A stretch of 64,000 nucleotides of DNA. Origin: Ginglymostoma cirratum. Its lineage: Eukaryota. The stretch spans positions 34,469,228-34,533,227 of the forward strand of contig JAHRHZ010000098.1 in assembly GCA_024137785.1 (NCBI GenBank), written 5' to 3'. The notes beneath the pieces are model-generated. The model did no database searches. It was not told the DNA's origin and worked only from the letters and a program-made list of their open reading frames with translations. Below are positions 1 to 64,000 of this stretch, one piece after another. Numbering within the stretch: the stretch's first letter is position 1; every line of letters starts with the position of its first letter. The translations under genes were made by a program, and so were the position numbers.

Positions 1-305
1 TTAAACTGATGGCCTTCACTGTCCAAATGTACTGATATTAAGGAGAGTTCGTCGTGCCATTTTGCTGCTGGATGATGTTCATATGTTTACACGGGAATTC
101 CGAGAGGCATGGTTCTCAACCCATAATGCAATCAACAAATGTACAGAGTTGGACCCCATATACAAATCCATACAGAACAAACCTGGAAATAATAGTACTC
201 ACCATAACAGACTGGACAGTATAAATTCCACGCGGAGTAGAAAAAAATCGCTTCATCAGAGACTCCACTGATGATGTCACCTGGCATGGTGACAAAACGT
301 CAGAG
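1..305 (+). mobile_element. Penelope-like element 3' fragment (GIY-YIG C-terminus + pLTR) with inverted 5' segment
   Basis: From ~88 the + strand reads TREFREAWFSTHNAINKCTELDPIY. 1-85 on the - strand reads TYEHHPAAKWHDELSLISVHLDSEGHQF. Both match the GIY-YIG peptide at 34926-35294. Confidence 0.8.
266..303 (+). ncRNA. Minimal type-I hammerhead ribozyme motif (family D, decayed)
   Basis: CTGATGA(268-274)-T-GTCACC/tggcat/GGTGAC-aAAAC-GTC. Perfect 6-bp stem II; G12 mutated to A at a CpG. Confidence 0.7.
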
Positions 306-309
306 GCGC

Positions 310-887
310 ATTTTAACCTTTTTTTTAAGAGCTTTTGAGACAGAGGTGATGAGTGGTCAGTTCCAAGGCAATAAAGTAAGTAGCTTGTGGGTTGGAACAG
401 TAGAAACAGCAAGCATAGGTGGAGCCAGGCTCCCACAGAACCAGGGTTTTGGTTTAGCTTTCAGTAGTTGCTGGGATCTTGAAGCTGGATGTTACAGCTG
501 TTATCCTTCTCTCTGTTACAGCTAAAAGCTGGGGTTCTCTTCCTGCTGCTAGAACTGCATGTGAGACAGTCTGTTTTACTGAATTTGCCTTTGCCAGGGT
601 GTGTTTATGGGATGTTACTACATTGGAACAGTTGCTGTTTAGTAGTTAAATAATCCATTATTCTGTTAAGTTTTCCAATAGAGTTAAATTATTCCAATTC
701 TTCTTTTTTTAGTTTGTATTTTAAGTACAGGGTAAGAATAAAGTGCATTTTGTTTAAAGCCAAGTAATGTCACCAATCAAATTACATCTGGGACACAGCA
801 TCCTACACCTGCTTTTAAACAAGAAAAAATTAGGGTCTAGGCTATCTCTTTGACACATTTGAAGGGGCTTTAGTTTAGTCTATGACA
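310..887 (+). mobile_element. Probable solo LTR (partial)
   Basis: Non-coding block with AATAAA (~737) and a ...TGACA end. Resemblance only; no second copy in the window. Confidence 0.35.
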
Positions 888-1475
888 GAAATAAGCCAGG
901 TGAAATTCAAAGTTCTTTTTGGCTCTGAATGTTCCTTCCTTAGAGACTCGTCAATATTGTACTACATGCACCTCACTGAAATGTGTTGGTGTTTTCCTTA
1001 CATATGTGTTCGGCCGAGAATTTAAGTATTGGAAATAAATGATCATTTCTTACGCCCTCACTAACATTCTTGGTTCATGTGAGATATCCAACCTGCAGAG
1101 TGGGGAAATGGTGTTGGCTCCACCATTGATTCCAGAATGTCGGGAGTTGTGTGGCCTGGGCATTCACAACAAGCATGCTTGTAAATAATGTCAATCTGAC
1201 CCATAACTGGTCTTAACACCATCACAAATTACCCAGTTATTAACTTAAATCCTTTGAAGATGTTCTGATTGATATATTGTCTGTCCTATTTATGCAGCAA
1301 TTCAGAATTGCTCATGGTGTTGGATAGTGACTATGAGAAAGCTCAATGTTTAAAAATATAAAATACAGAATGATTTCCATCGAAAGCCTCTGCTTTTACT
1401 CGCAAACATAGGCCTCGGTGTCATGTGTACAGCTAATAGCTCAAAATAGGTCATCAGCGTGCCTGGGACCTAGAC

Positions 1476-1596
1476 GGTTTAGGCCCAAAACGTCAGCTTT
1501 CCTGCTCCTCTGATGCTGCTTGACCTGCTGTGTTCATCCAGCTCTACACCGTGTTATCTCAGATTCTCCAGCATCTGCAGTTCCTACTATCTCTGA
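1476..1596 (+). mobile_element. Family A pLTR short element (hammerhead 5'-truncated)
   Basis: ggtttaggcccaaaacgtcagctttcctgctcctctgatgctgcttgacc...cctactatctctga; same family as 9629, 33626 and 56747. Confidence 0.85.
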
Positions 1597-1644
1597 AACC
1601 ACCATATCTATATGTGATGCAAACTTCGAAGAATTTGATTTGAT

Positions 1645-2790
1645 TTGACTTATTGTCACATGTACCTAAGTACAGTGAAAAGCTTTGATTATGAACACTA
1701 CAAGCATATCATAGTTAGCAAGGACATACAGATCACAGGGTGAAAAAAGCCTTGAACACAGGCATGCAGATGACATTGCGCGGGGGGTGCACTAGGCAAG
1801 ATCAACATTAGCAAGATCAGTATTATTTGAAGTTAGAGAGTCCGTTCATCAGTCTAATCATGGCAGGGAAGAAGCTTTTCTTTAAGCTGCTCTTGCATAT
1901 GTTCAAGCTTCTGTATGTTCTGCATGACGGAAGAGGTTGTAGGAGGTCATTCCTGGCGTGTGATGGGCCTTTGATGATGTTGGCTCCCTTTCCATGGCGG
2001 TGAGCCGTGTAAATGGAGTCCATGGATGGAAGGTTGGCTTCCATGATGGTCTGTGCACACCACCTTCTGTAGTTTCTTACAGTCCTGGGCAGAGCAGTTG
2101 CCATACCAGGCCATTATGCACCCAGACAGTATGCTTTCAATGGAGCATCTGTAGAAGTTGGTGAGGGACCTTATGGACATGCCAAATTTCCTGAGCCACC
2201 TGAGGAGGAAGAGACGTTGTTGTGCCTTCTTGGCTGTCACAACTACGTGGGAAGTCCAGGACAGGTTGTCAGTTATCATCACTCTGAGGAACTTGAAGCT
2301 CCCCACCCTCTCAACCTCCACTCCATTGATGTAGATGGGGATGTGTTTTCCTCCTTTCTTTCGGAAGACAATGATCAGTTCTTTAGTTTTGCTGATGTTG
2401 AGAGAGAGTTATCATTACATCACGTCACCAAGCCCTCTATCTCCTTCCTGTATTCTGCCTCATCATTGTTTAATATCTACCCTACCACAGTGGAGTCCTC
2501 AGCAAACTTGTAGATGGCATTTGTTTGGACTTTGGCAAGACAGTCATAGATGTACAGGGAGTACAGTAGAGGGCTGAGGATGCATCCTTTGGGGGGGGTG
2601 CTCCAGTGTTGAGTGTTATTGTGGAGGATGTGCAGTTACCTATCCTCCCTGATTGTGGTCTGTGGGTCAGAAAGCTGAGGATCCAGTTGCAGAGGGCGGA
2701 GCCGAGACCAAGGTTATGGAGTTTTGAGGTCAGTCAGGAAGAGATAATGGTATCGAAGGCAGCGCTGTAGTCGATGAGCAGGATTATGTA
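1645..2790 (-). mobile_element. Rex1/Babar-type LINE, 3' part of RT ORF (frameshifted) + 3' UTR
   Basis: VERVGSFKFLRVMITDNLSWTSH..KKAQQRLFLLRWLRKFGM..FYRCSIESILSGCIMAWYGNC, then LQPLPS..YRSL..LKKSFFP. Tail gcttttcactgtacttaggtacatgtgacaataa followed by (aatca)n. Confidence 0.85.
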
Positions 2791-2985
2791 CCTGAAACCC
2801 TAGGTCTTTCTGTTCTACAATACTGAACAAAGCCCTACTTTCAGTTGTAAAAGTCCTGCCCTTGTTTGTTTTACCAAAATGCAAACCTTGCATTTATTTA
2901 AATTAAACTCTATCTGCCGCTTTTCAGCCCATTAACCCAATTGATCAAGATCTCTTTGTAATCTTAGATAACCTTCGTCGCTGTC
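2790..2985 (-). mobile_element. CR1-type LINE RT fragment
   Basis: - strand encodes a WAEKRQIEFNLNKCKV-like motif, similar to WAQKWQMGINPNKCKV in ORF 56915-57169. Confidence 0.65.
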
Positions 2986-3406
2986 TCAATAATTCCCTGG
3001 TGCGTTCTCTCCACTAACCTGTTGATGAGACTTTTTTGCTTTATGTTTTGCTATTTACACTATTAAGCTTAGTGTGAGGTTTAACACCTCTCCCTGGAGT
3101 CTGCTGACATGTAACCTCTCAAATCACGACTGATGTAAACTGAGCAGTCACAGCTTTGGCTGTTAACCCTTTCATCCATGGAGCTGGGGAACTGGAATGC
3201 TGGTTGGCACCAGCTAGTTGCAGTTAGCTCGCGTGTGTGCTTCTGATTCTAGCAACAGCGCCACCTCAAAATCCGGTCCCACATTGAACATCAATGATCT
3301 TTCAGTTGAATTGGGGGATGTATGAGCTGGAGCAATTTCAAAACAAGTATAGAGACACACAAAACAGAGGAGGTGAGTCAGACCATTCTGTCTTTCCCCA
3401 CCTAAA

Positions 3407-3683
3407 ATCATAGTCATAGAGATATACAGCACAGAAACAGACCTCTCGGTCCGACTCATCCATGCTGACCAGATATTCTAAATTAATCTAGTCCCATTTG
3501 TCAGCATCTGGCCCAAATCCCTCTAAACCCTTTCTATTCATGTACCCATCCAGATGCCTTTTTTCAATGTAGTAATTGTACCAGCCTCCACCACTTCTTC
3601 TGGCAGCTCATTCCATACACACACCGCCCTCTGTGTGAAAAAGTTGCCCCTTAGGTCCCTTTTCAATCTTTCCCTTCTCACCT
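3407..3683 (-). mobile_element. CR1-type LINE 3' end
   Basis: catagtcatagagatatacagcacagaaacagacc tail plus a RGNFFTQR-type C-terminal motif. Confidence 0.8.
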
Positions 3684-3917
3684 TCGTTTGGCTACACTAC
3701 AACAACAACACTACTTTTGTTGACTGCTGCTTCAAGGCTGAACAGCTTGCTGAAAGACACATATTGGATTTTTCCTCTTTTTTTTAAGCTTTGGTGACAT
3801 CCAGTCTATTTTGCTCTTTATCTCGATGAGACAATGACAATCGATTAATGATGATAGAAAGGAGAGCTGACAATGGAGAATAAACAATTGTGTCGGAGTG
3901 TAATATTTCCCTAATAG

Positions 3918-4258
3918 GGGTGGTGATGGCCAAGTGGTATCATTGCTGGATTGTTCATCCAGAGACATTTGTAATTTTATGCGGACCTAGGTTCAACTCC
4001 TGCCACAGCAGAAGATGGGATTGAATTCAGTAATAATCCTGAGTTAAGAATCTAATGATGACCATGATTCCATTGCTGATTGTTGGAAAAATATCCCATC
4101 TGGTTCACTAATGTCCTTTAGGGATGGAAACTGCCAGCCTTACCTGATCTGGCCTACATGTGACTCCAGACCCACGGCAATGTGATTGATTTTTAACTGC
4201 CCTCTGGGCAGTTATTGCCGGTTTAGCCAGCAATGCCCAATCCTATGAAAGAATATTA
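3918..4258 (+). mobile_element. tRNA-derived SINE family 2
   Basis: A-box-like tggccaagtgg, B-box-like ggttcaactcc; body ccatctggttcactaatgtcctttaggg..ggcctacatgtgactccagacccac shared with 28633 and 41703. Confidence 0.85.
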
Positions 4259-4269
4259 AAAACAGATAA

Positions 4270-4410
4270 GAAAAACAGAGTGTGCTGGATAAACACTGCA
4301 GGCCTGGCAGCATTGGTAGAGGGAAAAAATAGTTAACATTTCGAGTCCAGTGACCCTAAAAGGGTTCTGATTGTTTCAGATTGCCAGCATTCGCAATTCA
4401 GTGTGTTTAT
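4270..4410 (-). mobile_element. Family B pLTR fragment (old)
   Basis: caggcctggcagcat..gttaacatttcgagtccagtgaccc matches family B. Confidence 0.65.
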
Positions 4411-4717
4411 TTGAGTGTAATATTTCCTTTTGGCTTCAGAGAAAACATCATTTCATGGGAGTACTTCCTGGATTGCTCAGCACACTGTTGTTCAGCAAAC
4501 TGATCAACAGCAGCTACTGCTGAAGCTTTTCAGGAGAATTTATTCCTCAGTACAAGATTCTCTTTGTAATTTTTGAGTTAAACTAAAAAGCCTTGGGAGC
4601 AAATTGGCTGCTGTGTTTCCTACATTAGAACAGTGACTGCGTTTCAGAAAGTGCTTTGTTCAGTGTGCAGTATGTTGCAATTTCCTGCTGTCTTGCAAAG
4701 CACTTTTCATTTACAAA

Positions 4718-5252
4718 GTCATACAGTGATACAGCAAGGAAACAGACCCTTTGGTCCAACAGGCCCATGCTGACCATAGTCCCAAACTAAACCACCTGTG
4801 CTTGGCTCATATCTCTCCAAACATTTCTTATTTTTGTACTTATCCAAATGTCTTTTAAACGCTGTAACTACCTGCATCCACCACTTCCTCTGGAAGTACA
4901 TTCCACATACGAACCACTTGCCATGTAAAAAAACAATGCCCCTCGTGTCTTTTTTTAAATCTTTCTCCTCTCACCTTAAAAATGTGACCCCTAGTCTTGA
5001 AATTCCCCATCCTAGGGAAAAGACACCTGCCATTCTCCTTATTAATACCCCTCATGATTTTATAAACTTCGATCAAGTCACCTCTCCACCTCCTACACTC
5101 CAGTGAAAAAGGTCCCAGTCTATCCAGCCTCTCCTTTTAACGCAAACCCTCTGTTCCTGTCAACATCCTGGTAAATCTCTTCTGAGCCTTCTCCAGCTTA
5201 AAAATATCCTTCCTATATCTGGGTGACCAGAACTGGACACAATACTCAAGAA
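4718..5252 (-). mobile_element. CR1-type LINE 3' end
   Basis: ORF MIEVYKIMRGINKENGRCLFPR..KTRGHIFKVRGERFK..FFTWQVVRMWNVLPEEVVDAG. Confidence 0.9.
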
Positions 5253-5391
5253 GATGTGTCTTTTTGTATACATATGATATATACACTTTTTTTTTAGAGT
5301 ATCTTTATAGAATCTTCCATTCTGTATTATCCACTACTTTGCATTATCAAGTTTCTTCTGATGTAAAAATAATTTATAGTAATGAATTGTC

Positions 5392-5490
5392 TTCTGAAGA
5401 AGTCATGTTACCGTGGAAATATTAACTCTATCTCTCTCCAAAGATGCTGCCAGACCTGCTGAGTTTCTACAGCATTAACAACGTTTGTGT
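5392..5490 (+). mobile_element. Family B pLTR fragment (decayed hammerhead)
   Basis: ttctgaagaag..gaaatattaactct..gatgctgccagacctgctgagtttc. Confidence 0.65.
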
Positions 5491-5531
5491 TCTGCTGCGT
5501 TGCCTAAGTTTGTAGTGAAGTACCTTACCTG

Positions 5532-5712
5532 AAGGGGCTGGTTTGCTGAGTTGGCTGGACAGCTGGATTGTGACACTAACAAGTGCAGATTCAATTCCTG
5601 CACTTGCTGAAGTTACCATGAAGATGTAACCCTTACAGTCTCATTCCTTATGTGAGGTGCAAGTGACCCTCAGTTAATTAGAGAGTGTGACAGTGGTGGC
5701 TTTATCTTTACT
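5532..5712 (+). mobile_element. tRNA-derived SINE family 3
   Basis: ggggctggtttgctgagttggctggacagctgg..ttcaattcc..gttaccatgaag; related copies at ~15910-16085(+), 37285-37505(-), 47545-47740(-). Confidence 0.7.
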
Positions 5713-5777
5713 TGTATGTTTCAGGCATTTTAACATGGCTCTATTTGGGACTGTCAAACTTTTTTTTAAAGAAAATA

Positions 5778-5942
5778 AACATAGAACATAGAACATAGAA
5801 CATAGAACAATACAGCACAGAACAGGCCCTTCGGCCCTCAATGTTGCGCCGCCCTGTGAACTAATCTAAGCCCATCCCCCTACACTATCCCATCATCATC
5901 CATATGCTTATCCAAGGACTGTTTAAATGCCCCTAATGTGGC
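5778..5942 (-). mobile_element. CR1-type LINE 3' terminus with (CATAGAA)n tail
   Basis: acatagaacatagaacatagaacatagaacaatacagcacagaacaggcccttcggccc. Confidence 0.85.
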
Positions 5943-6319
5943 CATCAGTCATCTTCTGTATTTGTGAATATTATTGCTGCTGTTCTCTGCACTGCACTAT
6001 TAATCATCATTGAGATAAATTCAGTGATAGATATGTCCATAGCAAGAAGTATAATGGTAGCATTTAATTTTACATTCGATGGCATTGTATGAACTTGGTG
6101 TGACTGAAGAAGTTACAGTGATAACGCACGCACTTTAATCTAGGAACATTTACAATCTAACTAAAATAGTTAGTGCAGAATGTATTGTGGTTCCATGTGC
6201 CACATTTAATTTCTTTGTGCCAATTAATTCTCCGATAATCGTAGGAACATGAGAGCAGAAGTAGGTCATTTGCCCCCTTGAACCTGCTTTGCAATTCAGT
6301 GAGATGATGGGGAAGTGAC

Positions 6320-6620
6320 AGTGTTGTGGAAATGCCATTGAACTATTAATCCAGAGCACTGGGCAAATTTTCAGGGGCACAAGTTTGAATCCCACCATAG
6401 CAAATTGTGAAATTTCAATTCAATGAAAGCTGGAATGTATGTAACAACTGATGATTTTTTGTTTTAATCTGCCTCACAAATGTCCTTTAGGGAAGGAAAT
6501 CTGCTATCCTTACCTGGTCTGGCCTACATGTGACTCTGGTCCCATAGCAATCTGGTTGACTCATAACTGCCCTCTAAAATGGCTTAAAGCTTCAAGTAGG
6601 TCAATGGCATTGGGGCCAAA
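6320..6620 (+). mobile_element. SINE family 2 (diverged)
   Basis: aatgtcctttagggaaggaaatctgctatccttacctggtctggcctacatgtgactc. Confidence 0.75.
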
Positions 6621-7000
6621 TGCCAGCCTTGAGGTATGGAGAAACAGTCCACGCCAGCCAATTTCGTTTGAGTATAAAATCACTGAACTTGAAGGAGTTT
6701 CAGAGGTTGGAAATTAAAAGGGGTGTGAAATGGTGCTCAGATTTACTAATTGTGCAAATATGCACACACTTAGCAGTGGCCCACACTAAAACGCTAAGGG
6801 CTGGGGTGTTGACAATTTGCTCGGATTGGATTGCCGTGCTGTGCATCTTTTGAAAGTTGTTCTTAGTTTGCTCACATCTTCATAGTGAAGGTCGCTTAAC
6901 CACCATGCAACACAAAGGGAGAGGGCATCACCTTCAACATTCAACAACCTGTACTCAAAGCCCCAGTGGAATTCAAACTCTGGAAAAGTGCTACATACAA

Positions 7001-7440
7001 ACATAAGAAACAGGAGCACAATTCATCCTTTGGAGCTTGCTCTAACATTCACTAAGGTCGTGACTGATTTGTTTGGGGTTTTGAATTCCACATTTCCATC
7101 TTCTACGATTCCACACGAATCTATCAGCCTCTGGAAAATAAATATTTATGACGCCACTTTCACTGCCTTCTAAAGCAGGGAGTTCCAAAGTCACACAGCC
7201 CACTGTGTGAAAAAAGTTCTCATCTTTGTCATTAAAGGGTGACCCCTAATTTTCATGCTTCCTTCTTCTGGACTGACCCACAAGATATATATCCTTTCCT
7301 CGGACACTTTGTTAAGACCTATCAGGATTGTATACACTTTGCCCCTCTCTCTACTAAACTCTATTGAAAACAAGCCTAATCTGTCCAACCTATCCTCATT
7401 ACACAACCCACTCATTCAAAGGATCAATCTAATCTATCTA
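7001..7440 (-). mobile_element. CR1-type LINE 3' end
   Basis: ORF EDRLDRLGLFSIE..VYTILIGLNKV..RGHPL..RTFFTQ. Confidence 0.8.
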
Positions 7441-8104
7441 TTAGTCACTATTGCGCAGGATCAAAATAACCTGTAAGTTCTCCATCCTATAATGTCTTTT
7501 ATCACCTCAATGGTTCCTGCTTTGATATTATCATTCACCTTTCACCAATCCACTCGATGGGGGCACCCATTGAATTCATTTCTCAAAACAGTTACATCAA
7601 CTGGACTTTCGGTATTTATTCTCAATTTCTCTCTCCTTTTGACAACTTTGCAAAATCGAGTTAAAATTCACTTTTTATTTAAAGTGCAGAGCTGCGAAAA
7701 CTGACGTGAAAGAAAACCAACAAAGCTGACATTAGCCTGAGGCATTTTCTGAAGTGTGGATGAATGTCACAAGCAATTGAAACTGAGATGAGGCTAGAGC
7801 TGGCTGTGACTGTGAGTAACTGACGATGGCTTTAGTTTTGCAATACTGGGAGGATCTTGCCTGTGTCCTTCCCTTACCAACTTGGCTAAACAATTGCCCT
7901 CATGTTTAGCTTAAACAATTAAAACACCAGTCCAGAGCAGCAGGATTTCAACGGGTCCATATTTTTATGGTTGTGAATTTCCAAAGTTGTCACCAGTTTC
8001 TGGAAACTGACAGTGAGTCCTGATTTCGGCACATGGGCAATTCAATGTGCAGATCCAGAAGCTGCTTGTCAGTAATTATCTGCTCCTCCTCAGGGTGCAC
8101 TTTG

Positions 8105-8660
8105 CTTTCTCATTCCTTCATGGCGTGTGAACTCAACTAGCAAGCCCTGTAGTTGTTGCTCTTAAGAAGGTGGTGGTGAGCAGCTTTCTTGAACTGCTGT
8201 CATCCTTTTGGTGTAGGGACACTCTTAGTGGAGGCTCTTCCAGGATTTTGAGAATATTGAAGGCACAGTGATATAGTTCTAGGTCAGGATGGTGGGCGAC
8301 TTTCAGAGAAATTTACAAGTGGCTGCGTTCACATGCATTCATTGTCCTTCTCCTTCTGGCTGGTAGAGATGATAGGCTAGGCAGGTACTATCAAATAAGA
8401 GATAACACAGTGCGGAGTTGGAGGAACACAGCAGGTCAGGCAGCATCAGAAGAACAGAAAAGCTGACATTTCGGGTTGGGACCCTTCTTCAGAAAAATGC
8501 TATCAAATAAAGCTTGACAGGTTGATGCAGTGAAGCTTGTACGTAGGACACACTGCTGCCATTATGTGTCAGTCTAGGGTTAAGTTAACATCAAGATTAT
8601 TGGACGGAGTGCAGATGCAGCAGGTCGCTTCGTCCAAGATGGTGCCAATTTTTTTTTGAA
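8105..8660 (-). mobile_element. CR1/L2-superclade LINE family 2, 3' fragment (interrupted by a family A insert)
   Basis: aaggtggtggtgagcagctttcttgaac..ccaggattttg..gtcaggatggtg shared with 30305, 42050 and 54238. Confidence 0.7.
8399..8499 (-). mobile_element. Family A hammerhead element with TSD
   Basis: TSD ctatcaaataa at 8388-8398 / 8500-8510; - strand CTGAAGA-A-GGGTCCCAACCC-GAAATGTC. Confidence 0.85.
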
Positions 8661-8807
8661 TGTCACCATAACCTTGAGTAATGTCTCAGCAGATGACAGT
8701 TTTAATAAGTCTCTGAAGTGAGGAGAACTTTCCCACTTCAAGACACAATATAGCTGTTAAAACCCCTGAAAATACACTTTATTTCTAGTGTGCAGCCTTC
8801 TTTTTCC

Positions 8808-9262
8808 TTTATTCATTCATGGGACAAAGGCATCACAAACCACCCCAGGATTTATTGCCCACCCTTAACTACCCAGAAACAAGAGCAGAAATTGCTGGAA
8901 AAGCACAGCAGGTCTGGCAGCATCTGTGGAGAGAAAGCAGAGTTAACGTTTCGGGTTCAGTGACCCTTCCTTAATTACCCAGGGGGGCAGTTAAGAGTCA
9001 ACCACATTCCTGTGGGTCAGAAGTCACATATGGGCCAGATCATGTGAGGACAGCAGATTTCCATCTCCAAATGGGTGTTAGTGAACCAGATGAGTTTTTA
9101 CAACAACCAACAATAGTTACATGATTATCATTAAGCCAGCTTTTCGTTTTAAGTTCCAGATTTGTATTGAGTTCAAACTTCACCATCTGCCATGGTGGGA
9201 TTCTCAAACCCATAACCCCTGAAATGTGAGTATAGTGACATTACAACCAGGCCACCGCTTCC
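8808..9262 (-). mobile_element. SINE family 2 containing a family B insert
   Basis: SINE body on - strand; insert 8877-8968 flanked by ccttaactacccag / ccttaattacccag. Confidence 0.8.
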
Positions 9263-9628
9263 GCAGTAAACTTGGCATATAAGAGTATAGTAAATCATTA
9301 CTATTGCTGACAAGCTCTCTGCCCTAGAAGTCCAAGATGATAAGTATGTCACATTAGCTGGAAAGAATTTCATAACATTTTAAGATAGTAACAAATATTT
9401 TTTACAGTTTGTACAGCTTATGATGTTTCTGGTTCTAGTGCATATGGCTCAGTCTTTACTTTGCTTCCTGTAATAGCTCTGAAAATTGAGTAATAATCAG
9501 TACATTTTATTTCCTGAGTTACTGTCTGTGAGAATACCTCAATGAGGTTAGCTAATTACATTGTTCGAGGATATCAATATCATTAGAAACCTGGAGACCA
9601 TTTGACTAAATTGAATGCCAAAGGGATC

Positions 9629-9727
9629 TTTGATTTCTGAAGAAGGGTCCCGACCTGAAATGTCAGCTTTCCTGCTCCTCCAATGCTGCCTGGCCTGCTG
9701 TGCTCCTCCAGCTCCACACTGTGTTAC
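9629..9727 (+). mobile_element. Family A hammerhead element
   Basis: CTGAAGA-A-GGGTCCCGACCT-GAAATGTC (9637-9664); imperfect TSD gccaaagggatc / gccaaatggatc. Confidence 0.85.
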
Positions 9728-10118
9728 GCCAAATGGATCACTTTGCAGGCAGTTTTATCTTAGGTCAGAGGTGAACCCCTGTGAACTCTGTCTATAACGC
9801 AATTCTGATCATTTCTACCCGCTTTCCAGATGTCAGTCATGTTACTTTAGGAGACTGGGCTGTGATGTAGTTTTCCTAGGGTAAAACATCACTGCCAGTA
9901 TGATGTGGTCTGAGCACTTCCTTTATATGCTAGTCGATCCAACATATACCATGAAGTCTGGGTTCTTGTTGAGACAGGTGTCTTGAAGTTTATTAACAGC
10001 ACTAACTATGTACACTGATATGATACTACACACTTACCTGTAGTCCAGTTTCTATGCTTATATCACTGTTACATTAGAAGCATGACTGATTCGTTGACTA
10101 ACAGACCAACTGACAAGC

Positions 10119-10262
10119 ATCGGAGGAGCAGGAAAGCTGATGTTTCGGGTCCAGACCTGAAACGTCAGCTTTCCTACCCCTCTGATGCTGCCTGGCCTGC
10201 TGTGTTCATCCAGCTCCACACTGTGTTATCTCAGATTCCAGCATCGGCAGTTCCTACTATCT
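10119..10262. mobile_element. Family A hairpin element with TSD
   Basis: Inverted arms meet at gtttcgggtc-ca-gacctgaaac; TSD cagaccaactgac(a/g)agc at 10102-10118 / 10263-10279. Confidence 0.85.
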
Positions 10263-12524
10263 CAGACCAACTGACGAGCTGCTTTTAACTGACTGATTGA
10301 TTAACGAAGACTAAGATGGAGGCATTTTTTGTAGAGTGTCAAGAGTCCTGATGCCATCTGGCTGTCCTAAAGGTATAGTGCCTTTTTGAGATTTGTGCAA
10401 TATTACAACAGACTGAGGGAATGGTTGGAAAAATCTGGAGATAACTGCTATCACCAGGGCTGCTCTTGCAACTCACCTTGGAGATGATTTTGAGAAATGT
10501 GCAAACTGTCCTATCAATTGTGTGTAATGCATGGTTTAGGAGAGATTGAAAGTAAGAAGGATTGAGAACAGGAAGGTACTTTATAGAAAGAAACTTTTTA
10601 AACTTCATGCTGGCTCAAGCCTGATGTATGAGCCGAAACAATGAATGTCATCATGGTGTTGAATCATGGGAAGACCTGGTTTTCACCCCAACACATGAGC
10701 ATTGTTTCCTTCATTACAACAGAACTACTTTCAAAGACTACTCAATGAGCTGCAAAGCATTTGCTGACATTCTGAGGCTGTGAAAGATTCTATATTAATA
10801 CTAATCCCTGTTTCTTTCCCTTTCTCTTTATAGCAGGAGCAACTGCACAAACATCAGAACAAGGATCCATTGCTGATCCTCAATTTTGCCATCCTTGATA
10901 CAACATCACAGAACACCCATCCACTAGACCCTTGTACCAACTCAATCCCGCCATCGAGTCATACAGCATTGAAACAGACCTTTCAGTCCAACCAGTCCAT
11001 GCCAACCATAATGCCAAACTAAACTAGACTCACCTGTCTGCACTTGGCCATGAATATCCCTGACCTCTGTAACTGATGTCCTCAGTTAGTAATGCATTTG
11101 CTAACTGGGGCACTGATTATAATAAGAACTTAGATTTATACAGCACCTTTAATGGAATGAATCAACCCGAGGCACTTCATAGGAGCATTGTAAAACAAAG
11201 TAAAAGGAAGATATGTCTTTATATGCTTCAAAGGTATAAAACACATTGTGAAGACAGCAACTGCAAAGGCCTAGTTTAGCTTCTGACATGTCAATGTTTA
11301 GCTCTATTTATCTTCTTGTTGCACAAGGTGAGAAGCTCCCTCCTTAGAAATCAGGGAGATAGTTATCTCAGCTGTACGCAGACTTGGCAGTTCCTTCAGA
11401 AATGGAAGGCTGCATGGCCCCTAAAGACATAGAAATGATGCACCCTCTCCCACATTGTGACAAAATTGTAAAATAAGCCAGAAAGGCTCTGTCTCTGCAT
11501 TGCTTAATTCATAGGAAGTCTTTTTTTTACATAGCAAGAATGGCCAATAACAAACCTGAGGACGTAAAGGCCATTTCTTTGTGTTGAATTTACAAATAGA
11601 CTTCCTTGATGTATGTGTTGAAATCATGGCTTCGGGGCTTGTGTACAGCAATGAGAAAGTGATAGCCTTTCACTGAGCTAGTATATTTATCTCTTCTGTC
11701 AGCCTAATGCACTTTATTATTCTTTGCTGTTGCTGTAGGAAAAGTGTAACACAATACTGATATGAAAACGTTTTGCCAGTCCTCAGGGGTGAGCTCCAAT
11801 TTAAAATGTAGCTTAAGGAGGCAAATAGTGACTCCAGTGGTAAAAGACTGACCCTATTTCTGATTTCTTTCATTTTCAAGGAATAGAATATTACCTTCCC
11901 TCTTTTATATACCATTATAAAAAGAGCATTCATTTTGTGTAAAGACCATTTTTACTGATGAAGATGGGAAACCAAAACTCAATTCATTTTCGCTCTTGAG
12001 AATTCCACTGAAGAAATCTTGTCTTACACATGTTGTGGTTTGTGGCCGTCTTGATTTTCCATTTCCAAGGGTTTTGCATTGTTACTGCAAAGGGGAAAGA
12101 AGTTGAATATGTCTCCCTTGGAGAATTTGGAGAACTTTGGGTGACCCAAAGAAAGATTTCAGGATGAGACAGGCTATGCACAAATTGTTCACCACAGCAA
12201 AACATTGAGATACAGGTTTAAAAAGAAAAAAGGATTCAGATTAAGGAAGGCAGTGAAACCTTCTCCAATCACCAGATGCAGGACATAAGAAAGTTAGACG
12301 TTGAGAAGGAAATGCAAACTTTGAACTGAACTGACTATTCATCTCTTCTTCCTCAACATCACTTGCTCTGTGGTCTATCCATTTTTTGTTAATTTCCTGA
12401 GAATTCAATCAACCATTGGCTTGAATATACACAATTAAAATGCTTCCTGAAGAAATCCATGGATATTATAAGATCAACACAATTATTGATACTTAGTTGG
12501 AAAGGAAAGGAACAGAGAGATAGA

Positions 12525-12835
12525 GGGGCTTTGGCATAGTGTTAATGCCCCTAGGTTTGTAATCCATGTTCCGCTAACATGGTCTTAAGTCTCACCGTAG
12601 CAGATGTGCAATTTTTATTCAATGAAAAAATCTGGAATCAAAACCTAGTCCAATAGCAACAATAGTCACAAAAGCCCATCTAGTTCACCAAAGCCCTTTA
12701 GAGAAGGAATTCTGTTGCTCTGAATTGTCTACGTGTGACTACAGGCCCACTGCAATGTGGTTGCTTTTTTATTGCCTTTTGAAATGATCTAACAGTTCAA
12801 GGTCAAGGCTCAGACGATGATACCCACATCCAATG
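12525..12835 (+). mobile_element. SINE family 2 (diverged)
   Basis: cccatctagttcacc..ctttagagaaggaa..tacgtgtgact..gcaatgtggttg. Confidence 0.65.
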
Positions 12836-13940
12836 AGTATGCTTAGAAGGCAGGGCACAAAGGTGAACAATAGATAGGTTGAAAGATTCAAAGTTCAAAA
12901 GAGATTCTCTATTCTGAGCTTAGAGTAAGTGATAGCCTTCCCTTTCCAGTATCAATTATTTTAGACGGTGCTTAGAATGAATTCAGAAGCCTCAGAGTGG
13001 CCTTTTCAGTTGAGAAGCATTGGAGGGAGGTGTGTAATTCCCCCTGATGGCTACTCCTGGTAACCTTCAATATTTATTACCTCTACTAGGTACGGGGTAA
13101 TCAGGATGATCAGGTAATCGAAAGGCAATCTTAATTTGCCTTTGCGTTGTTATGGTCTCATCTGGTGACTAATGGTGAAAGGTGCACCAACATAGAATAC
13201 CTACAGAAGGGGCACTGTCCTTTGATAGCCAGACGGTTCACTGCATATCTGCAATAAGGAAAACTACATTTGATCAGACATAATAACTAGATCTTAGGGA
13301 GCTGGTAGTGATATATCTAGTCCCTCTGAAATCAAGATCAGAACTTGTGTCTCCACCCCAGTCAGTGTAGAGCAGGTGGCGTCAATGGAACATGAACATT
13401 AACCACTTCAGAATCATAACTTTATATAACAGGAGATTGAATTCAACCTCACACTCCTCAACACCTTCAAGAAAACAGGAAGAGAGACAAAGGGAGGCTG
13501 AAAAGAGCAGTTTACGTTTCTCTAAAATATAACTCATAAAATATGCCAGAAATGGAATGAAAAAAGGACAATTCAGGCTGCAGTCCTGCCTGCATGGTTT
13601 GACAGGTATGTGATAGAGTTCTACACCTGAGGCTTTTAAAGAAGAGTTGCAAATTGGCTCAGCAACAGAAAGCAGAAGGTGAAGATAAATGGAGACAGTT
13701 CTACCAAGGGAGTGCTGACTGGCATAGATCTTCAGTGAGCTATTTCAGGCTCTAGATGGACTTGCAGTCATATGCACCATTCAAACCTGTGCAGTATAAT
13801 GTTACAAAATTAGCTGATAATGCCAAGTGGTGTGGTTTGCTGCCCAAAGTCAAGAAGATTTATCACATTGAAACTGAAGGAAAAAATTAAGTTAAGGAGT
13901 TCTGAAGAATTGTAATGTAGATAATTATGAGATAACAGGA

Positions 13941-13942
<2 letters not shown>

Positions 13943-14007
<65 letters not shown>
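13943..14007. repeat. (GT)n microsatellite, ~32 units
   Basis: Read directly from the sequence. Confidence 0.98.
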
Positions 14008-14008
<1 letters not shown>

Positions 14009-17000
14009 ACGTGCGTGTGCATGTGCGAGAGTAATTCAACCCATTGACCGAACAGGAAGATGTTACTAACATAGGCAACTTAAATGCAAGGATGAATTCT
14101 GATTGTTTGTTCATTCTTTTATGTAATTGACAGAGATGTTATAAAATACATCTGGGATATTGGGGCATTCCTACTGTGAAGGGATGATCACACAAAGGCA
14201 AGAATAGACTAACAAACAGCACGAGTGATTGGATCTAAAACCAACCGGTGGGGATAGGTTGGCAGAATTGAGTTCTAGCAGGAGAAAAGAACATTTCAAG
14301 AGGCTGTGATCCCGCTCTTTGAACATTGAAAGGATTTAAAAATTGGGCTGCCTGTAGAACACTTCGCCAACTGAGCAGGCCATGTGAGGAAGTAAAAATG
14401 TAATAGAGTGAATCTGAAAGGTTTGTTTAGCTTTTCTTTAGAATAGTGAATATGTGGAATAGGACTTACACCAAGAACAGTTAACCAGTGTTAAAGTTAA
14501 ATCTAAAATTGTGCTGAAAAGTAACCAAATCAGAGATTGCCTGAAATTCAGAGACAATTATAAATACAGAAGCCTTCAGAATGCATTGTGCACTGAATTC
14601 CCTGTCTTCTTGGAACCCAGTCACAGACAATATCATCATGGATAATCTAGGGATCAGGTTGAAATCCTGAAGACTTACTTTACACGGTCATTAATTTCTT
14701 GGAGGCTCAGTTTATCATTATTCATTTTAACAGGAGGTTAAGCAGAGAAAGGCCGAGGTGGAGCAAAACTTTCATTCCATCACAACCTTAATGGTGATAA
14801 CGTTTTTTTGAACTTTTTTCTCTCAAGTTCCAGACCTGCTATCCCTACTATCTTTTGCATCTGTACACTTTTGCAGTGAAGTCAAATTTTCACATTGCTT
14901 CCAGGGATCTCAAAAGATATCCATCTCTTGCCTTCATCAACCATTCTTCTCTCTGATAGCTGGTGGCTCTTTCAGATACAGGTTTGATGTCATTGCCTCA
15001 ATGCATGAGATCTTCTCTTTGGCCTTTGCCAACATTGATGAAGTCCTGCACTGCGGAGTGCAGTCTTGGTCATCAAATTAGAGTAGATGTATATAAACGC
15101 ACAGGTCATGTGCCAAGAACTATTTTCTTTCTTCCGTACTTTTATGTTTCTTTAAATACCTCCTTGGGTAGTGCCAGGCAACGCCACAGTTAGTGATTGT
15201 GAGTGTGTGCGTATAGGTATTTATCATTCTCATACAGTCAGCTGTTATTTCTGCAATTTCACTTTTATTTTTACAATGCTTTGAATGAAAAGAAAGGCTA
15301 TTGTCGTCTTAGAAGTTCAATTGAAACTGCATTGCAATGTCACTTTCTCGCACTGATTTAACCGAAGTAGAAACATGAGTTTTTTCTTGTGCTATGATGT
15401 TCTATCATCTAGGTGTTATACTTGGAGGAGGTGTCACAGGAAGCAATCAAGTTATGATAAATAACTTCTCGACTGGGGTTGCTTGGCTACTTTGGGACGT
15501 TGATAAGCCAAGTGAACTGTAGCAAGTTTCAGATTGAAGACATTTGTCACACCTTATCACTGCCCATGACACATCCCATCATCGTAGGCTTGAAGATATT
15601 ATTTTAAAAGAATTTACTTCCTGCTGTGTCTCTCAAATGCCTGCCGTTCCCAACTTGCTATTATGTGTGCCATTGTAATGTTTTTTTGAAAAAAACATCT
15701 CTTTAAATGTAAACCATATTCTAGAATCAACAGAATCAATGGACAAGTGAACGTAGAGGGGAATGGAGCGGAAGAAGTGAAGGAAGTTCACTGAGAGAAA
15801 ATGTATGTTGCAGTATCACAATCATAGAATTGTGTCATGCAGAAAGAAGCCATTCAGCCCATCATGCCTGTACCAGCTCCATTACTGAATGCCATTTTTT
15901 TTGCCTTGTCAGTTTATCTCAGTAGGCTGGCTGGTTTGCGATGCAGACTGACGCCAACAGTGTGGGTTCAATTCCCACGACCAGCTGTGGTCACTATGAA
16001 GGATCCTGTTTCTCAGCCTCTCCTCGGATTAAACCACCACTCATTGTCTCTGTCTAATGGGAAGTTCTGTGGTGACTTTATTCATCCCTGAACATCATTT
16101 TTATCCAAACATTCATCCAATGACCTCTTAAATGCCTCCATAGAACCTGCCTCCCCTGCATTTCCAAACAGCGCATTCCAGACCTAAACTACTCGCTGTG
16201 TGAAAAAGATTTTCCTCACTTCATCCTTGCTTCTTTTGTATGCCACTTAAAATCTGTATATCTCTTGTTTATTTTTCTTTTATGTTTGGGAAATAAATAT
16301 GAGCCCACCTCAGCCTCAATAGAATTTAGATTCGGTTTATGAAATAAACCTGGAATCGAAAGCTGGTATTAGCACTGACACCTCTAAAGCTGCTAGATTG
16401 TCACAAAAACCCAGTATGAGTCGGGGGCTCATCCACTCGTTTCTCTGTCTGCTATTCTTTTTCTTTATTTTACTCTTCCTTCTTATGTTTCATATGGGGA
16501 ATGGGTGAGTGTGGGCCCAGCATGGGATCCAATGGCATTGGCATCATCGTCAATATTGGCCCAGCGGCATTGGCATCTTTGTTGAGATTGGCCCAGCAAT
16601 GAAGAGATGGCACCTAGAGAATGGTAACTCCTAATTTGTCAGTTCTGGTGCTGGTGACAGCGAGGCGTGGCAGAGGGGCATTGACGGCACCAGCGATTTA
16701 TATACAGCAACAAGAGATGGCACCTGAGGTGGGCCAATTCTGACGTTGGTGAGTCCAGTGAGATGGCATCAGGGAGAAACTTTGAGTTGGAGCAGTAGTT
16801 AAAGAATAAAGATGGAGTGTCTTTCAGCTTACTTTTTAAATTTGAAGTTATTCAAATTGGCACTGTAGCTTGGCAACAGTTGAAGATTTTCACTGCATTT
16901 TCCTTAAATACCAGTGACAATAATTATTTGAATTCAATCAATCTGAATAACTAATGTCCCTTCGAGAAGGAAAACTGCCATCCTGACTCAATCTGACCTA

Positions 17001-17554
17001 AATGTGACTTCAGAACCAATGGCTTAGCAAGTCATTTGTATTGAAATAATGTAAATGCTGACCCTGGCTGAGTGCCCACATCCTGTGGGCACATTTAAAA
17101 AAAATAACATTTTGCTCCAAAATCCTAAATGCGTATTCATGTTACAACTCACCAAGTGCAGAATGAAGTGAAACCATTTTCCAGCAATGTTAAGCTTGTC
17201 CTGTGGTAAGTTCCTATTAAAACACTTTGCTAATAGTAGCCTTGATAGCTAAGAAAAAATGTTTGGTTATTCACGAGTTAACGTTTGGGTCAACTTGCAG
17301 TGTTTAGCATTAATGTTGACTAATTCCTCCTGAAGGGAGCTGAAGAATTTCAGACAAATATATGAATTAATAGCCTATGAGAAAAAATATAATTTTGAAC
17401 TAGCTATTTCTGGCAACCATTTACAGTATCACTTCAGTATTAATGTTAGTTTTCAGGCTAAGAATCTGCTGTGTAAGTCTATATTCTGAGCACAATACGA
17501 CCAGCTGAAAAGTGACACTCTCGTCACTTCCACTTAAATGAGACAAAAGTGAAA

Positions 17555-17830
17555 TTGTTGGATGCTGGAAATCTCAAATATAAACAGAGAGTTCTAGAGA
17601 AACTCAGCAGGTCAGGCAGCACCTGTGGAAAGAGAAACAGAGTCTGCGTTTCACGTTGATAAACTACTTATGAGGTCTTGCTATAAAAATAGCTAAACCA
17701 AATTAAATTTGCCCAGCTGTCATCAGTTCTGAAGAAGGATCACTGGACCCGAAAATTTAACTCTGATTTCTCTCCACAGATGTTGCCAGATCTGCTGAGC
17801 CTTTCCAGCAACTTCTGCTTTCGTTTCTAA
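17555..17830. mobile_element. Two family B pLTR pieces in inverted orientation
   Basis: - arm 17555-17670; + arm from ~17724: agtt-CTGAAGA-A-GGATCactgGACCC-GAAAATTT-aact. Confidence 0.75.
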
Positions 17831-18729
17831 ATCTGTCCCCATTGCTCCTTCATAGCCCTGTATCTTGCTCAGATATTATGTACTGAATTGAATTCTTACT
17901 TGGAAAAGATGCATTGAACTCCATTGTAGTCAAGTCCAAAAGTAGGGCAAAACATATCCCTGCTTGACCTACTCATTTCTCCCAACATGCCTCTTCAGAA
18001 CAAAGAACAAAGAAGAAAAAACAATACAGCACAGGAACAGGACCTTTGGCCCTCCAAATGTGCGCTGACACATTTTGCCCTTCCATGCTAAAACTGCCTT
18101 CACCTACAGGATCCGTATCCCTCTATTCCCTTCCTATTCATGTATTCATCCAAGTGCTTCATTTTCCTGTGCCCAGTGATAGTGGTTGGGGAGATCAGAG
18201 GTCTGGGAAAAAGAGGACTTTTGGGACTTTAGTTCCCTCATCTAGGATATTATGTGTGGGTGAGGATTGGGAACATTGGTTCACACCATCAAGGTGGGCA
18301 GTCACTCTTTCTCAGTTCACTCCTCAACGGGAGGCAGTTTTGAGGTTGCTGGTATTTTGCCACCAGTGGATTGAGCCCACGACCATGTCCCACCCACTGC
18401 CTGGTGGAGGCAGCGGAACAAAGATGGATTTTCTTTCAGTTTTGTCTTTTTATTCTTGAAGTATCCGAATGGCGCCGGATTGTGGCAACAGCTGAAGCTC
18501 TTCACTGTATTTTACCGTGTTGTTCATTGTAGAGAAGAAGTAACAGTAAATTATTATTCATTCGCCTTGCCACTTTGTTTGAAGGGTTCCAGTTCAGTGG
18601 GTGAGCCCTCCCTGTCACAGTCTGGGTGTCTTTGGAACCCAAGGCTCAATCAATGGGGAAGGTACCATGCTACTCACCATTTGCCCATGCAACAATACCC
18701 CAGTGTCACGGGGAAACTGAGCAATGTAA

Positions 18730-19730
18730 GTGCAGGAGTCAGCCATTTGACCATTTGCGATGATCGTGGTTGATCATCCAACTCAATAACCTATTCTTAC
18801 CTTTCCCCCATATCCTTTTTAATCCAAAGCGCTATATCCAACTCCTTTTTGAAATCATACAATGTTTTGGCCTCAACTGCTGTCTGTGGCAGTGAATTCC
18901 ACAGGCTCACCACTCTCCGGATGAAGAAATTTCTCTTCATTCAGTCTTAGATAGTTTACCCAGTATCCTTAAGACTGTGACTCCTGGTCTGGTCTCCCCC
19001 ATCATTGGCACCTGCCTGTTAGGATTTGATCAGTTTCTAAGAGATCCCCTCATCATTCTGCAGCAAATATAAGAGTATGGGGGGTGGGAAAGTGGATGGG
19101 GTATGATCTTTCCCTCTCCTGTCCTATATCCCTAATCCTTTCAAGACCACTAGATCTAGGAGCAGAATTAAGCCATTCAGTGCATTAAGTCTGCTTCACC
19201 ATGCAATCATGGCTGATATTTTTCTGAACCCCATTCTCCTGCGTTCTTCCCCTTGATCCCCCTTACTAATCAAGAATCTATTCTTCTCTGTCTTAAGTAG
19301 ACTCAATGACTTGGTCCCCACAGCTTTCTGAAGCAATGAGTTCCACAGATTCACCCACCCTCTGGGTGAGAAAGAATTCCTTCTCATCTCAGTCTTCAGG
19401 GGTCATCTGAAATAACTACATGGAGACTGATATACTGTCACCAAATCACCCTTTATTTACACGTGGAAAGTCCTTGACTCTGGTACAGCCTCGTCAGAGG
19501 CAGCTCCCAGGGGGCCAGGATGTCTGACATTTTTATCTGTCAGTGAGGACTCCCTGGTTAGACCAGGATAAAAGCGCCAATCAGGGAACTCATATTCTGT
19601 GAGGTCCACCTGACTGATCCCATTACAACCACTACAGTCCCTTCACCCTGAGGCTGTTCCTTCGGGTCCTAGTCTCTCCTACTGGTGGAAACATCGTTCT
19701 CATGTCCGCTCTGTCCAGTCCTCTCAGCTT
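18730..19730 (-). mobile_element. CR1-type LINE 3' fragments (second one interrupted by a solo LTR)
   Basis: ORFs RRNSF..VNLWNSLLQKAV and RGLDRADMRTMFPPVGETRTR. Confidence 0.75.
19408..19636 (-). mobile_element. Short solo LTR (Gypsy-like)
   Basis: TG...CA termini, AATAAA on - strand, inserted in a CR1; homologous to 31708-31943. Confidence 0.65.
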
Positions 19731-21009
19731 TGTGGACTCAAGGACCCCCCTACAATCCTGTACATTGGAATGCCAAACTGTCAGGATAATCCTGCCCAGT
19801 ATTTCAGTCTCTTCTCCTATCTGTGGGTTCTGATCTTTAGCATCTGATCCTAAGCTTACATATTCTCTCCAAAATAAGGCCATCCAAACTTACATTCAGA
19901 GCTGTAGTTACAGCCAACTTGTCAATACGGAAATGGGAACCATCGAAATGATGGTAGCCATTGATTGTCGCTTCAGCCCTTTAGAATGCATACCTGCCCC
20001 GTAGACAGTCCACTGGAGATAACTGATTGATATCCATGCACTGATTACCTTCAAACAGCATCTTCAGTTGGAGGGCCAAAGACATAACTTCTGAAATCCC
20101 CTCCTTTAATCTCTCTAAGTTCACAGCTCCCTCTCTCTCTTGGTTTAAAATGTTCCTCAAATCTTAGCTTTTTAACAAGGCTTTTGCTCATTGATATTTT
20201 CTTATGTAATTCCATGCCAAAATTTGTCTGCTCATGCCCCTGTGAAGCCCTTTAGGATGTTTTACAGTGAGAAGGATGTTGTGTACATGCAAATTGTCGT
20301 TGCTATAGTGTAACATGGTCTTTGGAACAATTGGGCATGGTGTTGGCTCCTGAACTTCACATAGCGAGCTTCTCTTCAGAGGGTGTTATAGGCCTTCAAT
20401 GCATGAGGTGGACTTCAGCACCCACCTTTTACACAGTGTATGTGGTGTACACCTTGTAAGTGCATCCCTCACCATGTTAGACAGCCCCGAAAGTCATGTG
20501 CTACACCACATCCCACTAGTTATTGAGTGTGCCACACATTACCATTGGTCTGATTGATAGTTTCACACGGTGCTGGTGAAACGTGAGTTAGACCCGCCAG
20601 GTTATGGCAGACCCGGAGATTGTTGTACTCATTCTCGGAGCAAGCTGTTGCGCTGAAAGGGTTTTCAATCAGAATCGTCCCACCCAGAGGGTCCTGGTAT
20701 TACCACTGAAGGTCAAAATGACATTTTAAAAATACATTCCGGTATTGGTACTCTAAACAGCAAAATCAATATTGTGTGTTCCTGCGGTAAGAATCAATAA
20801 ACATTGCAGCCATTTAAACTGGCTGCTGGTGCACTTCCCTTTCGTCAAAAGATGAAAAATGAGCTTGAGGAGAAAGGTGGTCAGTCAAGCAAACTCAGAA
20901 GATGCTGGCCCATGAGCTACATTTGGCCTTGTCATCGACTTAAGGAGGCCAGGGTTTCTCATCTTCTTCCTGGTGTCCTGGCCAATATTTATTTCACAAT
21001 GATTTGGCT

Positions 21010-21312
21010 TGGTGGCTCAGTGGTTAGCACTGCTGCCTCAAGAGACCTGGGTTCGATTCCACCCTCTGGCGACTGTCTGTGTGGAGTTTGCACATTCTCC
21101 CTGTGTCTGTGTGGGTTTCCTCCCACAGTCCAAAGTTGTGCAGGTTAGGTGGATTGGCCAAGCTAAATTACCCATAGTGTCCAGGGCTGTGCAGACTAGG
21201 TGGGTTAGTCATGGGAAACGCAGAATTACAGGGACAGGGTAGGGGGTGGGATGCTCTTCAGTGTATACTCAATGGGTTGAATGGCCTGCTTCCACAGTGT
21301 AAGGATTCTATG
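21010..21312 (+). mobile_element. V-SINE / HE1-like tRNA-derived SINE
   Basis: A box TGGCTCAGTGG, B box GGTTCGATTCC, V-domain-like tgtgtggagtttgcacattctccctgtgtctgtgtgggtttcc, CR1-like tail gattctatgatt. Confidence 0.9.
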
Positions 21313-21445
21313 ATTAAAGCAGATAATTGGGATATTATTCATCGGATCTTACTCTGTGGAAATTACCTTCCAGGGGTCCTACATCAGAATAGTGGCTGGA
21401 TCTCAAAAACATTTAATTGGTGCTTTGGGACATCCTGAATCATGG

Positions 21446-21595
21446 GACCTAACCTGCACATCTTTGGACTGTGGGAGGAAACCAGAGGACCCACACAGAC
21501 ACGGGGAGAATGTGCAAATTCCACACAGGCAGTCACCTGAGGGTGGGATCAAATCGAGGTCCCTGGTGCTGTGAGGCAACATTGCTAACCATTGT
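21446..21595 (-). mobile_element. V-SINE / HE1-like SINE, 5' half
   Basis: Reverse complement of the 5' half of the 21010 copy. Confidence 0.85.
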
Positions 21596-23147
21596 GGAAT
21601 CATTACTGCCCCTGTGACTACTGAGTCTAGAGAGGTACAGTTGACCAGTGTAACTCTCAGGTGAGTTGATCACAGGAGGGCAGGGAAGTGGTTTATTAGT
21701 AGGTATGAGGGTTGGCACTTGATGCCAAGGCAGGCAGTGAATCATGAAGGAGAAACCAATGTCAGGGCCCAGTGGATGACTGGCATTAGTTTTGAAGCTG
21801 ATCAGGGTCGGGTCCCTTCGGAGTGAGAATAGGAATGTTTACAGACTTATTAAAGGAGATAACATGGGCTGAATCTACAGTCATCAGGTTAGAGCTCGCC
21901 TCCCATCCCAGAGGCTGCCACAACAAATGGAGTCAGGAGTCTGGGACAAAGCTGTTTTCGCTGTTGACTACAAAGCAGGTGAGAAGGGGAATGGTGGTGA
22001 GGATGATTGGAAAGCAGACAGACCCATATTTAAACAATATCAATCCATATCCCCAAAGAGCTTTCCAGCCATTGGAATGTTTTCAAAGATGGAATTTGTG
22101 TCAGAAACCCTTGCAGCCATTCTTTGCACAGCAAGATCCCACCAACAGTAATATGTTGAAGGATAAATATTGTCTTTGACAGCAGCATCCCCTGTTATGC
22201 TATAAAATGGTATCCTTGAGTACTACGCAAGTTGTGAGAATCTGTTCTTTTGTGTTAAAATGTCTTCAGTGGAACTTGAACCCATGACCTTTTTACTGAG
22301 AGACGCAGGTGGCAGCCAGTCTGCCCTGGTGGGCTAAATTCCCCTTTTAAATTATGAGTTTTAAGATATCGCATTCACCTCCATTACTGGTCGAACCACT
22401 ACAGCTGCTGCCTAACCCGTCACAGCTCAGACAACTATTACCTACTTCATAGCATTACTCAGTGGACAGAACCCATAATGCCATTTGAGGCATTACCTTA
22501 TACGCATCAGTCAGTTGAGCCTAGATTTTTGCGCAGAAGGAGAGTGTCTGTATCTTAAAAAAAATGGAAACAGAGGAGTAAGTTTGGAACTCTTGTCTCA
22601 TCATCCCTTCTCAGTCTGGCTCCTGCCACTTTCGTGGAGGGTGGGGGGAGTCTGTTGGCAGGTTTTAATTTTCCCATTTACACTTCACGGGAGCAACTGC
22701 ACCTGTAGAACTGCAGCTGCTTCAGATCTGACCTTCTCTCTTGGCATGTCAAAAGCATGACCTATGTCCTTCAGATGTGGTGGGAGAATATCTAAACAGA
22801 CTCATGTTCTTTGGCGAGATAATGTACCTTGTTGGATGTGGCCCTGAGTCACGTTTGGGAGAGGTCACGTTCTTTTTGGAAATGGTCAAGTGCACTATGG
22901 GATTTGTAAAACTAAATATAAATGTGCATAAATTGTTAATACACTCATTGAAACTCTCAGATCCATTAGAGGTCACAGGAAAGCTGACAAGACATTTAAA
23001 TCCCCCTTTTAACTATTTGAGAAAAAAAACTTGCAGAGTTTTTTTTGTAAAAAATGACTATTTCATTGGGTCTGTTAACACAGGATAAGTACTGCATGAC
23101 TGATTCACAACCTTTTGATTTTACACTGGGTATCTTTCGGCTCATAA

Positions 23148-24002
23148 CGTTATGATCCTAACTGACGCTATTATTGGAAAAGTCAGATCCCATATTGAAA
23201 TCTGGCTTGACAAATCAAATTTTAGTTTGTTTTCATTTGATGAGGTGGCTATTTTTTACTGAAACATAAACTCACTGCTTCAGATTTGATTTTAACGGTA
23301 AAATATAAGTTAATTATGCAAAAGAAATGAAAATAAAATAGAATAAACCAAACTATATATAATTTTATTACTTTTTAAAACACATGGTAAAATACAATTC
23401 AATCTATCCCAACACCACCAATTCTCAGTACTCAAATATTAGACAGAGTTCTCTTCTGTATCACATCTGTAGGTTTAATTTAACTGTTTCTTTCAAAGGC
23501 TTTTCCTTGATTAGATGTACAACTGATCTTAAATCTTCATGGCTTCAAATAACCCCTTCTACCTAAACACTTCTTTTCTGGAATGTTCCAACTAAACCTT
23601 TACTCTGAAGTAACCTACTTCCAAACTGTCCTAAACTAACTTGTTTCTCCAGGAGAAAATGTTTCTTGCGCTCTAACTTTCACCAGGACTTTGGAAAACA
23701 GAAAGCAAAAGCTTTCCAAGCTATAGGTTTACCTCTCAGCAAACAAAATCAATTCTGCATTCTTCGAAAGCAAAACCAAACTAATGCTTTTCAATGCTTA
23801 CTCTGTCCAATCACAAAAAGCAAATAAGTTACAATTATCAATCTAATAGCTCTTTCATAGTGGTTTAAATAACAGCTCCAGGGATACCGACAAGCTAATC
23901 ATTAAATGCCCTCATGCATACAGAGCAAAACTCATAGCAACTAGCTCAAAATTCAAAGTCTAAGATCAATAATATTAATATGTATCACCATCTTGCATCA
24001 CA
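23148..24002 (-). mobile_element. Possible solo LTR
   Basis: AT-rich block bounded by (c)gttatgatcc...catcaca; resemblance only. Confidence 0.3.
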
Positions 24003-24717
24003 ACAGTTTGATTGACAACTCCAAATGGTCATCAACTCTTTGAAGTGGAACTACAAATACAAATGTTGTTCTGTATGAGTAATTAAAAGAGGTTAACTGG
24101 AATGAATGGGTTATTATCAATGAGATTATGTAACGGGCAATGGCGATTGCTAGAACAGCATAGATTGCCGTGAAATGTGTGGGACATAATTGGGGTGGCC
24201 AGGGGAACCTAGGTTAGCATTAAGACCATGCGAGGCCATGGAAGATGCGTAAGGGGCTTGAAGAAATGCATTGAGTTGGCATGGGTGGGGAGGGAATCTG
24301 CATGGGGTGAGGGAATGGGGGAAGAGCATTTGTGAAAGTGGAGGGTTGGAGGGCACTTGTTTTTTGTAACTTGGGCAAAATGCCATGCTCTGAGGCAGAC
24401 GTTTCACCGAGATCTGTACTCAGCAGCCTTGGATCTCTGTCCAAGTCTACCCTCTGTGATTTCCATTTTTACCCACTTTCCCCCCAAAACCAAAATCCAA
24501 AACTCCAGGCACATTTTCTCCAGTCAGGCTTTGCAGAATTGGGAATTCATATACTAAGTAAGAGCTCTTTAGCAGCTAAAATTATGCTACATTTTGTCTA
24601 TAAATTTCCACTGAAGCCCAGCTATATTAATGGACAATTACAGATGCTTGTAAATACTGGAAGAAAGATTTGCATTTATGTAGCATCCTTCAGGATTTCA
24701 TGACACCCCAAGGTACT

Positions 24718-25062
24718 TTATTTATTCACAGAATGAGGGTGTCACTGGCTCGGCAGTATTTATTGCCCATCCCTAATTGCCCAGAAGGCAGATAACAGTC
24801 AACCACATTGTTGAGAGTCTGGAGTCACATGTAGGTCAGACCAGATAAGGACAGCAGTTTCCTTCCCTGAAGGCTATTAGTGAACCAGATGAGTTTTTCC
24901 CCAAGAATCAGCAATGGATTCACAGTCATCATTAGATTCTTAATTCTAGATATTTATTGAATTCAAATTTCACCATGGCAGGATTTGAACCTAAGTCCCC
25001 AGAACACTATGAGAGTCTTCAGATTAGCAGCCTACTGACAATACCACTAGGCCATTGCCTCC
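24718..25062 (-). mobile_element. SINE family 2
   Basis: Full-length copy on - strand (tttattgcccatccctaattgccc..atttgaacc..ccactaggccat). Confidence 0.85.
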
Positions 25063-25309
25063 CAAAGGAAATGCTTTTGGAATCTAATAAATGTTGCAAA
25101 GTAAGAATTGGGGAAGCCAATTTGTGCAAGCAAGATCCCAAAATCAGCAATCTGGTTATGACAAATGGTAATATTTTTGAGATGAAGGAAATTCACTGGA
25201 GGATATACGAAAGAAGGCAGGTGGGAAATGTTGATAAGTACAACAGAAAAGAAGCTGGGGTAATTGACAGCCTTTTGCTACTCCAAAAAAAAAAGTAAAT
25301 CATCTCGCG

Positions 25310-25412
25310 ATCAAAAACAGAAGTTGCTGGAAAAGCTGAGCAGGTCTGGCAGCATCTGTGAAGAAAAAAATCAGAGTTAGTGTTTCGGTCTGGTGACCCT
25401 TCCTCAGAACTC
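25310..25412 (-). mobile_element. Family B hammerhead element
   Basis: - strand gagtt-CTGAGGA-A-GGGTCaccaGACC-GAAACACT-aactc (5-bp stem I). Confidence 0.85.
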
Positions 25413-26599
25413 ATCCCATCTTGTCCTGCACATTATTCGTGCCTAACTCTATCTGTTTGGTTTGCTGCGTGACTCCCCAGGCATCTGTCTGTAAACTCAT
25501 TACATTTATACAGACCTTATTTTCATTCTGCCTTCAATAACTAGTGCTTGTAATTCTGTATCATGATACTTTAATCCTTTTTTGGATTACAGCAGTATTT
25601 CAGCATTAAAGCCTGATCTAAAATGGGATTACACTCTCTTTTTGGATGTTTCACTGAGCCCTCAATTGAAGAAACATTCTGAACCCATGTAGATTGTTGT
25701 CATTCTATATCGTTACAGTGACAAAACCCTTCATGTTGTGCGATTTGTGAAGTCACTCATTGCAGGCATGACCACAACCAGAAACCACATCTGACGGCCA
25801 ATCAGTTGTTACAAATTCTTGAAACTCAGTCATTCTCAGATGAATGGAACATCTACGTTGCTGAAACCCGTTAGCAGTTCGAAGTCAGGTCAGCATTGAT
25901 AATGGCCACAGCTGTCCAACAGCAGACTGCCCTCTGAGAAGGAAAAACAACGGTAGAGTGCTTGATAATAGGTGCAAAGAATCAGATGGATAGATTTCTT
26001 TTCGAACGATGGAACCATTTCATTTATCAGCCAGAACCATTTATATCACAGTAGAAAAGATGATCGCACAATCTAGTAGGACACTTTGTCGCATGTTTCG
26101 TTGCATTATGGTGCTTTCTCCATTAGAAATGCATAATACTACTTGCGAACAAATACAAGAGGCTTGTCAGTATAACTGATTAGTATAAACCGCCAACAGG
26201 GAAGCCATTAAGATCAAAGTGGACAGAACTAGAAGACTTCAGAGGATTTTAGGGACAGAAATGGTCGTAGAGACAGGGACAGCCAAACCAATGTAAGGCT
26301 AAGGTTCACCTTTCAGGTCTACAAGATACTTTTATTTCCCTTTATAGTCCAGGCTCCACCTTGTTTTTCTGCTATTGTCAACTTTTGCTCTCACACGTTG
26401 CATACCTGATAGCGCTACATTGTCCCAGGTGTTTGTGATAACTAAACCACGTCAGTGAGTACTGACGAGGGATTAGATCATGGAAAGACCATAAAATGCT
26501 TAAAATGCTTTCTAAAACACGTGTCACTTGCTAAAAATGTTAAATAATGAGCCTGTTTTTTTTTCCTGACTCCAGTACAGAGCTCCTGGAGTAATGTGT

Positions 26600-27058
26600 A
26601 GTCATAGAGTCATAGAGTCACATAGCATGAAAACAGACCCTTTAGTCCAACCAATCCACACCAACCACATGCCCAAACTAAACTAATCCCACCTGCCTGT
26701 ACTTGGCCCGCATCCCTGTAAACCTTTCCTACTCATGAACTTATCTAAAAGTCTTTTAAATGTATCTGTTCCTGCATCTATCACTTTCTGTGGCAGTTCA
26801 TTCCATACACAAACCACTCTCTGTGTAAAAACATTGCCCCTCCTATCTTTTTCTAAATCTTTCTCCTTTCACCTTAAAAATATGCCCCCTAGTTTTGAAC
26901 TACCCCACCTTGGGGAAAAGACCCTTGTCATTCACCTTATTTATGCCCCTCATGATTTTATAAACTTCGATAAGGTCACCCCTCAATCTCCCATGCTCCA
27001 GGGGAAAAGTCCCAGCCCATCCTTATAACTCAAACCCTCCAATCCTGGCAACATCCTT
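26600..27058 (-). mobile_element. CR1-type LINE 3' end
   Basis: (catagagt)n tail; close paralog of 4718-5252. Confidence 0.9.
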
Positions 27059-27649
27059 ATTTCCGCTAATTTCCAAAGATATTCTATTGTCAGTGGAATA
27101 ATAATCCAGAGCCCCAAGCTAATATTCTGAGAGCCTGTGTTCAAATCTCACTACGTCAGATGGCATAATCTGATTTCAATAAAATTTAGAATTAAAAGCT
27201 GACCTCATAGTGACCACGTAACCATACTCATTGTAAACTTATCTGGTTCCTAATATCCTTTATGGAAGAGATTCTACCATCTTTATCTGGCCTGGTCTAT
27301 CTCTGACAATGTGATTAACTCTGTACTGTTCTCTAACAGTGTGCCAATTAGTTTAAGAGCAATGACACGCAGTTCCCGTACAAGAAGTAAAAATAAAAAA
27401 GACGTTTGACACACTGTATTTAAAAGTCAAGAAAGACCTTATGTTTATGTGGAATCTTTCCTGACTTCCCGAACTGTGTCACAGTCAGGGAAATGTTTTT
27501 GTAGTGTAGTCACTGTAATAAAGAAAGAATCAATTACCATGCAGCAAGATCCCACAAATAACAGAAAGACAGTGGCTAGATCATCCGATTCTTTTTTATC
27601 AGTCAGTGATGTTGGTTGCAGGATCAATATTGTCTGGCACCAGGGAAAA

Positions 27650-29190
27650 CTAAAATGAAACAAAGAACTGCAGATGCTGGAAATCTGAAACAAAAGCAGA
27701 AATTACTGGAGAAACTCGGCAGGCCTGGCAACATCTGCGGAGAGAGAAAAAACAAAATTATCACTTCGAGTCCTGTGACCCTTCTTCAGAACCAATGGCA
27801 TCTGGGAAAAAAATGGTATTCTTGAGAGAATGAGAAGAGTGGATAAATAGATACAGAGCCAGAAAGAGGGAGAGAGGAATAGAGGGATTGTTGATAATGA
27901 CCCAGGGAAGAGAATAAGTGATATAGTTGATAATCGGAACTATGAGTGGGTGAAAATGGGTTGATTGGGCTGAACACAACTCATATCATGAAAGGACCTC
28001 GGGTGTGAGGGTGGGTAAAAGACATGGAAGACGGTGTTCAGGCTCTAAAGTTATTGAACTCAAGATTGAGTCTGAAGGTTGTGAGGTCCCCAGACAGACA
28101 ATGTGATGCTGTTCTTCCAGCTTTCGCTGAGCTTCACAGAACACCGCAGGAGACATGGCGATAAGAATAGTTAGGTAGCTGAGTTTGACCATCACGGATG
28201 GGATGTGATACCTAATGGTGATGTTTGCCATAGATCTCTATGATTCTATGAGATTGAAATGTTGGTATGGGAACATGGTGGTGTGTTGAAGTGGCAGGCA
28301 ACTGGAAGTTCAAGGTCATTTTTACAGACACAACGTAGGTGTCTTGCAAAGCAGTCACCCAGTCTGCATGTTCTGCCCCCACTTCAGAGGAGACTGTGTT
28401 GCGGTCAGTCAGTACAGTAGGCTAGATTGAGCGGAGTGAAGGAAAAGTTGTTGCTTCACCTGGAAAGTGTGTCTGGGACCCTGGATAGTGGGGAGGGAGG
28501 AGCTACATGGACATGTGTTGCAACTTTGGCGACTGAATGGGAGGTGCCATGGGAGTGTAGGAGGTGTTGGGAGTCGAGGAGGAGTGAATCACGGTGTCCT
28601 GGAGGGAATGGTCCCTGTGACAGCTGACAAGAGGAGGTGATGGCCAGGTGGTATTTTTGCTGGACTGTTCATCCAGGGACCCAGATAAAGTTCTGGGGAC
28701 CCGGGTTCGAATCCAGCCATGGCAGACGGTGGAATTTGAATTCAATAAAATATCTGGAATTAAGAATCTAATGATGACCATGAATCTATTGTCGATTGTT
28801 GGAAAAATCCATCTGGTTCACTCATCCCCTTTAGGGAAAGAAACTGCCATCCTTACCTGGTCTGGCCTACATGTGACTGCAGACCCACAGCAATGTGCTT
28901 GACTCTTAACTGCCTCCCTGGGCAATTAGGGACGGGCAATAAATGCTGCCTGGGCAGCGATGCCTTCATCCCATGAATGAATAAAGGGCAAAAAAGGAGA
29001 GGAATGAGTGTCCAATGATAGCGTTCGGCTGATGTGCTGGAAATGCCAGCTTATGATCCTTTGCATGTGGATGCTAGTGAGGTTGTGAGTGAGGACCAAG
29101 GGTATCCTGTTGCTATAGTGGTAGGGAGGAAAAGGGTTGAGACAATTAGTGTGGGAGATGGATCAGGCACAGTCAAAGGCCCTGTCCACC
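27650..29190 (-). mobile_element. Decayed Penelope-like retroelement (linker + GIY-YIG + family B pLTR)
   Basis: - strand, frameshifted: RIPLVLTH..SIHMQRII..TIQGPRHTFQVKQ..RLGDCFARHLRCV.KNDLELPVACHFN..EAQRKLEEQH..LGT.QP. Followed by a family B pLTR at 27650-27792. SINE inserted at 28633. Confidence 0.8.
28633..28985 (+). mobile_element. SINE family 2, well-preserved copy
   Basis: B box GGTTCGAATCC; tail gggcaattagggacgggcaataaatgctg..catcccatgaatgaataaa. Confidence 0.9.
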
Positions 29191-30121
29191 ATGAGCAGTA
29201 ACTCGCTCCTGTTTGCAATTGTGTTACAGAATTTTTATCACCACCTGAGAAAGCAGATGGCGTCTTAGTTTAGCATCTGTCTCTTTTTGAAAACAGAACC
29301 TATAGCAGCGGCAGCACCCTGTCAGTGCTGGGTATCAGTCAAACATTGTGCTGATGAGTGAAGGTTTGATGAGCGAAGCTGTTGCCCTGAGCAGATAGCG
29401 GGGCGTCTGAGCAACATTATCAGTGAAGCAGTTGGAGAGGATGTTGAAGTAAATCAGGTGAAAGGCACTCTCACAGTTAGGACTTTGTCAAATCCATTAA
29501 CTATGAATGTGGACCTTTGTGTTATTTAAGTGTGAAACACAGAAAACAAAGTCAATGGAAATAGGAGGCCATAGTTCACCAGAGCTCCACCATCACTTGC
29601 AGAAACAGATACATTCTAAAGTGTATGAGATATGTTTTTTTTTTACTAACATTCCTGTGTAACCTTTATTGTGGGACATACTAATCAAAAAGTTGTGGGA
29701 TGTCTCATGACTTTTTCTCTACACGACTGGGGTACAGAGTAGCGATGTATTTTATGAACACAGTTAAAAGAGGAGCACATGAAAACGCATGGTGGCTGGT
29801 TTTGATTCCCTGATGTTGAGTCATGTACAATTGAAAAAAATATCTGTTTCTACTTATTCCAGAATTCCAATTTGTCCTGTAATAATAAAGTCAGAATGGT
29901 AGATGCAGCCTGGGTTAGAGATAGGGCAAGGGCAAATGATATTGGAATTCACACAGCAATTCCATCTCTGTGTATAGAAGTTTCAAACAACCTGGCAGAG
30001 GAAAGGGAAATTTGTGCAGAATACCATTTGGCACAAAGTTTGACAGATTCAGTGTCGGAAAAGGTTGCTTCTGAAATTCGTGGATGTAGCAGATTGATGG
30101 GTACTGCTATAAAAGAAATAA

Positions 30122-30240
30122 CGAGGGATGCTGGAAAGCTGAAACAAAAATAACAATCACTGGAGAGGCTCAGCAGGCCTGGCAACATCCATGGGGGAGA
30201 GTAGAGTTAATGTTTTGTGTCCAGTGACCCTTTCTCAGAT
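30122..30240 (-). mobile_element. Family B pLTR fragment
   Basis: ctcagcaggcctggcaacatc..gagttaatgtttt..ccagtgacccttt. Confidence 0.7.
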
Positions 30241-30304
30241 CATGGGTAACTGCAACAGGTTGAGTTGCTCTAAAAACCTGAGAATTTAATTATTTAAGGA
30301 CTTT

Positions 30305-31085
30305 TTTATACGCTCTTGGAATGTGAGCTTCGCCAACTGAACCAAATTTATTGCCCATTGTTAATTTCTCTTGAGAAGATGATGATAAGTTGCTATGCTT
30401 AAACTATTGCAGTCCTTGATGGTGTGTCATACCCACAGGATTCTGTCCTGGTTGCAGTGAAGCAATGACAGTCTCATTCCAAGTAAGAATGGTGTGTTAT
30501 TTGGAATGGAACTTCCCCCATATCTGCTGCCCTCGTCCTTCCATGTGCTGGAGGTCATGGGTTTGGAAGGTGCTGTCAAAGGAGCCATTGGTGAGTTAGT
30601 GTAGCTGATATGGTCGATGGTATATATATTGCTGTTACTGTTTACCGCTGGTGGGAGGGAATGTTTAAGCTTGTGGGATGGAGTGCTGGTCAAGCCGGCT
30701 ATTTTGTTGTGGATGGTGCCAAAGTTTTTCAGTCTTGTTGGAAATGTACTCCTCCAGACAATGGGACAGTATTCCATCATGTTCCGAATTTGATCGTGGG
30801 CAGGCATTGGAGAGACAGGAAGTGAGTTGTTCATCAGAGAATTCCCAGCTGCTGAACTGTCTAAGTAGCTGCAGTATTTAATCAGCTTAGTAAGGTTTTT
30901 GGGAAGCTTTGGTAAGTTGCTGGTGGGGGAATTCGTCAATAGCAATGAATAAGGGATGTGGTTCTGTTCTTTCTTTTTACAGATGGTCTTTGTCTGGCAC
31001 TTGTATGAAATGAATATTGATGTTGGCTTTGGTTGTTTGGATAAAAGTTTGTGGATTCTGCATGCTGGTGCATGTTTGATGAATG
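30305..31085 (-). mobile_element. CR1/L2-superclade LINE family 2, RT C-terminus
   Basis: ORF QIRNMMEYCPIVWRSTFPTRLKNFGTIHNKIAGL, a decayed VRS.MEY...W....L..IQ.KA motif. Confidence 0.7.
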
Positions 31086-31707
31086 TCCTCTTCTAACTCT
31101 GGGCTCCTCATCAATTTCTATAACAGATCTGCATTGTCTAGAAGCTCTTCCTTGGGACGGGTTGTGAAGAGGGAATATAGCTTGAAGGGGATTGATATCT
31201 GCTGCCCTGGCCTTTTTTCCTTTGTCCCTCCCTTGATGGTGCACAGAGCTTAGTCGCTCTCATGTGTTGCATCAGAAAGGTTACAAGTTCGAGTACCACT
31301 CCAGCAACCTAATTCATGTAATGTTCCCACAATTGTCCAATTGAGTTGTTAGTGGTGCCATGAACTTGGATCTGGCTGCACTCCCTTGAGACCGTCACCA
31401 GAATCCGCAATGGAAAATCAGTTAGCACTGTCTGTAGGATCCCAATCTGTGGTGTGACTCGCTCCCTAAGAGCCCTCTGCCTTATAGATGCACAACAGCG
31501 TCTCCAGTCAGGTTCTGAAACCCAGAGTTCGGGTTGGTGCAGCTGGTATCACTTCCTGTTTGCCTGGGACACATGACCGCAGTAAGATTGAGAAATAGTT
31601 CAGAAACCCGCTTGACATCGAAGAGTCACACATTGCTTTCATTTTATTAGGCCCGTGATTAAGATCTATGAATAGATTTGGAATCAGCAAGTGAAGCTGA
31701 TAGATAG

Positions 31708-31943
31708 TGAAATAACTCTACAGAGAGTGGTGTCCTGTCACCAAGTCACCCTTTAATTACATGTGGAGAGTCCTTGACCCTAGTACAGCCTTGTCAGAGT
31801 CAACTCCCAGAGCGTTAGTATCTCTGACACTCCTGTTTATATCTTGTCAGCCAGGGCTCTTTGATTGGACCAGATTAACAGCCCCAATCAGGGAGCTCAT
31901 AGTCTATGAGGCCCACCTGACTGACCTCATTGCAATTACTATA
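31708..31943 (-). mobile_element. Short solo LTR, same family as 19408
   Basis: tgaaataact..ctgtcaccaagtcacccttt..ccaatcaggga..ccacctgactga shared with 19408. Confidence 0.65.
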
Positions 31944-32224
31944 GCTGCAAAATAAGGCTATAACTGTCTTGATGTCATATAACCATGGGATCTCCTCATT
32001 AATACAGCCATGTGCTTATTCACTTCTGTACAGCTAGGTAGATAAAGTAGTTCATATCATATTCAAGAAATCAAGTAGAGAAATTAAAAGAAACTTATTT
32101 GCCAAGAGACTTGTGTGAATGTTGAACCTAGTACCACAAGGAGTAGCTGAGGTGAATCATACAGGTGCATTTAAGGGGAAACCAGATAAGCATCTGGTTG
32201 AGAAGGGAAAAAATGATTGCACTG

Positions 32225-32548
32225 ATAGAACTAGAGGTTTACAGCACTGACAAAAGCCGTTTGGCCCATCAAATATATGCCAGGCACGAATATCTGCTTA
32301 ACTATTCTAATCCCATTCTGCACCATTTGGCATTGCAACTGTGCATCTAAATACCTCTTCAAAGTTCTAAGGACATTTGCCTTTCCCACTCTTACAGGCA
32401 GTGAGTTCCAGATTCCCACCACCCTCTGGGGTGAAAATACTTTTCTTCACATCCGTCAAAATCTCCTGTCCCTTATCTTAAGTCTCTGTCTCTGATCATC
32501 AATCCCTGCACAGAGGGGAAATGTTTCTTCCTGTCTATCCTGTCTAAC
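32225..32548 (-). mobile_element. CR1-type LINE 3' end
   Basis: ORF VGIWNSLPVRVGKANVLRTLKRYLD. Confidence 0.75.
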
Positions 32549-33375
32549 TGATGAAGAATGGAAAGAGGCTAGAATGAACTGTAAATGTCATAGTGGGCTG
32601 GTTGGGGAGTGTGGCCAGGATCTGTGCTGAATTCTCAATGTAAGAAGTTAGATCCTTCAATCATCATAGCAGAGACTTGAGTTAACTGTACATAGCGTAC
32701 AACCAGCACTGAAGGTCATAGAGGATGTGATTTAATGGCCTTTTAGCTGAGCTGATTATCAAGAGTACTATGATATGAGAAGGAAGACAGGAGGCTTGAG
32801 CTCAATGGAATACAGTGTACCGTATCCTTTGATGTTATCTTATGTAATCTTCATATTGGCCATGAGTACGTCTTATCTTTAATTAAGCTTCAAACGGCTG
32901 ACTGCATGTTGAATTCCTTTTTGTGGTAATTACTGGAGCCTTTATCAATAATATCTTTATCTTTACCTATGTCTAAAATTCAGTTTCTTCAACACTTGTG
33001 ACAGATGCAACTTATTTGTTGAATGCGATTACTGAGAATTGGGCAATGTCAGTATTACTGGCTGTTTCTTAAATAAACATTTCATTGAGTGCTCTGGGAG
33101 TCCAGTTGGTAGACTGTGGGATTTCCCAGACTGAGATTGGGAATTCGGATTTGCCAATTTTGAGGAGAAAGCGTGAAGCTCCCCTCTGACATGAAACCTA
33201 TTACATTAACCGTCTCTGATTCGATGTCCTCAGTAAGACAGGAAATGGCTTGGTGTTTAGGGCTAATAACTAAATAATCCAGTATATTAATCAAAGTAAT
33301 CAGGACACTGAGGACTTTCATTCCCCAAATTCTCACACAACCCTCCTCTGTTTTCGTAACATTGCTGCTGACCAG

Positions 33376-33478
33376 AGACAAAAACAGAAGTTGCTGGAAA
33401 AGCTCAGCAGGTCTGGCAGCATCTGTGGAGAGAAAGCAGAGTTAACGTTTCAGGTCGAGTGACCCTTCCTCAGAACTG
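33376..33478 (-). mobile_element. Family B hammerhead element
   Basis: - strand agtt-CTGAGGA-A-GGGTCactcGACCT-GAAAACGTT-aact. Confidence 0.85.
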
Positions 33479-33625
33479 AGTCTGATTTCTCTCTATTTTT
33501 CCATTAATTTTAATTTCCATTAATTCTAATTTCCATCTGTAGAGTTGTACTTGAGAATGTAGCTCACTGCCACTTGCAAAAAGGCAGTTAAGGATGGGTA
33601 ATAAATGCTGCCCAACTTCTAGAAA

Positions 33626-33722
33626 AATTTCTGAAGAAGGGTCCCGACCTGAAACGTCAGCTTTTGCTCCTCTGATGCTGCCTGGCCTGCTGCATTCCTC
33701 CAGCTCTACACTGTGTTATCTC
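33626..33722 (+). mobile_element. Family A hammerhead element
   Basis: Contains the motif at 33631-33658 followed by the family A body. Confidence 0.85.
33628..33661 (+). ncRNA. Minimal type-I hammerhead ribozyme motif, core intact (family A)
   Basis: ttt-CTGAAGA-A-GGGTCccGACCT-GAAA-C-GTC-ag; all conserved core nucleotides present, GUC cleavage triplet. Confidence 0.7.
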
Positions 33723-34854
33723 CAAAAAAGTGTGTCATCAGAGACAATTAAACCCTTTGAACAGGCCTTCACGAATTCTGTTTAAAACTGATCTGTAACA
33801 CTTCAGATTGTTAGGAAGTTGAGCTTGTCACTAAACACATGATAAGTGAGGCTGCTGACATCGCCCTTCCTTCCTGTTTCTGAATTCTTACTTTGTCTTT
33901 AATGGACGGAAAAAAGGATTTGAAGAGTTCAGAAAGGCTATTTGATTTGAGTTTTGATTAGCGTTACAATTCTCTTTCCTGTGCCATTACTGACCAGATG
34001 ACTCGACCTGCATTTTAAGTTTAATTGGTATCACAGAATGCTCTGATTCTCTGTGAGAACAAAAGTATTGGTGAGAATCTGAAGCACGTTAATAGCGATT
34101 TGCTTCAAATCCTGCTGACGTGGGAGGGAGACCTGTACTTTCTGGAAGCAAACAGTACTAAGGAGATAGCAGGACACATAACTCCATTGCATTGCAAGGT
34201 ATGGTTTAAAATTGAGCAGAATTCACAGCAGCGAGACGACTTATGGCAGAGGCAATAAGTAACAAAATGATAACAATAACTTTCATAAACATCAAATCAA
34301 CCCTCTGGGGTTTAAGGGATGCTATTGTTTACAGTGAGAAATGGAGCATTCCTTCAATTTCTTGGCTATATTTATTTGACTTAGTTTGCCATCTGTCGTA
34401 AACTTTTGTCTTTTCACCAACTTGACGGTGTGAATTGATAAGTGCTTGATCTTTTAGAGCCTTATTGATTGACAGTTTGTGGATGTCATGACCTCAGCCA
34501 TCTAAGTCGCAAAACTAGGTGGCAAGGTGAGCTGTGATGACGATGCAGAGATGTTTCAGTGTAATTTGGACAAGTTGAGTGAATGGGCAAATGCAGTATA
34601 ATGTAGATAAATATGAGGTTACCCACTTGGTAGCAAAACCAGGAAAGTAGGCTATGAACTGAATGGTGACATACTGAAAAAAGGCGAGGTGAAACAAGAT
34701 CTGGGTGCCCTTGTACACCAGTCACTGGAAGTAAGCAGGCTGGTGCAGCAAAGGCAAATGATATGTTAGCCTTCATGACAAGAAGATTTGAATGCAGGAG
34801 CAGGGTTATCTTGTACATGGCATCGGTGAAACCACATCTGGATTACTGTGTGCA

Positions 34855-35294
34855 TTGAGGCTGGTTGGCTCGCCGAGCTGGTTTGTTGTTCCGCAGGCGT
34901 TTCATTACCGTGCTTGGTAACAACCTCAGTGCAACCTCTGATGAAGCGTTGGTGTGTTTTCCCACCTGGTTTTTAAACTCTGGGGTCCGTTGCGATGGAT
35001 TGCCTCACTTCCGGGTTTCCTCCGTAGTGGAATGTATATGGGGTCGAGTTCAATGTGTTTATTAATAGCCTGCTTTGTGAAGTGCCTTGCTTCCAGGAAT
35101 TCTTGTGCTTGTCTCTGCTTAGCCTGTCCCAGGATCTTGGTGTTGTCCCAGTCAAAGTCGTGGTTCTCCTTGTCCATGTGGATTGAGATGAGTGAGTATT
35201 GGTCGTGTCTTTTTGTAGCCAGTTGGTGTTCATGTACTCTTGTTATTAGTTTCCTTCCTGTTTGTCTGATGTAGTGTTTCTCGCAGACTCTGCA
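34855..35294 (-). mobile_element. Penelope-like element 3' end (GIY-YIG + pLTR) with 8-bp TSD
   Basis: CRVCEKHYIRQTGRKLITRVHEHQLATKRHDQYSLISIHMDKENHDFDWDNTKIL..EFLEARH..AINKHIELDPIY; TSD tgtgtgca at 34847-34854 / 35295-35302. Confidence 0.9.
34892..34933 (-). ncRNA. Minimal hammerhead motif (family D, two core mutations)
   Basis: tgca-CTGAGGt-T-GTTACC/aagcac/GGTAAT-GAAAC-GcC-tgcg. Confidence 0.7.
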
Positions 35295-36071
35295 TGTGTG
35301 CAGTTTGGGTTCCTTATCTGAGGAAGGATGTTCTGCTTATGGGGGATAATGCAGCAACGGTTTTAGTAAACCAAGTCCTGGGATGGCAGGACTGATAAAT
35401 GAAGTGAGACTGGATTAGATAGGACGATATTCACTGGAGTTTAGAATAATGAGGGGGATCTCTTGGAAATCTATAAAATTTTCACACGGCTAGACAGGTT
35501 AAAACCATGTAAGTATATTCACGATAACCAGGGAGTCCAGAACCAGGGCTCACAGTCAACGGACAAGGGGTAGGCCATTTATGACTGAGATGTAGAAAAT
35601 ATCTTCACTCAGAGACTGGTGAGCCTGTGGAAAATCTCTGTCACGGAAAGCGGTTGAGGCCAAAATATTGAATGTTTTCAAGAAGGAGTTAGGTCTAGAT
35701 CTTAGGGCTAAAGAGATCAAAAGATATGGAGAGAATGTCTGAACAGGAGACTGAGTTGGATGATCAACCATGATCATATTGAACGTGGAGCAGGTTTGAA
35801 GGGCCGAATGGCTTACTGCTGCTCCTGTTTTCTATGTTTCTATGTTTCATCTCTCGTGTTGTAAACCAGCTAGGCCATTGGACCCAATATAAGAAGAGGA
35901 TCATTAGCATCACTCCATTCCAAATGTCATCTGGAAGCAGTTGGTTCCACAACACACATAGCACAGCAGAGCTGAATAAATACAGGGAGCTCCTAAAGAC
36001 TTCAGAGCTGAACACACTGGGATTCTTTTATCCAGGAAGGAGAAGGCTGGAAAGTCTTTAAAATAATGAAG

Positions 36072-36250
36072 ATAACACAGTGTGGAACTGGAGGAACACA
36101 GCAGGCCAGGCAGCTTCAGAGGAGCAGGAAAGCTGACGTTTCGGGTCGGGACTCTTCTTCAGAAATGGTGCTGCCTGGCCTGCTGTGTTCCTCCAGCTCC
36201 ACACTGTGTTATCTCAGACTCCAGAATTGGAGTCTTACTATCTTACTATC
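36072..36250. mobile_element. Family A hairpin element with 17-bp TSD
   Basis: TSD tctttaaaataatgaag at 36055-36071 / 36251-36267; - strand core CTGAAGA-A-GAGTCccGACCC-GAAACGTC (36135-36162). Confidence 0.9.
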
Positions 36251-39200
36251 TCTTTAAAATAATGAAGGTGTTTGGTAGGTCACAAATAACAGAGAATAAT
36301 TAATAAATCCAATTGGAAATTGAACCGAAAGTTCTTTACCCTAAGAGTGGTCAGAATGTGAACCTCAGTACTGCAAGGAGTAGTTGAGGTGAATCCAGAA
36401 GCATTTAAGGAAAAGCGAGATAAATCCATTCATGGAGAAAGGAGTAGAAATAGGATGAGTTAAAGAAAAATTGGAAGAGGCCTCTGTGGTGCATAAATGT
36501 TAACACAGAACAGCTGTGCAGAATAGTTTATATGTAAAATCCAAATAGTCTACAGGAGAATCTGAGGCACATTAGGTTCATTTTGAAAATGTCTACATGG
36601 ATTTTCCGACTATTACCACTTTCCTGTGTACCTGAGATTGAGCAGTTGGTCATATGAAAGTACTTAGGAGGGACCAAGGAAGATAACAGGCAATATGTAA
36701 GTAGTTCTGATAAACTGCCTTTTAAAGGGTCATGATAAGCTTTATCTGCCTGAAGAGATTATGTGTAGGCCTGATAGTTTTTTGTATCCACTACTAAGAG
36801 GAGACCTTATCTTTGTCACACACAAAAAAAAAGCTCCATCTGAGATTTGTAAAGTGAGGTTGAAGATTTTGCAGGCATTCAGTTAGCACATCACAAATGA
36901 GTTCAAGTTGTAGTTGAAGGAGAACTCGAGTTAAGTCCAATGATTGCTCATCAGTTGATGGTATCCTGAAGATGTTTCAAGCAGAAAGGCATTTTTTTTC
37001 CATACATTGGAGATTGAGAGGTGTTGGCAGGTGCTTATATTTTCCAAGTGTTGTCACTCACCTTCAGGATGTGATTTCTTTTCCTTCCCTACTAGTCTGC
37101 TCAACATTTGGCAATGAATGCTTGACTTATGCTGAATAAATGCCCAAAAGGCTTCACATAATACACTCCTGCACCATAAGGGCCAACAAGTTCATTTTAA
37201 AACTGATTTTCCAAGAGCTTGGATGTCCACAGTGTCAGCAGGTACAGACTAGCAGTAAGCTACAGGCTCTTTGGGATTGTCCAGTAAAGGTAAAGCCACC
37301 ATTGTCCTACTGTACCATTGGACTGCTCGCTTATAAAAGAGAGATGACTGGTGCTGTTTTAACCTGAGGGTTACCACGCATCAGGCAAAGAGAAAAGTTT
37401 AGTTGGAGAGATTTTCATGGCAACTTCAGTTAGTATAGGAATTGAACCCAAACTGTTGGTACCACTCTCATGTTACAAACCAGCTGTCCTAGCCAGCCAG
37501 TGAGTCTACAGAGGACAAAACATCACAGTGTGTGCACAATTATTTTCTATAATGACCTGGCGTTTAATGTGCAAGTTATAGAATGTAAGCCATTCGGCCC
37601 GTTGAGCCTGTTCCTCCATTCAACATGGTGGACTTGTTGATCACGGCTGACCATCCAGCTCTGTTGTGTTAGGGGTCACAGTGGAAATTTCTCTTTTTTT
37701 GGTGTCACAATCTGTGGATATTCATGTGAATCAGTTAATGAGCATTCAGGGCAATATGTGTCATGAACAATGAATGCAATTGCCCTGCTGGACTCAGCAG
37801 CCTTTCTTGTTTTATACTTGGGCTGTCGCACAATATCTGTGAATCGTTGACAGATCATCCATTAGCACTGAAACACATCGATATCAATCACACTGATTCA
37901 TGGCAATGTTAGATAAATCCTGATTGCCATTTTTATTGATGGCTCAGATTGAACATTTTGGTTCCACACCATGCCCCTTCTATCAGCCCAAGTTCAAAAC
38001 AGATGATACTCATTCATCTAAAGCAAGTGTGTTTGAATGAGAGCATACGATTCAAAATTATTAACCTTCTGCTCAGGCGTCAAGCTCTGAATCGCTTGAT
38101 ACACCATTAGGAACTTGCAATTTGTTTGATTCTTGGCACTGGTGGTTTAAGATAAGTAGGGGAGGAGAGCAAGAGAACTGTGTTAAAAATGCTGGTCAGT
38201 ATTGCATTCTTCCATTTATCACCAAAAAAATCAATCATGCACCGCGGACTGGTAAACAACAATGTGGGACCCTTTACTTGGAGGTTAGAACAAATGCACA
38301 AGGTGTGCTAACTGGGAATCTCTGTAGGTACTTCTGAACTGCAGAACTGCTGCCCTGTTCTGTTTGCAGGTTCATTGGATTTTGTGTCATGTCTTGTCTT
38401 GTGGACAGTGGAGGACAGCTGCTCCCATATCAGAACAAAGGGTTAACTTCATAGGTGGCTTACACATTTGGATACATGAAGAGAAATAGAGGAAACTTGC
38501 TGACAACACCAGCAGAAGGGTTTCTGCCAAACGCTATGTCTACGTTTCTTAGGCCGACCAAAATTAGTCCATGATGCAAGGACTCAGGGCTCACGGATGT
38601 GTCAGATGCAGGGGGAAGCTATAGTGCAGACAAGCCTCAAAGAGGTCAAATTCATAACATTACTTCAAAGAATACTTTCTTTCAAAGGAAAAGTATTTCA
38701 TGCGATATTTACAGTAATTTCCTTTGGGGTGTAAGAGTGGTCCATGACACATTCAGAAATCCATGCTGTTTATTTGAAGTTGCAGGGTAGATCCGTGCTG
38801 TTTTTATAAGCCTGCTTTATCCCCACTTCCGCTCCTTCTGTTCTCAGTTGTCGTCTCCACTTTTCCGAAGTTGTTGGTGGGAAGGGTCCGTGTGTCTCGA
38901 TGAGTGCTATAGATGTATGGCCAGGTGGATATTATTGGTGTAAAGCCATAGCAAGTGTCATTAGGCTGTTGTGGATCTGTTGTGGATCAGTCGACTTGTC
39001 CTGTTTCATGTCTGTCAAACAAAGCAGCAATCAGTAATAAATACCTGGTTCTGGATTTTCTTCACTCCCACTTCTTCTCTTCAACAGTGTAAGAAAAAGA
39101 GCAGATTTAATTAGCGTCTTTCATGATCTCAGGAATCTTAGTGTCCATTATAGCCAATTAAGTGTTTTGGAAACACAGCCATTGTTACAATGTAAGATGC

Positions 39201-41702
39201 GCAGTGCACTATTTAAGCAGAGTAAGATCCCACAAGTAACTTTGTGACAATGATCAGAAAATTGTGTACATTAAGGCATTGGGTGAGAGATGATGTAATT
39301 ACCTCAGAGGCAAGTTAGCGAGGACACCACTCCAGCTCTCATCCCTCACACCACCTCGTTCCTGCCACCATGCACACTCCTTGGGTCCATCCATGTGCCT
39401 CATGCCCCTCGTATCCACTCCCACAGCCCTTCAGATGTAACGTGCCATCAACCATCACTCTTTAAATGGCTGGCCTGACTTCACAAAACTCTAGCCAGCT
39501 GGGGGTGTCTCTGCCTAACTACTCCAGTATCAAAATAAGTTGTAAATCTCACCTTGTAAAACCCTTGTTCATGTTAATACAACATTGATCAAGGACCAAA
39601 TGTGCCACTTTCCTCCTTCATACTCTTGTGTCCTCCTTAGCTTTCCCTTGTCTTTCACTATTTTCCACTTCCCTCTGTGTCTGTATCTGCTTGGGGCTAT
39701 GTGTTAATGTTTGTACTAATGAGACTTTGAATAATTCTCAGTGTGGGAATAGGGACTGGACAGGAACACCTTCAGATAAAGTGGAGACGACAATCTGCTT
39801 TCCAAGAGGCCTTGGTTATATACAAATGTAAATAGTCTACAGCGAACCTTGCTATTTTCTATGCCCAAGTCATTCAGAGCAAGAGGATTCAGTTCCAGAC
39901 TCAATTCATGTTAAAAAGGAGGAGAATGGTTCCAAAACTATCACCTAACTCGTTATTCTAACTCTTTATAATGGTGCAATGTTTGAATCACATCAATAAG
40001 AGAGAAACCAGTGGCTTCACGGAAATGCTGTAAGTGGACAATGCTAATAAGGTTGTTCCTAGTTCGAAACAAGATTTTCAACATTTTCACAAATCACTCA
40101 GAACTTGTAGAATATTGAGGGTGTTGCAAGGTTTCAGACCTAGATTTGTCCCAGTTTGCTTTTATCGTCACATTATTGAATTCTCGGTCTTTGAGCACAG
40201 GATCTCCATCTTTCACAAATGGGGACTGTATCCAAGCTGACGCAGGGTTACGCTTCAGTTCATGAGGTAGCCAAAGATGCTGGCCTGGTCTTCACCAAGT
40301 TTGGGATGGTTCAGGACCCCTTTAGAAATGACAAGCTGGTTCCTACTCCTGGGACTCCCAACCCAATTCCAGCAGTTTACAATTTTTATGAGTGCGTTTT
40401 AAAGGTGCACGCTTGTTCAGTTTGTTGGCCCGCACTCACTCCCAACCGAGGGATCAGCTTCTCTCAGTCACCCTCAATTTTAAGGAGTTAGTGCAACTTT
40501 TTAAAGAGCAAGCTTTAATGGCATGTGACATCTGGGGGACTTTGGGAGTTGTATAGGAGGGGCATGAGGCATGTATCTGGGGCCAAGCGGTGTGCATGGG
40601 GGTGGCGAGGTGATCTTGTTGGTGGGGGGAGAGGGGGTGAGAGCTGGAGGGCCTTTCTGTGAAACACACACCTATTGTGGCTGCTGAAAATCCCTTCCTG
40701 GTTTGACTGACCCATCTTGAGACTCCACCCAGTCCATGGCAATGAAAATCCTTGGCCTTGTGGGCCATTCTATTCCAAAGAAAGGCAGGCCAAGCTCACA
40801 ATGTTCCCAAATCACACTATCCATCTCGAAACCCTGGGCACAAACATCAGTCAACCACACTGCGCAGATCCATGCCTCTCACTCAACTGCCTTAGACCAG
40901 CAACGAGTATGACTTCCTCAAACATTACCTTTCTCTCGGACCACTTTCAGGTTTGCCAGAGTTTCACATCGTTGCCTTCACAGAAGGAATTAGACTTCAG
41001 CCTAAATATTCCGTGAAAAAGAAGACGCGGTGTTTCTCATTGTGCACTCACCAGAACAGAATCGCAAGAATGCCAAATCACACAGGGAACAGCCATTTAT
41101 GCTGGATGAGAAGTGGATGCTGTTTGATGGCAAGTGAGCTGTGATTGGTGGAAGTGTCGCCATGGCAAATGCACCGGAAGGCAGATAAGTCCCAAGCTCT
41201 TTGCACGTTCAATCATAGGCAGTCGACTGAGTTGCCATGGAGAGTGTACCAGGAAATGGGTGATCGCCAAGTTGTTGTTTAGATGAAAAAGGTGCAGAGT
41301 GCGGATGTGCCTGTCTGTTTGCAATGAACAAGACCCTATGTATGAATATATGTTGCTATGAATATATATCATGAATACACGTAAATTAGAGTTTAATAAG
41401 TGAATTGAGAAGCAGTGACAGCACAAAGTATTTAAAGGTATTCATCATATTTTTTGCTCCATGAGATCATCACAATCACTGCCCCTTTCAAAATGTCCAA
41501 AAAGCAACATTCACTCATTACTTTCACCCCTACCTCCTCTCCACTCTCTTAAATGTTTCACTGAAAAAGCAGTAACGACAGAGAGAAATGGCTGTGATGT
41601 TTCAATACTTTCATGGGGATGTGGGAATCATTGGCAAGATCAACAATAATTGTCCATCCCTAATAGTCCTCTGAAAGATGAGCCATCTCCCTAAACTGGT
41701 GC

Positions 41703-42039
41703 AGGGGAAGGTGATGGCCTAGTGGTATCATCACTCAATAATTAATCCAGAGAGCCGGGTAATATTCTGCGGACCGGGTTCAACTCACACATGGCAGATG
41801 GTGAAATTGGAATAAAAATCTGCTATTAAGAGTCTAATGATGACCACGAACTGATTGTTGGGGGAAAAACCCGTCTGGTTCATTAATGAAGGAAACTGCC
41901 ATCCTTGCCTGGTCTAGCCTACATGTGACTTCAAACCCACAGCGACATGGTTGACACTTAACTGCCCTCAATTACAGATGGGCAATAAATGCTAGCCTAG
42001 CAAGTGATGCCCTCGTTCTGTGAATGAATAAAAAAAAAA
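41703..42039 (+). mobile_element. SINE family 2
   Basis: tggcctagtgg A box, gggttcaac B-box-like, family body, gaatgaataaaaaaaaaa tail. Confidence 0.85.
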
Positions 42040-42049
42040 CTTCATCTGT

Positions 42050-42490
42050 TTTAGGTACGTGCACAGTCCTGCTAGGAAGAGATTTTGAACCCGAGATAGT
42101 GAACGAAGTTCCTCAGCCAGGATAGTTTATGTCTTGGAGGGGATGTTGACAGTGGTGGTTCCTATGAGCCTGTAAATGGTCGGAGTCAGAATCAGAGTTA
42201 GGAAGGTGATGTCAAAGGGAATGTTGATGCATCACTGCAGAGCGTCTTGTAGATGGTGTGTACTGTTGCGACAATGCATCAGTGGTGGAGGGAGGGCATG
42301 TAAAGTTGGTGGACGGGATGCTGATCAACCAGGCTGCTTTGTCTTGCTTGTATTGAACTTCTTGGGTATTGTTGCACTGCGTTGCAGAGAGTGCTTCATT
42401 GCATTTCTGACTCTCATGCTTTTCAGAAGCTCAGTGGGCTCTGGGGAGGCTGGAATGAATAACTCGCCGCAGAATTCCCAGTATCTGACA
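42050..42490 (-). mobile_element. LINE family 2 fragment
   Basis: Homologous to 30305-31085. Confidence 0.6.
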
Positions 42491-43519
42491 CCCTGACGTT
42501 GCTGAAGCCCGCAGAGAGTTACTTTGGGATATGTATGATTGCTGAAGCATGGCCAGCTAATCAATAGGATCAAAAGCTAGTTCAGCCTCTTTGCATTGTC
42601 ACATCTGAGGTGAGGTAGATTTAATTTTAGATTTTTTTATTCCTTTAAAAACAAAGAAGCTAGACCCCAGACTTAAAATCATTCCTTAGGTTACCCAGTC
42701 TGCATTTAATTAATATCTTGTCAGGCACCTCTTCTTCTCAAGGACAAGAACAAAATTAATTAAACCTGCAGAGTTGCCATGACATCTCTTTCCTGCTCTG
42801 AATGAAGGGTAAATTCTGATCAATGACAATTTCTTTGTGCTTTCTGCCCTTGTACCATCTGTAAAATACCATCTTTGTTCAGTAATTACAGTGTCGTGGG
42901 TTTGTTGGAGAAACATTCTTGAGAGTTTTAAGCAATTAGGGACAGACAGTAAATGCTAGCCGAGCCAGTAACATCCACATCCTGTGAATGAATTGATAAA
43001 ATGTTGTAGTGTTGCTTACCTAATGGTGATGAACTGATCAGAAGAGGTAAGCGTCCAGTATTTCTGTAATTTTCCCATCTTCTGGATGCGATGTTAAACC
43101 AGGGTCCATCTGCTCATCACTTTATTGTAAAAGATCCCATTTTTTGAAGTGTAGCAGAGCAATTCCCCTCAGTGTCCTGCACAATATTTACTCGCCACTG
43201 GACAGATGATCTCAATTATCATATTGCTGTTTGTAGTAGCTTGCTAAGGGGCTCTTGTGGTGCGGAGGTAGATCCCTACCCCTAGACAAGGAGGCTTGGG
43301 TTCAAGTCCCACCTGCTCCAGATGTAATAACATCTCTGAACAGGCTGGTTAGGAAAAATAGATTAATAAAAAAATGTACAGAGCTTGCTAGACATAAAGT
43401 GCCACCATCAATTACAAAAGTGACTGCACTTCAACTCCATTGGTTATAAGATATTTTGAGACATCCCAAGGTTATTAAAACAATTCTTGATAATTGCAAA
43501 TCTTTCTGGAATTCTTCTC

Positions 43520-43998
43520 ACATAGAACTACGGAACAGTATGAGAATAGGGACTTCAGTTATGAGGATGATTTTGAAACACTGGGCTGTTCTCTAGAAGG
43601 AAGAGAAGGCTGATAGAAAAAGTCTGATCAAAGTTTCCAAACCCATGCTGGATCTAGACAGGTCAGACAGGGAGAAACTGTTTCCACTGGAGGCAAGGCA
43701 GAAATCCGGGGAACACCCATTCAAGGTGATTGGCAAAGGAACCAAAAGTGAAATGAGCAGGAATGCTTTAATGGAGTGAATTGTCAGGATCTGGAATGCA
43801 CTGCCCGAGCATGTAGTGGAGGCATCTTCAATTGTGGCTTTCACAAGTGAATTGGATAATTTTCGAAAGAGAAAAAAATGTTGTAAGGCTACAGGGAAAA
43901 AACAGGGAAAGGGAGAACAAGGAGAGTTTCTTTACCAGAGAGCTGACACAGACATAGTGGGTCAACTGATTTCTTTCTGTGCTATAACCGTTCTATAA
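43520..43998 (+). mobile_element. CR1-type LINE 3' end
   Basis: LGCSL..LIKV..LDRSDREKLFPL..IWNALPEHVVEA motifs. Confidence 0.75.
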
Positions 43999-45278
43999 TT
44001 CTGTACAAGAGGTGAGAATAGAGGGAGGAAAGGTGTTTTTGTATGGTGCCTTACTGTCCTATCAATACTGCATGCCATCTTGTGCAATTCCTACGAGGGT
44101 GTGACAAAAGTTGGAGAATGTGGACAATCAGCCTTCAGAAAGAAAGTGCTCCAGCAGTGACTTTTTTTTAACGCTATTGAAGGGGAAATATTGAGCATGG
44201 CACCAGGAAGACTCCTATTCTGATTGAAGGAATGAATGATCTACTATCACATATATTTAAAAAAATTACTGTGAAAAGTGTGAATTGTCACCACGCTCTG
44301 GTGCCATTTTGAATTACAGAATGTACTGAAATTACTGAAAAAGAGTTCATCTTTTGTCCCCATCTGCGACTCTGCTTGACATTGGCTGGGGTCTCTCTAT
44401 AATGGACTCTGGGATTTCTGTACTGGCCTCCAGGCTCCGAGCCTACCAACACCGCCACCACTGCCCGATAGGAGCCATGCTCACAGATTACCTCTCCGGG
44501 CTCACCAACTCACCACTGTTGCCATGAGTCCCACTCCGGGCTCAACATTGTCACCTTCCTCCGCCATCTGTGCCAAAAATAAGAAGAGATGAAGATGAAA
44601 AAAAGAAAAGGTAGAGAAAGAAAAGGAGAAGAAGGATGCTGCCAGCCTGGTGAACAGGAAGGGAAGGGCTCAGGAGGCCAAATGCTCCCTACCGTGCTGC
44701 TTCCACCATCTTAGTATCAACCCTAGTGATAGATCTTCAGCCCTTTCTGAACCACCTGACTGGACTGAACATTGAGTGAACATCCCATTGGAAGGAGAGC
44801 ACCTCTGTGATTGGGCCAATCCCTCAGTAGCATGCTGGGATGTCAGACACAGTCAGGAGCTGGGATCACATCATAGCAGTTTCATCCACAGCTTTCTGAT
44901 TCATTAGCAAGGACATTACTGGCCAAGTCATGTTAATATGTCTGTTAACACAATAAAAAGGACATTGTGCCTCAGTTTCAAAGAAAAAGGGGGAGAAGAA
45001 AAGCCTCTTTTTAAACAGGGATTCATGAAGATTTGGAACTTGCAAAGGGTGAATAATATTTAGACATTTAGTTGTATTGTTGAAAACAGAAACATTTTGC
45101 TCAAGCATTGCATTTTGCAATCATCAAGACATCACAGGAATTACCCAAGGGAAAAACAGCATTTACACTATATGAGAGCAGAGTACTGATTCTGATTGGT
45201 AGAGATGTCACCATGGAGAATGGACCACTTAATGCTGACCGACAGTTAACTGCTGAGCTTAGTTTAAATTTTAAATGA

Positions 45279-45380
45279 TGTGGAAATGCCGGTGTTGTCA
45301 GATGACAAAGGAGCAGCGTTCCGAAAGCTTGTGATTTCAAATAAACCTGTAAATAATCTGGTGTCATGTAACTTCTGACC
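45279..45380 (+). mobile_element. Family C hammerhead-type element with TSD
   Basis: aTGACaA-A-GGAGCagcGTTCC-GAAAGCTT-gtga; TSD aaatttta(a/g)atga at 45266-45278 / 45381-45393. Confidence 0.8.
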
Positions 45381-45818
45381 AAATTTTAGATGAGGCAGGT
45401 TGAGTCTAACTGATCAAAGTGTTGCCCTGAGAAATGAACCGGAAAATGGCTTTTTTTTTTAGTCGAGACAGGAGCAACATACGTACATATTCCTTCTACC
45501 TGTAAAGAACACAGCTTTGTGTATCCATGAATGTAGCTTCCAATATACAGAAGTGCACCATATTGTGATCTTGACTGACAATCCTAAAACTGTTGTCAGG
45601 ATCATTCTCAGCATATTCAGGATTAGGCAGCAAATGTTGTTCCGTTGGGAATTACAGCTAATGTTGGCCACTGAGTGTTGTGAGTTCTGTAAGCCCACGA
45701 TCAGCACTTAGCTTGTTACAAACAGCCAAAGGGATATTCTGTTTGATGTTATCCACCAGTGTCTGGGATGTACAACCTATATAGCTGGCATCACACTGGC
45801 ATTGAAACTCATATACCA

Positions 45819-45935
45819 TAGGATCCTGACCTGAAACGTCAACTTTCCTGCTCCTCTGATGCTGCCTGGCCTGCGGTGTTCATCCGGCTCCACACTGTGT
45901 TATCTCTGACTCCAGCATCAGCAGTTCTTACCACT
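45819..45935 (+). mobile_element. Family A element
   Basis: gacctgaaacgtcaactttcctgctcctctgatgctgcctggcc..ttatctctgactccagcatc. Confidence 0.85.
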
Positions 45936-47853
45936 GTATCACTCATATGTGTGACAGACGGAATGCCTTTTGGCTTGATAGCAGCATTCTGTTAGCGGTG
46001 AAAACCACTTTCGTTGCTACTGCAAGAAACTAGAACCATGAAACAGTTCTGTTGCTCACATCTGTTGCTCAAGTGTTTCGGATACTTCAACCTTCCACAG
46101 TAATCTGAGGTCAACTGGCACCAAAAATAACAGCCGTCACACCCTTCATGAGCTTGCGCAGTATCCAGTGAATAATGATCTGATCCGGGTAGCCACTATT
46201 CCGCAGGGTGGTTTGATGAACCGTATTTGAGCATCAAGCTTGCACAGTGAACAAATGGTTCAAACCCCATTTATGAGGTTACTCATAAGACCAACCTCAT
46301 AGCATCTGGAACTGTAAGAATCCCAATTAAGTATCCTGACCAGTGAATGATAGAGCAAATGGGGTCCCAGGTGAATGTCTCATCAGACAGTGCAGTACTC
46401 CCTCAATACTGGAGTAAAGAGACATGGCCTTTGTCCAATGTTCAAGTGGAGCTTTAAACCACAACAGAGATGAAAGAGGCTGTGAACAGATTTATGAGGA
46501 GCGTAAACATCAGATTAGGGTCATATGATCTCCTCTCACTTCTTACATTCTGCATAAGAATTGGTTTGTGTTAGCTATCTGAAATTCATTACTACAAAGA
46601 GCTGTTAAGGCTATGTCATTAAGTATATTCAATGCTGAAGTAGACAGATTTTTCATCAATAAGGAACTCTGGGGGAAAAGGCAAAATCTCATGGAATGGC
46701 AGAGCAGATTCAATGGGCCAATTGTCCTGCTTCTGCCCCTACATCTTATGTTCATCCTAACCTGTAAACTGCTTGAAAAATCTCCTGAACTCCAGCCAAA
46801 TCACTGGCCAGGGACTGATCTGAAAAATGAACCAATTCACAGCTGTGAGCACCAATCAGATCAGTAACAATCCTGAACCACTCTGACTGTCCAAGAACCA
46901 GCTCCTCAAACAATGCAAAGATTTTTAACCATCCTATTGCTTGGCTATCATCCAAAGGTGAGCCACAGAAATCTGGAATGAGTGATAAACTTGCTTGTTG
47001 GCCAAAACATCAGGGTGCAGTCATCTGTTTGTGCAGCACAGTAGCTCAAAAGACATGTGATTGCTCCTCACTGAATTGCTCAGCAAAGTACTGACCATCA
47101 CGACCTCTGACCCTGACGCCAAAGGGGACAAAGTGGGCATTCGTAACTCAAGAGAACTATTCGCATCTGCCCATTGCACCATCGGCCTGTGGTTGTCAGT
47201 TAGACATTATGGCAACCCATCTGCTTTAGATAAAAACAGTTCAGAGTAGAAAGGAATGAGTAACAACAGAGAAACCTCAGTGAAATGGGGAGGAGTATGG
47301 TGCATACTGAATCAGCTCCAATAATGGCCAGCTTTTAAATCATATCCAGCTTGCTCTATGTAAATTCAAATCACTAAAATATAACAGTGCACATGTCTGT
47401 CGTTCTGGTATGAGTTTCCTAATGGGGGTATTTGGGACAATTTCTCAATGAAAATGTAACTTTGACCCTTAATCTGCTTTAAAGAAAGTTATACTTCCTT
47501 GTTTGAACAATATAAAAAGCAGTATCTCAAGCAGGAAATTCACCATTGTCCCACTTTCTCATTCAAGAGAGAGAGAGAAGTGGTGGTGGTTTAACCTGTG
47601 GGTTACCATGCTTCAGGCAAGAGGTAAGCTTGAGAAGGCAGGACCTTCATAGTGACCTTCACCAGTAGAAGAGGTGAGCACATATTATAGGTATCATTCT
47701 TGCATTAAATACCAGCCATCCAGCCAACTGAGCTAGCTGACTCAAGCACTATCTGTTTTAAACAAACCCTAATTTGCTGAGATGGGGACACCATAATAAT
47801 ACTGATTAATGAGGAACAGTTGTGGTTCTGAAACCTGACTGAACCAAAATGAA

Positions 47854-48423
47854 TCAGAGATAAAAGGTACTGCAGATGCTGGAGAATCCGAGATAACAAG
47901 CATGGGGCTGGATGAACACGGCAGGTCAAGCAGCATCATAGGAGCNNNNNNNNNNNNNNNNNNNNNNNNNNNNNNNNNNNNNNNNNNNNNNNNNNNNNNN
48001 NNNNNNNNNNNNNNNNNNNNNNNNNNNNNNNNNNNNNNNNNNNNNNNNNNNNNNNNNNNNNNNNNNNNNNNNNNNNNNNNNNNNNNNNNNNNNNNNNNNN
48101 NNNNNNNNNNNNNNNNNNNNNNNNNNNNNNNNNNNNNNNNNNNNNNNNNNNNNNNNNNNNNNNNNNNNNNNNNNNNNNNNNNNNNNNNNNNNNNNNNNNN
48201 NNNNNNNNNNNNNNNNNNNNNNNNNNNNNNNNNNNNNNNNNNNNNNNNNNNNNNNNNNNNNNNNNNNNNNNNNNNNNNNNNNNNNNNNNNNNNNNNNNNN
48301 NNNNNNNNNNNNNNNNNNNNNNNNNNNNNNNNNNNNNNNNNNNNNCGGGTCTAGGCCCGAAACGTCAAGTTTTCCTGCTCCTACGATGCTGCTTGACCTG
48401 CTGTGTTCATCCAGCCCCATGCT
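47854..48423. mobile_element. Young family A inverted-repeat element spanning the assembly gap
   Basis: Inverted arms on both sides of the Ns; exact TSD tgaaccaaaatgaa at 47840-47853 / 48424-48437. Confidence 0.85.
47946..48345. other. Assembly gap (400 N)
   Basis: Read directly from the sequence. Confidence 1.
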
Positions 48424-49179
48424 TGAACCAAAATGAAGACTGTTTAAGAAAGATATTTTGTTACTCTTTACCTCTCACGTTTGTGCATGCTTTATTTCTT
48501 CCAGCACTTCACCAAATAATTTCAGATAGTATCCCCTATTTACAATTGAAATAAATTGTGCTCCCTCCAGCATTCACTTTTGACCTGCAAGTCATGCAAT
48601 CAAAATTCAACTTCTGACAGGCTAGCAGCACATTGAAAGGCCAATTTTTCAGGCCTGTCAGAGTCCCTGTCACTGGATGAGATATTAAATTGAGACTCCT
48701 CCTTCCCTTTCAAATGGAAGATAAAGATCCTAATGCAGTATTCCAGGAGGAGCAGAGGAGTTCTGTCTGTCTCCTGATCAACATTTATCCTGCAATCAGT
48801 GTCATGAAAATCGGTTATTGTTTCACTGCCATTTGCAGGGCCAAGCTTATGGGCACAGGTTTCTTGTTATGCTTGCTGAAAATTCTTCAAAGGCATGTAC
48901 TGCACCAAACAAGAGCTAGTCTGCCTTTTTTTTTTGAGTCATCTGAGAGGTTGATATGCTTTTGGTAAAGTGGCCATATCAAGTCCTAAGACGTTTTCAA
49001 GTCTGCACTTGGAGACCTGAAGCAACCAATGTTTGGAATTGGGTTTGCTGAAAAATATCTTCAGTGGTCCTGATTTAGTTGGCTGTTGTCAAGGTTGCTT
49101 TGTAAAAGTGTATGTTTGTAGCTACCCCCACACTACTCCATAGTTTTCACTAACTCTGCATCGAAGACCAGAAAACTAC

Positions 49180-50045
49180 AAAACATAGGAGAAGAAATAG
49201 GCCATTCAGCCCATTGGATCTGTTCTGCCATTCAATGAGATCATGATTAATCTGATAATCCTCAACTTCACCTTCCTACATTTTCTTTATAACTCTTGAT
49301 TTCCTTGCTGATTAAAAATCTATCTGTCACAGCTTTGATTATACCTACTGATCCAGCCCCAACAGCCGTCTACAATAAAATAATCCGCAGATTCATTAGC
49401 ATCTAAGAGAGAATTTTCTCCTCACCTCTTTCAAATGTGTGACTCCGTATTCCATGGTTATGCCCATTGGTCCTAAACCATGCCACAAGGGGAAGCAACC
49501 TTTCCACATCTACCCTGTCAAGTTCCAAGTCCCCAAAGAATCTTGTATGTTTCAACAAGGTCACGTCTCATTCTTCTGAATTCTAATGACTACAGGCCGT
49601 AGATACTTAATCTCTCTTGATAAGACAATCCCTCCATACCTAATGTCGGCCTAGTAAATCTTCTCCGGACTGGCTCCAATGGCAGTATATCTTTCCTTCA
49701 ATAAGGAGACCAAAAAGATTCACAGTGTTCAGGCTGTGGTCTGACCAGTGCCTTGTATAGTTTCTGCAAAACCTCCACTTCTCTTATATTCCATTCCATT
49801 TGAAATAAAGTCCAGCATTCTATTTGCCTTTCCTAATACCAACAGAACTTGGGTACCAGATTTTTGTGATTCATGGACGATGTCTCCTAAATCCCTCTGT
49901 TCTGTAGATTTCTGCAGTCTTTCTCCATTTAAATAACATTCTGATCCTCTATTCCTGCCAAAGTGCATGACCTCACATTTTCTCACATTATATTCTATCT
50001 GCCAAGTTTCTGTTCACTTGCTTAACCTTATATGTCCTTCTGCAG
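49180..50045 (-). mobile_element. CR1-type LINE 3' region
   Basis: ORF KCEVMHFGRNRGSECYLNGERLQKSTEQRDLGDIVHESQK..KANRMLDFI. Confidence 0.9.
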
Positions 50046-50116
50046 GTGCTTTGTTCCTTCAAAGCTATTGATCACTCCCAACTTTCGGTTCTAGCAAAAG
50101 ATCATTAACCTGATAA

Positions 50117-50136
50117 CTCTCTCTCCTCTCTCTCTG

Positions 50137-50168
<32 letters not shown>
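50117..50168. repeat. Imperfect (CT)n microsatellite
   Basis: Read directly from the sequence. Confidence 0.9.
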
Positions 50169-50329
50169 ATTCTCAGAACAGTGCCTGAGCTACTGAGTGT
50201 TCTGCTTGTGTTTATTGTGTGGCTCTATGGTACTTACTAACAGAGAGAAGCTAAGGTTTATCAAATTGTAATGTACCACAATTTGGTGATGCATTAAATA
50301 GTTTCTGCCAAGTGCTACACAGGTCACAC

Positions 50330-50735
50330 AAAAAGCAGAACAGAAAATTACTGGGATATTCAGCAGGTCTGGCAGCATTTGTGGAGTGACACATTGAGTT
50401 AATATTTCAAGTTGTGATCACCGTTGATCAGAACTGAGGAAACATGGTACTTTATTTAGTAGGTAGAGTAGGAGAGAGGGGGCAGGAAGAACAACAACAG
50501 TCAGTCTGTGATTGTGTGCAGCAGGGAGAGATTAATTCACAATATTTGTCTTGGTTTAAAAGCCTAAGGAAGATTAAAGGGACAGGTAAGGGAACCAAAG
50601 ATATGACTAGACAATGTGTGAATGGTAGGTTAGCAGCCACCCAGATGCAACAAGAAGGAGTAGGAAAGACATAATAAAAAATAAATTAACAAAGAAAGAG
50701 GAAAATGGAGGCAGAGGTCATGATCTAAAACAAAT
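50330..50735 (-). mobile_element. Old family B pLTR with upstream Penelope 3' UTR
   Basis: tcagcaggtctggcagcat..gagttaatatttc..atcagaact, then a purine-rich stretch like 27790-28060. Confidence 0.6.
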
Positions 50736-50954
50736 TGCTTCTGTGACAAATAACCTATTCTAAAGACACAAGATTTAGGAGCAGAACCAGGCCATTCAGC
50801 CCATTGGATCTGCCCCTCCATTCAATGAAATAGTGGTTGATCTGGTAATCGTTAATTCCACTTTCTTGCTTTATCCCATAATCCTTGAATACCTTACTGA
50901 TCAAAAATCTACCTACCTCAGGCTTGAATATCATTAATGACCCAGCTGTAATTG

Positions 50955-51275
50955 GGGCAGCCTGGTGGTTCAGTGGTCAGCACTGCTGCCCTAAAGTGCC
51001 AGGGACCTGGCAATTCTAGCCTCGGGCAACTGTCTGTGTGGAGTTTGCACATTCTCCCTCTGTCTGTGTGGGTTTCTTCCCATGGTCCAAAGAGGTGCAG
51101 GTTAGGTGGATTGGACCATGGTAAATCACCCACAGTAGTTGTTTGGTGGATTAGCCACAGGGAAATGCAGGGTTAGAAGGATAGGATGGGGAGTGAATCT
51201 GGGTGGATTGCTCTTTAGAGAGTTGGTGTGGACTTGTTGGGCTGAGTGGCCTGTTTCCACACTAGGGATTCTATG
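50955..51275 (+). mobile_element. V-SINE / HE1-like SINE inserted in a CR1
   Basis: ggtggttcagtggtcagcactgctgcc..tgtgtggagtttgcacattctcc..gggattctat. Confidence 0.85.
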
Positions 51276-52779
51276 GGGCACTCTGCAGTAAGGGATTCAC
51301 TAGACTCTGAGAGGGGAAAAGAAAATTCCTCTTCATCCCTGTTTTAAAAGGGTGACTCCTTACAGTGAGATTTTGCCCCTTGTCCTAGACTGTCTCACCT
51401 GTTACATTGCGATCTTGTACTTAGGTTAAAATGACAAAACGTGAGATTTCTATTTTCAATCCCTTTAAGAGAAAGATTATTTTTCTTTTAGAAATTACAT
51501 ACATTTGAAATTTTTCTAGTATTATATTTCCGTGCACCCACCTCCCCATCTTTGGCCTCCCCTGCGGAAATATCTTCATGATTTTTAAGTCAGATGTGAG
51601 GCACATTACACAGTCTGTGCCAAACTATGTGAGCTATGTCCTGAGTATCGAGATGTTTGGAGATTTTCATATCAAAAGAGTTGAGGGAAGCATGCTCTTG
51701 TGACAGCAGTCCTTTTTTTATAAGGTGCGAAGGATCGCCGTAACTGTTTTTTAAGAGTGAGGTTGTTAGTTCATCGTTTTTAGATCTTTCACTATTTCTG
51801 ACTGGCACACAGTGATGAGATTTGTTGGGGGTAAGGGGTAACTTGAATTCTGAATCCACTTAAAAAGTGTCTGGATAAATTTGAATTAGGCATGAGAGCA
51901 TAACACATCACCATTTGGATGTTCTATGTTCGAAGGCTAATTGTTCCTGCTGGAAGACTGTCTAGTGATTGGCAAAAGAGGGACAGATTTGGGAATCTCC
52001 TCACTGTTCATTCAGTCTTTTGACAAAATAAAAACTAAGTGATGTTTAATTCGTGGTAGAATCCTTTAGTATTAAAGGAGGCCCTTTGGTCCATCCTGTT
52101 CATGCTAGCTTTCAGAAAGAGCTGTTGAGCTTGTCCCACTCGCTGCTCATCTGCTTAAAAATACATGTCTTTCAAATACACATTGAGAGTTGGGAAACCT
52201 CATAACCTTTAAAAAGTACGAGGATGACGACTTGAAATCTCATCGTGGGGAGATGATGGCCTTGGGGTATTATTGCTGAACTGTTAATCCTGAGACCCAG
52301 CTTATGTTCTTGGAAACCTGGGTTGAATCCCGCCATGGCATATGGTGGGTAGTGAATTCGATAAAATTCTGGAAATAAGAGTCCAATAATAACCATGAAA
52401 CTATTTAATGGTGACTGTGAATGTTTAATGGGAGGAATTGTGTCTGTTTTCCCGGAAGCAGTGGTGGATTAATTGATGGTGTGAGCCTGTTGTAAGGATG
52501 GATTTGGGGTTCCTGTTCAGTGATTTAGGAAAGTGTAATAATTTTTCAAAATAGCCAGTGTTATTAACTTTTCACATTTCTAGGGCTGTCATGCCAGAGT
52601 AAAACTCAGCTGCTGACAATTGAAAGAACCTTATTAATTCAATCAACTTTTCTTCAATTTGCTAAATTCCCAGCTGATTGAACATCATAGCATCCTGCTG
52701 GGGGAAGCTGGGGAAGGTGGGTGAGGTGGTGAGTTCTGATAGACTGTAACATTAAATCTTATCTGTTAGCAACGAGACC

Positions 52780-53005
52780 ATTGTGTCTGTATTAAGGGGC
52801 CAGGAGACATCAGTTCAAGCCCCACCTCCTTCAGAAGTGTGTAAGAACATCTCTGAACAGGTTGATTATAAAACATATCTGTATCAAAGATAAAAGGTTC
52901 TTCTGGTGCAGTTGTAATGTCCCTACCTCTGAGCCAGGAGGCCAAGGATCAAGCCCCACCTGCTGCAGAGGTGCATTTATCACATCCCTGAACAGGCTGA
53001 TTAGG
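52780..53005 (+). mobile_element. Tandem pair of ~110-bp tRNA-like short SINEs (third copy 43248-43360)
   Basis: ccaggag..tcaagccccacct..acatc(t/c)ctgaacagg repeated. Confidence 0.7.
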
Positions 53006-53011
53006 ATGGCA

Positions 53012-53280
53012 AGGTGACTCAGTGGTTGGCACTGCTGCCTCACAGCACCAGGGTTCGATTCTGCCCTCAGCTGACTACCTGTGTGAAGTTTGCATTTTCT
53101 CCCCATGTCTGTGTGGGTTTCCTCCAGGTGCTCTGTTTTCCTCCCACAAAGTTGTGCAGGCTGGGTGGATTGGCCATGGGAAATGCAGTGTTACTGGAGT
53201 GGGTCAGGGTGGGTTGCTCTTTGGAGAGGTGTTATGGGCTGAATGGCCTGCTCCCATACTGTAGGGATTCTATTCTATTT
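53012..53280 (+). mobile_element. V-SINE / HE1-like SINE
   Basis: gtgactcagtggttggcactgctgcc..ggttcgatt..gtagggattctattctat. Confidence 0.85.
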
Positions 53281-53369
53281 ATAAAAATATCTATCTGTGC
53301 CAATGGTCTGGTGAAATGGCAGGAGTGCTTGTAAAAGAAGATGAAAAGACAGTGGGCCCAGAGAAAGAA

Positions 53370-54100
53370 AGGAATGCATTTGTACAGCATCTTTCAGATG
53401 TCCCAAAAGATTTCTTATCCAATAAAATAATTTTCAACTGTGATCACAGAACAGGAAATATAGTTGCCAATTTGCAAACAGCTAGCTCCTACAAACAACA
53501 GCATGATGATGACTTGATAATCTGTTTTAGTGATACTACTTGAGGGATTAATATGGACTAGGGACTCCAGGGAGAGTACCTTTGCTCTTCTTAGTAAGTA
53601 GAGCCTATGGAGATTTTGCACCCACTTTCAGACTGTAGAACCAGGAGTCACAGCCAAAGGGTACAGGGTAAGCCATTTAGGACTGAGGTTAAGGAGAAAT
53701 TTCTTCACCCAAAGCATGGTGAGCCTGTGGAATTCACTGCCACAGAAAGCTGCTGAGGCCAAAATATTGAATACTTTCAAGAAGGAGTTTGGTATAGTAC
53801 TCAGGGTGGAAGAGATCAGAGGAAAAACATGGGAACAAGGTGCTGAGTTGAATAATCAGCCATGATCATATTGAATGGCGGACCAAGCTCAAAGGGCTGA
53901 ATGGCCTATTTCTGCTTCTACCTTACTTTGCTGTGTTTCAGACAACACCTTGGTTTAGCATCTTATTTGGAAGGTGGCACCTGTGACAAAGTAGCACTGT
54001 TCAGCACTGCAGTGGATTTTCAGACTGCGGTGCTCATATACCCAGAGTGGGACTTGAACTCACAAACTTCTGACTCGTAGGTGAGAGTGTTACCAACTAA
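53370..54100 (-). mobile_element. DeuSINE/SacSINE1-like SINE with a CR1 3' end inserted (53632-53935, +)
   Basis: gccaatttgcaaacagc..gataatctgttttagtgat..gagtgggacttgaac. Partial copies near 4590, 22050, 25100, 27480, 39100, 43050 and 48650. Family name by recollection only. Confidence 0.65.
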
Positions 54101-54237
54101 TACTTATGAGGAAATATTGGATCTCCTTTAAAGGGGACAATGGAAAAGAATTATGAGGCTGGTATAAAGTGTGCACATGAGCTGAATAACCAATATGTGT
54201 TCAAATTTCATTCTGAATAAATGACTGGAAGGTTCTC

Positions 54238-54560
54238 TTTATTCAGCCTTGGAATGAAGGTGTCGCTGGCTGGGCCAACGTTTATTGTCCATCCCTAATT
54301 GCACATGAGAAGTTGGTGGTGAGTGCGTTCTTGAACAACTACAGTTTTTGGGATGGAGGGACTCCCATAGTGCTCGTAGTGGGGGGCAGTTCCAGGATTT
54401 TGACCCAGCGACTCTAAAGGCACAGTGACATGCTTCCAAGTTAGGATAGTGAGTAGCTCGGAGGGGAACTTGCAGAGGGAGGCTTTCCAATGTATCTGCT
54501 GCTCTTGTCCTTCTGGATGGAAAAGATGGTGCATTTACGGGGTGCTGCCTTGATGGTTGG
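54238..54560 (-). mobile_element. LINE family 2 3' end
   Basis: Tail tttattgtccatccctaattgc shared with SINE family 2. Confidence 0.7.
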
Positions 54561-56486
54561 GCAATGGGTTCCTGGCTCATCCCTAATTACCCTGAGGAGT
54601 TGGTAGGGTTGGGGTGTGTACAACTGATGACAGCATTAATAGTTGACATGACTTGAACACAAACCAGAGAACATAGAAGGATTAAAATAAAGAAGCAAGA
54701 GTAAGCCACTTGGTCCCTTGATCTTGCTCCACCATTCAATATCATCATTGCTGACCTTTGACCTTAACTCCATTTTCGTAGCCATATTCCTTGATTCCTA
54801 ATATTCATGGTCAAGAAATCTATTGATCACAGCCTTTCATAACCTCAGTGGCTGAGCAGCAAGAGCTATCTGAGTGAAGATATCACTCCTGATTGTTGCC
54901 TTATCCTGAGTCTATACCTTCTCGATCCAGACTCTTCCATATCTACCTGAGAAGCCCTGTCAAAGTGTTCTATGTTTCACTTATTCTTCTGAACCTTAGA
55001 GAATATAGATCCCAATTATTCAATCTTTTCATCCTCCCATTCCTTAACAACATGACCGAACGGGTGGTTGTTTGCAAAAATCTGCTAGCTTTTGTATGCC
55101 TTATGTACCATGGAGAATGAGACCTGTTCTCCCCACTTGGCACACAACTCAGAAACCCCACCAATGAACCAAGCCAATTTCACACTCTTAACAAGGATTG
55201 ACTCTTAGGTTCACCAATAATCAGAGTAATGGTGACAGCCATAACTGGAATGTGAGGGAAATACAGTCTTAACGTGGAAACCTGGACAAATTGCTGTTGA
55301 CTGAACCCATGCCACCTGCCATTGGCAAGACGTGTCCTTCTATTCTGTCGCTGACTATTTGTACATTTTGGCTTTTTTTTTGGAATTTCTTTACCAATGT
55401 TTTAATCCAGCCAGACCAAAGCCAAACTTCTGGTTAAAAACAGCATTTTCAAACCTCCTATTTTCGGGAAAATAAACCCACAGCCAGTATTTCCCACAAA
55501 TTTGTGGTTGTCAGACCAACACAGCTGGTTGCACCCTGGCTCGGACGAGCTTATGTGAGGCTGTATCCAGCTTCTGTCCTTTAGAACCTTTCAGTAATGT
55601 CATGCCAACAGGCGCCAGTACTGATGATGCGTGATGATTGTGCTCGTTATAGATTTCCTTGTCCTTGAGAGTGCTGAGACACTTGGGGGCTTGTTAATGA
55701 GGTTGAAATAAATTGTAATTGGAACGCCAAGTTTAGTTAAGCCCCTAAGCATTGTGTTTTCCATGATGCAGTACTGTAGTAGGCAGTATTATAAACATTA
55801 GAGAAATTCTGGAGACGAGAATTATATGTAATAACAGAGAGTGGGTAAGATCACAAGTAAATCAAAACTCAGGAGCCCAGCAATTATAGATAACACAATC
55901 AGTAGTTTGATTCTTATTGCAATTAGATCTTTTCATTTTTGCATTAGAGGCATTAACCCACTGAATTCAAGCAGGTTATTTTCTTTGGAAAATATTAGGC
56001 AGAAGGCCATTGTTTGAAAAGAATATGGAACTTTCAGTTGATAGCTGAAATTATAACAGGTCCAAGATTTCATGTTTTTGAAAATATTTACTAAAAGAAA
56101 TGAGTAATGAAGAAGCACTATTTTTGTTTTGTAGGTAATTTATACTTTAAATCAAAGAACATTTCCCTTTTAAACGTATCACCATCACACTGGCCATGGG
56201 ATTACTTTCCTCAGAATAAGCAGTTGCTTTGTGGTTCCACTGGGTTCCTGTATTCATATTTTACCGAGTGGAAACTTTGAGAGACTGTCTCCAGGGGCTG
56301 TTGTCAGGCTTTGGAACACTCGTTAAATCCCCCACCAGTGGTAAAGATTGTTGCAAAGATTCTTCCTTTCCTGGGCAAGTTAATTCAAATATCTTGGAAT
56401 ATGTAGATGGCTACATTTTCCTACTCTAGGTTTGGTCACACGAAGTCTCTGCTGACCCCATAGAACCTTTTTGGCGTTTTGTTTAC

Positions 56487-56656
56487 AATGTGGGGCACCA
56501 GTGTCGGACTGGGGTGGACAAAGTCAGAAGTCGCATGACACCAGGTTATAGTCCAACAGGTTTATTTGAAATCACAAGCTTTCATAGCAGGAACAGTGCT
56601 CCGAAAACTTGTGATTTCAAATAAACCTGTTGGACCATCAGCTGGTATCGTGTGAC
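56487..56656. mobile_element. Family C hairpin element with 10-bp TSD
   Basis: gtccaacaggtttatttgaaatcacaag / cttgtgatttcaaataaacctgttggac; TSD ttttgtttac at 56477-56486 / 56657-56666. Confidence 0.85.
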
Positions 56657-56679
56657 TTTTGTTTACGGTATTGACTTTG

Positions 56680-57848
56680 TAGTATATATAAATGATCTGG
56701 AGGAAAATGTGGGTGGTCTGATAAGCAAGTTTGCTGATGACACCAAAGATAAAAGGTACTGCAGATGCTGGAGAATCCGAGATAACAAGCATGGGGCTGG
56801 ATGAACACAGCAGGTCAAGCAGCATCATAGGAGCAGGAAAGCTTGACGTTTCGGGCCTAGACCCTTCACCCGAAACGTCAGCTTTCCTGCTCCTATGATG
56901 CTGCTTGACCTGCTGTGTTCATCCAGCCCCACACCTTGTTATCTGCTGATGACACCAAGACTGGTGGAGTTGCTGATAGCGCCAACAATTGTGAAAGGAT
57001 ACAACAGGACATAGATAAATTGGCAACTTGGGCACAGAAATGGCAAATGGGGATTAATCCAAACAAATGCAAGGTGGTGCATTTTGGAGGATCAAGTTTA
57101 GGCGTGAATTATATTTTAAATGGCCAACGCCTTAGGAACACAAACATTCAGATAGATCTGGATGTGTAAGTCTACAGTTCCCTGGAAGTGGCAACACAGG
57201 TGGCCAAGGTGATTAAGAGGGCATATGGCATGCTTGCCTTCAGTGTCTGGGGCATGGAGTACAAGAGTTGGTGAAACATGTTGCAGCTATATAAAACCCT
57301 TGTTAAGCTGCATTTGGAGTATTTTGTGCAGTTATGGTCACCACACTACCAGAGAGACATGGAAGCTTTAGAGAGAGTACAGAGAAGGTTCACCAGGATG
57401 TTGCCTGGTTTCCAGGGCATTGACTGTAATGAAAGGTTAAAAAAACTAGGATTATTTTCACTGGAAAGATGGCAGCTGAGTAGAGACCTGATAGAGGTCT
57501 GCAGAATTATGAGAGGCATAGATAGGGTGGATAGTCAGAGGCTTTTTCCCAGGGTTGAAGTTTCAAATACAAGGGGGCACAGGTTCAAGGTGAGAGGGGG
57601 AAAGTTTAAGGGAGATGTGCGAGGGAAGTTTTTCACGCAGAGAGTAGTAGCAGCCTGGAATGCGCTACCAGAAGACGCGATGGAAATGGGCACATTGAAG
57701 ACATTTAAGAGGCATCTGGATGGGTACATGAATAGGGAGGGAATAGAGGGATATAGACCAAAAAATGACAAGTTTGTTTTTAGGGCATGGTGGTCAGCAT
57801 AGGATTGGAGGGCCGAAGGGTCTGTTCCTGTTCTGTACTTTTTCATTT
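56680..57848 (+). mobile_element. CR1-type LINE, RT C-terminal region to 3' end (stops present)
   Basis: YINDLEENVGGLISKFADDTK..WQMGINPNKCKVVHFG..LYKTLVKLHLEYFVQLWSPHY..RGKFFTQRVVAAWNALP. Confidence 0.95.
56747..56943. mobile_element. Young family A hairpin element inserted at the CR1 FADD motif
   Basis: Exact 15-bp TSD tgctgatgacaccaa at 56732-56746 / 56944-56958; inverted arms. Confidence 0.92.
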
Positions 57849-57877
57849 GTTCATTTGTAGGGAAACCTATAACCTGA

Positions 57878-57976
57878 TTTCCTGCTCCTATGATGCTGCT
57901 TGACCTGCTGTGTTCATCCAGCCCCATGCTTGTTATCTCGGATTCTCCAGCATCTGCAGTACCTTTTATCTCTTAT
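57878..57976 (+). mobile_element. Young 5'-truncated family A element
   Basis: Direct repeat acctgatttcctgctc at 57872-57887 / 57977-57992. Confidence 0.9.
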
Positions 57977-59509
57977 ACCTGATTTCCTGCTCTGCATGGC
58001 AACGCGAAACAAAATAACCTTACATGCAGGTAGAAATTCTAACTAGCTTTCCTTGATCCCAATTTCCTTTCAGTTTAGGAGTATATTTAAAGTACAACTA
58101 TTTACAACCTAAGTCCAGCAATGCCATTCAGGGTGTTTGGGAAACTTAGTGTCTCAATGTCAATTCAGAGACTGCTGCCATTCTCTAATTCCTTGCATCT
58201 TCTAAGCCTCCCTTTGTTCTCTAATAACCAGATCCTCCCAGGCTTACTGTCAGGCTAATGTCAACACAGGTCACAATGATACGTTCCCAAAGTATAATAA
58301 TCTGATAAACCCCTCAGTCTGAATAAGCATTTCCCAGTGAGAATTGAAAAATCTTGTTAATAGGACCAATGCATTTCAATAGTCTTGTTATAACCACTCA
58401 CTCCGAGGTGCTCAGTGTTTTCATTAGCACTAATCTGCAAGGCCCTAGCTTCTCAATATATGTGAATAACTAACCAACATTTTTTCTTTAATATTTAACA
58501 CCTCTGATTATCTTTGTTAATAACAGGCACTTCTCCGACACAAAGGTTTGGGGAATGTGTAATTTATATTATAATTTCTATCTGGCATTAAGGCAATGGC
58601 ACCGTTAGTTATTTAAGAAAAAACTTATTGCTGCATCTCCTGCTTTTGTGTAAAATATAATCAGTGTAGCTCAACGTAATATGGAGAATTTAGAGCGCTG
58701 ATTGGAGATTTTTGCTGCTAACGTGTGCTTCACAGGCATCAATCCTGAATCACCACTGTAGAGAAAAATGACCAACAAATGCACTGTAAATCTTCCATTT
58801 TTTTTAAACTGGCGTGGGAATATGGATCAGTTTGCAGCATTCAGAAGAAAAATTGCCCACCATCTTTTAACAGTCCCCAGCATCGCAGCAACAGCAGCTC
58901 TGCCATGTTGAACATATTGATTTAAATTAGGCTGAAAGCTTTATGTGTTCAAGGGGGTACATTGTATGGTTGATTCATAGTTAATTGATTGTAAATGTAG
59001 CCTATTAAAATTTTATGTTGGCTAGCCTGGTTTTGCTGTCTAAGTATTTGTCTATTCCTTCTGTTTATATTTTGGTAATGTACTTTAGTCTGTTCCGGAC
59101 TTTCCATTTTATTGAGTCGTCTAACACCACAGTCCTTTACTGGTTGCAGCCCTCTGTGGAGAACTGCTGCCAGGTCTTCATCAATAATTCTGTGAAGTCA
59201 TTGCTTTGTCCCACAATTTATCTCTGCCTCCTTCTCCTGGCTGGAGGTGGACTGCCAACTGATAATGATGTATCAGAGCTCATCTTGGGGAAGAAAGAGG
59301 GGAGTTACTCACTCATCAGGTTACCATGGAATCACACAGCATCTAAGGTCATTCAGTCTGGCCTACCTGTACTCACCCATTGAAGAGGGTCCACCCACCT
59401 CCCTGTTTTTTCCCCATAACCCTTCTAGAGAAACTATGAAGTTCTGAAGAAGGGGTCACTGAACTCCATACATTAACTCTGTTTTCCCTCTAGCAGATAC
59501 TGTCAGGAG

Positions 59510-59967
59510 AATCCTTACAGTGTGGTAGCAGGCCATTTTGCCCATTGAGCCGACACTGGCCCTCCAAAGAGCATCCCGTCCAGACCCAGTTCCCTTTCCT
59601 ATCTCTGTAACTCTGCATTTACCATTGTTAATTGGCCTAACCTACACACCATTGGACACAATGGACAATTTAGCATCAGAGATAATAGGTGCTGCAGAAT
59701 CCAAGATAACAAGGTGTGGAGCTGGATGAACACAGCAGGTCAAGCAGCATCATAGGAGCAGGAAAGCTTGATGTTTCAGGCCTAGACCCTTCATCAGAAA
59801 TCATGGCCAATCCACATATCTTTGGGCTGTGGGAGGAAACCCACACAGACGCAAGGAGAATGTGCAAACTCCACACAGACAGTTACCCAAGGATGGAATC
59901 GAACCCGGGTCCCTGGCGCTGTGAAGCAGCAGTGCTAACCACTGAGCCACTGAGCCACTGTGCCACC
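59510..59967 (-). mobile_element. V-SINE / HE1-like SINE containing a family A insert (59677-59801, -)
   Basis: SINE ggacaatttagcat|ggccaatccac is split by the insert, which carries CTGATGA-A-GGGTCTAGGCCT-GAAACATC on the - strand. Confidence 0.85.
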
Positions 59968-60493
59968 CTAAAGTTTCCTCCAGCAATTTGTGACTTTGTT
60001 TGTTTCAGAGCTTCATATCCGCAGTTCTCTATTGTGTTATACCCTGAATGTTTTACCTTATATTTTGTCAGACGGAGAGTTTTACAATTATGTTAGAGTC
60101 TTAACTAGTGTATCGATGGTTTTAATTGTTTAACTGTAGATAAAATTTGCTTATTTGTAATAAATAGTAATTTGAGTGCGGAAACCTGGGCCATGTTTTC
60201 TGACAACCTAAGTCTAAAGGCGGGTAATTTGAGGAATTACATACATTTTACAATCTTTAAGTTATGTGATGGCTCCAGGAATAGTGAAGCTTAATTTCCA
60301 GCACTACATCTCAATGAGGTGTAACACTGCACCAAGTCTGATACCTGTAGGTGCCATTGTTTTAGGTCAAACCTTGACTAGAACAGTCTCCTTGATGAGT
60401 CAGTGCATAAAGACAACATTGGGGGACTATCGAACTGTGTTAACCTGGAGACCCCCAGCTCGATCACTAATGTCTGCTCAGTTAGCAGACCTG

Positions 60494-60672
60494 ACGCCAG
60501 GTAATTGTCCAACAGATTTATTTGAAATCACAAGCTTTCATAACTCCTCCTTTGTCAAGTGACCCCCTGACAAAGGAGGAATGCTCCAGACGCTTGTGAT
60601 TTCAAAGAAACCTGTTGGACTATAATCTGGTGTCGTGCTTGTCCAGGCCAGTCTAACACTGGCACGTCCACA
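60494..60672. mobile_element. Family C hairpin element
   Basis: Inverted arms meet at cctttgtcaagtgaccccctgacaaagg. Confidence 0.8.
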
Positions 60673-63600
60673 ACATGACCTCAGTCAAAGCAGCAGCTGG
60701 GCAATGACAATTGTGCTTGGTGATTTAGTAATAGGTAAGGAGGGTATCTTAATAAGATTCACATTCTTCATGGATTCTAGTGGCTTTCCTTGTAGAACAT
60801 GAACATGCCACGGCAAGCGGGAGGTGAGGACTGGTTGTGATCGCTACAAATGGTCTGTGAAGATCGAAGTTAGGCAGATCGAAGACCCTGATTCATTAAG
60901 GGTGCTATCCTTCAGCATTCTGTCATTACGTGCCAAGGTGTCACAACAAGCCTTCGCAAAAGCCTGTATTAAAGAGAATGTAATTAGTTTAACGTCCATA
61001 GCTAAACCGATTCATTGCAGAGCATCACTTCAACAGCTGGAAACAAAGACTGATAGTTTGAAAATGAAATCATTTGCAGCCAAACAGTTGGACTTCCTAA
61101 AGGAGAATATTTCCATTTGCATCCTGTGTGGTTTTATTATTTGCCATAATAAACACTATCTTTTGCTGGGTGTTTTTGCAATTAAAATGAGCTTCAAGAC
61201 CTACTGCGCCCAATAGCTTGGTGGAGAGAGCGAGCAGTGAAAGACTGAACTCCCTAATGTTTTCAACTATGACATAAAAGGGCTGGATCGACAGGAGAGT
61301 CTGTGGTTCCAATACTGATTGTCAGGATTCCGAGGGAATGAGATTGCTGACAGCAGCTTCCATCAGAGCAACACAGCCTCGTCTCTCTAATAACACTCAA
61401 TGCAATAAACAGACAGCCCACAACATTATCTCATGGCAGTGATAATATTTGGCATCTGACACAGGTTGGCTCTAGTGTTAATGCAACTGTTGGACAAATA
61501 GAATCTTCAGTCTGGTACTGCTTCAGTCATCCTGCTTTTGGAGTTTCAGATAGCCAAGAGAATTAGTATCATAGAGGGCTTCAGCACAGAAGAATAACCC
61601 TTTGAGTCTACGCCAGTCATCAACATTCACCTAGTCTATTCTAATCTCATTTTCCAGCACTTGGCTCATCGTCTCGTATGCATTGGCATTGCAAATGTGT
61701 AGGTGCAAGGCTCATGGAGTCTTTCTGTACAGCAAGGTGCAACTGTGAGGGGACCTTTCCTTAAAGGGTTTTGAAGCCTGAGGGAGATTTTAATGCACCT
61801 TTAACATGAGTGTTTAGTGGCGAGTTTTGAATTTGTCAGCCAGCGCAAGTTTTCTCCTAACTTTCCTTTTCTCTTCCTAACACCTTCCTAACATCACATG
61901 CCCTCCTTCCATCTCATACTGTCTGAAATTGGTTAATTGTACCTCATCTAAGTCATCATTGAGGCAATGAGTGGTCTCTTTTCATTCATTCATGGGTTGG
62001 GTAAATTGTTGTCTCAGAGATGCAGTTATTAACTAGCCTTAATTGCCCAGATGGCAATTAAGAATCAACCAACATTTCCTTTAGGAAAAGGAATTTGCCT
62101 TCCTCATTTGGTCTGACCTGCATGTGACTCCAGACAAAGTCGTTGCTTCTTGATATCCCAATGGGCAGTAAATGAGCCAATGATGCCCACATTCCATGAA
62201 CAAATCTGAAAAAGAAAGGGATCAGGGCTTGTGTCCTTCAAAACGCTTGAGCTTAGGCTCACACCTGTCAGACAATTAGGGTGCTGGAAGACAGGGGTCA
62301 CTAGAGGAACTTAATTCTGCAGAGAGTTACCTGTGATTTTAACAGGCTGATAGAATATGAGAGCTGTGCAGGGATCACAGACATTGAAATAAGTTACTGA
62401 GGCAGAGTGAAGGGTTGGTGCCGATGCTGGATGCCTGATGTGTGGAAAATGATTCTTTCATTTGACAATAGCATCTTCCAGCTGGCATATTATAACATTG
62501 TGCCTGTTAAATCCCTGAATCTAGAACAGGTCTAATGAGTCTCTTGGGTTCATCGTATTGTGTAGGCATTTGCCGAGCACATATCACAGTTCAATCTGTA
62601 GTTGAGGCTTGAGCCTCGAGCCAGAGCCTTTTATTGGTGTCAAAGAAACGTGAAGGATGTCAGTGATTTGACAGGATATTCTGCACCAGGAAGCGAAGGT
62701 CAACATTTCGGAAACCCTCCCATCAGAACTAAGGCTGCAATCTGACAGAGAACCACTGTATGAAATGTCAATTTATGTTTTTTTCATTGTATTTAGATTT
62801 TTTTTGATAGATTGATGTATCTTGGGAATCACAGAATTATTACAGAATTAGGCCATTTGCCCTATTAACCTATCATCTCGTGTCAATCTCCTGCCTTTTT
62901 GCTATATCCCTGTGTACCATTACCATCTAAATAACCATCAAATGCTCCTCTTGAATGCCTCAATTTAACCTACCTCTACCACATTTCCAGGTATTTTTCT
63001 ACTTTTTTTTTGTTTTCTTTCGAATGTTGTTAAAATAAATGTAACGGGAAGTTGTTTCCCAAAGACATTTCTGAGATGTGATCGTTATAGCCAAATGACT
63101 ATGAAAGTTGACTGTCTCAAATATGGATGTTTTATTGAGCTTTTGGATTGTAAGAAGACGCGAGGCCAGAATTTCTTTTGAGAAACAAGGCAACAATTTC
63201 TGTAGCATCAGAATTCTCCATGTGTCTGTCAGATATTCTTCAGTAGGCGAGCTAATTAGAGGCATTAAGTTGTAAAGATAAAAGGTTAAGAGCTGTGTAT
63301 TGCTGGGTGTTGTACGGAACCTCTTGTGCCATATGCTAATATTGCAGGTGTGTCTGTGCTGTAACCTTTGAGCATCACAACAGCCTTATTTCAACTGAAG
63401 GTGTTTGGCGGACTTGTGTGGAAGGTCAGTCAACAAGAGCAAAAGGAGTAGGCCATTCAGCCCCCCCTCAAACCTACTCAGGAACAGGAATCGGTCTTCA
63501 ACATCTTGCATCTGTTTGGTAGGAAAAGCAATAAGGCTATTCAGACCCTTTGCTGCAGGAAATGATGCAATCTTTTGCTTATTGGGCCAGTTTCACTGTT

Positions 63601-63702
63601 CAGTGATGTCATATTTGATGTGTACCTTGCCCACATCAGCTCTTTACGCTGAACACAAATTTACTGCTCTATTCTGGACTTAATATTGTATTCAACTCCT
63701 TC

Positions 63703-63985
63703 AGTGGTGCAGTGGTTCGCACTGATGCCTCACAGCACCAGGGACCTGGGTTCAATTCCACCCTCTGGGTGACTGGCTGTGTGGAATTTGCACATTGTCT
63801 GCATTGTTGTGCCCTGGTTTCCTCCCTCAGTCCAAAGATATGCGGGGTAGGTGGATTGGCCATGCTAAAGTCTCCAGGGATGTTTGGGTTATACAGGGGG
63901 AGATGGGTCAGGGTGGGATGCTCTTCAGAGGGGAAGTGTGGACTTGTTGGGCTGAATGGCCTGTTTCCACACTGTAGGGACTCTG
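63703..63985 (+). mobile_element. V-SINE / HE1-like SINE
   Basis: ggtgcagtggttcgcactg..gggttcaattcc..gggctgaatggcctgtttccacactgtagg. Confidence 0.85.
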
Positions 63986-64000
63986 TGAACTCACTCTCAT

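Follow-up and report, generated by a model that had tools for sequence, protein, structure and literature searches.

Hammerhead motifs scattered over a Ginglymostoma cirratum locus are probably decayed ends of Penelope-like elements, with cleavage predicted for paired copies

A 64,000-nt stretch of the Ginglymostoma cirratum genome (contig JAHRHZ010000098.1, positions 34,469,228 to 34,533,227; hereafter the window) contains scattered copies of several repeat families that appear to share one small hammerhead fold. What are these copies, and is the fold still present in them? We conclude that they are very probably decayed, 5'-truncated pseudo-LTR (pLTR) ends from at least three lineages of Penelope-like elements (PLEs), carrying the known minimal type I hammerhead (min-HHR), a motif predicted to need two paired copies for cleavage. 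Both the motif and the swap in its palindrome have already been published in other animals, and the finding is largely ordinary. As it stands, it only extends a class known since 2014 by one more host group and five motif families.

A sequence-only reading had placed four motif families, A to D, in the window, and a semi-global scan scored all four above block-shuffled nulls at these places. There are 32 copies (15 A, 10 B, 5 C and 2 D). The catalytic core is intact in eight of them (five A, three B) and in no copy of C or D, and none of the 32 retains every motif feature. Core, palindrome and the first four stem II pairs are retained together in two copies, at 33631 (plus strand) and 33473 (minus strand), both of which have G.U in place of G10.1-C11.1. 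The hammerhead fold is present only at the consensus level and not in single window copies; when single copies were folded, one of the seven tested did better than its shuffles. The segment 33620-33670, which had been proposed for a cleavage test, is a poor construct, because this A copy is decayed, has the weakest stem I and folds no better than shuffles.

Both D copies adjoin coding sequence. At 92-304 (plus strand), the end of a PLE endonuclease frame is followed by a D2 min-HHR with C3 at 268 and a G12-to-A change. An inverted partner, with C3 about 222 nt upstream on the minus strand and an intact core, falls immediately beyond the window. The D1 copy (34855-35336, minus strand) is a 5'-truncated PLE, in which the C-terminal part of a GIY-YIG frame (35336-34926) runs up to a min-HHR with C3 at 34929 and mutations of A9 and U16.1.

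The best A copy in the window (33627-33718, plus strand) is short and has an intact core and ACGT palindrome, G10.1.U11.1 and a stem I of 2 bp. Three further A copies have an intact core and a palindrome removed by CpG decay (8403-8495, minus strand; 9633-9726, plus strand; and an A2 copy at 59708-59801, minus strand). Two are truncated, one of them within the core (1476-1556, plus strand) and the other at 45830-45901 (plus strand), and an A2 3' fragment at 57878-57926 (plus strand) is without the hammerhead. The remaining A copies form head-to-head pairs. In the pair at 36073-36210, the minus copy keeps core and palindrome with one stem II mismatch; at 10116-10228 the junction falls inside stem II and the 5' half of the core is missing; the pair at 47903-48419 spans a stretch of 400 N; and in the A2 pair at 56792-56940 both members are truncated within the hammerhead.

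The best B copy (33398-33479, minus strand), also short, combines an intact core and ACGT with a 4-bp stem I and G10.1.U11.1. An old B-like copy at 5394-5466 (plus strand) keeps the core, but its palindrome is TA through double CpG decay and its stem II is broken, while the B head-to-head pair at 17600-17796 keeps the core in its plus copy. Elsewhere the B core is truncated (4291-4357, minus strand), damaged at its 5' end (8899-8974, minus strand) or lacks U16.1 (25331-25414, minus strand), and three copies are decayed (27719-27792 and 30172-30239, minus strand; 59440-59486, plus strand). Family C is represented by one copy with an intact AGCT and a damaged core (45303-45379, plus strand) and by two head-to-head pairs, one with its junction inside the hammerhead (56515-56661) and one with both cores damaged (60497-60637).

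All nine subfamily consensuses contain the core CUGANGA ... GAAA ... UH, the G10.1-C11.1 pair and a stem II no shorter than 4 bp, and all have type I topology without loop 3 and a palindromic 15.2-16.2. A family-blind descriptor found 102 matches in 942 kb of non-N DNA, compared with 0-5 in shuffles. The extra base after A9 (between 9 and 10.1) that had been read from the window was present in 94 of these 102 matches, for which the offset had been left free. The family C core, reconstructed from decayed copies, also proved correct, with 224 exact genome matches and none in the control. Genome-wide, we counted 108,962 core-intact motifs of the CG type (about 109,000), as opposed to 63 in the control; CA/CC/CT and TG palindrome classes lie outside these genome-wide counts. 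Among the matches listed (A-, G- and T-start, non-A at 9.1), inspection by eye showed only mutated A-E copies and no families with other palindromes. At E<=10 the suggested Rfam check found no hammerhead in the window, and Hammerhead_1 (RF00163) matched 0 of 74 genome candidates and nothing in control genomes. These negatives are expected and uninformative, because the model needs a stem III, which the motifs do not have, and the controls did not match either.

The same features describe the metazoan PLE min-HHR of Cervera and De la Pena 2014 (PMC4209133), which is of type I, has no loop 3, carries an extra base between 9 and 10.1, a G10.1-C11.1 pair and a palindromic 15.2-16.2. A genome contains several such consensus families that covary, with most copies solo and others in opposite-strand pairs. 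Copy number differs, at about 109,000 here and about 4,000-9,000 in coelacanth and Xenopus (PMC4209133), though under different search rules. Table S1 and Fig. S3 of that paper contain no shark or ray.

That the motifs are minimal PLE hammerheads was borne out by their neighbours, since every family lies downstream of PLE reverse transcriptase (RT) and/or GIY-YIG coding sequence in the genome, and for this reason we regard the families as pLTR ends. In D, a frame with RT (YVDD, Pfam RVT_1) and GIY-YIG continues into the motif; in A, such a frame (HIDD in the copy read) lies about 270 nt upstream of it. Two broken RT-endonuclease frames form an inverted B pair, with a B motif at the end of each. 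For C, the motif was present at each of the 21 loci recovered through, or next to, its GIY-YIG fragment, several of which have RT similarity. A fifth motif, E, is likewise located in a pLTR downstream of an ORF with RT and GIY-YIG, which brings the motif families to five. The endonuclease received no Pfam name and a PDB search returned nothing significant, so GIY-YIG was assigned from its motif in the translations. A CX4CxxC linker precedes the endonuclease in B and C, is degenerate in one A copy (P0003) and is absent in D. From this linker motif only, which in Neptune is a CX2-5CxxC between RT and endonuclease, A, B and C, and putatively E, would be placed in Neptune and D in Penelope/Poseidon. 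Craig et al. 2021 (PMC8557442) describe copies of these EN+ PLE clades as truncated at the 5' side, with a 5' copy in inverted orientation and one end tailed, as we see here. The architecture also resembles that of the Anolis carolinensis Poseidon element PAc, with RT, a C-terminal GIY-YIG and a hammerhead at the pLTR; PAc, in which the ORF begins inside stem II, is known from biochemistry, our families from sequence alone (Frangieh et al. 2024, PMC11167929).

The motifs of all four families stood up to analysis, but their independence did not: the A and B profiles merge, the downstream pLTR sequence is common to both and their ORFs are 47-57% identical. Since A and B are relatives, the deep lineages are three, not four, and protein identity among these three is only about 25-32%.

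The stems had been read as differing in sequence while staying complementary, and this was upheld for stem II and most of stem I but failed for stem I of family A. Across the nine subfamilies, 86 of 90 cells in stems I and II are paired, as counted by script in an anchored alignment, the MAFFT alignment of 10 representatives having misplaced the stems. Stem I measures 4-5 bp in B, E, C and D1, 3 bp in D2 (n=2), and only 2-3 weak contiguous pairs in A (A1 two, U-A and U.G; A3 two, U-A and U-A; A2 three), with a mismatch next in each. PLE min-HHRs usually have a stem I of 4-5 bp; that of A is both shorter and weaker, although 2-bp cases are on record (PMC4209133). The true arm assignment was the best of 24 permutations for the four families (39/40 paired) and the best of 6 for the three lineages (29/30), in tests that are weak, as the best possible p values are 1/24 and 1/6 and swapping the A and B arms still pairs 37/40. 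Double changes separate the close relatives B and E (I.2, II.2), C1 and C2 (I.4), and D1 and D2 (I.3, II.3), and the matches listed include copies in which this D stem II position holds a G.U intermediate.

The loop-less stem III palindrome was also read correctly, as ACGT (CG) in A, B, D and the added E, and AGCT (GC) in C. The proposal that the ACGT/AGCT swap reflects selection for dimer pairing has the right direction, but carries no statistical weight in the window or genome. The swap is a single event among three deep lineages and would occur by chance about one time in three, because, of the nine double changes open to CG, three give a Watson-Crick palindrome. Deamination of both CpG strands likewise yields a palindromic TA without selection. 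The proposal survives only because of the 56-motif alignment of Cervera and De la Pena, in which loop-less motifs are palindromic in 40 of 41 cases and in four states (CG, GC, UA and AU in Fig. S3, where a turtle GCUU motif resembles family C; PMC4209133). Once inserted, copies lose the palindrome at the rate of their other CpGs. In family A, 36/188 cells differ at the stem III CpG, compared with 37/187 at other CpGs, and in family B 31/106 compared with 71/212. Divergence of the family A core is lower than that of downstream sites (2.4% versus 5.1%, p=0.0003; no such gap in B), which is not expected from pure neutral decay of one master, although the gap is confounded by subfamily differences and alignment selection.

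The copies also bear the marks of PLE insertion. In 35 of 35 family A head-to-head pairs, exactly one member has a tail, which is a PLE insertion signature (PMC8557442, PMC11167929); in PAc, a tail likewise lies between two copy 3' ends, and there is evidence that uncut RNA serves as template (PMC11167929). Many copies start at -8 to -1 (56/170 A, 44/85 B), while there is no excess of starts at the cut site (A, 8 versus a background of 8.9; B, 3 versus 3.7). An inverted partner abuts 30 of these 56 short A copies and 19 of the 44 short B copies. Among the remaining 26 A and 25 B, none shares a flank with another, although N occurs in four of these flanks and, in at least one B flank, the element sequence in fact runs on. 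Unrepresented upstream subfamilies were considered as a source of the 5' pile-up and rejected, as the flanks are unshared. Tandem pLTR-ORF-pLTR arrangements of one family were absent among 43 intact motifs in 942 kb, so that the setting in which a dimer would naturally form in cis was not seen in this sample. As a separate observation, short copies start just ahead of the ribozyme, and TATA-like boxes occur about 30 nt before those starts.

Could the shared fold be chance or reader bias, with DNA palindromes and CpG effects imitating a ribozyme in unrelated repeats? The poor folding of six of seven copies, the silent Rfam model and the ability of CpG decay to make a TA palindrome would fit such a view. 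The same 12 core bases in the same place in three lineages with such distant proteins, the 108,962 genome matches versus 63 and the unprompted emergence of features outside the search pattern do not. We regard this idea as refuted by the descriptor matches, the genome and control counts and the stem pairing, and give it virtually no credence. It is also very unlikely that the short copies are a non-autonomous family in their own right, of SINE or retrozyme type, with every copy an active ribozyme. They do have fixed 5' and 3' ends and a very high copy number, and retrozymes derived from PLE pLTRs have been reported, with one cartilaginous fish among the hosts (Li et al. 2026, 10.64898/2026.07.22.740005). 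These non-LTR retrozymes share with our families a type I hammerhead related to PLE pLTRs, but are head-to-tail tandem arrays, and no such arrays of the motif were found in the window or in the 942-kb genome sample. Moreover, the short copies decay, and they match the pLTR of long copies without its upstream TATA-like box.

A more serious contender, though still an unlikely one, is that the masters keep the motif mainly as a protein-bound structure, a promoter-proximal element or a protein-stabilised monomer, the palindrome being a 15.2-16.2 pair forced shut by protein and no dimer interface. The lack of a pile-up at the cut site fits this, as does the weakness of stem I in family A, much the commonest family here. 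Also in its favour, the Anolis Poseidon hammerhead cleaves only with the element's protein and insertion has no need of cleavage, hammerhead mutants being without effect on insertion in vitro (PMC11167929). Against it, established RNA geometry does not allow 15.2 and 16.2 of a single strand to pair across a loop of zero nucleotides. In S. mansoni, single motifs showed no cleavage while dimers and trimers cleaved weakly (PMC4209133), and dimer cleavage is reported in a review citing Lunse et al. (PMC6765202).

If the copies are decayed PLE ends with a dimer-dependent hammerhead, as we favour, selection would act on active master elements and not on the copies seen here. Two motifs in a master transcript would swap strands, with stem I and the 4-nt palindrome pairing between copies, probably helped by the element's protein. 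Self-cleavage as a dimer is a prediction; in nearest-neighbour calculations, which ignore core contacts and Mg2+, the active dimer never came out ahead of either the two folded monomers or other dimers, and its energy was only -2 to -3.5 kcal/mol for A1/A2. Most insertions would be copied from uncut RNA. Copying would begin downstream of the core, at a distance of about 95 nt or of at least 125 nt, and may often run off the 5' end of the RNA, which would precede the core by a few bases.

A more specific scheme is possible, and we offer it tentatively. The hammerhead may be the first structure of the mRNA, with the upstream copy ending in a TATA/Inr-type promoter that starts the RNA 4-7 nt before the core in Neptune-like families, so that the 5' arm of stem I would consist of the first few RNA nucleotides. 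The abundant 100-130 bp copies would then be strong-stop-like run-off cDNAs of uncut RNA. Cleavage, gated by dimer formation or by protein, would take off the cap with about 30 nt, and the ribozyme would act as a lineage-specific switch on the element's RNA that is unneeded for insertion. If the census of 5' ends does read transcription starts, the role of PLE hammerheads would become testable at precise predicted positions. The B/E, C1/C2 and D1/D2 pairs, together with the ACGT and AGCT lineages, are natural swap-and-rescue material for the dimer model. Taken together, stem I and the palindrome allow C and D each to pair with its own kind and with no other family.

The minimal hammerhead motifs, which lack loop 3, are real and had been correctly identified in the sequence-only reading. 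From the 4.36 Gb genome we sampled 1,264,000 bases (941,721 non-N), comprising the window with its two 200-kb flanks and, from six contigs, 80 segments 10 kb long placed at round coordinates. A family-blind descriptor, whose only fixed parts were CTGANGA, a stem II of at least 4 bp and GAAA, found 102 matches in this sample and 0–5 in five shuffles. Exactly one base followed A9 in 94 of the 102, in agreement with the extra base noticed earlier, and in 55 a Watson-Crick palindrome immediately preceded U16.1. Genome-wide, the pattern G10.1, C11.1 and CG at the palindrome centre (positions 15.2–16.2) gave 108,962 matches, compared with 63 in the reversed control. The motif of family C, whose core had been rebuilt from decayed copies, exists as proposed, with 224 exact genome matches and none in the control. 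Every feature that had been listed is already described; the discussion of PMC4209133 claims family covariation, the extra base, G10.1-C11.1 and the palindrome as its own. Apart from one cartilaginous fish in a 2026 retrozyme preprint, the accessible parts of the literature name no shark cases, and we therefore regard these families as additional members of the described motif class.

Within the window, a plain core scan detected 13 CTGANGA...GAAA sites, and a gapped scan with the four proposed patterns scored every family higher than block-shuffled nulls. When each copy was aligned to a representative of its family, the total came to 32 (A 15, B 10, C 5, D 2); a further weak B copy near 50431, seen in the gapped scan only, lies outside this count. 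The four families are thus where they had been placed, but the catalytic core is kept in only 8 of the 32 copies and in none of those of C or D, so the fold belongs to the family consensus and not to most copies. In two core-intact copies, 33631 on the plus and 33473 on the minus strand, the palindrome and four pairs of stem II survive as well, both copies having G.U at 10.1–11.1. Two other frames, at 1947–2408 (minus) and 57275–57802 (plus), we take to resemble LINE C-terminal fragments; the Pfam match of the former is ALKBH8_N.

Each family is the pseudo-LTR (pLTR) of a Penelope-like element (PLE). The D frame at 35336–34926 of the window has at least 150 close relatives, and longer D copies encode RVT_1, YVDD and a GIY-YIG motif in a frame that continues into the hammerhead motif. 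The copy of subfamily D2 at window position 266 is preceded by an endonuclease fragment, and its inverted partner lies just beyond the window edge. For family A, a 492-aa RT-endonuclease frame at locus L054 ends about 270 nt upstream of the motif. For family B, broken RT-endonuclease frames form an inverted pair 44–48 kb downstream of the window, and this pair is bounded on both sides by B motifs. In family C, a GIY-YIG fragment lies upstream of the motif at locus L089, and a C-type motif is present at each of the 21 loci retrieved with this fragment or adjoining it, several with RT similarity. Long (CA/CT)n-rich tracts separate ORF and pLTR in the C elements of loci L259, L265, L271 and L272.

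We also found a fifth family, E, which is PLE-linked and a relative of A and B; it has 269 matches in the genome (G000) and none in the control (for example L213:1494–1536, minus, in coordinates local to that locus). The DNA profiles of A, B and E merge, and A and B proteins are 47–57% identical; the three are one lineage. C and D share only about 25–32% identity with the A protein in RT-containing matches. The four proposed families all exist, but they therefore represent three deep lineages rather than four independent families. A block 25–75 nt downstream of the cut site, containing a short hairpin-like stretch, is conserved and common to A, B and E, and is a candidate RT recognition or start structure.

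The claim that stems I and II stay complementary was examined in a core-anchored alignment of nine subfamily consensuses (that of D2 derived from 2 copies). Standard pairs occupy 86 of 90 cells, but stem I of family A consists of two or three contiguous pairs, each of them U-A or U.G, and a fifth stem II pair in A is not physical, since its loop would be 2 nt. Close relatives are separated by true double changes: B from E at I.2 and II.2, C1 from C2 at I.4, and D1 from D2 at I.3 and II.3. The G.U intermediate of this D stem II pair is represented among the matches listed. The correct pairing of arms was the best of all permutations, although p cannot fall below 1/6 for three units or 1/24 for four. 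By eye, the D2-type motif (window 266–304; L240:1495–1540, minus) has the same core and extra base as two Clonorchis sinensis rows in the machine-read Fig. S3 of PMC4209133, with near-identical stem I and II arms. This likeness could reflect deep conservation, convergence or transfer.

The loop-less palindrome was likewise recovered in both reported states, ACGT in families A, B, E and D and AGCT in C. At 15.2–16.2, A-start variants gave 2,115 matches (control 207), G-start 3,865 (control 180) and T-not-G 1,444 (control 92). The first 100 matches listed of each were, by eye, family C or mutated A–E, about two thirds of the G-start ones being GC. TA palindromes among the matches listed are the product expected from double CpG deamination. 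Once inserted, copies lose the palindromic CpG at the same rate as their other CpGs (changed in 36/188 vs. 37/187 in A and 31/106 vs. 71/212 in B). Among otherwise intact C motifs in the matches listed, position 17 is mostly U, but also A, G or C; G at this position is expected to block cleavage. The swap had been taken to reflect selection for dimer pairing. A single ACGT/AGCT swap is weak evidence, because 3 of 9 double changes from CG are palindromic. However, a by-eye count in Fig. S3 of PMC4209133 gives 41 loop-less motifs among 56 rows (CG 29, GC 5, UA 5, AU 1 and one non-palindromic CA), and because this alignment supplies replicates, dimer selection is very likely the right explanation.

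In such a dimer, two motifs would swap strands, with stem I and the 4-bp palindrome forming between copies. By nearest-neighbour energy, competing folds always beat the active dimer, which reached −17 to −26 kcal/mol in B, C, D1, D2 and E but just −2 to −3.5 kcal/mol in A1 and A2; since the energy model lacks core contacts, these values are a caution rather than a test. In PMC4209133, no cleavage was seen with a single S. mansoni motif, whereas dimers or trimers cleaved weakly; the review PMC6765202 cites Lunse et al. for dimer cleavage. PMC11167929 reports that the Anolis motif cleaved only with the element's protein, that mutating it left insertion in vitro unaffected, and that no RNA-seq reads started or ended at the cut site. 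Among the 43 intact motifs in our sample, no two of one family lay in direct tandem on either side of an ORF. At locus L005 (minus), B and A motifs near 4636 and 4288 lie 348 nt apart on one strand, where an A element has landed behind the pLTR of a B element. Mixed dimers can be envisaged, since pairing is possible between the 5' arm of B and the 3' arm of A1.

The only part with possible wider interest is a lead on the RNA 5' end. Numbering from core base C3, and with A and B copies of 80% identity or more, the start falls at −8 to −1 in 56 of 170 copies for A and in 44 of 85 for B (binomial p ~1e-30 vs. an even spread over −59..60). In family C, 13 of 26 copies start between −10 and −2; D copies have few starts, near −11 to −21. 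No excess occurs at the cut site (A 8 vs. 8.9, B 3 vs. 3.7 per 8 nt). Flanks of pile-up copies are unique or an inverted partner. The pile-up may mark the RNA start; polymerase stalling is a possible cause as well. With motifs chosen by eye, long copies show a TATA-like hexamer about 30 nt upstream of the pile-up (−35 in 4/5 A, −33 in 2/2 B, −35 to −39 in 5/9 C, −48 in D2; none by this pattern in the single D1 copy), and all seven A and B references have an initiator-like match at −4. The D. virilis Penelope promoter is described in PMC2377424 as internal and TATA-less, which speaks against a universal rule. A narrow open-access search, by title or start of abstract, returned no account of such a pile-up as an RNA start.

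Among the 170 A copies, all 35 head-to-head pairs carry a tail on exactly one member, a known PLE signature according to PMC8557442. In the window, head-to-head pairs at 10116–10228, 56515–56661 and 56792–56940 have their junction within stem II or immediately at it, an arrangement suggesting that the stem II hairpin favours the inversion point.

What the first reader, a model, noticed from the sequence alone, without database searches (positions are those of the whole stretch)
8388..57992. Ribozyme-only Penelope-derived micro-elements inserted with long TSDs
Seen: at least nine ~90-200 bp non-coding inserts consist only of a pLTR piece around a hammerhead motif and are flanked by 10-17 bp direct repeats. 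TSD starts: 8388/8500, 8863/8969, 10102/10263, 36055/36251, 45266/45381, 47840/48424 (length unknown, gap), 56477/56657, 56732/56944, 57872/57977. They have no pol III boxes, no poly(A) and no ORF, and several interrupt a CR1 or SINE cleanly. Known: Penelope-like elements (PLEs) carry hammerheads in their pLTRs. Inference: these behave as a SINE-like class of ribozyme-delimited retroelements, either mobilised in trans by PLE RT/GIY-YIG or arising as stereotyped short PLE insertions. I cannot confirm that this class is undescribed.
Basis: partly seen in the sequence, partly recalled or inferred. Interest (0 to 1): 0.8.

Follow-up and report, generated by a model that had tools for sequence, protein, structure and literature searches.

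The report
Run-off Penelope retroelement micro-insertions
These 90-240-base inserts are real, target-duplicated copies of the end module of a Penelope-type jumping gene, likely made one at a time when the element's own reverse transcriptase starts about 100-130 bases from the front of its RNA and runs off that front end, so they are likely dead by-products that record how the element copies itself, not a new self-spreading ribozyme element.

Summary
All nine inserts exist at the stated places. Target duplications are 8-17 bp, and paralogous empty sites hold one copy (4 of 4 testable). 'Ribozyme-only' is wrong: only 2 of 9 keep a full hammerhead core, and 6 of 9 are head-to-head palindromes. 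They are end pieces of Neptune-type Penelope-like elements (PLEs) and form a continuum with multi-kilobase copies of the same build. Truncation is not random, though. In 916 kb, 5' ends pile up 1-7 bases before the hammerhead, about 30 bases below a TATA-like box. Genome-wide the step is about 15-fold, and it does not lie at the cleavage site. ORF-bearing copies begin at the same bases, and in 10 of 28 of them a micro-unit is joined to a second template. Palindrome junctions vary from copy to copy, and no sequence type is private to short copies, so a SINE-like master is unsupported. Best reading: cDNA primed internally runs to the mRNA 5' end, then integrates or jumps. The start site itself is untested. 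Short, inverted and tailed PLE copies are published; I did not find this run-off reading in print. This scan noted the 5' clustering before in other genomes.

The parts
8388..8510 (-). Family A single arm (8399-8499) from about -7/-3 to +93 (0 = hammerhead C3); full core; 11-bp TSD
8863..8982 (-). Family B single arm (8877-8968), starts +3/+6 so lacks CUGA; 14-bp TSD with 1 mismatch; interrupts a high-copy repeat
   Evidence: 16 of 16 paralogs fit one TSD copy
10102..10275 (.). Family A head-to-head insert (10115-10262): short antisense arm plus sense arm +8 to tail end; joined in the stem II palindrome; no full core; 13-bp TSD
36055..36267 (.). Family A head-to-head insert (36072-36250): arm -6 to +93 with full core plus arm +43 to tail; 17-bp TSD; inside a LINE remnant
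45266..45388 (.). Family C insert (45274-45380): short antisense tail arm plus sense arm with degenerate core; 8-bp TSD
47840..48437 (.). Young family A head-to-head insert: tail arm 47854-47945, 400-N gap, short arm 48346-48423; 14-bp TSD; true length unknown
56477..56666 (.). Family C head-to-head insert (56487-56656), arms start +16 and +8, no full core; 10-bp TSD
56732..56958 (.). Family A head-to-head insert (56747-56943): tail arm from +4, short arm from +16/17; arms differ at two diagnostic sites; 15-bp TSD in a LINE RT frame
57872..57992 (+). Young family A single arm (57888-57976), +31/+41 to tail end, no hammerhead; 16-bp TSD of which 10 nt are shared with the element
9617..9739 (+).
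33627..33722 (+). Further family A arm -4 to +93, no TSD found
59687..59801 (-). Further family A arm starting at -4, no TSD found
33363..33479 (-). Family B arm starting at -6, no TSD found
17561..17828 (.). Old family B head-to-head pair, no TSD found
60489..60637 (.). Old family C head-to-head pair, no TSD found

Best explanation
The inserts are short, target-duplicated copies of the end module of Neptune-type Penelope-like elements, each likely made separately by the parent's own enzyme, which likely primes about 100 or 130 bases inside the front of its capped RNA and copies to that RNA's first base. Shown here: fixed 3' ends at about +93 and +127 relative to hammerhead C3; a sharp 5' step at -6 to -2; a TATA-like box about 30 bases above it; the same first bases in ORF-bearing copies; micro-units joined to a second template; one tail arm per palindrome. 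Inferred: the step is the transcription start. The run-off cDNA either integrates (micro-element) or jumps to another RNA (longer, tandem copies). Two-armed inserts likely arise when both nicks, 13-17 bp apart, are primed, one at each start site, and the two cDNAs are end-joined. Micro-copies lack the TATA box and the downstream ORF leader, so they are likely dead on arrival. The hammerhead is a passenger here, not the cutter of their ends.
For: Census of 916,424 resolved bases, 291 arms, 241 loci. Stop rate per base in -7..-1 is 0.114 (family A, 113 gap-free arms) and 0.140 (B, 132), against 0.000-0.010 in the bins at +8 and beyond and at -8 and beyond; the 0..+7 bin is 0.020-0.025. Genome-wide exact counts: non-template base before -4, 7,533; before -5, 5,109; control before -35, 511; 6 of 61 inspected -4 matches were mutated long copies. 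TATWWA starts at -35 in 60 of 67 long A copies, at -33 in 9 of 19 B matches (these include short copies) and at -39 in 1 of 2 C copies. Of 30 loci chosen for the ORF 5' part, 9 (8 distinct) start at -5..-3. In 10 of 28 the 3' segment is a micro-unit joined to ORF positions +450..+1585. G precedes -4 in 3,521 of 7,533 (47%; 26% expected), as a copied cap would give. Exactly one tail arm in 23 of 24 A, 15 of 18 B and 7 of 8 C palindromes. Arms share subfamily type (8% mismatch against 39% shuffled, 50 pairs). Internal priming at two adjacent sites, cleavage and extension of both strands, and need of the ORF leader were shown in vitro for an anole PLE (PMC11167929). The TSS lies in the pLTR of Penelope and Chlamys-3 (PMC2377424, PMC8557442).
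Against: No RNA 5' end was observed: poly(A) reads showed no pile-up of starts or ends (unstranded, swamped by passenger copies). The step also coincides with the 5' edge of hammerhead helix I, so a structural stop is not excluded. Many arms end earlier (46 of 113 A and 46 of 132 B start at 0 or beyond). Among young exact-match copies long ones are common: 38,644 reach -9 against 12,642 starting at -4/-5, and 23 of 30 sampled run on into the upstream 3' UTR. The G excess is partly templated: by the opposite arm in palindromes and by slippage repeats in some singles (17 of 29 singles; 12 of 24 after removing about five slippage cases). Most single arms have no adjacent TSD (12 of 89 A, 11 of 98 B), though some abut gaps. 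A linkage test for strand transfer was inconclusive. The in vitro work is on a Poseidon element, not Neptune. The promoter of Drosophila Penelope was mapped as internal (PMC2377424), so loss of TATA need not silence a copy.
Confidence: 0.62

Rival explanations
1. Ordinary 5' truncation of PLE insertions, with a pause of the reverse transcriptase at the 5' edge of the hammerhead or the C-rich tract above it; the template is read-through RNA.
For: Continuum of lengths and identical build from 60 bp to about 3 kb. The step sits at the base of helix I. Very short PLE insertions (median 128 bp) are published as truncation (PMC9977147).
Against: Upstream sequence differs between families A and B, yet both step at the same place below a TATA-like box. 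The stop rate falls back to background beyond -7. Junctions to a second template start at the same bases (10 of 28), as expected at a physical RNA end. G excess at the junction.
Confidence: 0.18
2. Same run-off origin for the 5' ends, but palindromes form by fold-back self-priming of one cDNA rather than priming at both nicks.
For: Arms nearly always share subfamily type. Self-priming was proposed for head-to-head pLTRs (PMC3846280). The 1-4 nt microhomology at arm ends (27 of 30 short, 24 of 29 tail arms) fits end-joining too.
Against: Single arms also end at about +93, so it is a real priming site. TSD lengths are tight, 35 of 41 at 13-17 bp. Some pairs have both arms reaching -6..-3. At 56732 the two arms carry different common haplotypes.
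Confidence: 0.12
3. SINE-like or retrozyme-like ORF-less master copies that amplify in trans, with ends set by hammerhead cleavage.
For: Very high copy number (115,739 exact matches to an 18-nt family A core). Non-autonomous PLE families and PLE-derived retrozyme monomers are published (PMC8557442; bioRxiv 2026.07.22.740005). pLTR reads outnumber ORF reads about 40-fold.
Against: Starts at the cleavage site: 2 of 113 and 4 of 132. Only 2 of 9 window inserts keep the core. Junctions vary. No common haplotype is private to short copies. No clean head-to-tail array in the census (6 near pairs, none an array by their coordinates). 89% of RNA reads run on into unrelated sequence.
Confidence: 0.06

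Closest known systems
Insertions of endonuclease-positive PLEs (5'-truncated, inverted pLTR, 30-40 bp tail, solo pLTR; PMC8557442, PMC3846280, PMC8969392)
   Same: pLTR with minimal hammerhead, inverted 5' copy, tail at one end only, TSD, strong 5' truncation.
   Different: The passages I read treat short copies as variable truncation, or solo pLTRs as recombination or deletion leftovers. Here 5' ends form a sharp step under a TATA-like box, TSDs are 13-17 bp against 8-10 bp in the rotifer, and the one-tail rule is counted.
Anole Poseidon PAc in vitro (PMC11167929)
   Same: Two internal priming sites that bound the tail; both strands cut and extended; hammerhead cleavage not needed.
   Different: The paper does not discuss run-off to the mRNA 5' end or micro-insertions, and reports no homology at priming; here 1-4 nt of microhomology is the rule.
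Non-LTR retrozymes and their monomers (PMC7229834; bioRxiv 2026.07.22.740005)
   Same: PLE pLTR-related, non-coding, type I hammerhead, dispersed monomers, TSDs longer than 4 bp.
   Different: Retrozymes are head-to-tail arrays whose RNA unit is cut by the ribozyme. These inserts are single or head-to-head, usually lack a full core, and have ends away from the cut site.
Non-autonomous Chlamys PLEs and short de novo insertions (PMC8557442, PMC9977147)
   Same: Very short PLE insertions, median 128 bp.
   Different: Those are separate non-autonomous families in an alga, ascribed to truncation; no private lineage was found here.
Minus-strand strong-stop cDNA of LTR retroelements; L1 twin priming (both recalled, not from a call)
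   Same: Priming near the RNA 5' end, run-off and transfer; two primed nicks giving an inversion.
   Different: Here the primer is nicked target DNA, so the run-off product integrates, and both arms copy the same stretch of template.

Membership tests
EN+ Penelope-like element (Neptune/Nematis type) insertion | Parent with RT followed by C-terminal GIY-YIG | tested here: met
   Long copies carry the same pLTR behind an RT frame (RVT_1 E 1e-4, below the curated cut-off) and a YCIRC..LYIGET stretch read as GIY-YIG by eye; Pfam gave no hit for that fragment.
EN+ Penelope-like element (Neptune/Nematis type) insertion | CX2-5CxxC linker before the endonuclease | tested here: met
   CNRRKCYTC stretch; feature as defined in PMC8557442. 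No tree was built, so Neptune against Nematis is recalled.
EN+ Penelope-like element (Neptune/Nematis type) insertion | pLTR with tail continuing into the ORF; inverted 5' copy; TSD | tested here: met
   Tail runs into the ORF leader in ORF-bearing loci; 50 head-to-head pairs and 57 TSDs in 241 loci.
Minimal type I hammerhead | CUGANGA, stem II, GAAA, palindromic stem III, 4-bp stem I | tested here: inconclusive
   Present in the parent families by inspection; complete in only 2 of 9 window inserts; no Rfam hit; monomer folds no better than shuffles.
Minimal type I hammerhead | Self-cleavage | not testable with these tools
   No pile-up of read ends in poly(A) data, which is a weak test.
Non-LTR retrozyme | Head-to-tail tandem units each with a hammerhead | tested here: not met
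   No array among 291 arms; whole genome not scanned for arrays.
Non-LTR retrozyme | Unit ends at the cleavage site; circular RNA | tested here: not met
   Ends: 2 of 113 and 4 of 132 near the cut site. Circular RNA could not be tested.
SINE | Pol III internal promoter and A-rich or simple-repeat tail | tested here: not met
   No B box, longest A/T run 5.
SINE | Amplification from its own master copies | tested here: not met
   The 9 commonest haplotypes are shared with long copies (56 long, 118 short); junctions vary. Small sample and only 7 sites.
MITE | Fixed terminal inverted repeats and a shared internal sequence | tested here: not met
   Arms are unequal (one tail) and centres vary from copy to copy.

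The most novel reading that the evidence does not exclude
PLE reverse transcription normally begins near the capped 5' end of its own mRNA and makes a target-primed 'strong-stop' cDNA of about 100-130 nt that must jump to another RNA end to copy the ORF. Failed jumps integrate as hundreds of thousands of micro-elements, mis-jumps give the micro-unit/ORF chimeras, and an asymmetric dimer using the two start sites on the two nicks gives the one-tailed palindromes. This would explain pLTRs, tails, tandems and inverted ends by one mechanism.
Probability: 0.35. Interest if true: 0.75.

Novelty: new variant of a known kind. Interest (0 to 1): 0.5.

Why it matters
How PLEs build their tandem and inverted ends is described as unresolved (PMC8557442). 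If the reading holds, an estimated 0.7-1.1 million short copies (about 2.5% of sampled bases; extrapolated) are a fossil read-out of each step: priming sites, nick spacing, RNA 5' end and template jumps. That gives exact predictions for the existing in vitro PLE assay. It also warns that such copies can be misfiled as SINEs, MITEs, retrozymes or microRNA hairpins (weak miRNA hits), and that young palindromes likely break assemblies. It is not a new class of self-propagating ribozyme element.

Tried and rejected
Rfam scan: no hammerhead hit, only sub-threshold hairpin matches. Monomer folding: z between -0.3 and +1.5 for 4 inserts, uninformative. Run search: no RNA holder on record among indexed runs. 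RNA lay: no start or end pile-up; one library unstranded poly(A), the other gave 387 reads; cannot test the start site or cleavage. Empty alleles in other individuals or species were not examined; this stays open. First upstream-homology filter for family A wrongly flagged inverted arms; redone, and only rates are used. Linkage across the hammerhead in 52 long copies: r2 0.37-0.91 downstream, 0.15-0.47 across, 0.09-0.39 upstream (one unlinked site left out); inconclusive. Flank-overlap test was informative for 24 of 241 loci and noisy. A shared 197-bp master was suggested and rejected, because junctions and subfamily types vary. A splice acceptor as 5' boundary was rejected: family A has no AG there and upstream flanks are unrelated. 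A cap-derived G in family B is not claimed: 47 G, 42 A, 11 T in the first 100 of 1,024 (by eye), and stem I fold-back can template it. Blocks that read all N were dropped (9 of 24 fifty-kb blocks). Supplement search of PMC11167929 found nothing (figures not held). Repbase and Dfam were not available. Paper searches for a prior description found none; subscription papers such as Arkhipova 2006 were not seen.
Full report
Observation. Their lengths are 11, 14 (1 mismatch), 13, 17, 8, 14, 10, 15 and 16 bp. In a wider census TSDs were found at 57 of 241 loci, against 2 of 241 in a shifted control. For four window inserts, paralogous copies of the host repeat span the site, and all fit one TSD copy (2 of 2, 16 of 16, 3 of 3, 7 of 7; five inserts had no paralog). 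So these are true insertions. They lack B boxes and A tails. They are not ribozyme-only: a full core is in 2 of 9, and most of each insert lies 3' of the ribozyme. Six of nine are head-to-head pairs. The window holds 25 such loci of three families, here called A, B and C.

Parent. [quoted passage not shown] That linker marks the Neptune/Nematis type in PMC8557442. Long copies have the same build as the short ones: TSD, inverted arm, direct arm, TSD, at 0.6-3 kb. In ORF-bearing loci the module continues through the tail into the ORF, so the module is also the 5' leader of the parent's RNA.

Census. I took fixed blocks of the genome plus the window: 19 blocks, 916,424 resolved bases, after dropping 9 of 24 fifty-kb blocks that read all N. 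This gave 291 arms (A 137, B 134, C 20) in 241 loci. Positions are relative to hammerhead C3. The 3' ends are bimodal, near +93 and +127 in A. The 5' ends step sharply: the stop rate per base in -7..-1 is 0.114 in A and 0.140 in B, against 0.010 or less both further down (+8 and beyond) and further up; the 0..+7 bin is 0.020-0.025 (gap-abutting arms removed, 113 and 132 left). Of arms reaching -1, 39 of 67 (A) and 58 of 86 (B) stop by -7. Starts within 2 nt of the cleavage site number 2 of 113 and 4 of 132. Exact genome-wide counts agree: 7,533 junctions before -4 and 5,109 before -5, against 511 at a control position, -35. Against a purely short class: 38,644 exact copies extend to -9, 23 of 30 sampled young copies run on into the upstream 3' UTR, and ORF-side truncation points look scattered. 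187 of 241 loci have no arm beyond -13, or 205 per Mb (bootstrap 160-249; includes gap-abutting arms; blocks not random).

What the step is. A TATA-like hexamer starts at -35 in 60 of 67 long A copies and at -33 in 9 of 19 B matches, about 30 bases above an initiator-like CA at -5/-4 (spacing rule recalled). Copies that carry the ORF start begin at the same bases: 9 of 30 loci (8 distinct) at -5..-3, and five reach further up. In 10 of 28 such loci the 3'-most segment is exactly a micro-unit, joined to ORF positions from +450 to +1585 of a second template that often itself starts at -5..-3. A polymerase that jumps at these bases behaves as if the RNA ends there. G precedes -4 in 47% of 7,533 junctions against 26% expected; the control list has 22 G in 100 (by eye). 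Inspection of 61 cases showed that the opposite arm or slippage can supply the G; in true single arms it was 17 of 29. I treat the cap signal as suggestive. RNA reads could not test the start. The step also coincides with the base of helix I, so a structural pause remains a rival.

Palindromes. TSDs were found at 21 of 24 A, 10 of 18 B and 3 of 8 C pairs, but at only 12 of 89, 11 of 98 and 0 of 4 single arms. In a best-hit set, 23 of 27 distinct loci had clear 11-18 bp TSDs. Exactly one arm carries the tail in 23 of 24 A pairs (p about 1e-6), 15 of 18 B and 7 of 8 C. The arms share subfamily type, with a few exceptions including 56732. Target and template share 1 or more bases at 27 of 30 short-arm and 24 of 29 tail-arm junctions (23 arms with extra bases set aside; about a quarter expected by chance). 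Junction centres vary from copy to copy. Priming at both nicks fits best; fold-back is the rival.

No master copies. The 9 commonest family A haplotypes all occur in both short and long copies. No head-to-tail array appeared. Short copies lack the TATA box and the ORF leader that the anole enzyme needed in vitro. They therefore track the parent and are likely dead ends.

Mechanism. Shown: positions of ends, TSDs, one-tail rule, chimeras, shared haplotypes. Taken from a related element in vitro: two internal start sites, both strands extended, ORF leader needed, ribozyme cleavage not needed (PMC11167929). Inferred: capped RNA starts at -5/-4; the cDNA runs off and integrates or jumps; a dimer uses one start site per nick. 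Whether seamless long copies come from such jumps, from read-through RNA or from ribozyme-made circles (proposed in PMC4209133) is open; my linkage test was inconclusive.

Literature seen. bioRxiv 2026.07.22.740005, parts 1-3 of 5 (supplements closed). PMC11167929, parts 1-2 of 4 and an empty supplement search; its Fig. S2 on genomic ends could bear on novelty and was not seen. PMC2377424, parts 2-3 of 4. PMC4209133, parts 1-2 of 4, which already notes that most minimal hammerheads are single and probably truncated PLEs. Passages only: PMC8557442, PMC3846280, PMC7229834, PMC8969392, PMC12910113 (86, nothing relevant), PMC9977147. Eight searches found no account of a start-site-anchored run-off product; Repbase, Dfam and subscription papers were out of reach. 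Two earlier notes of this scan report the 5' clustering and the fold-back forms in other genomes; I stated my reading before opening them, and they are not independent support. None exists for this genome.

Verdict. Real and abundant, a variant of known PLE insertion products rather than a new class. The value lies in the mechanistic record, which makes an open question testable. Interest 0.5.

Noticed in passing
window 34926-35336 (- strand): Fragment of another PLE endonuclease (YIRQTGR..HEHQ stretch; Poseidon-like by recall), unrelated to the three families studied.
   Followed up: no
window 47946-48345 and census blocks: 400-N gaps often sit between two head-to-head arms; 24 of 137 family A arm 5' ends abut a gap or block edge. 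Young palindromes likely break the assembly.
   Followed up: partly
L203-L229: 13 of 28 ORF-5' copies break off between +443 and +629; may mark short or degraded PLE RNAs, partly an effect of how the loci were chosen.
   Followed up: partly
L031:4890-4925; L275, L279, L320: Fillers at 5' junctions are repeated pieces of the element's first bases, as from repeated slippage at the template end.
   Followed up: no
L034:4600-5300: A family A copy lies inside a RING-finger/TRIM-like coding stretch (label recalled).
   Followed up: no
L221:1330-1415: A short upstream reading frame in the family A leader ends at the tail end; the main ORF ATG lies near +167 (read by eye).
   Followed up: no
L221:1290-1425: pLTR sequence reaches about 14,000-fold depth per direction in poly(A) RNA, nearly all as passenger in host transcripts; the palindromes could form long double-stranded RNA.
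   Followed up: no
window 1947-2408 and 57275-57802: LINE-type 3' ORF remnants (RTE/L2-like and CR1-like by recall); no host exon was evident among 35 long open frames.
   Followed up: no
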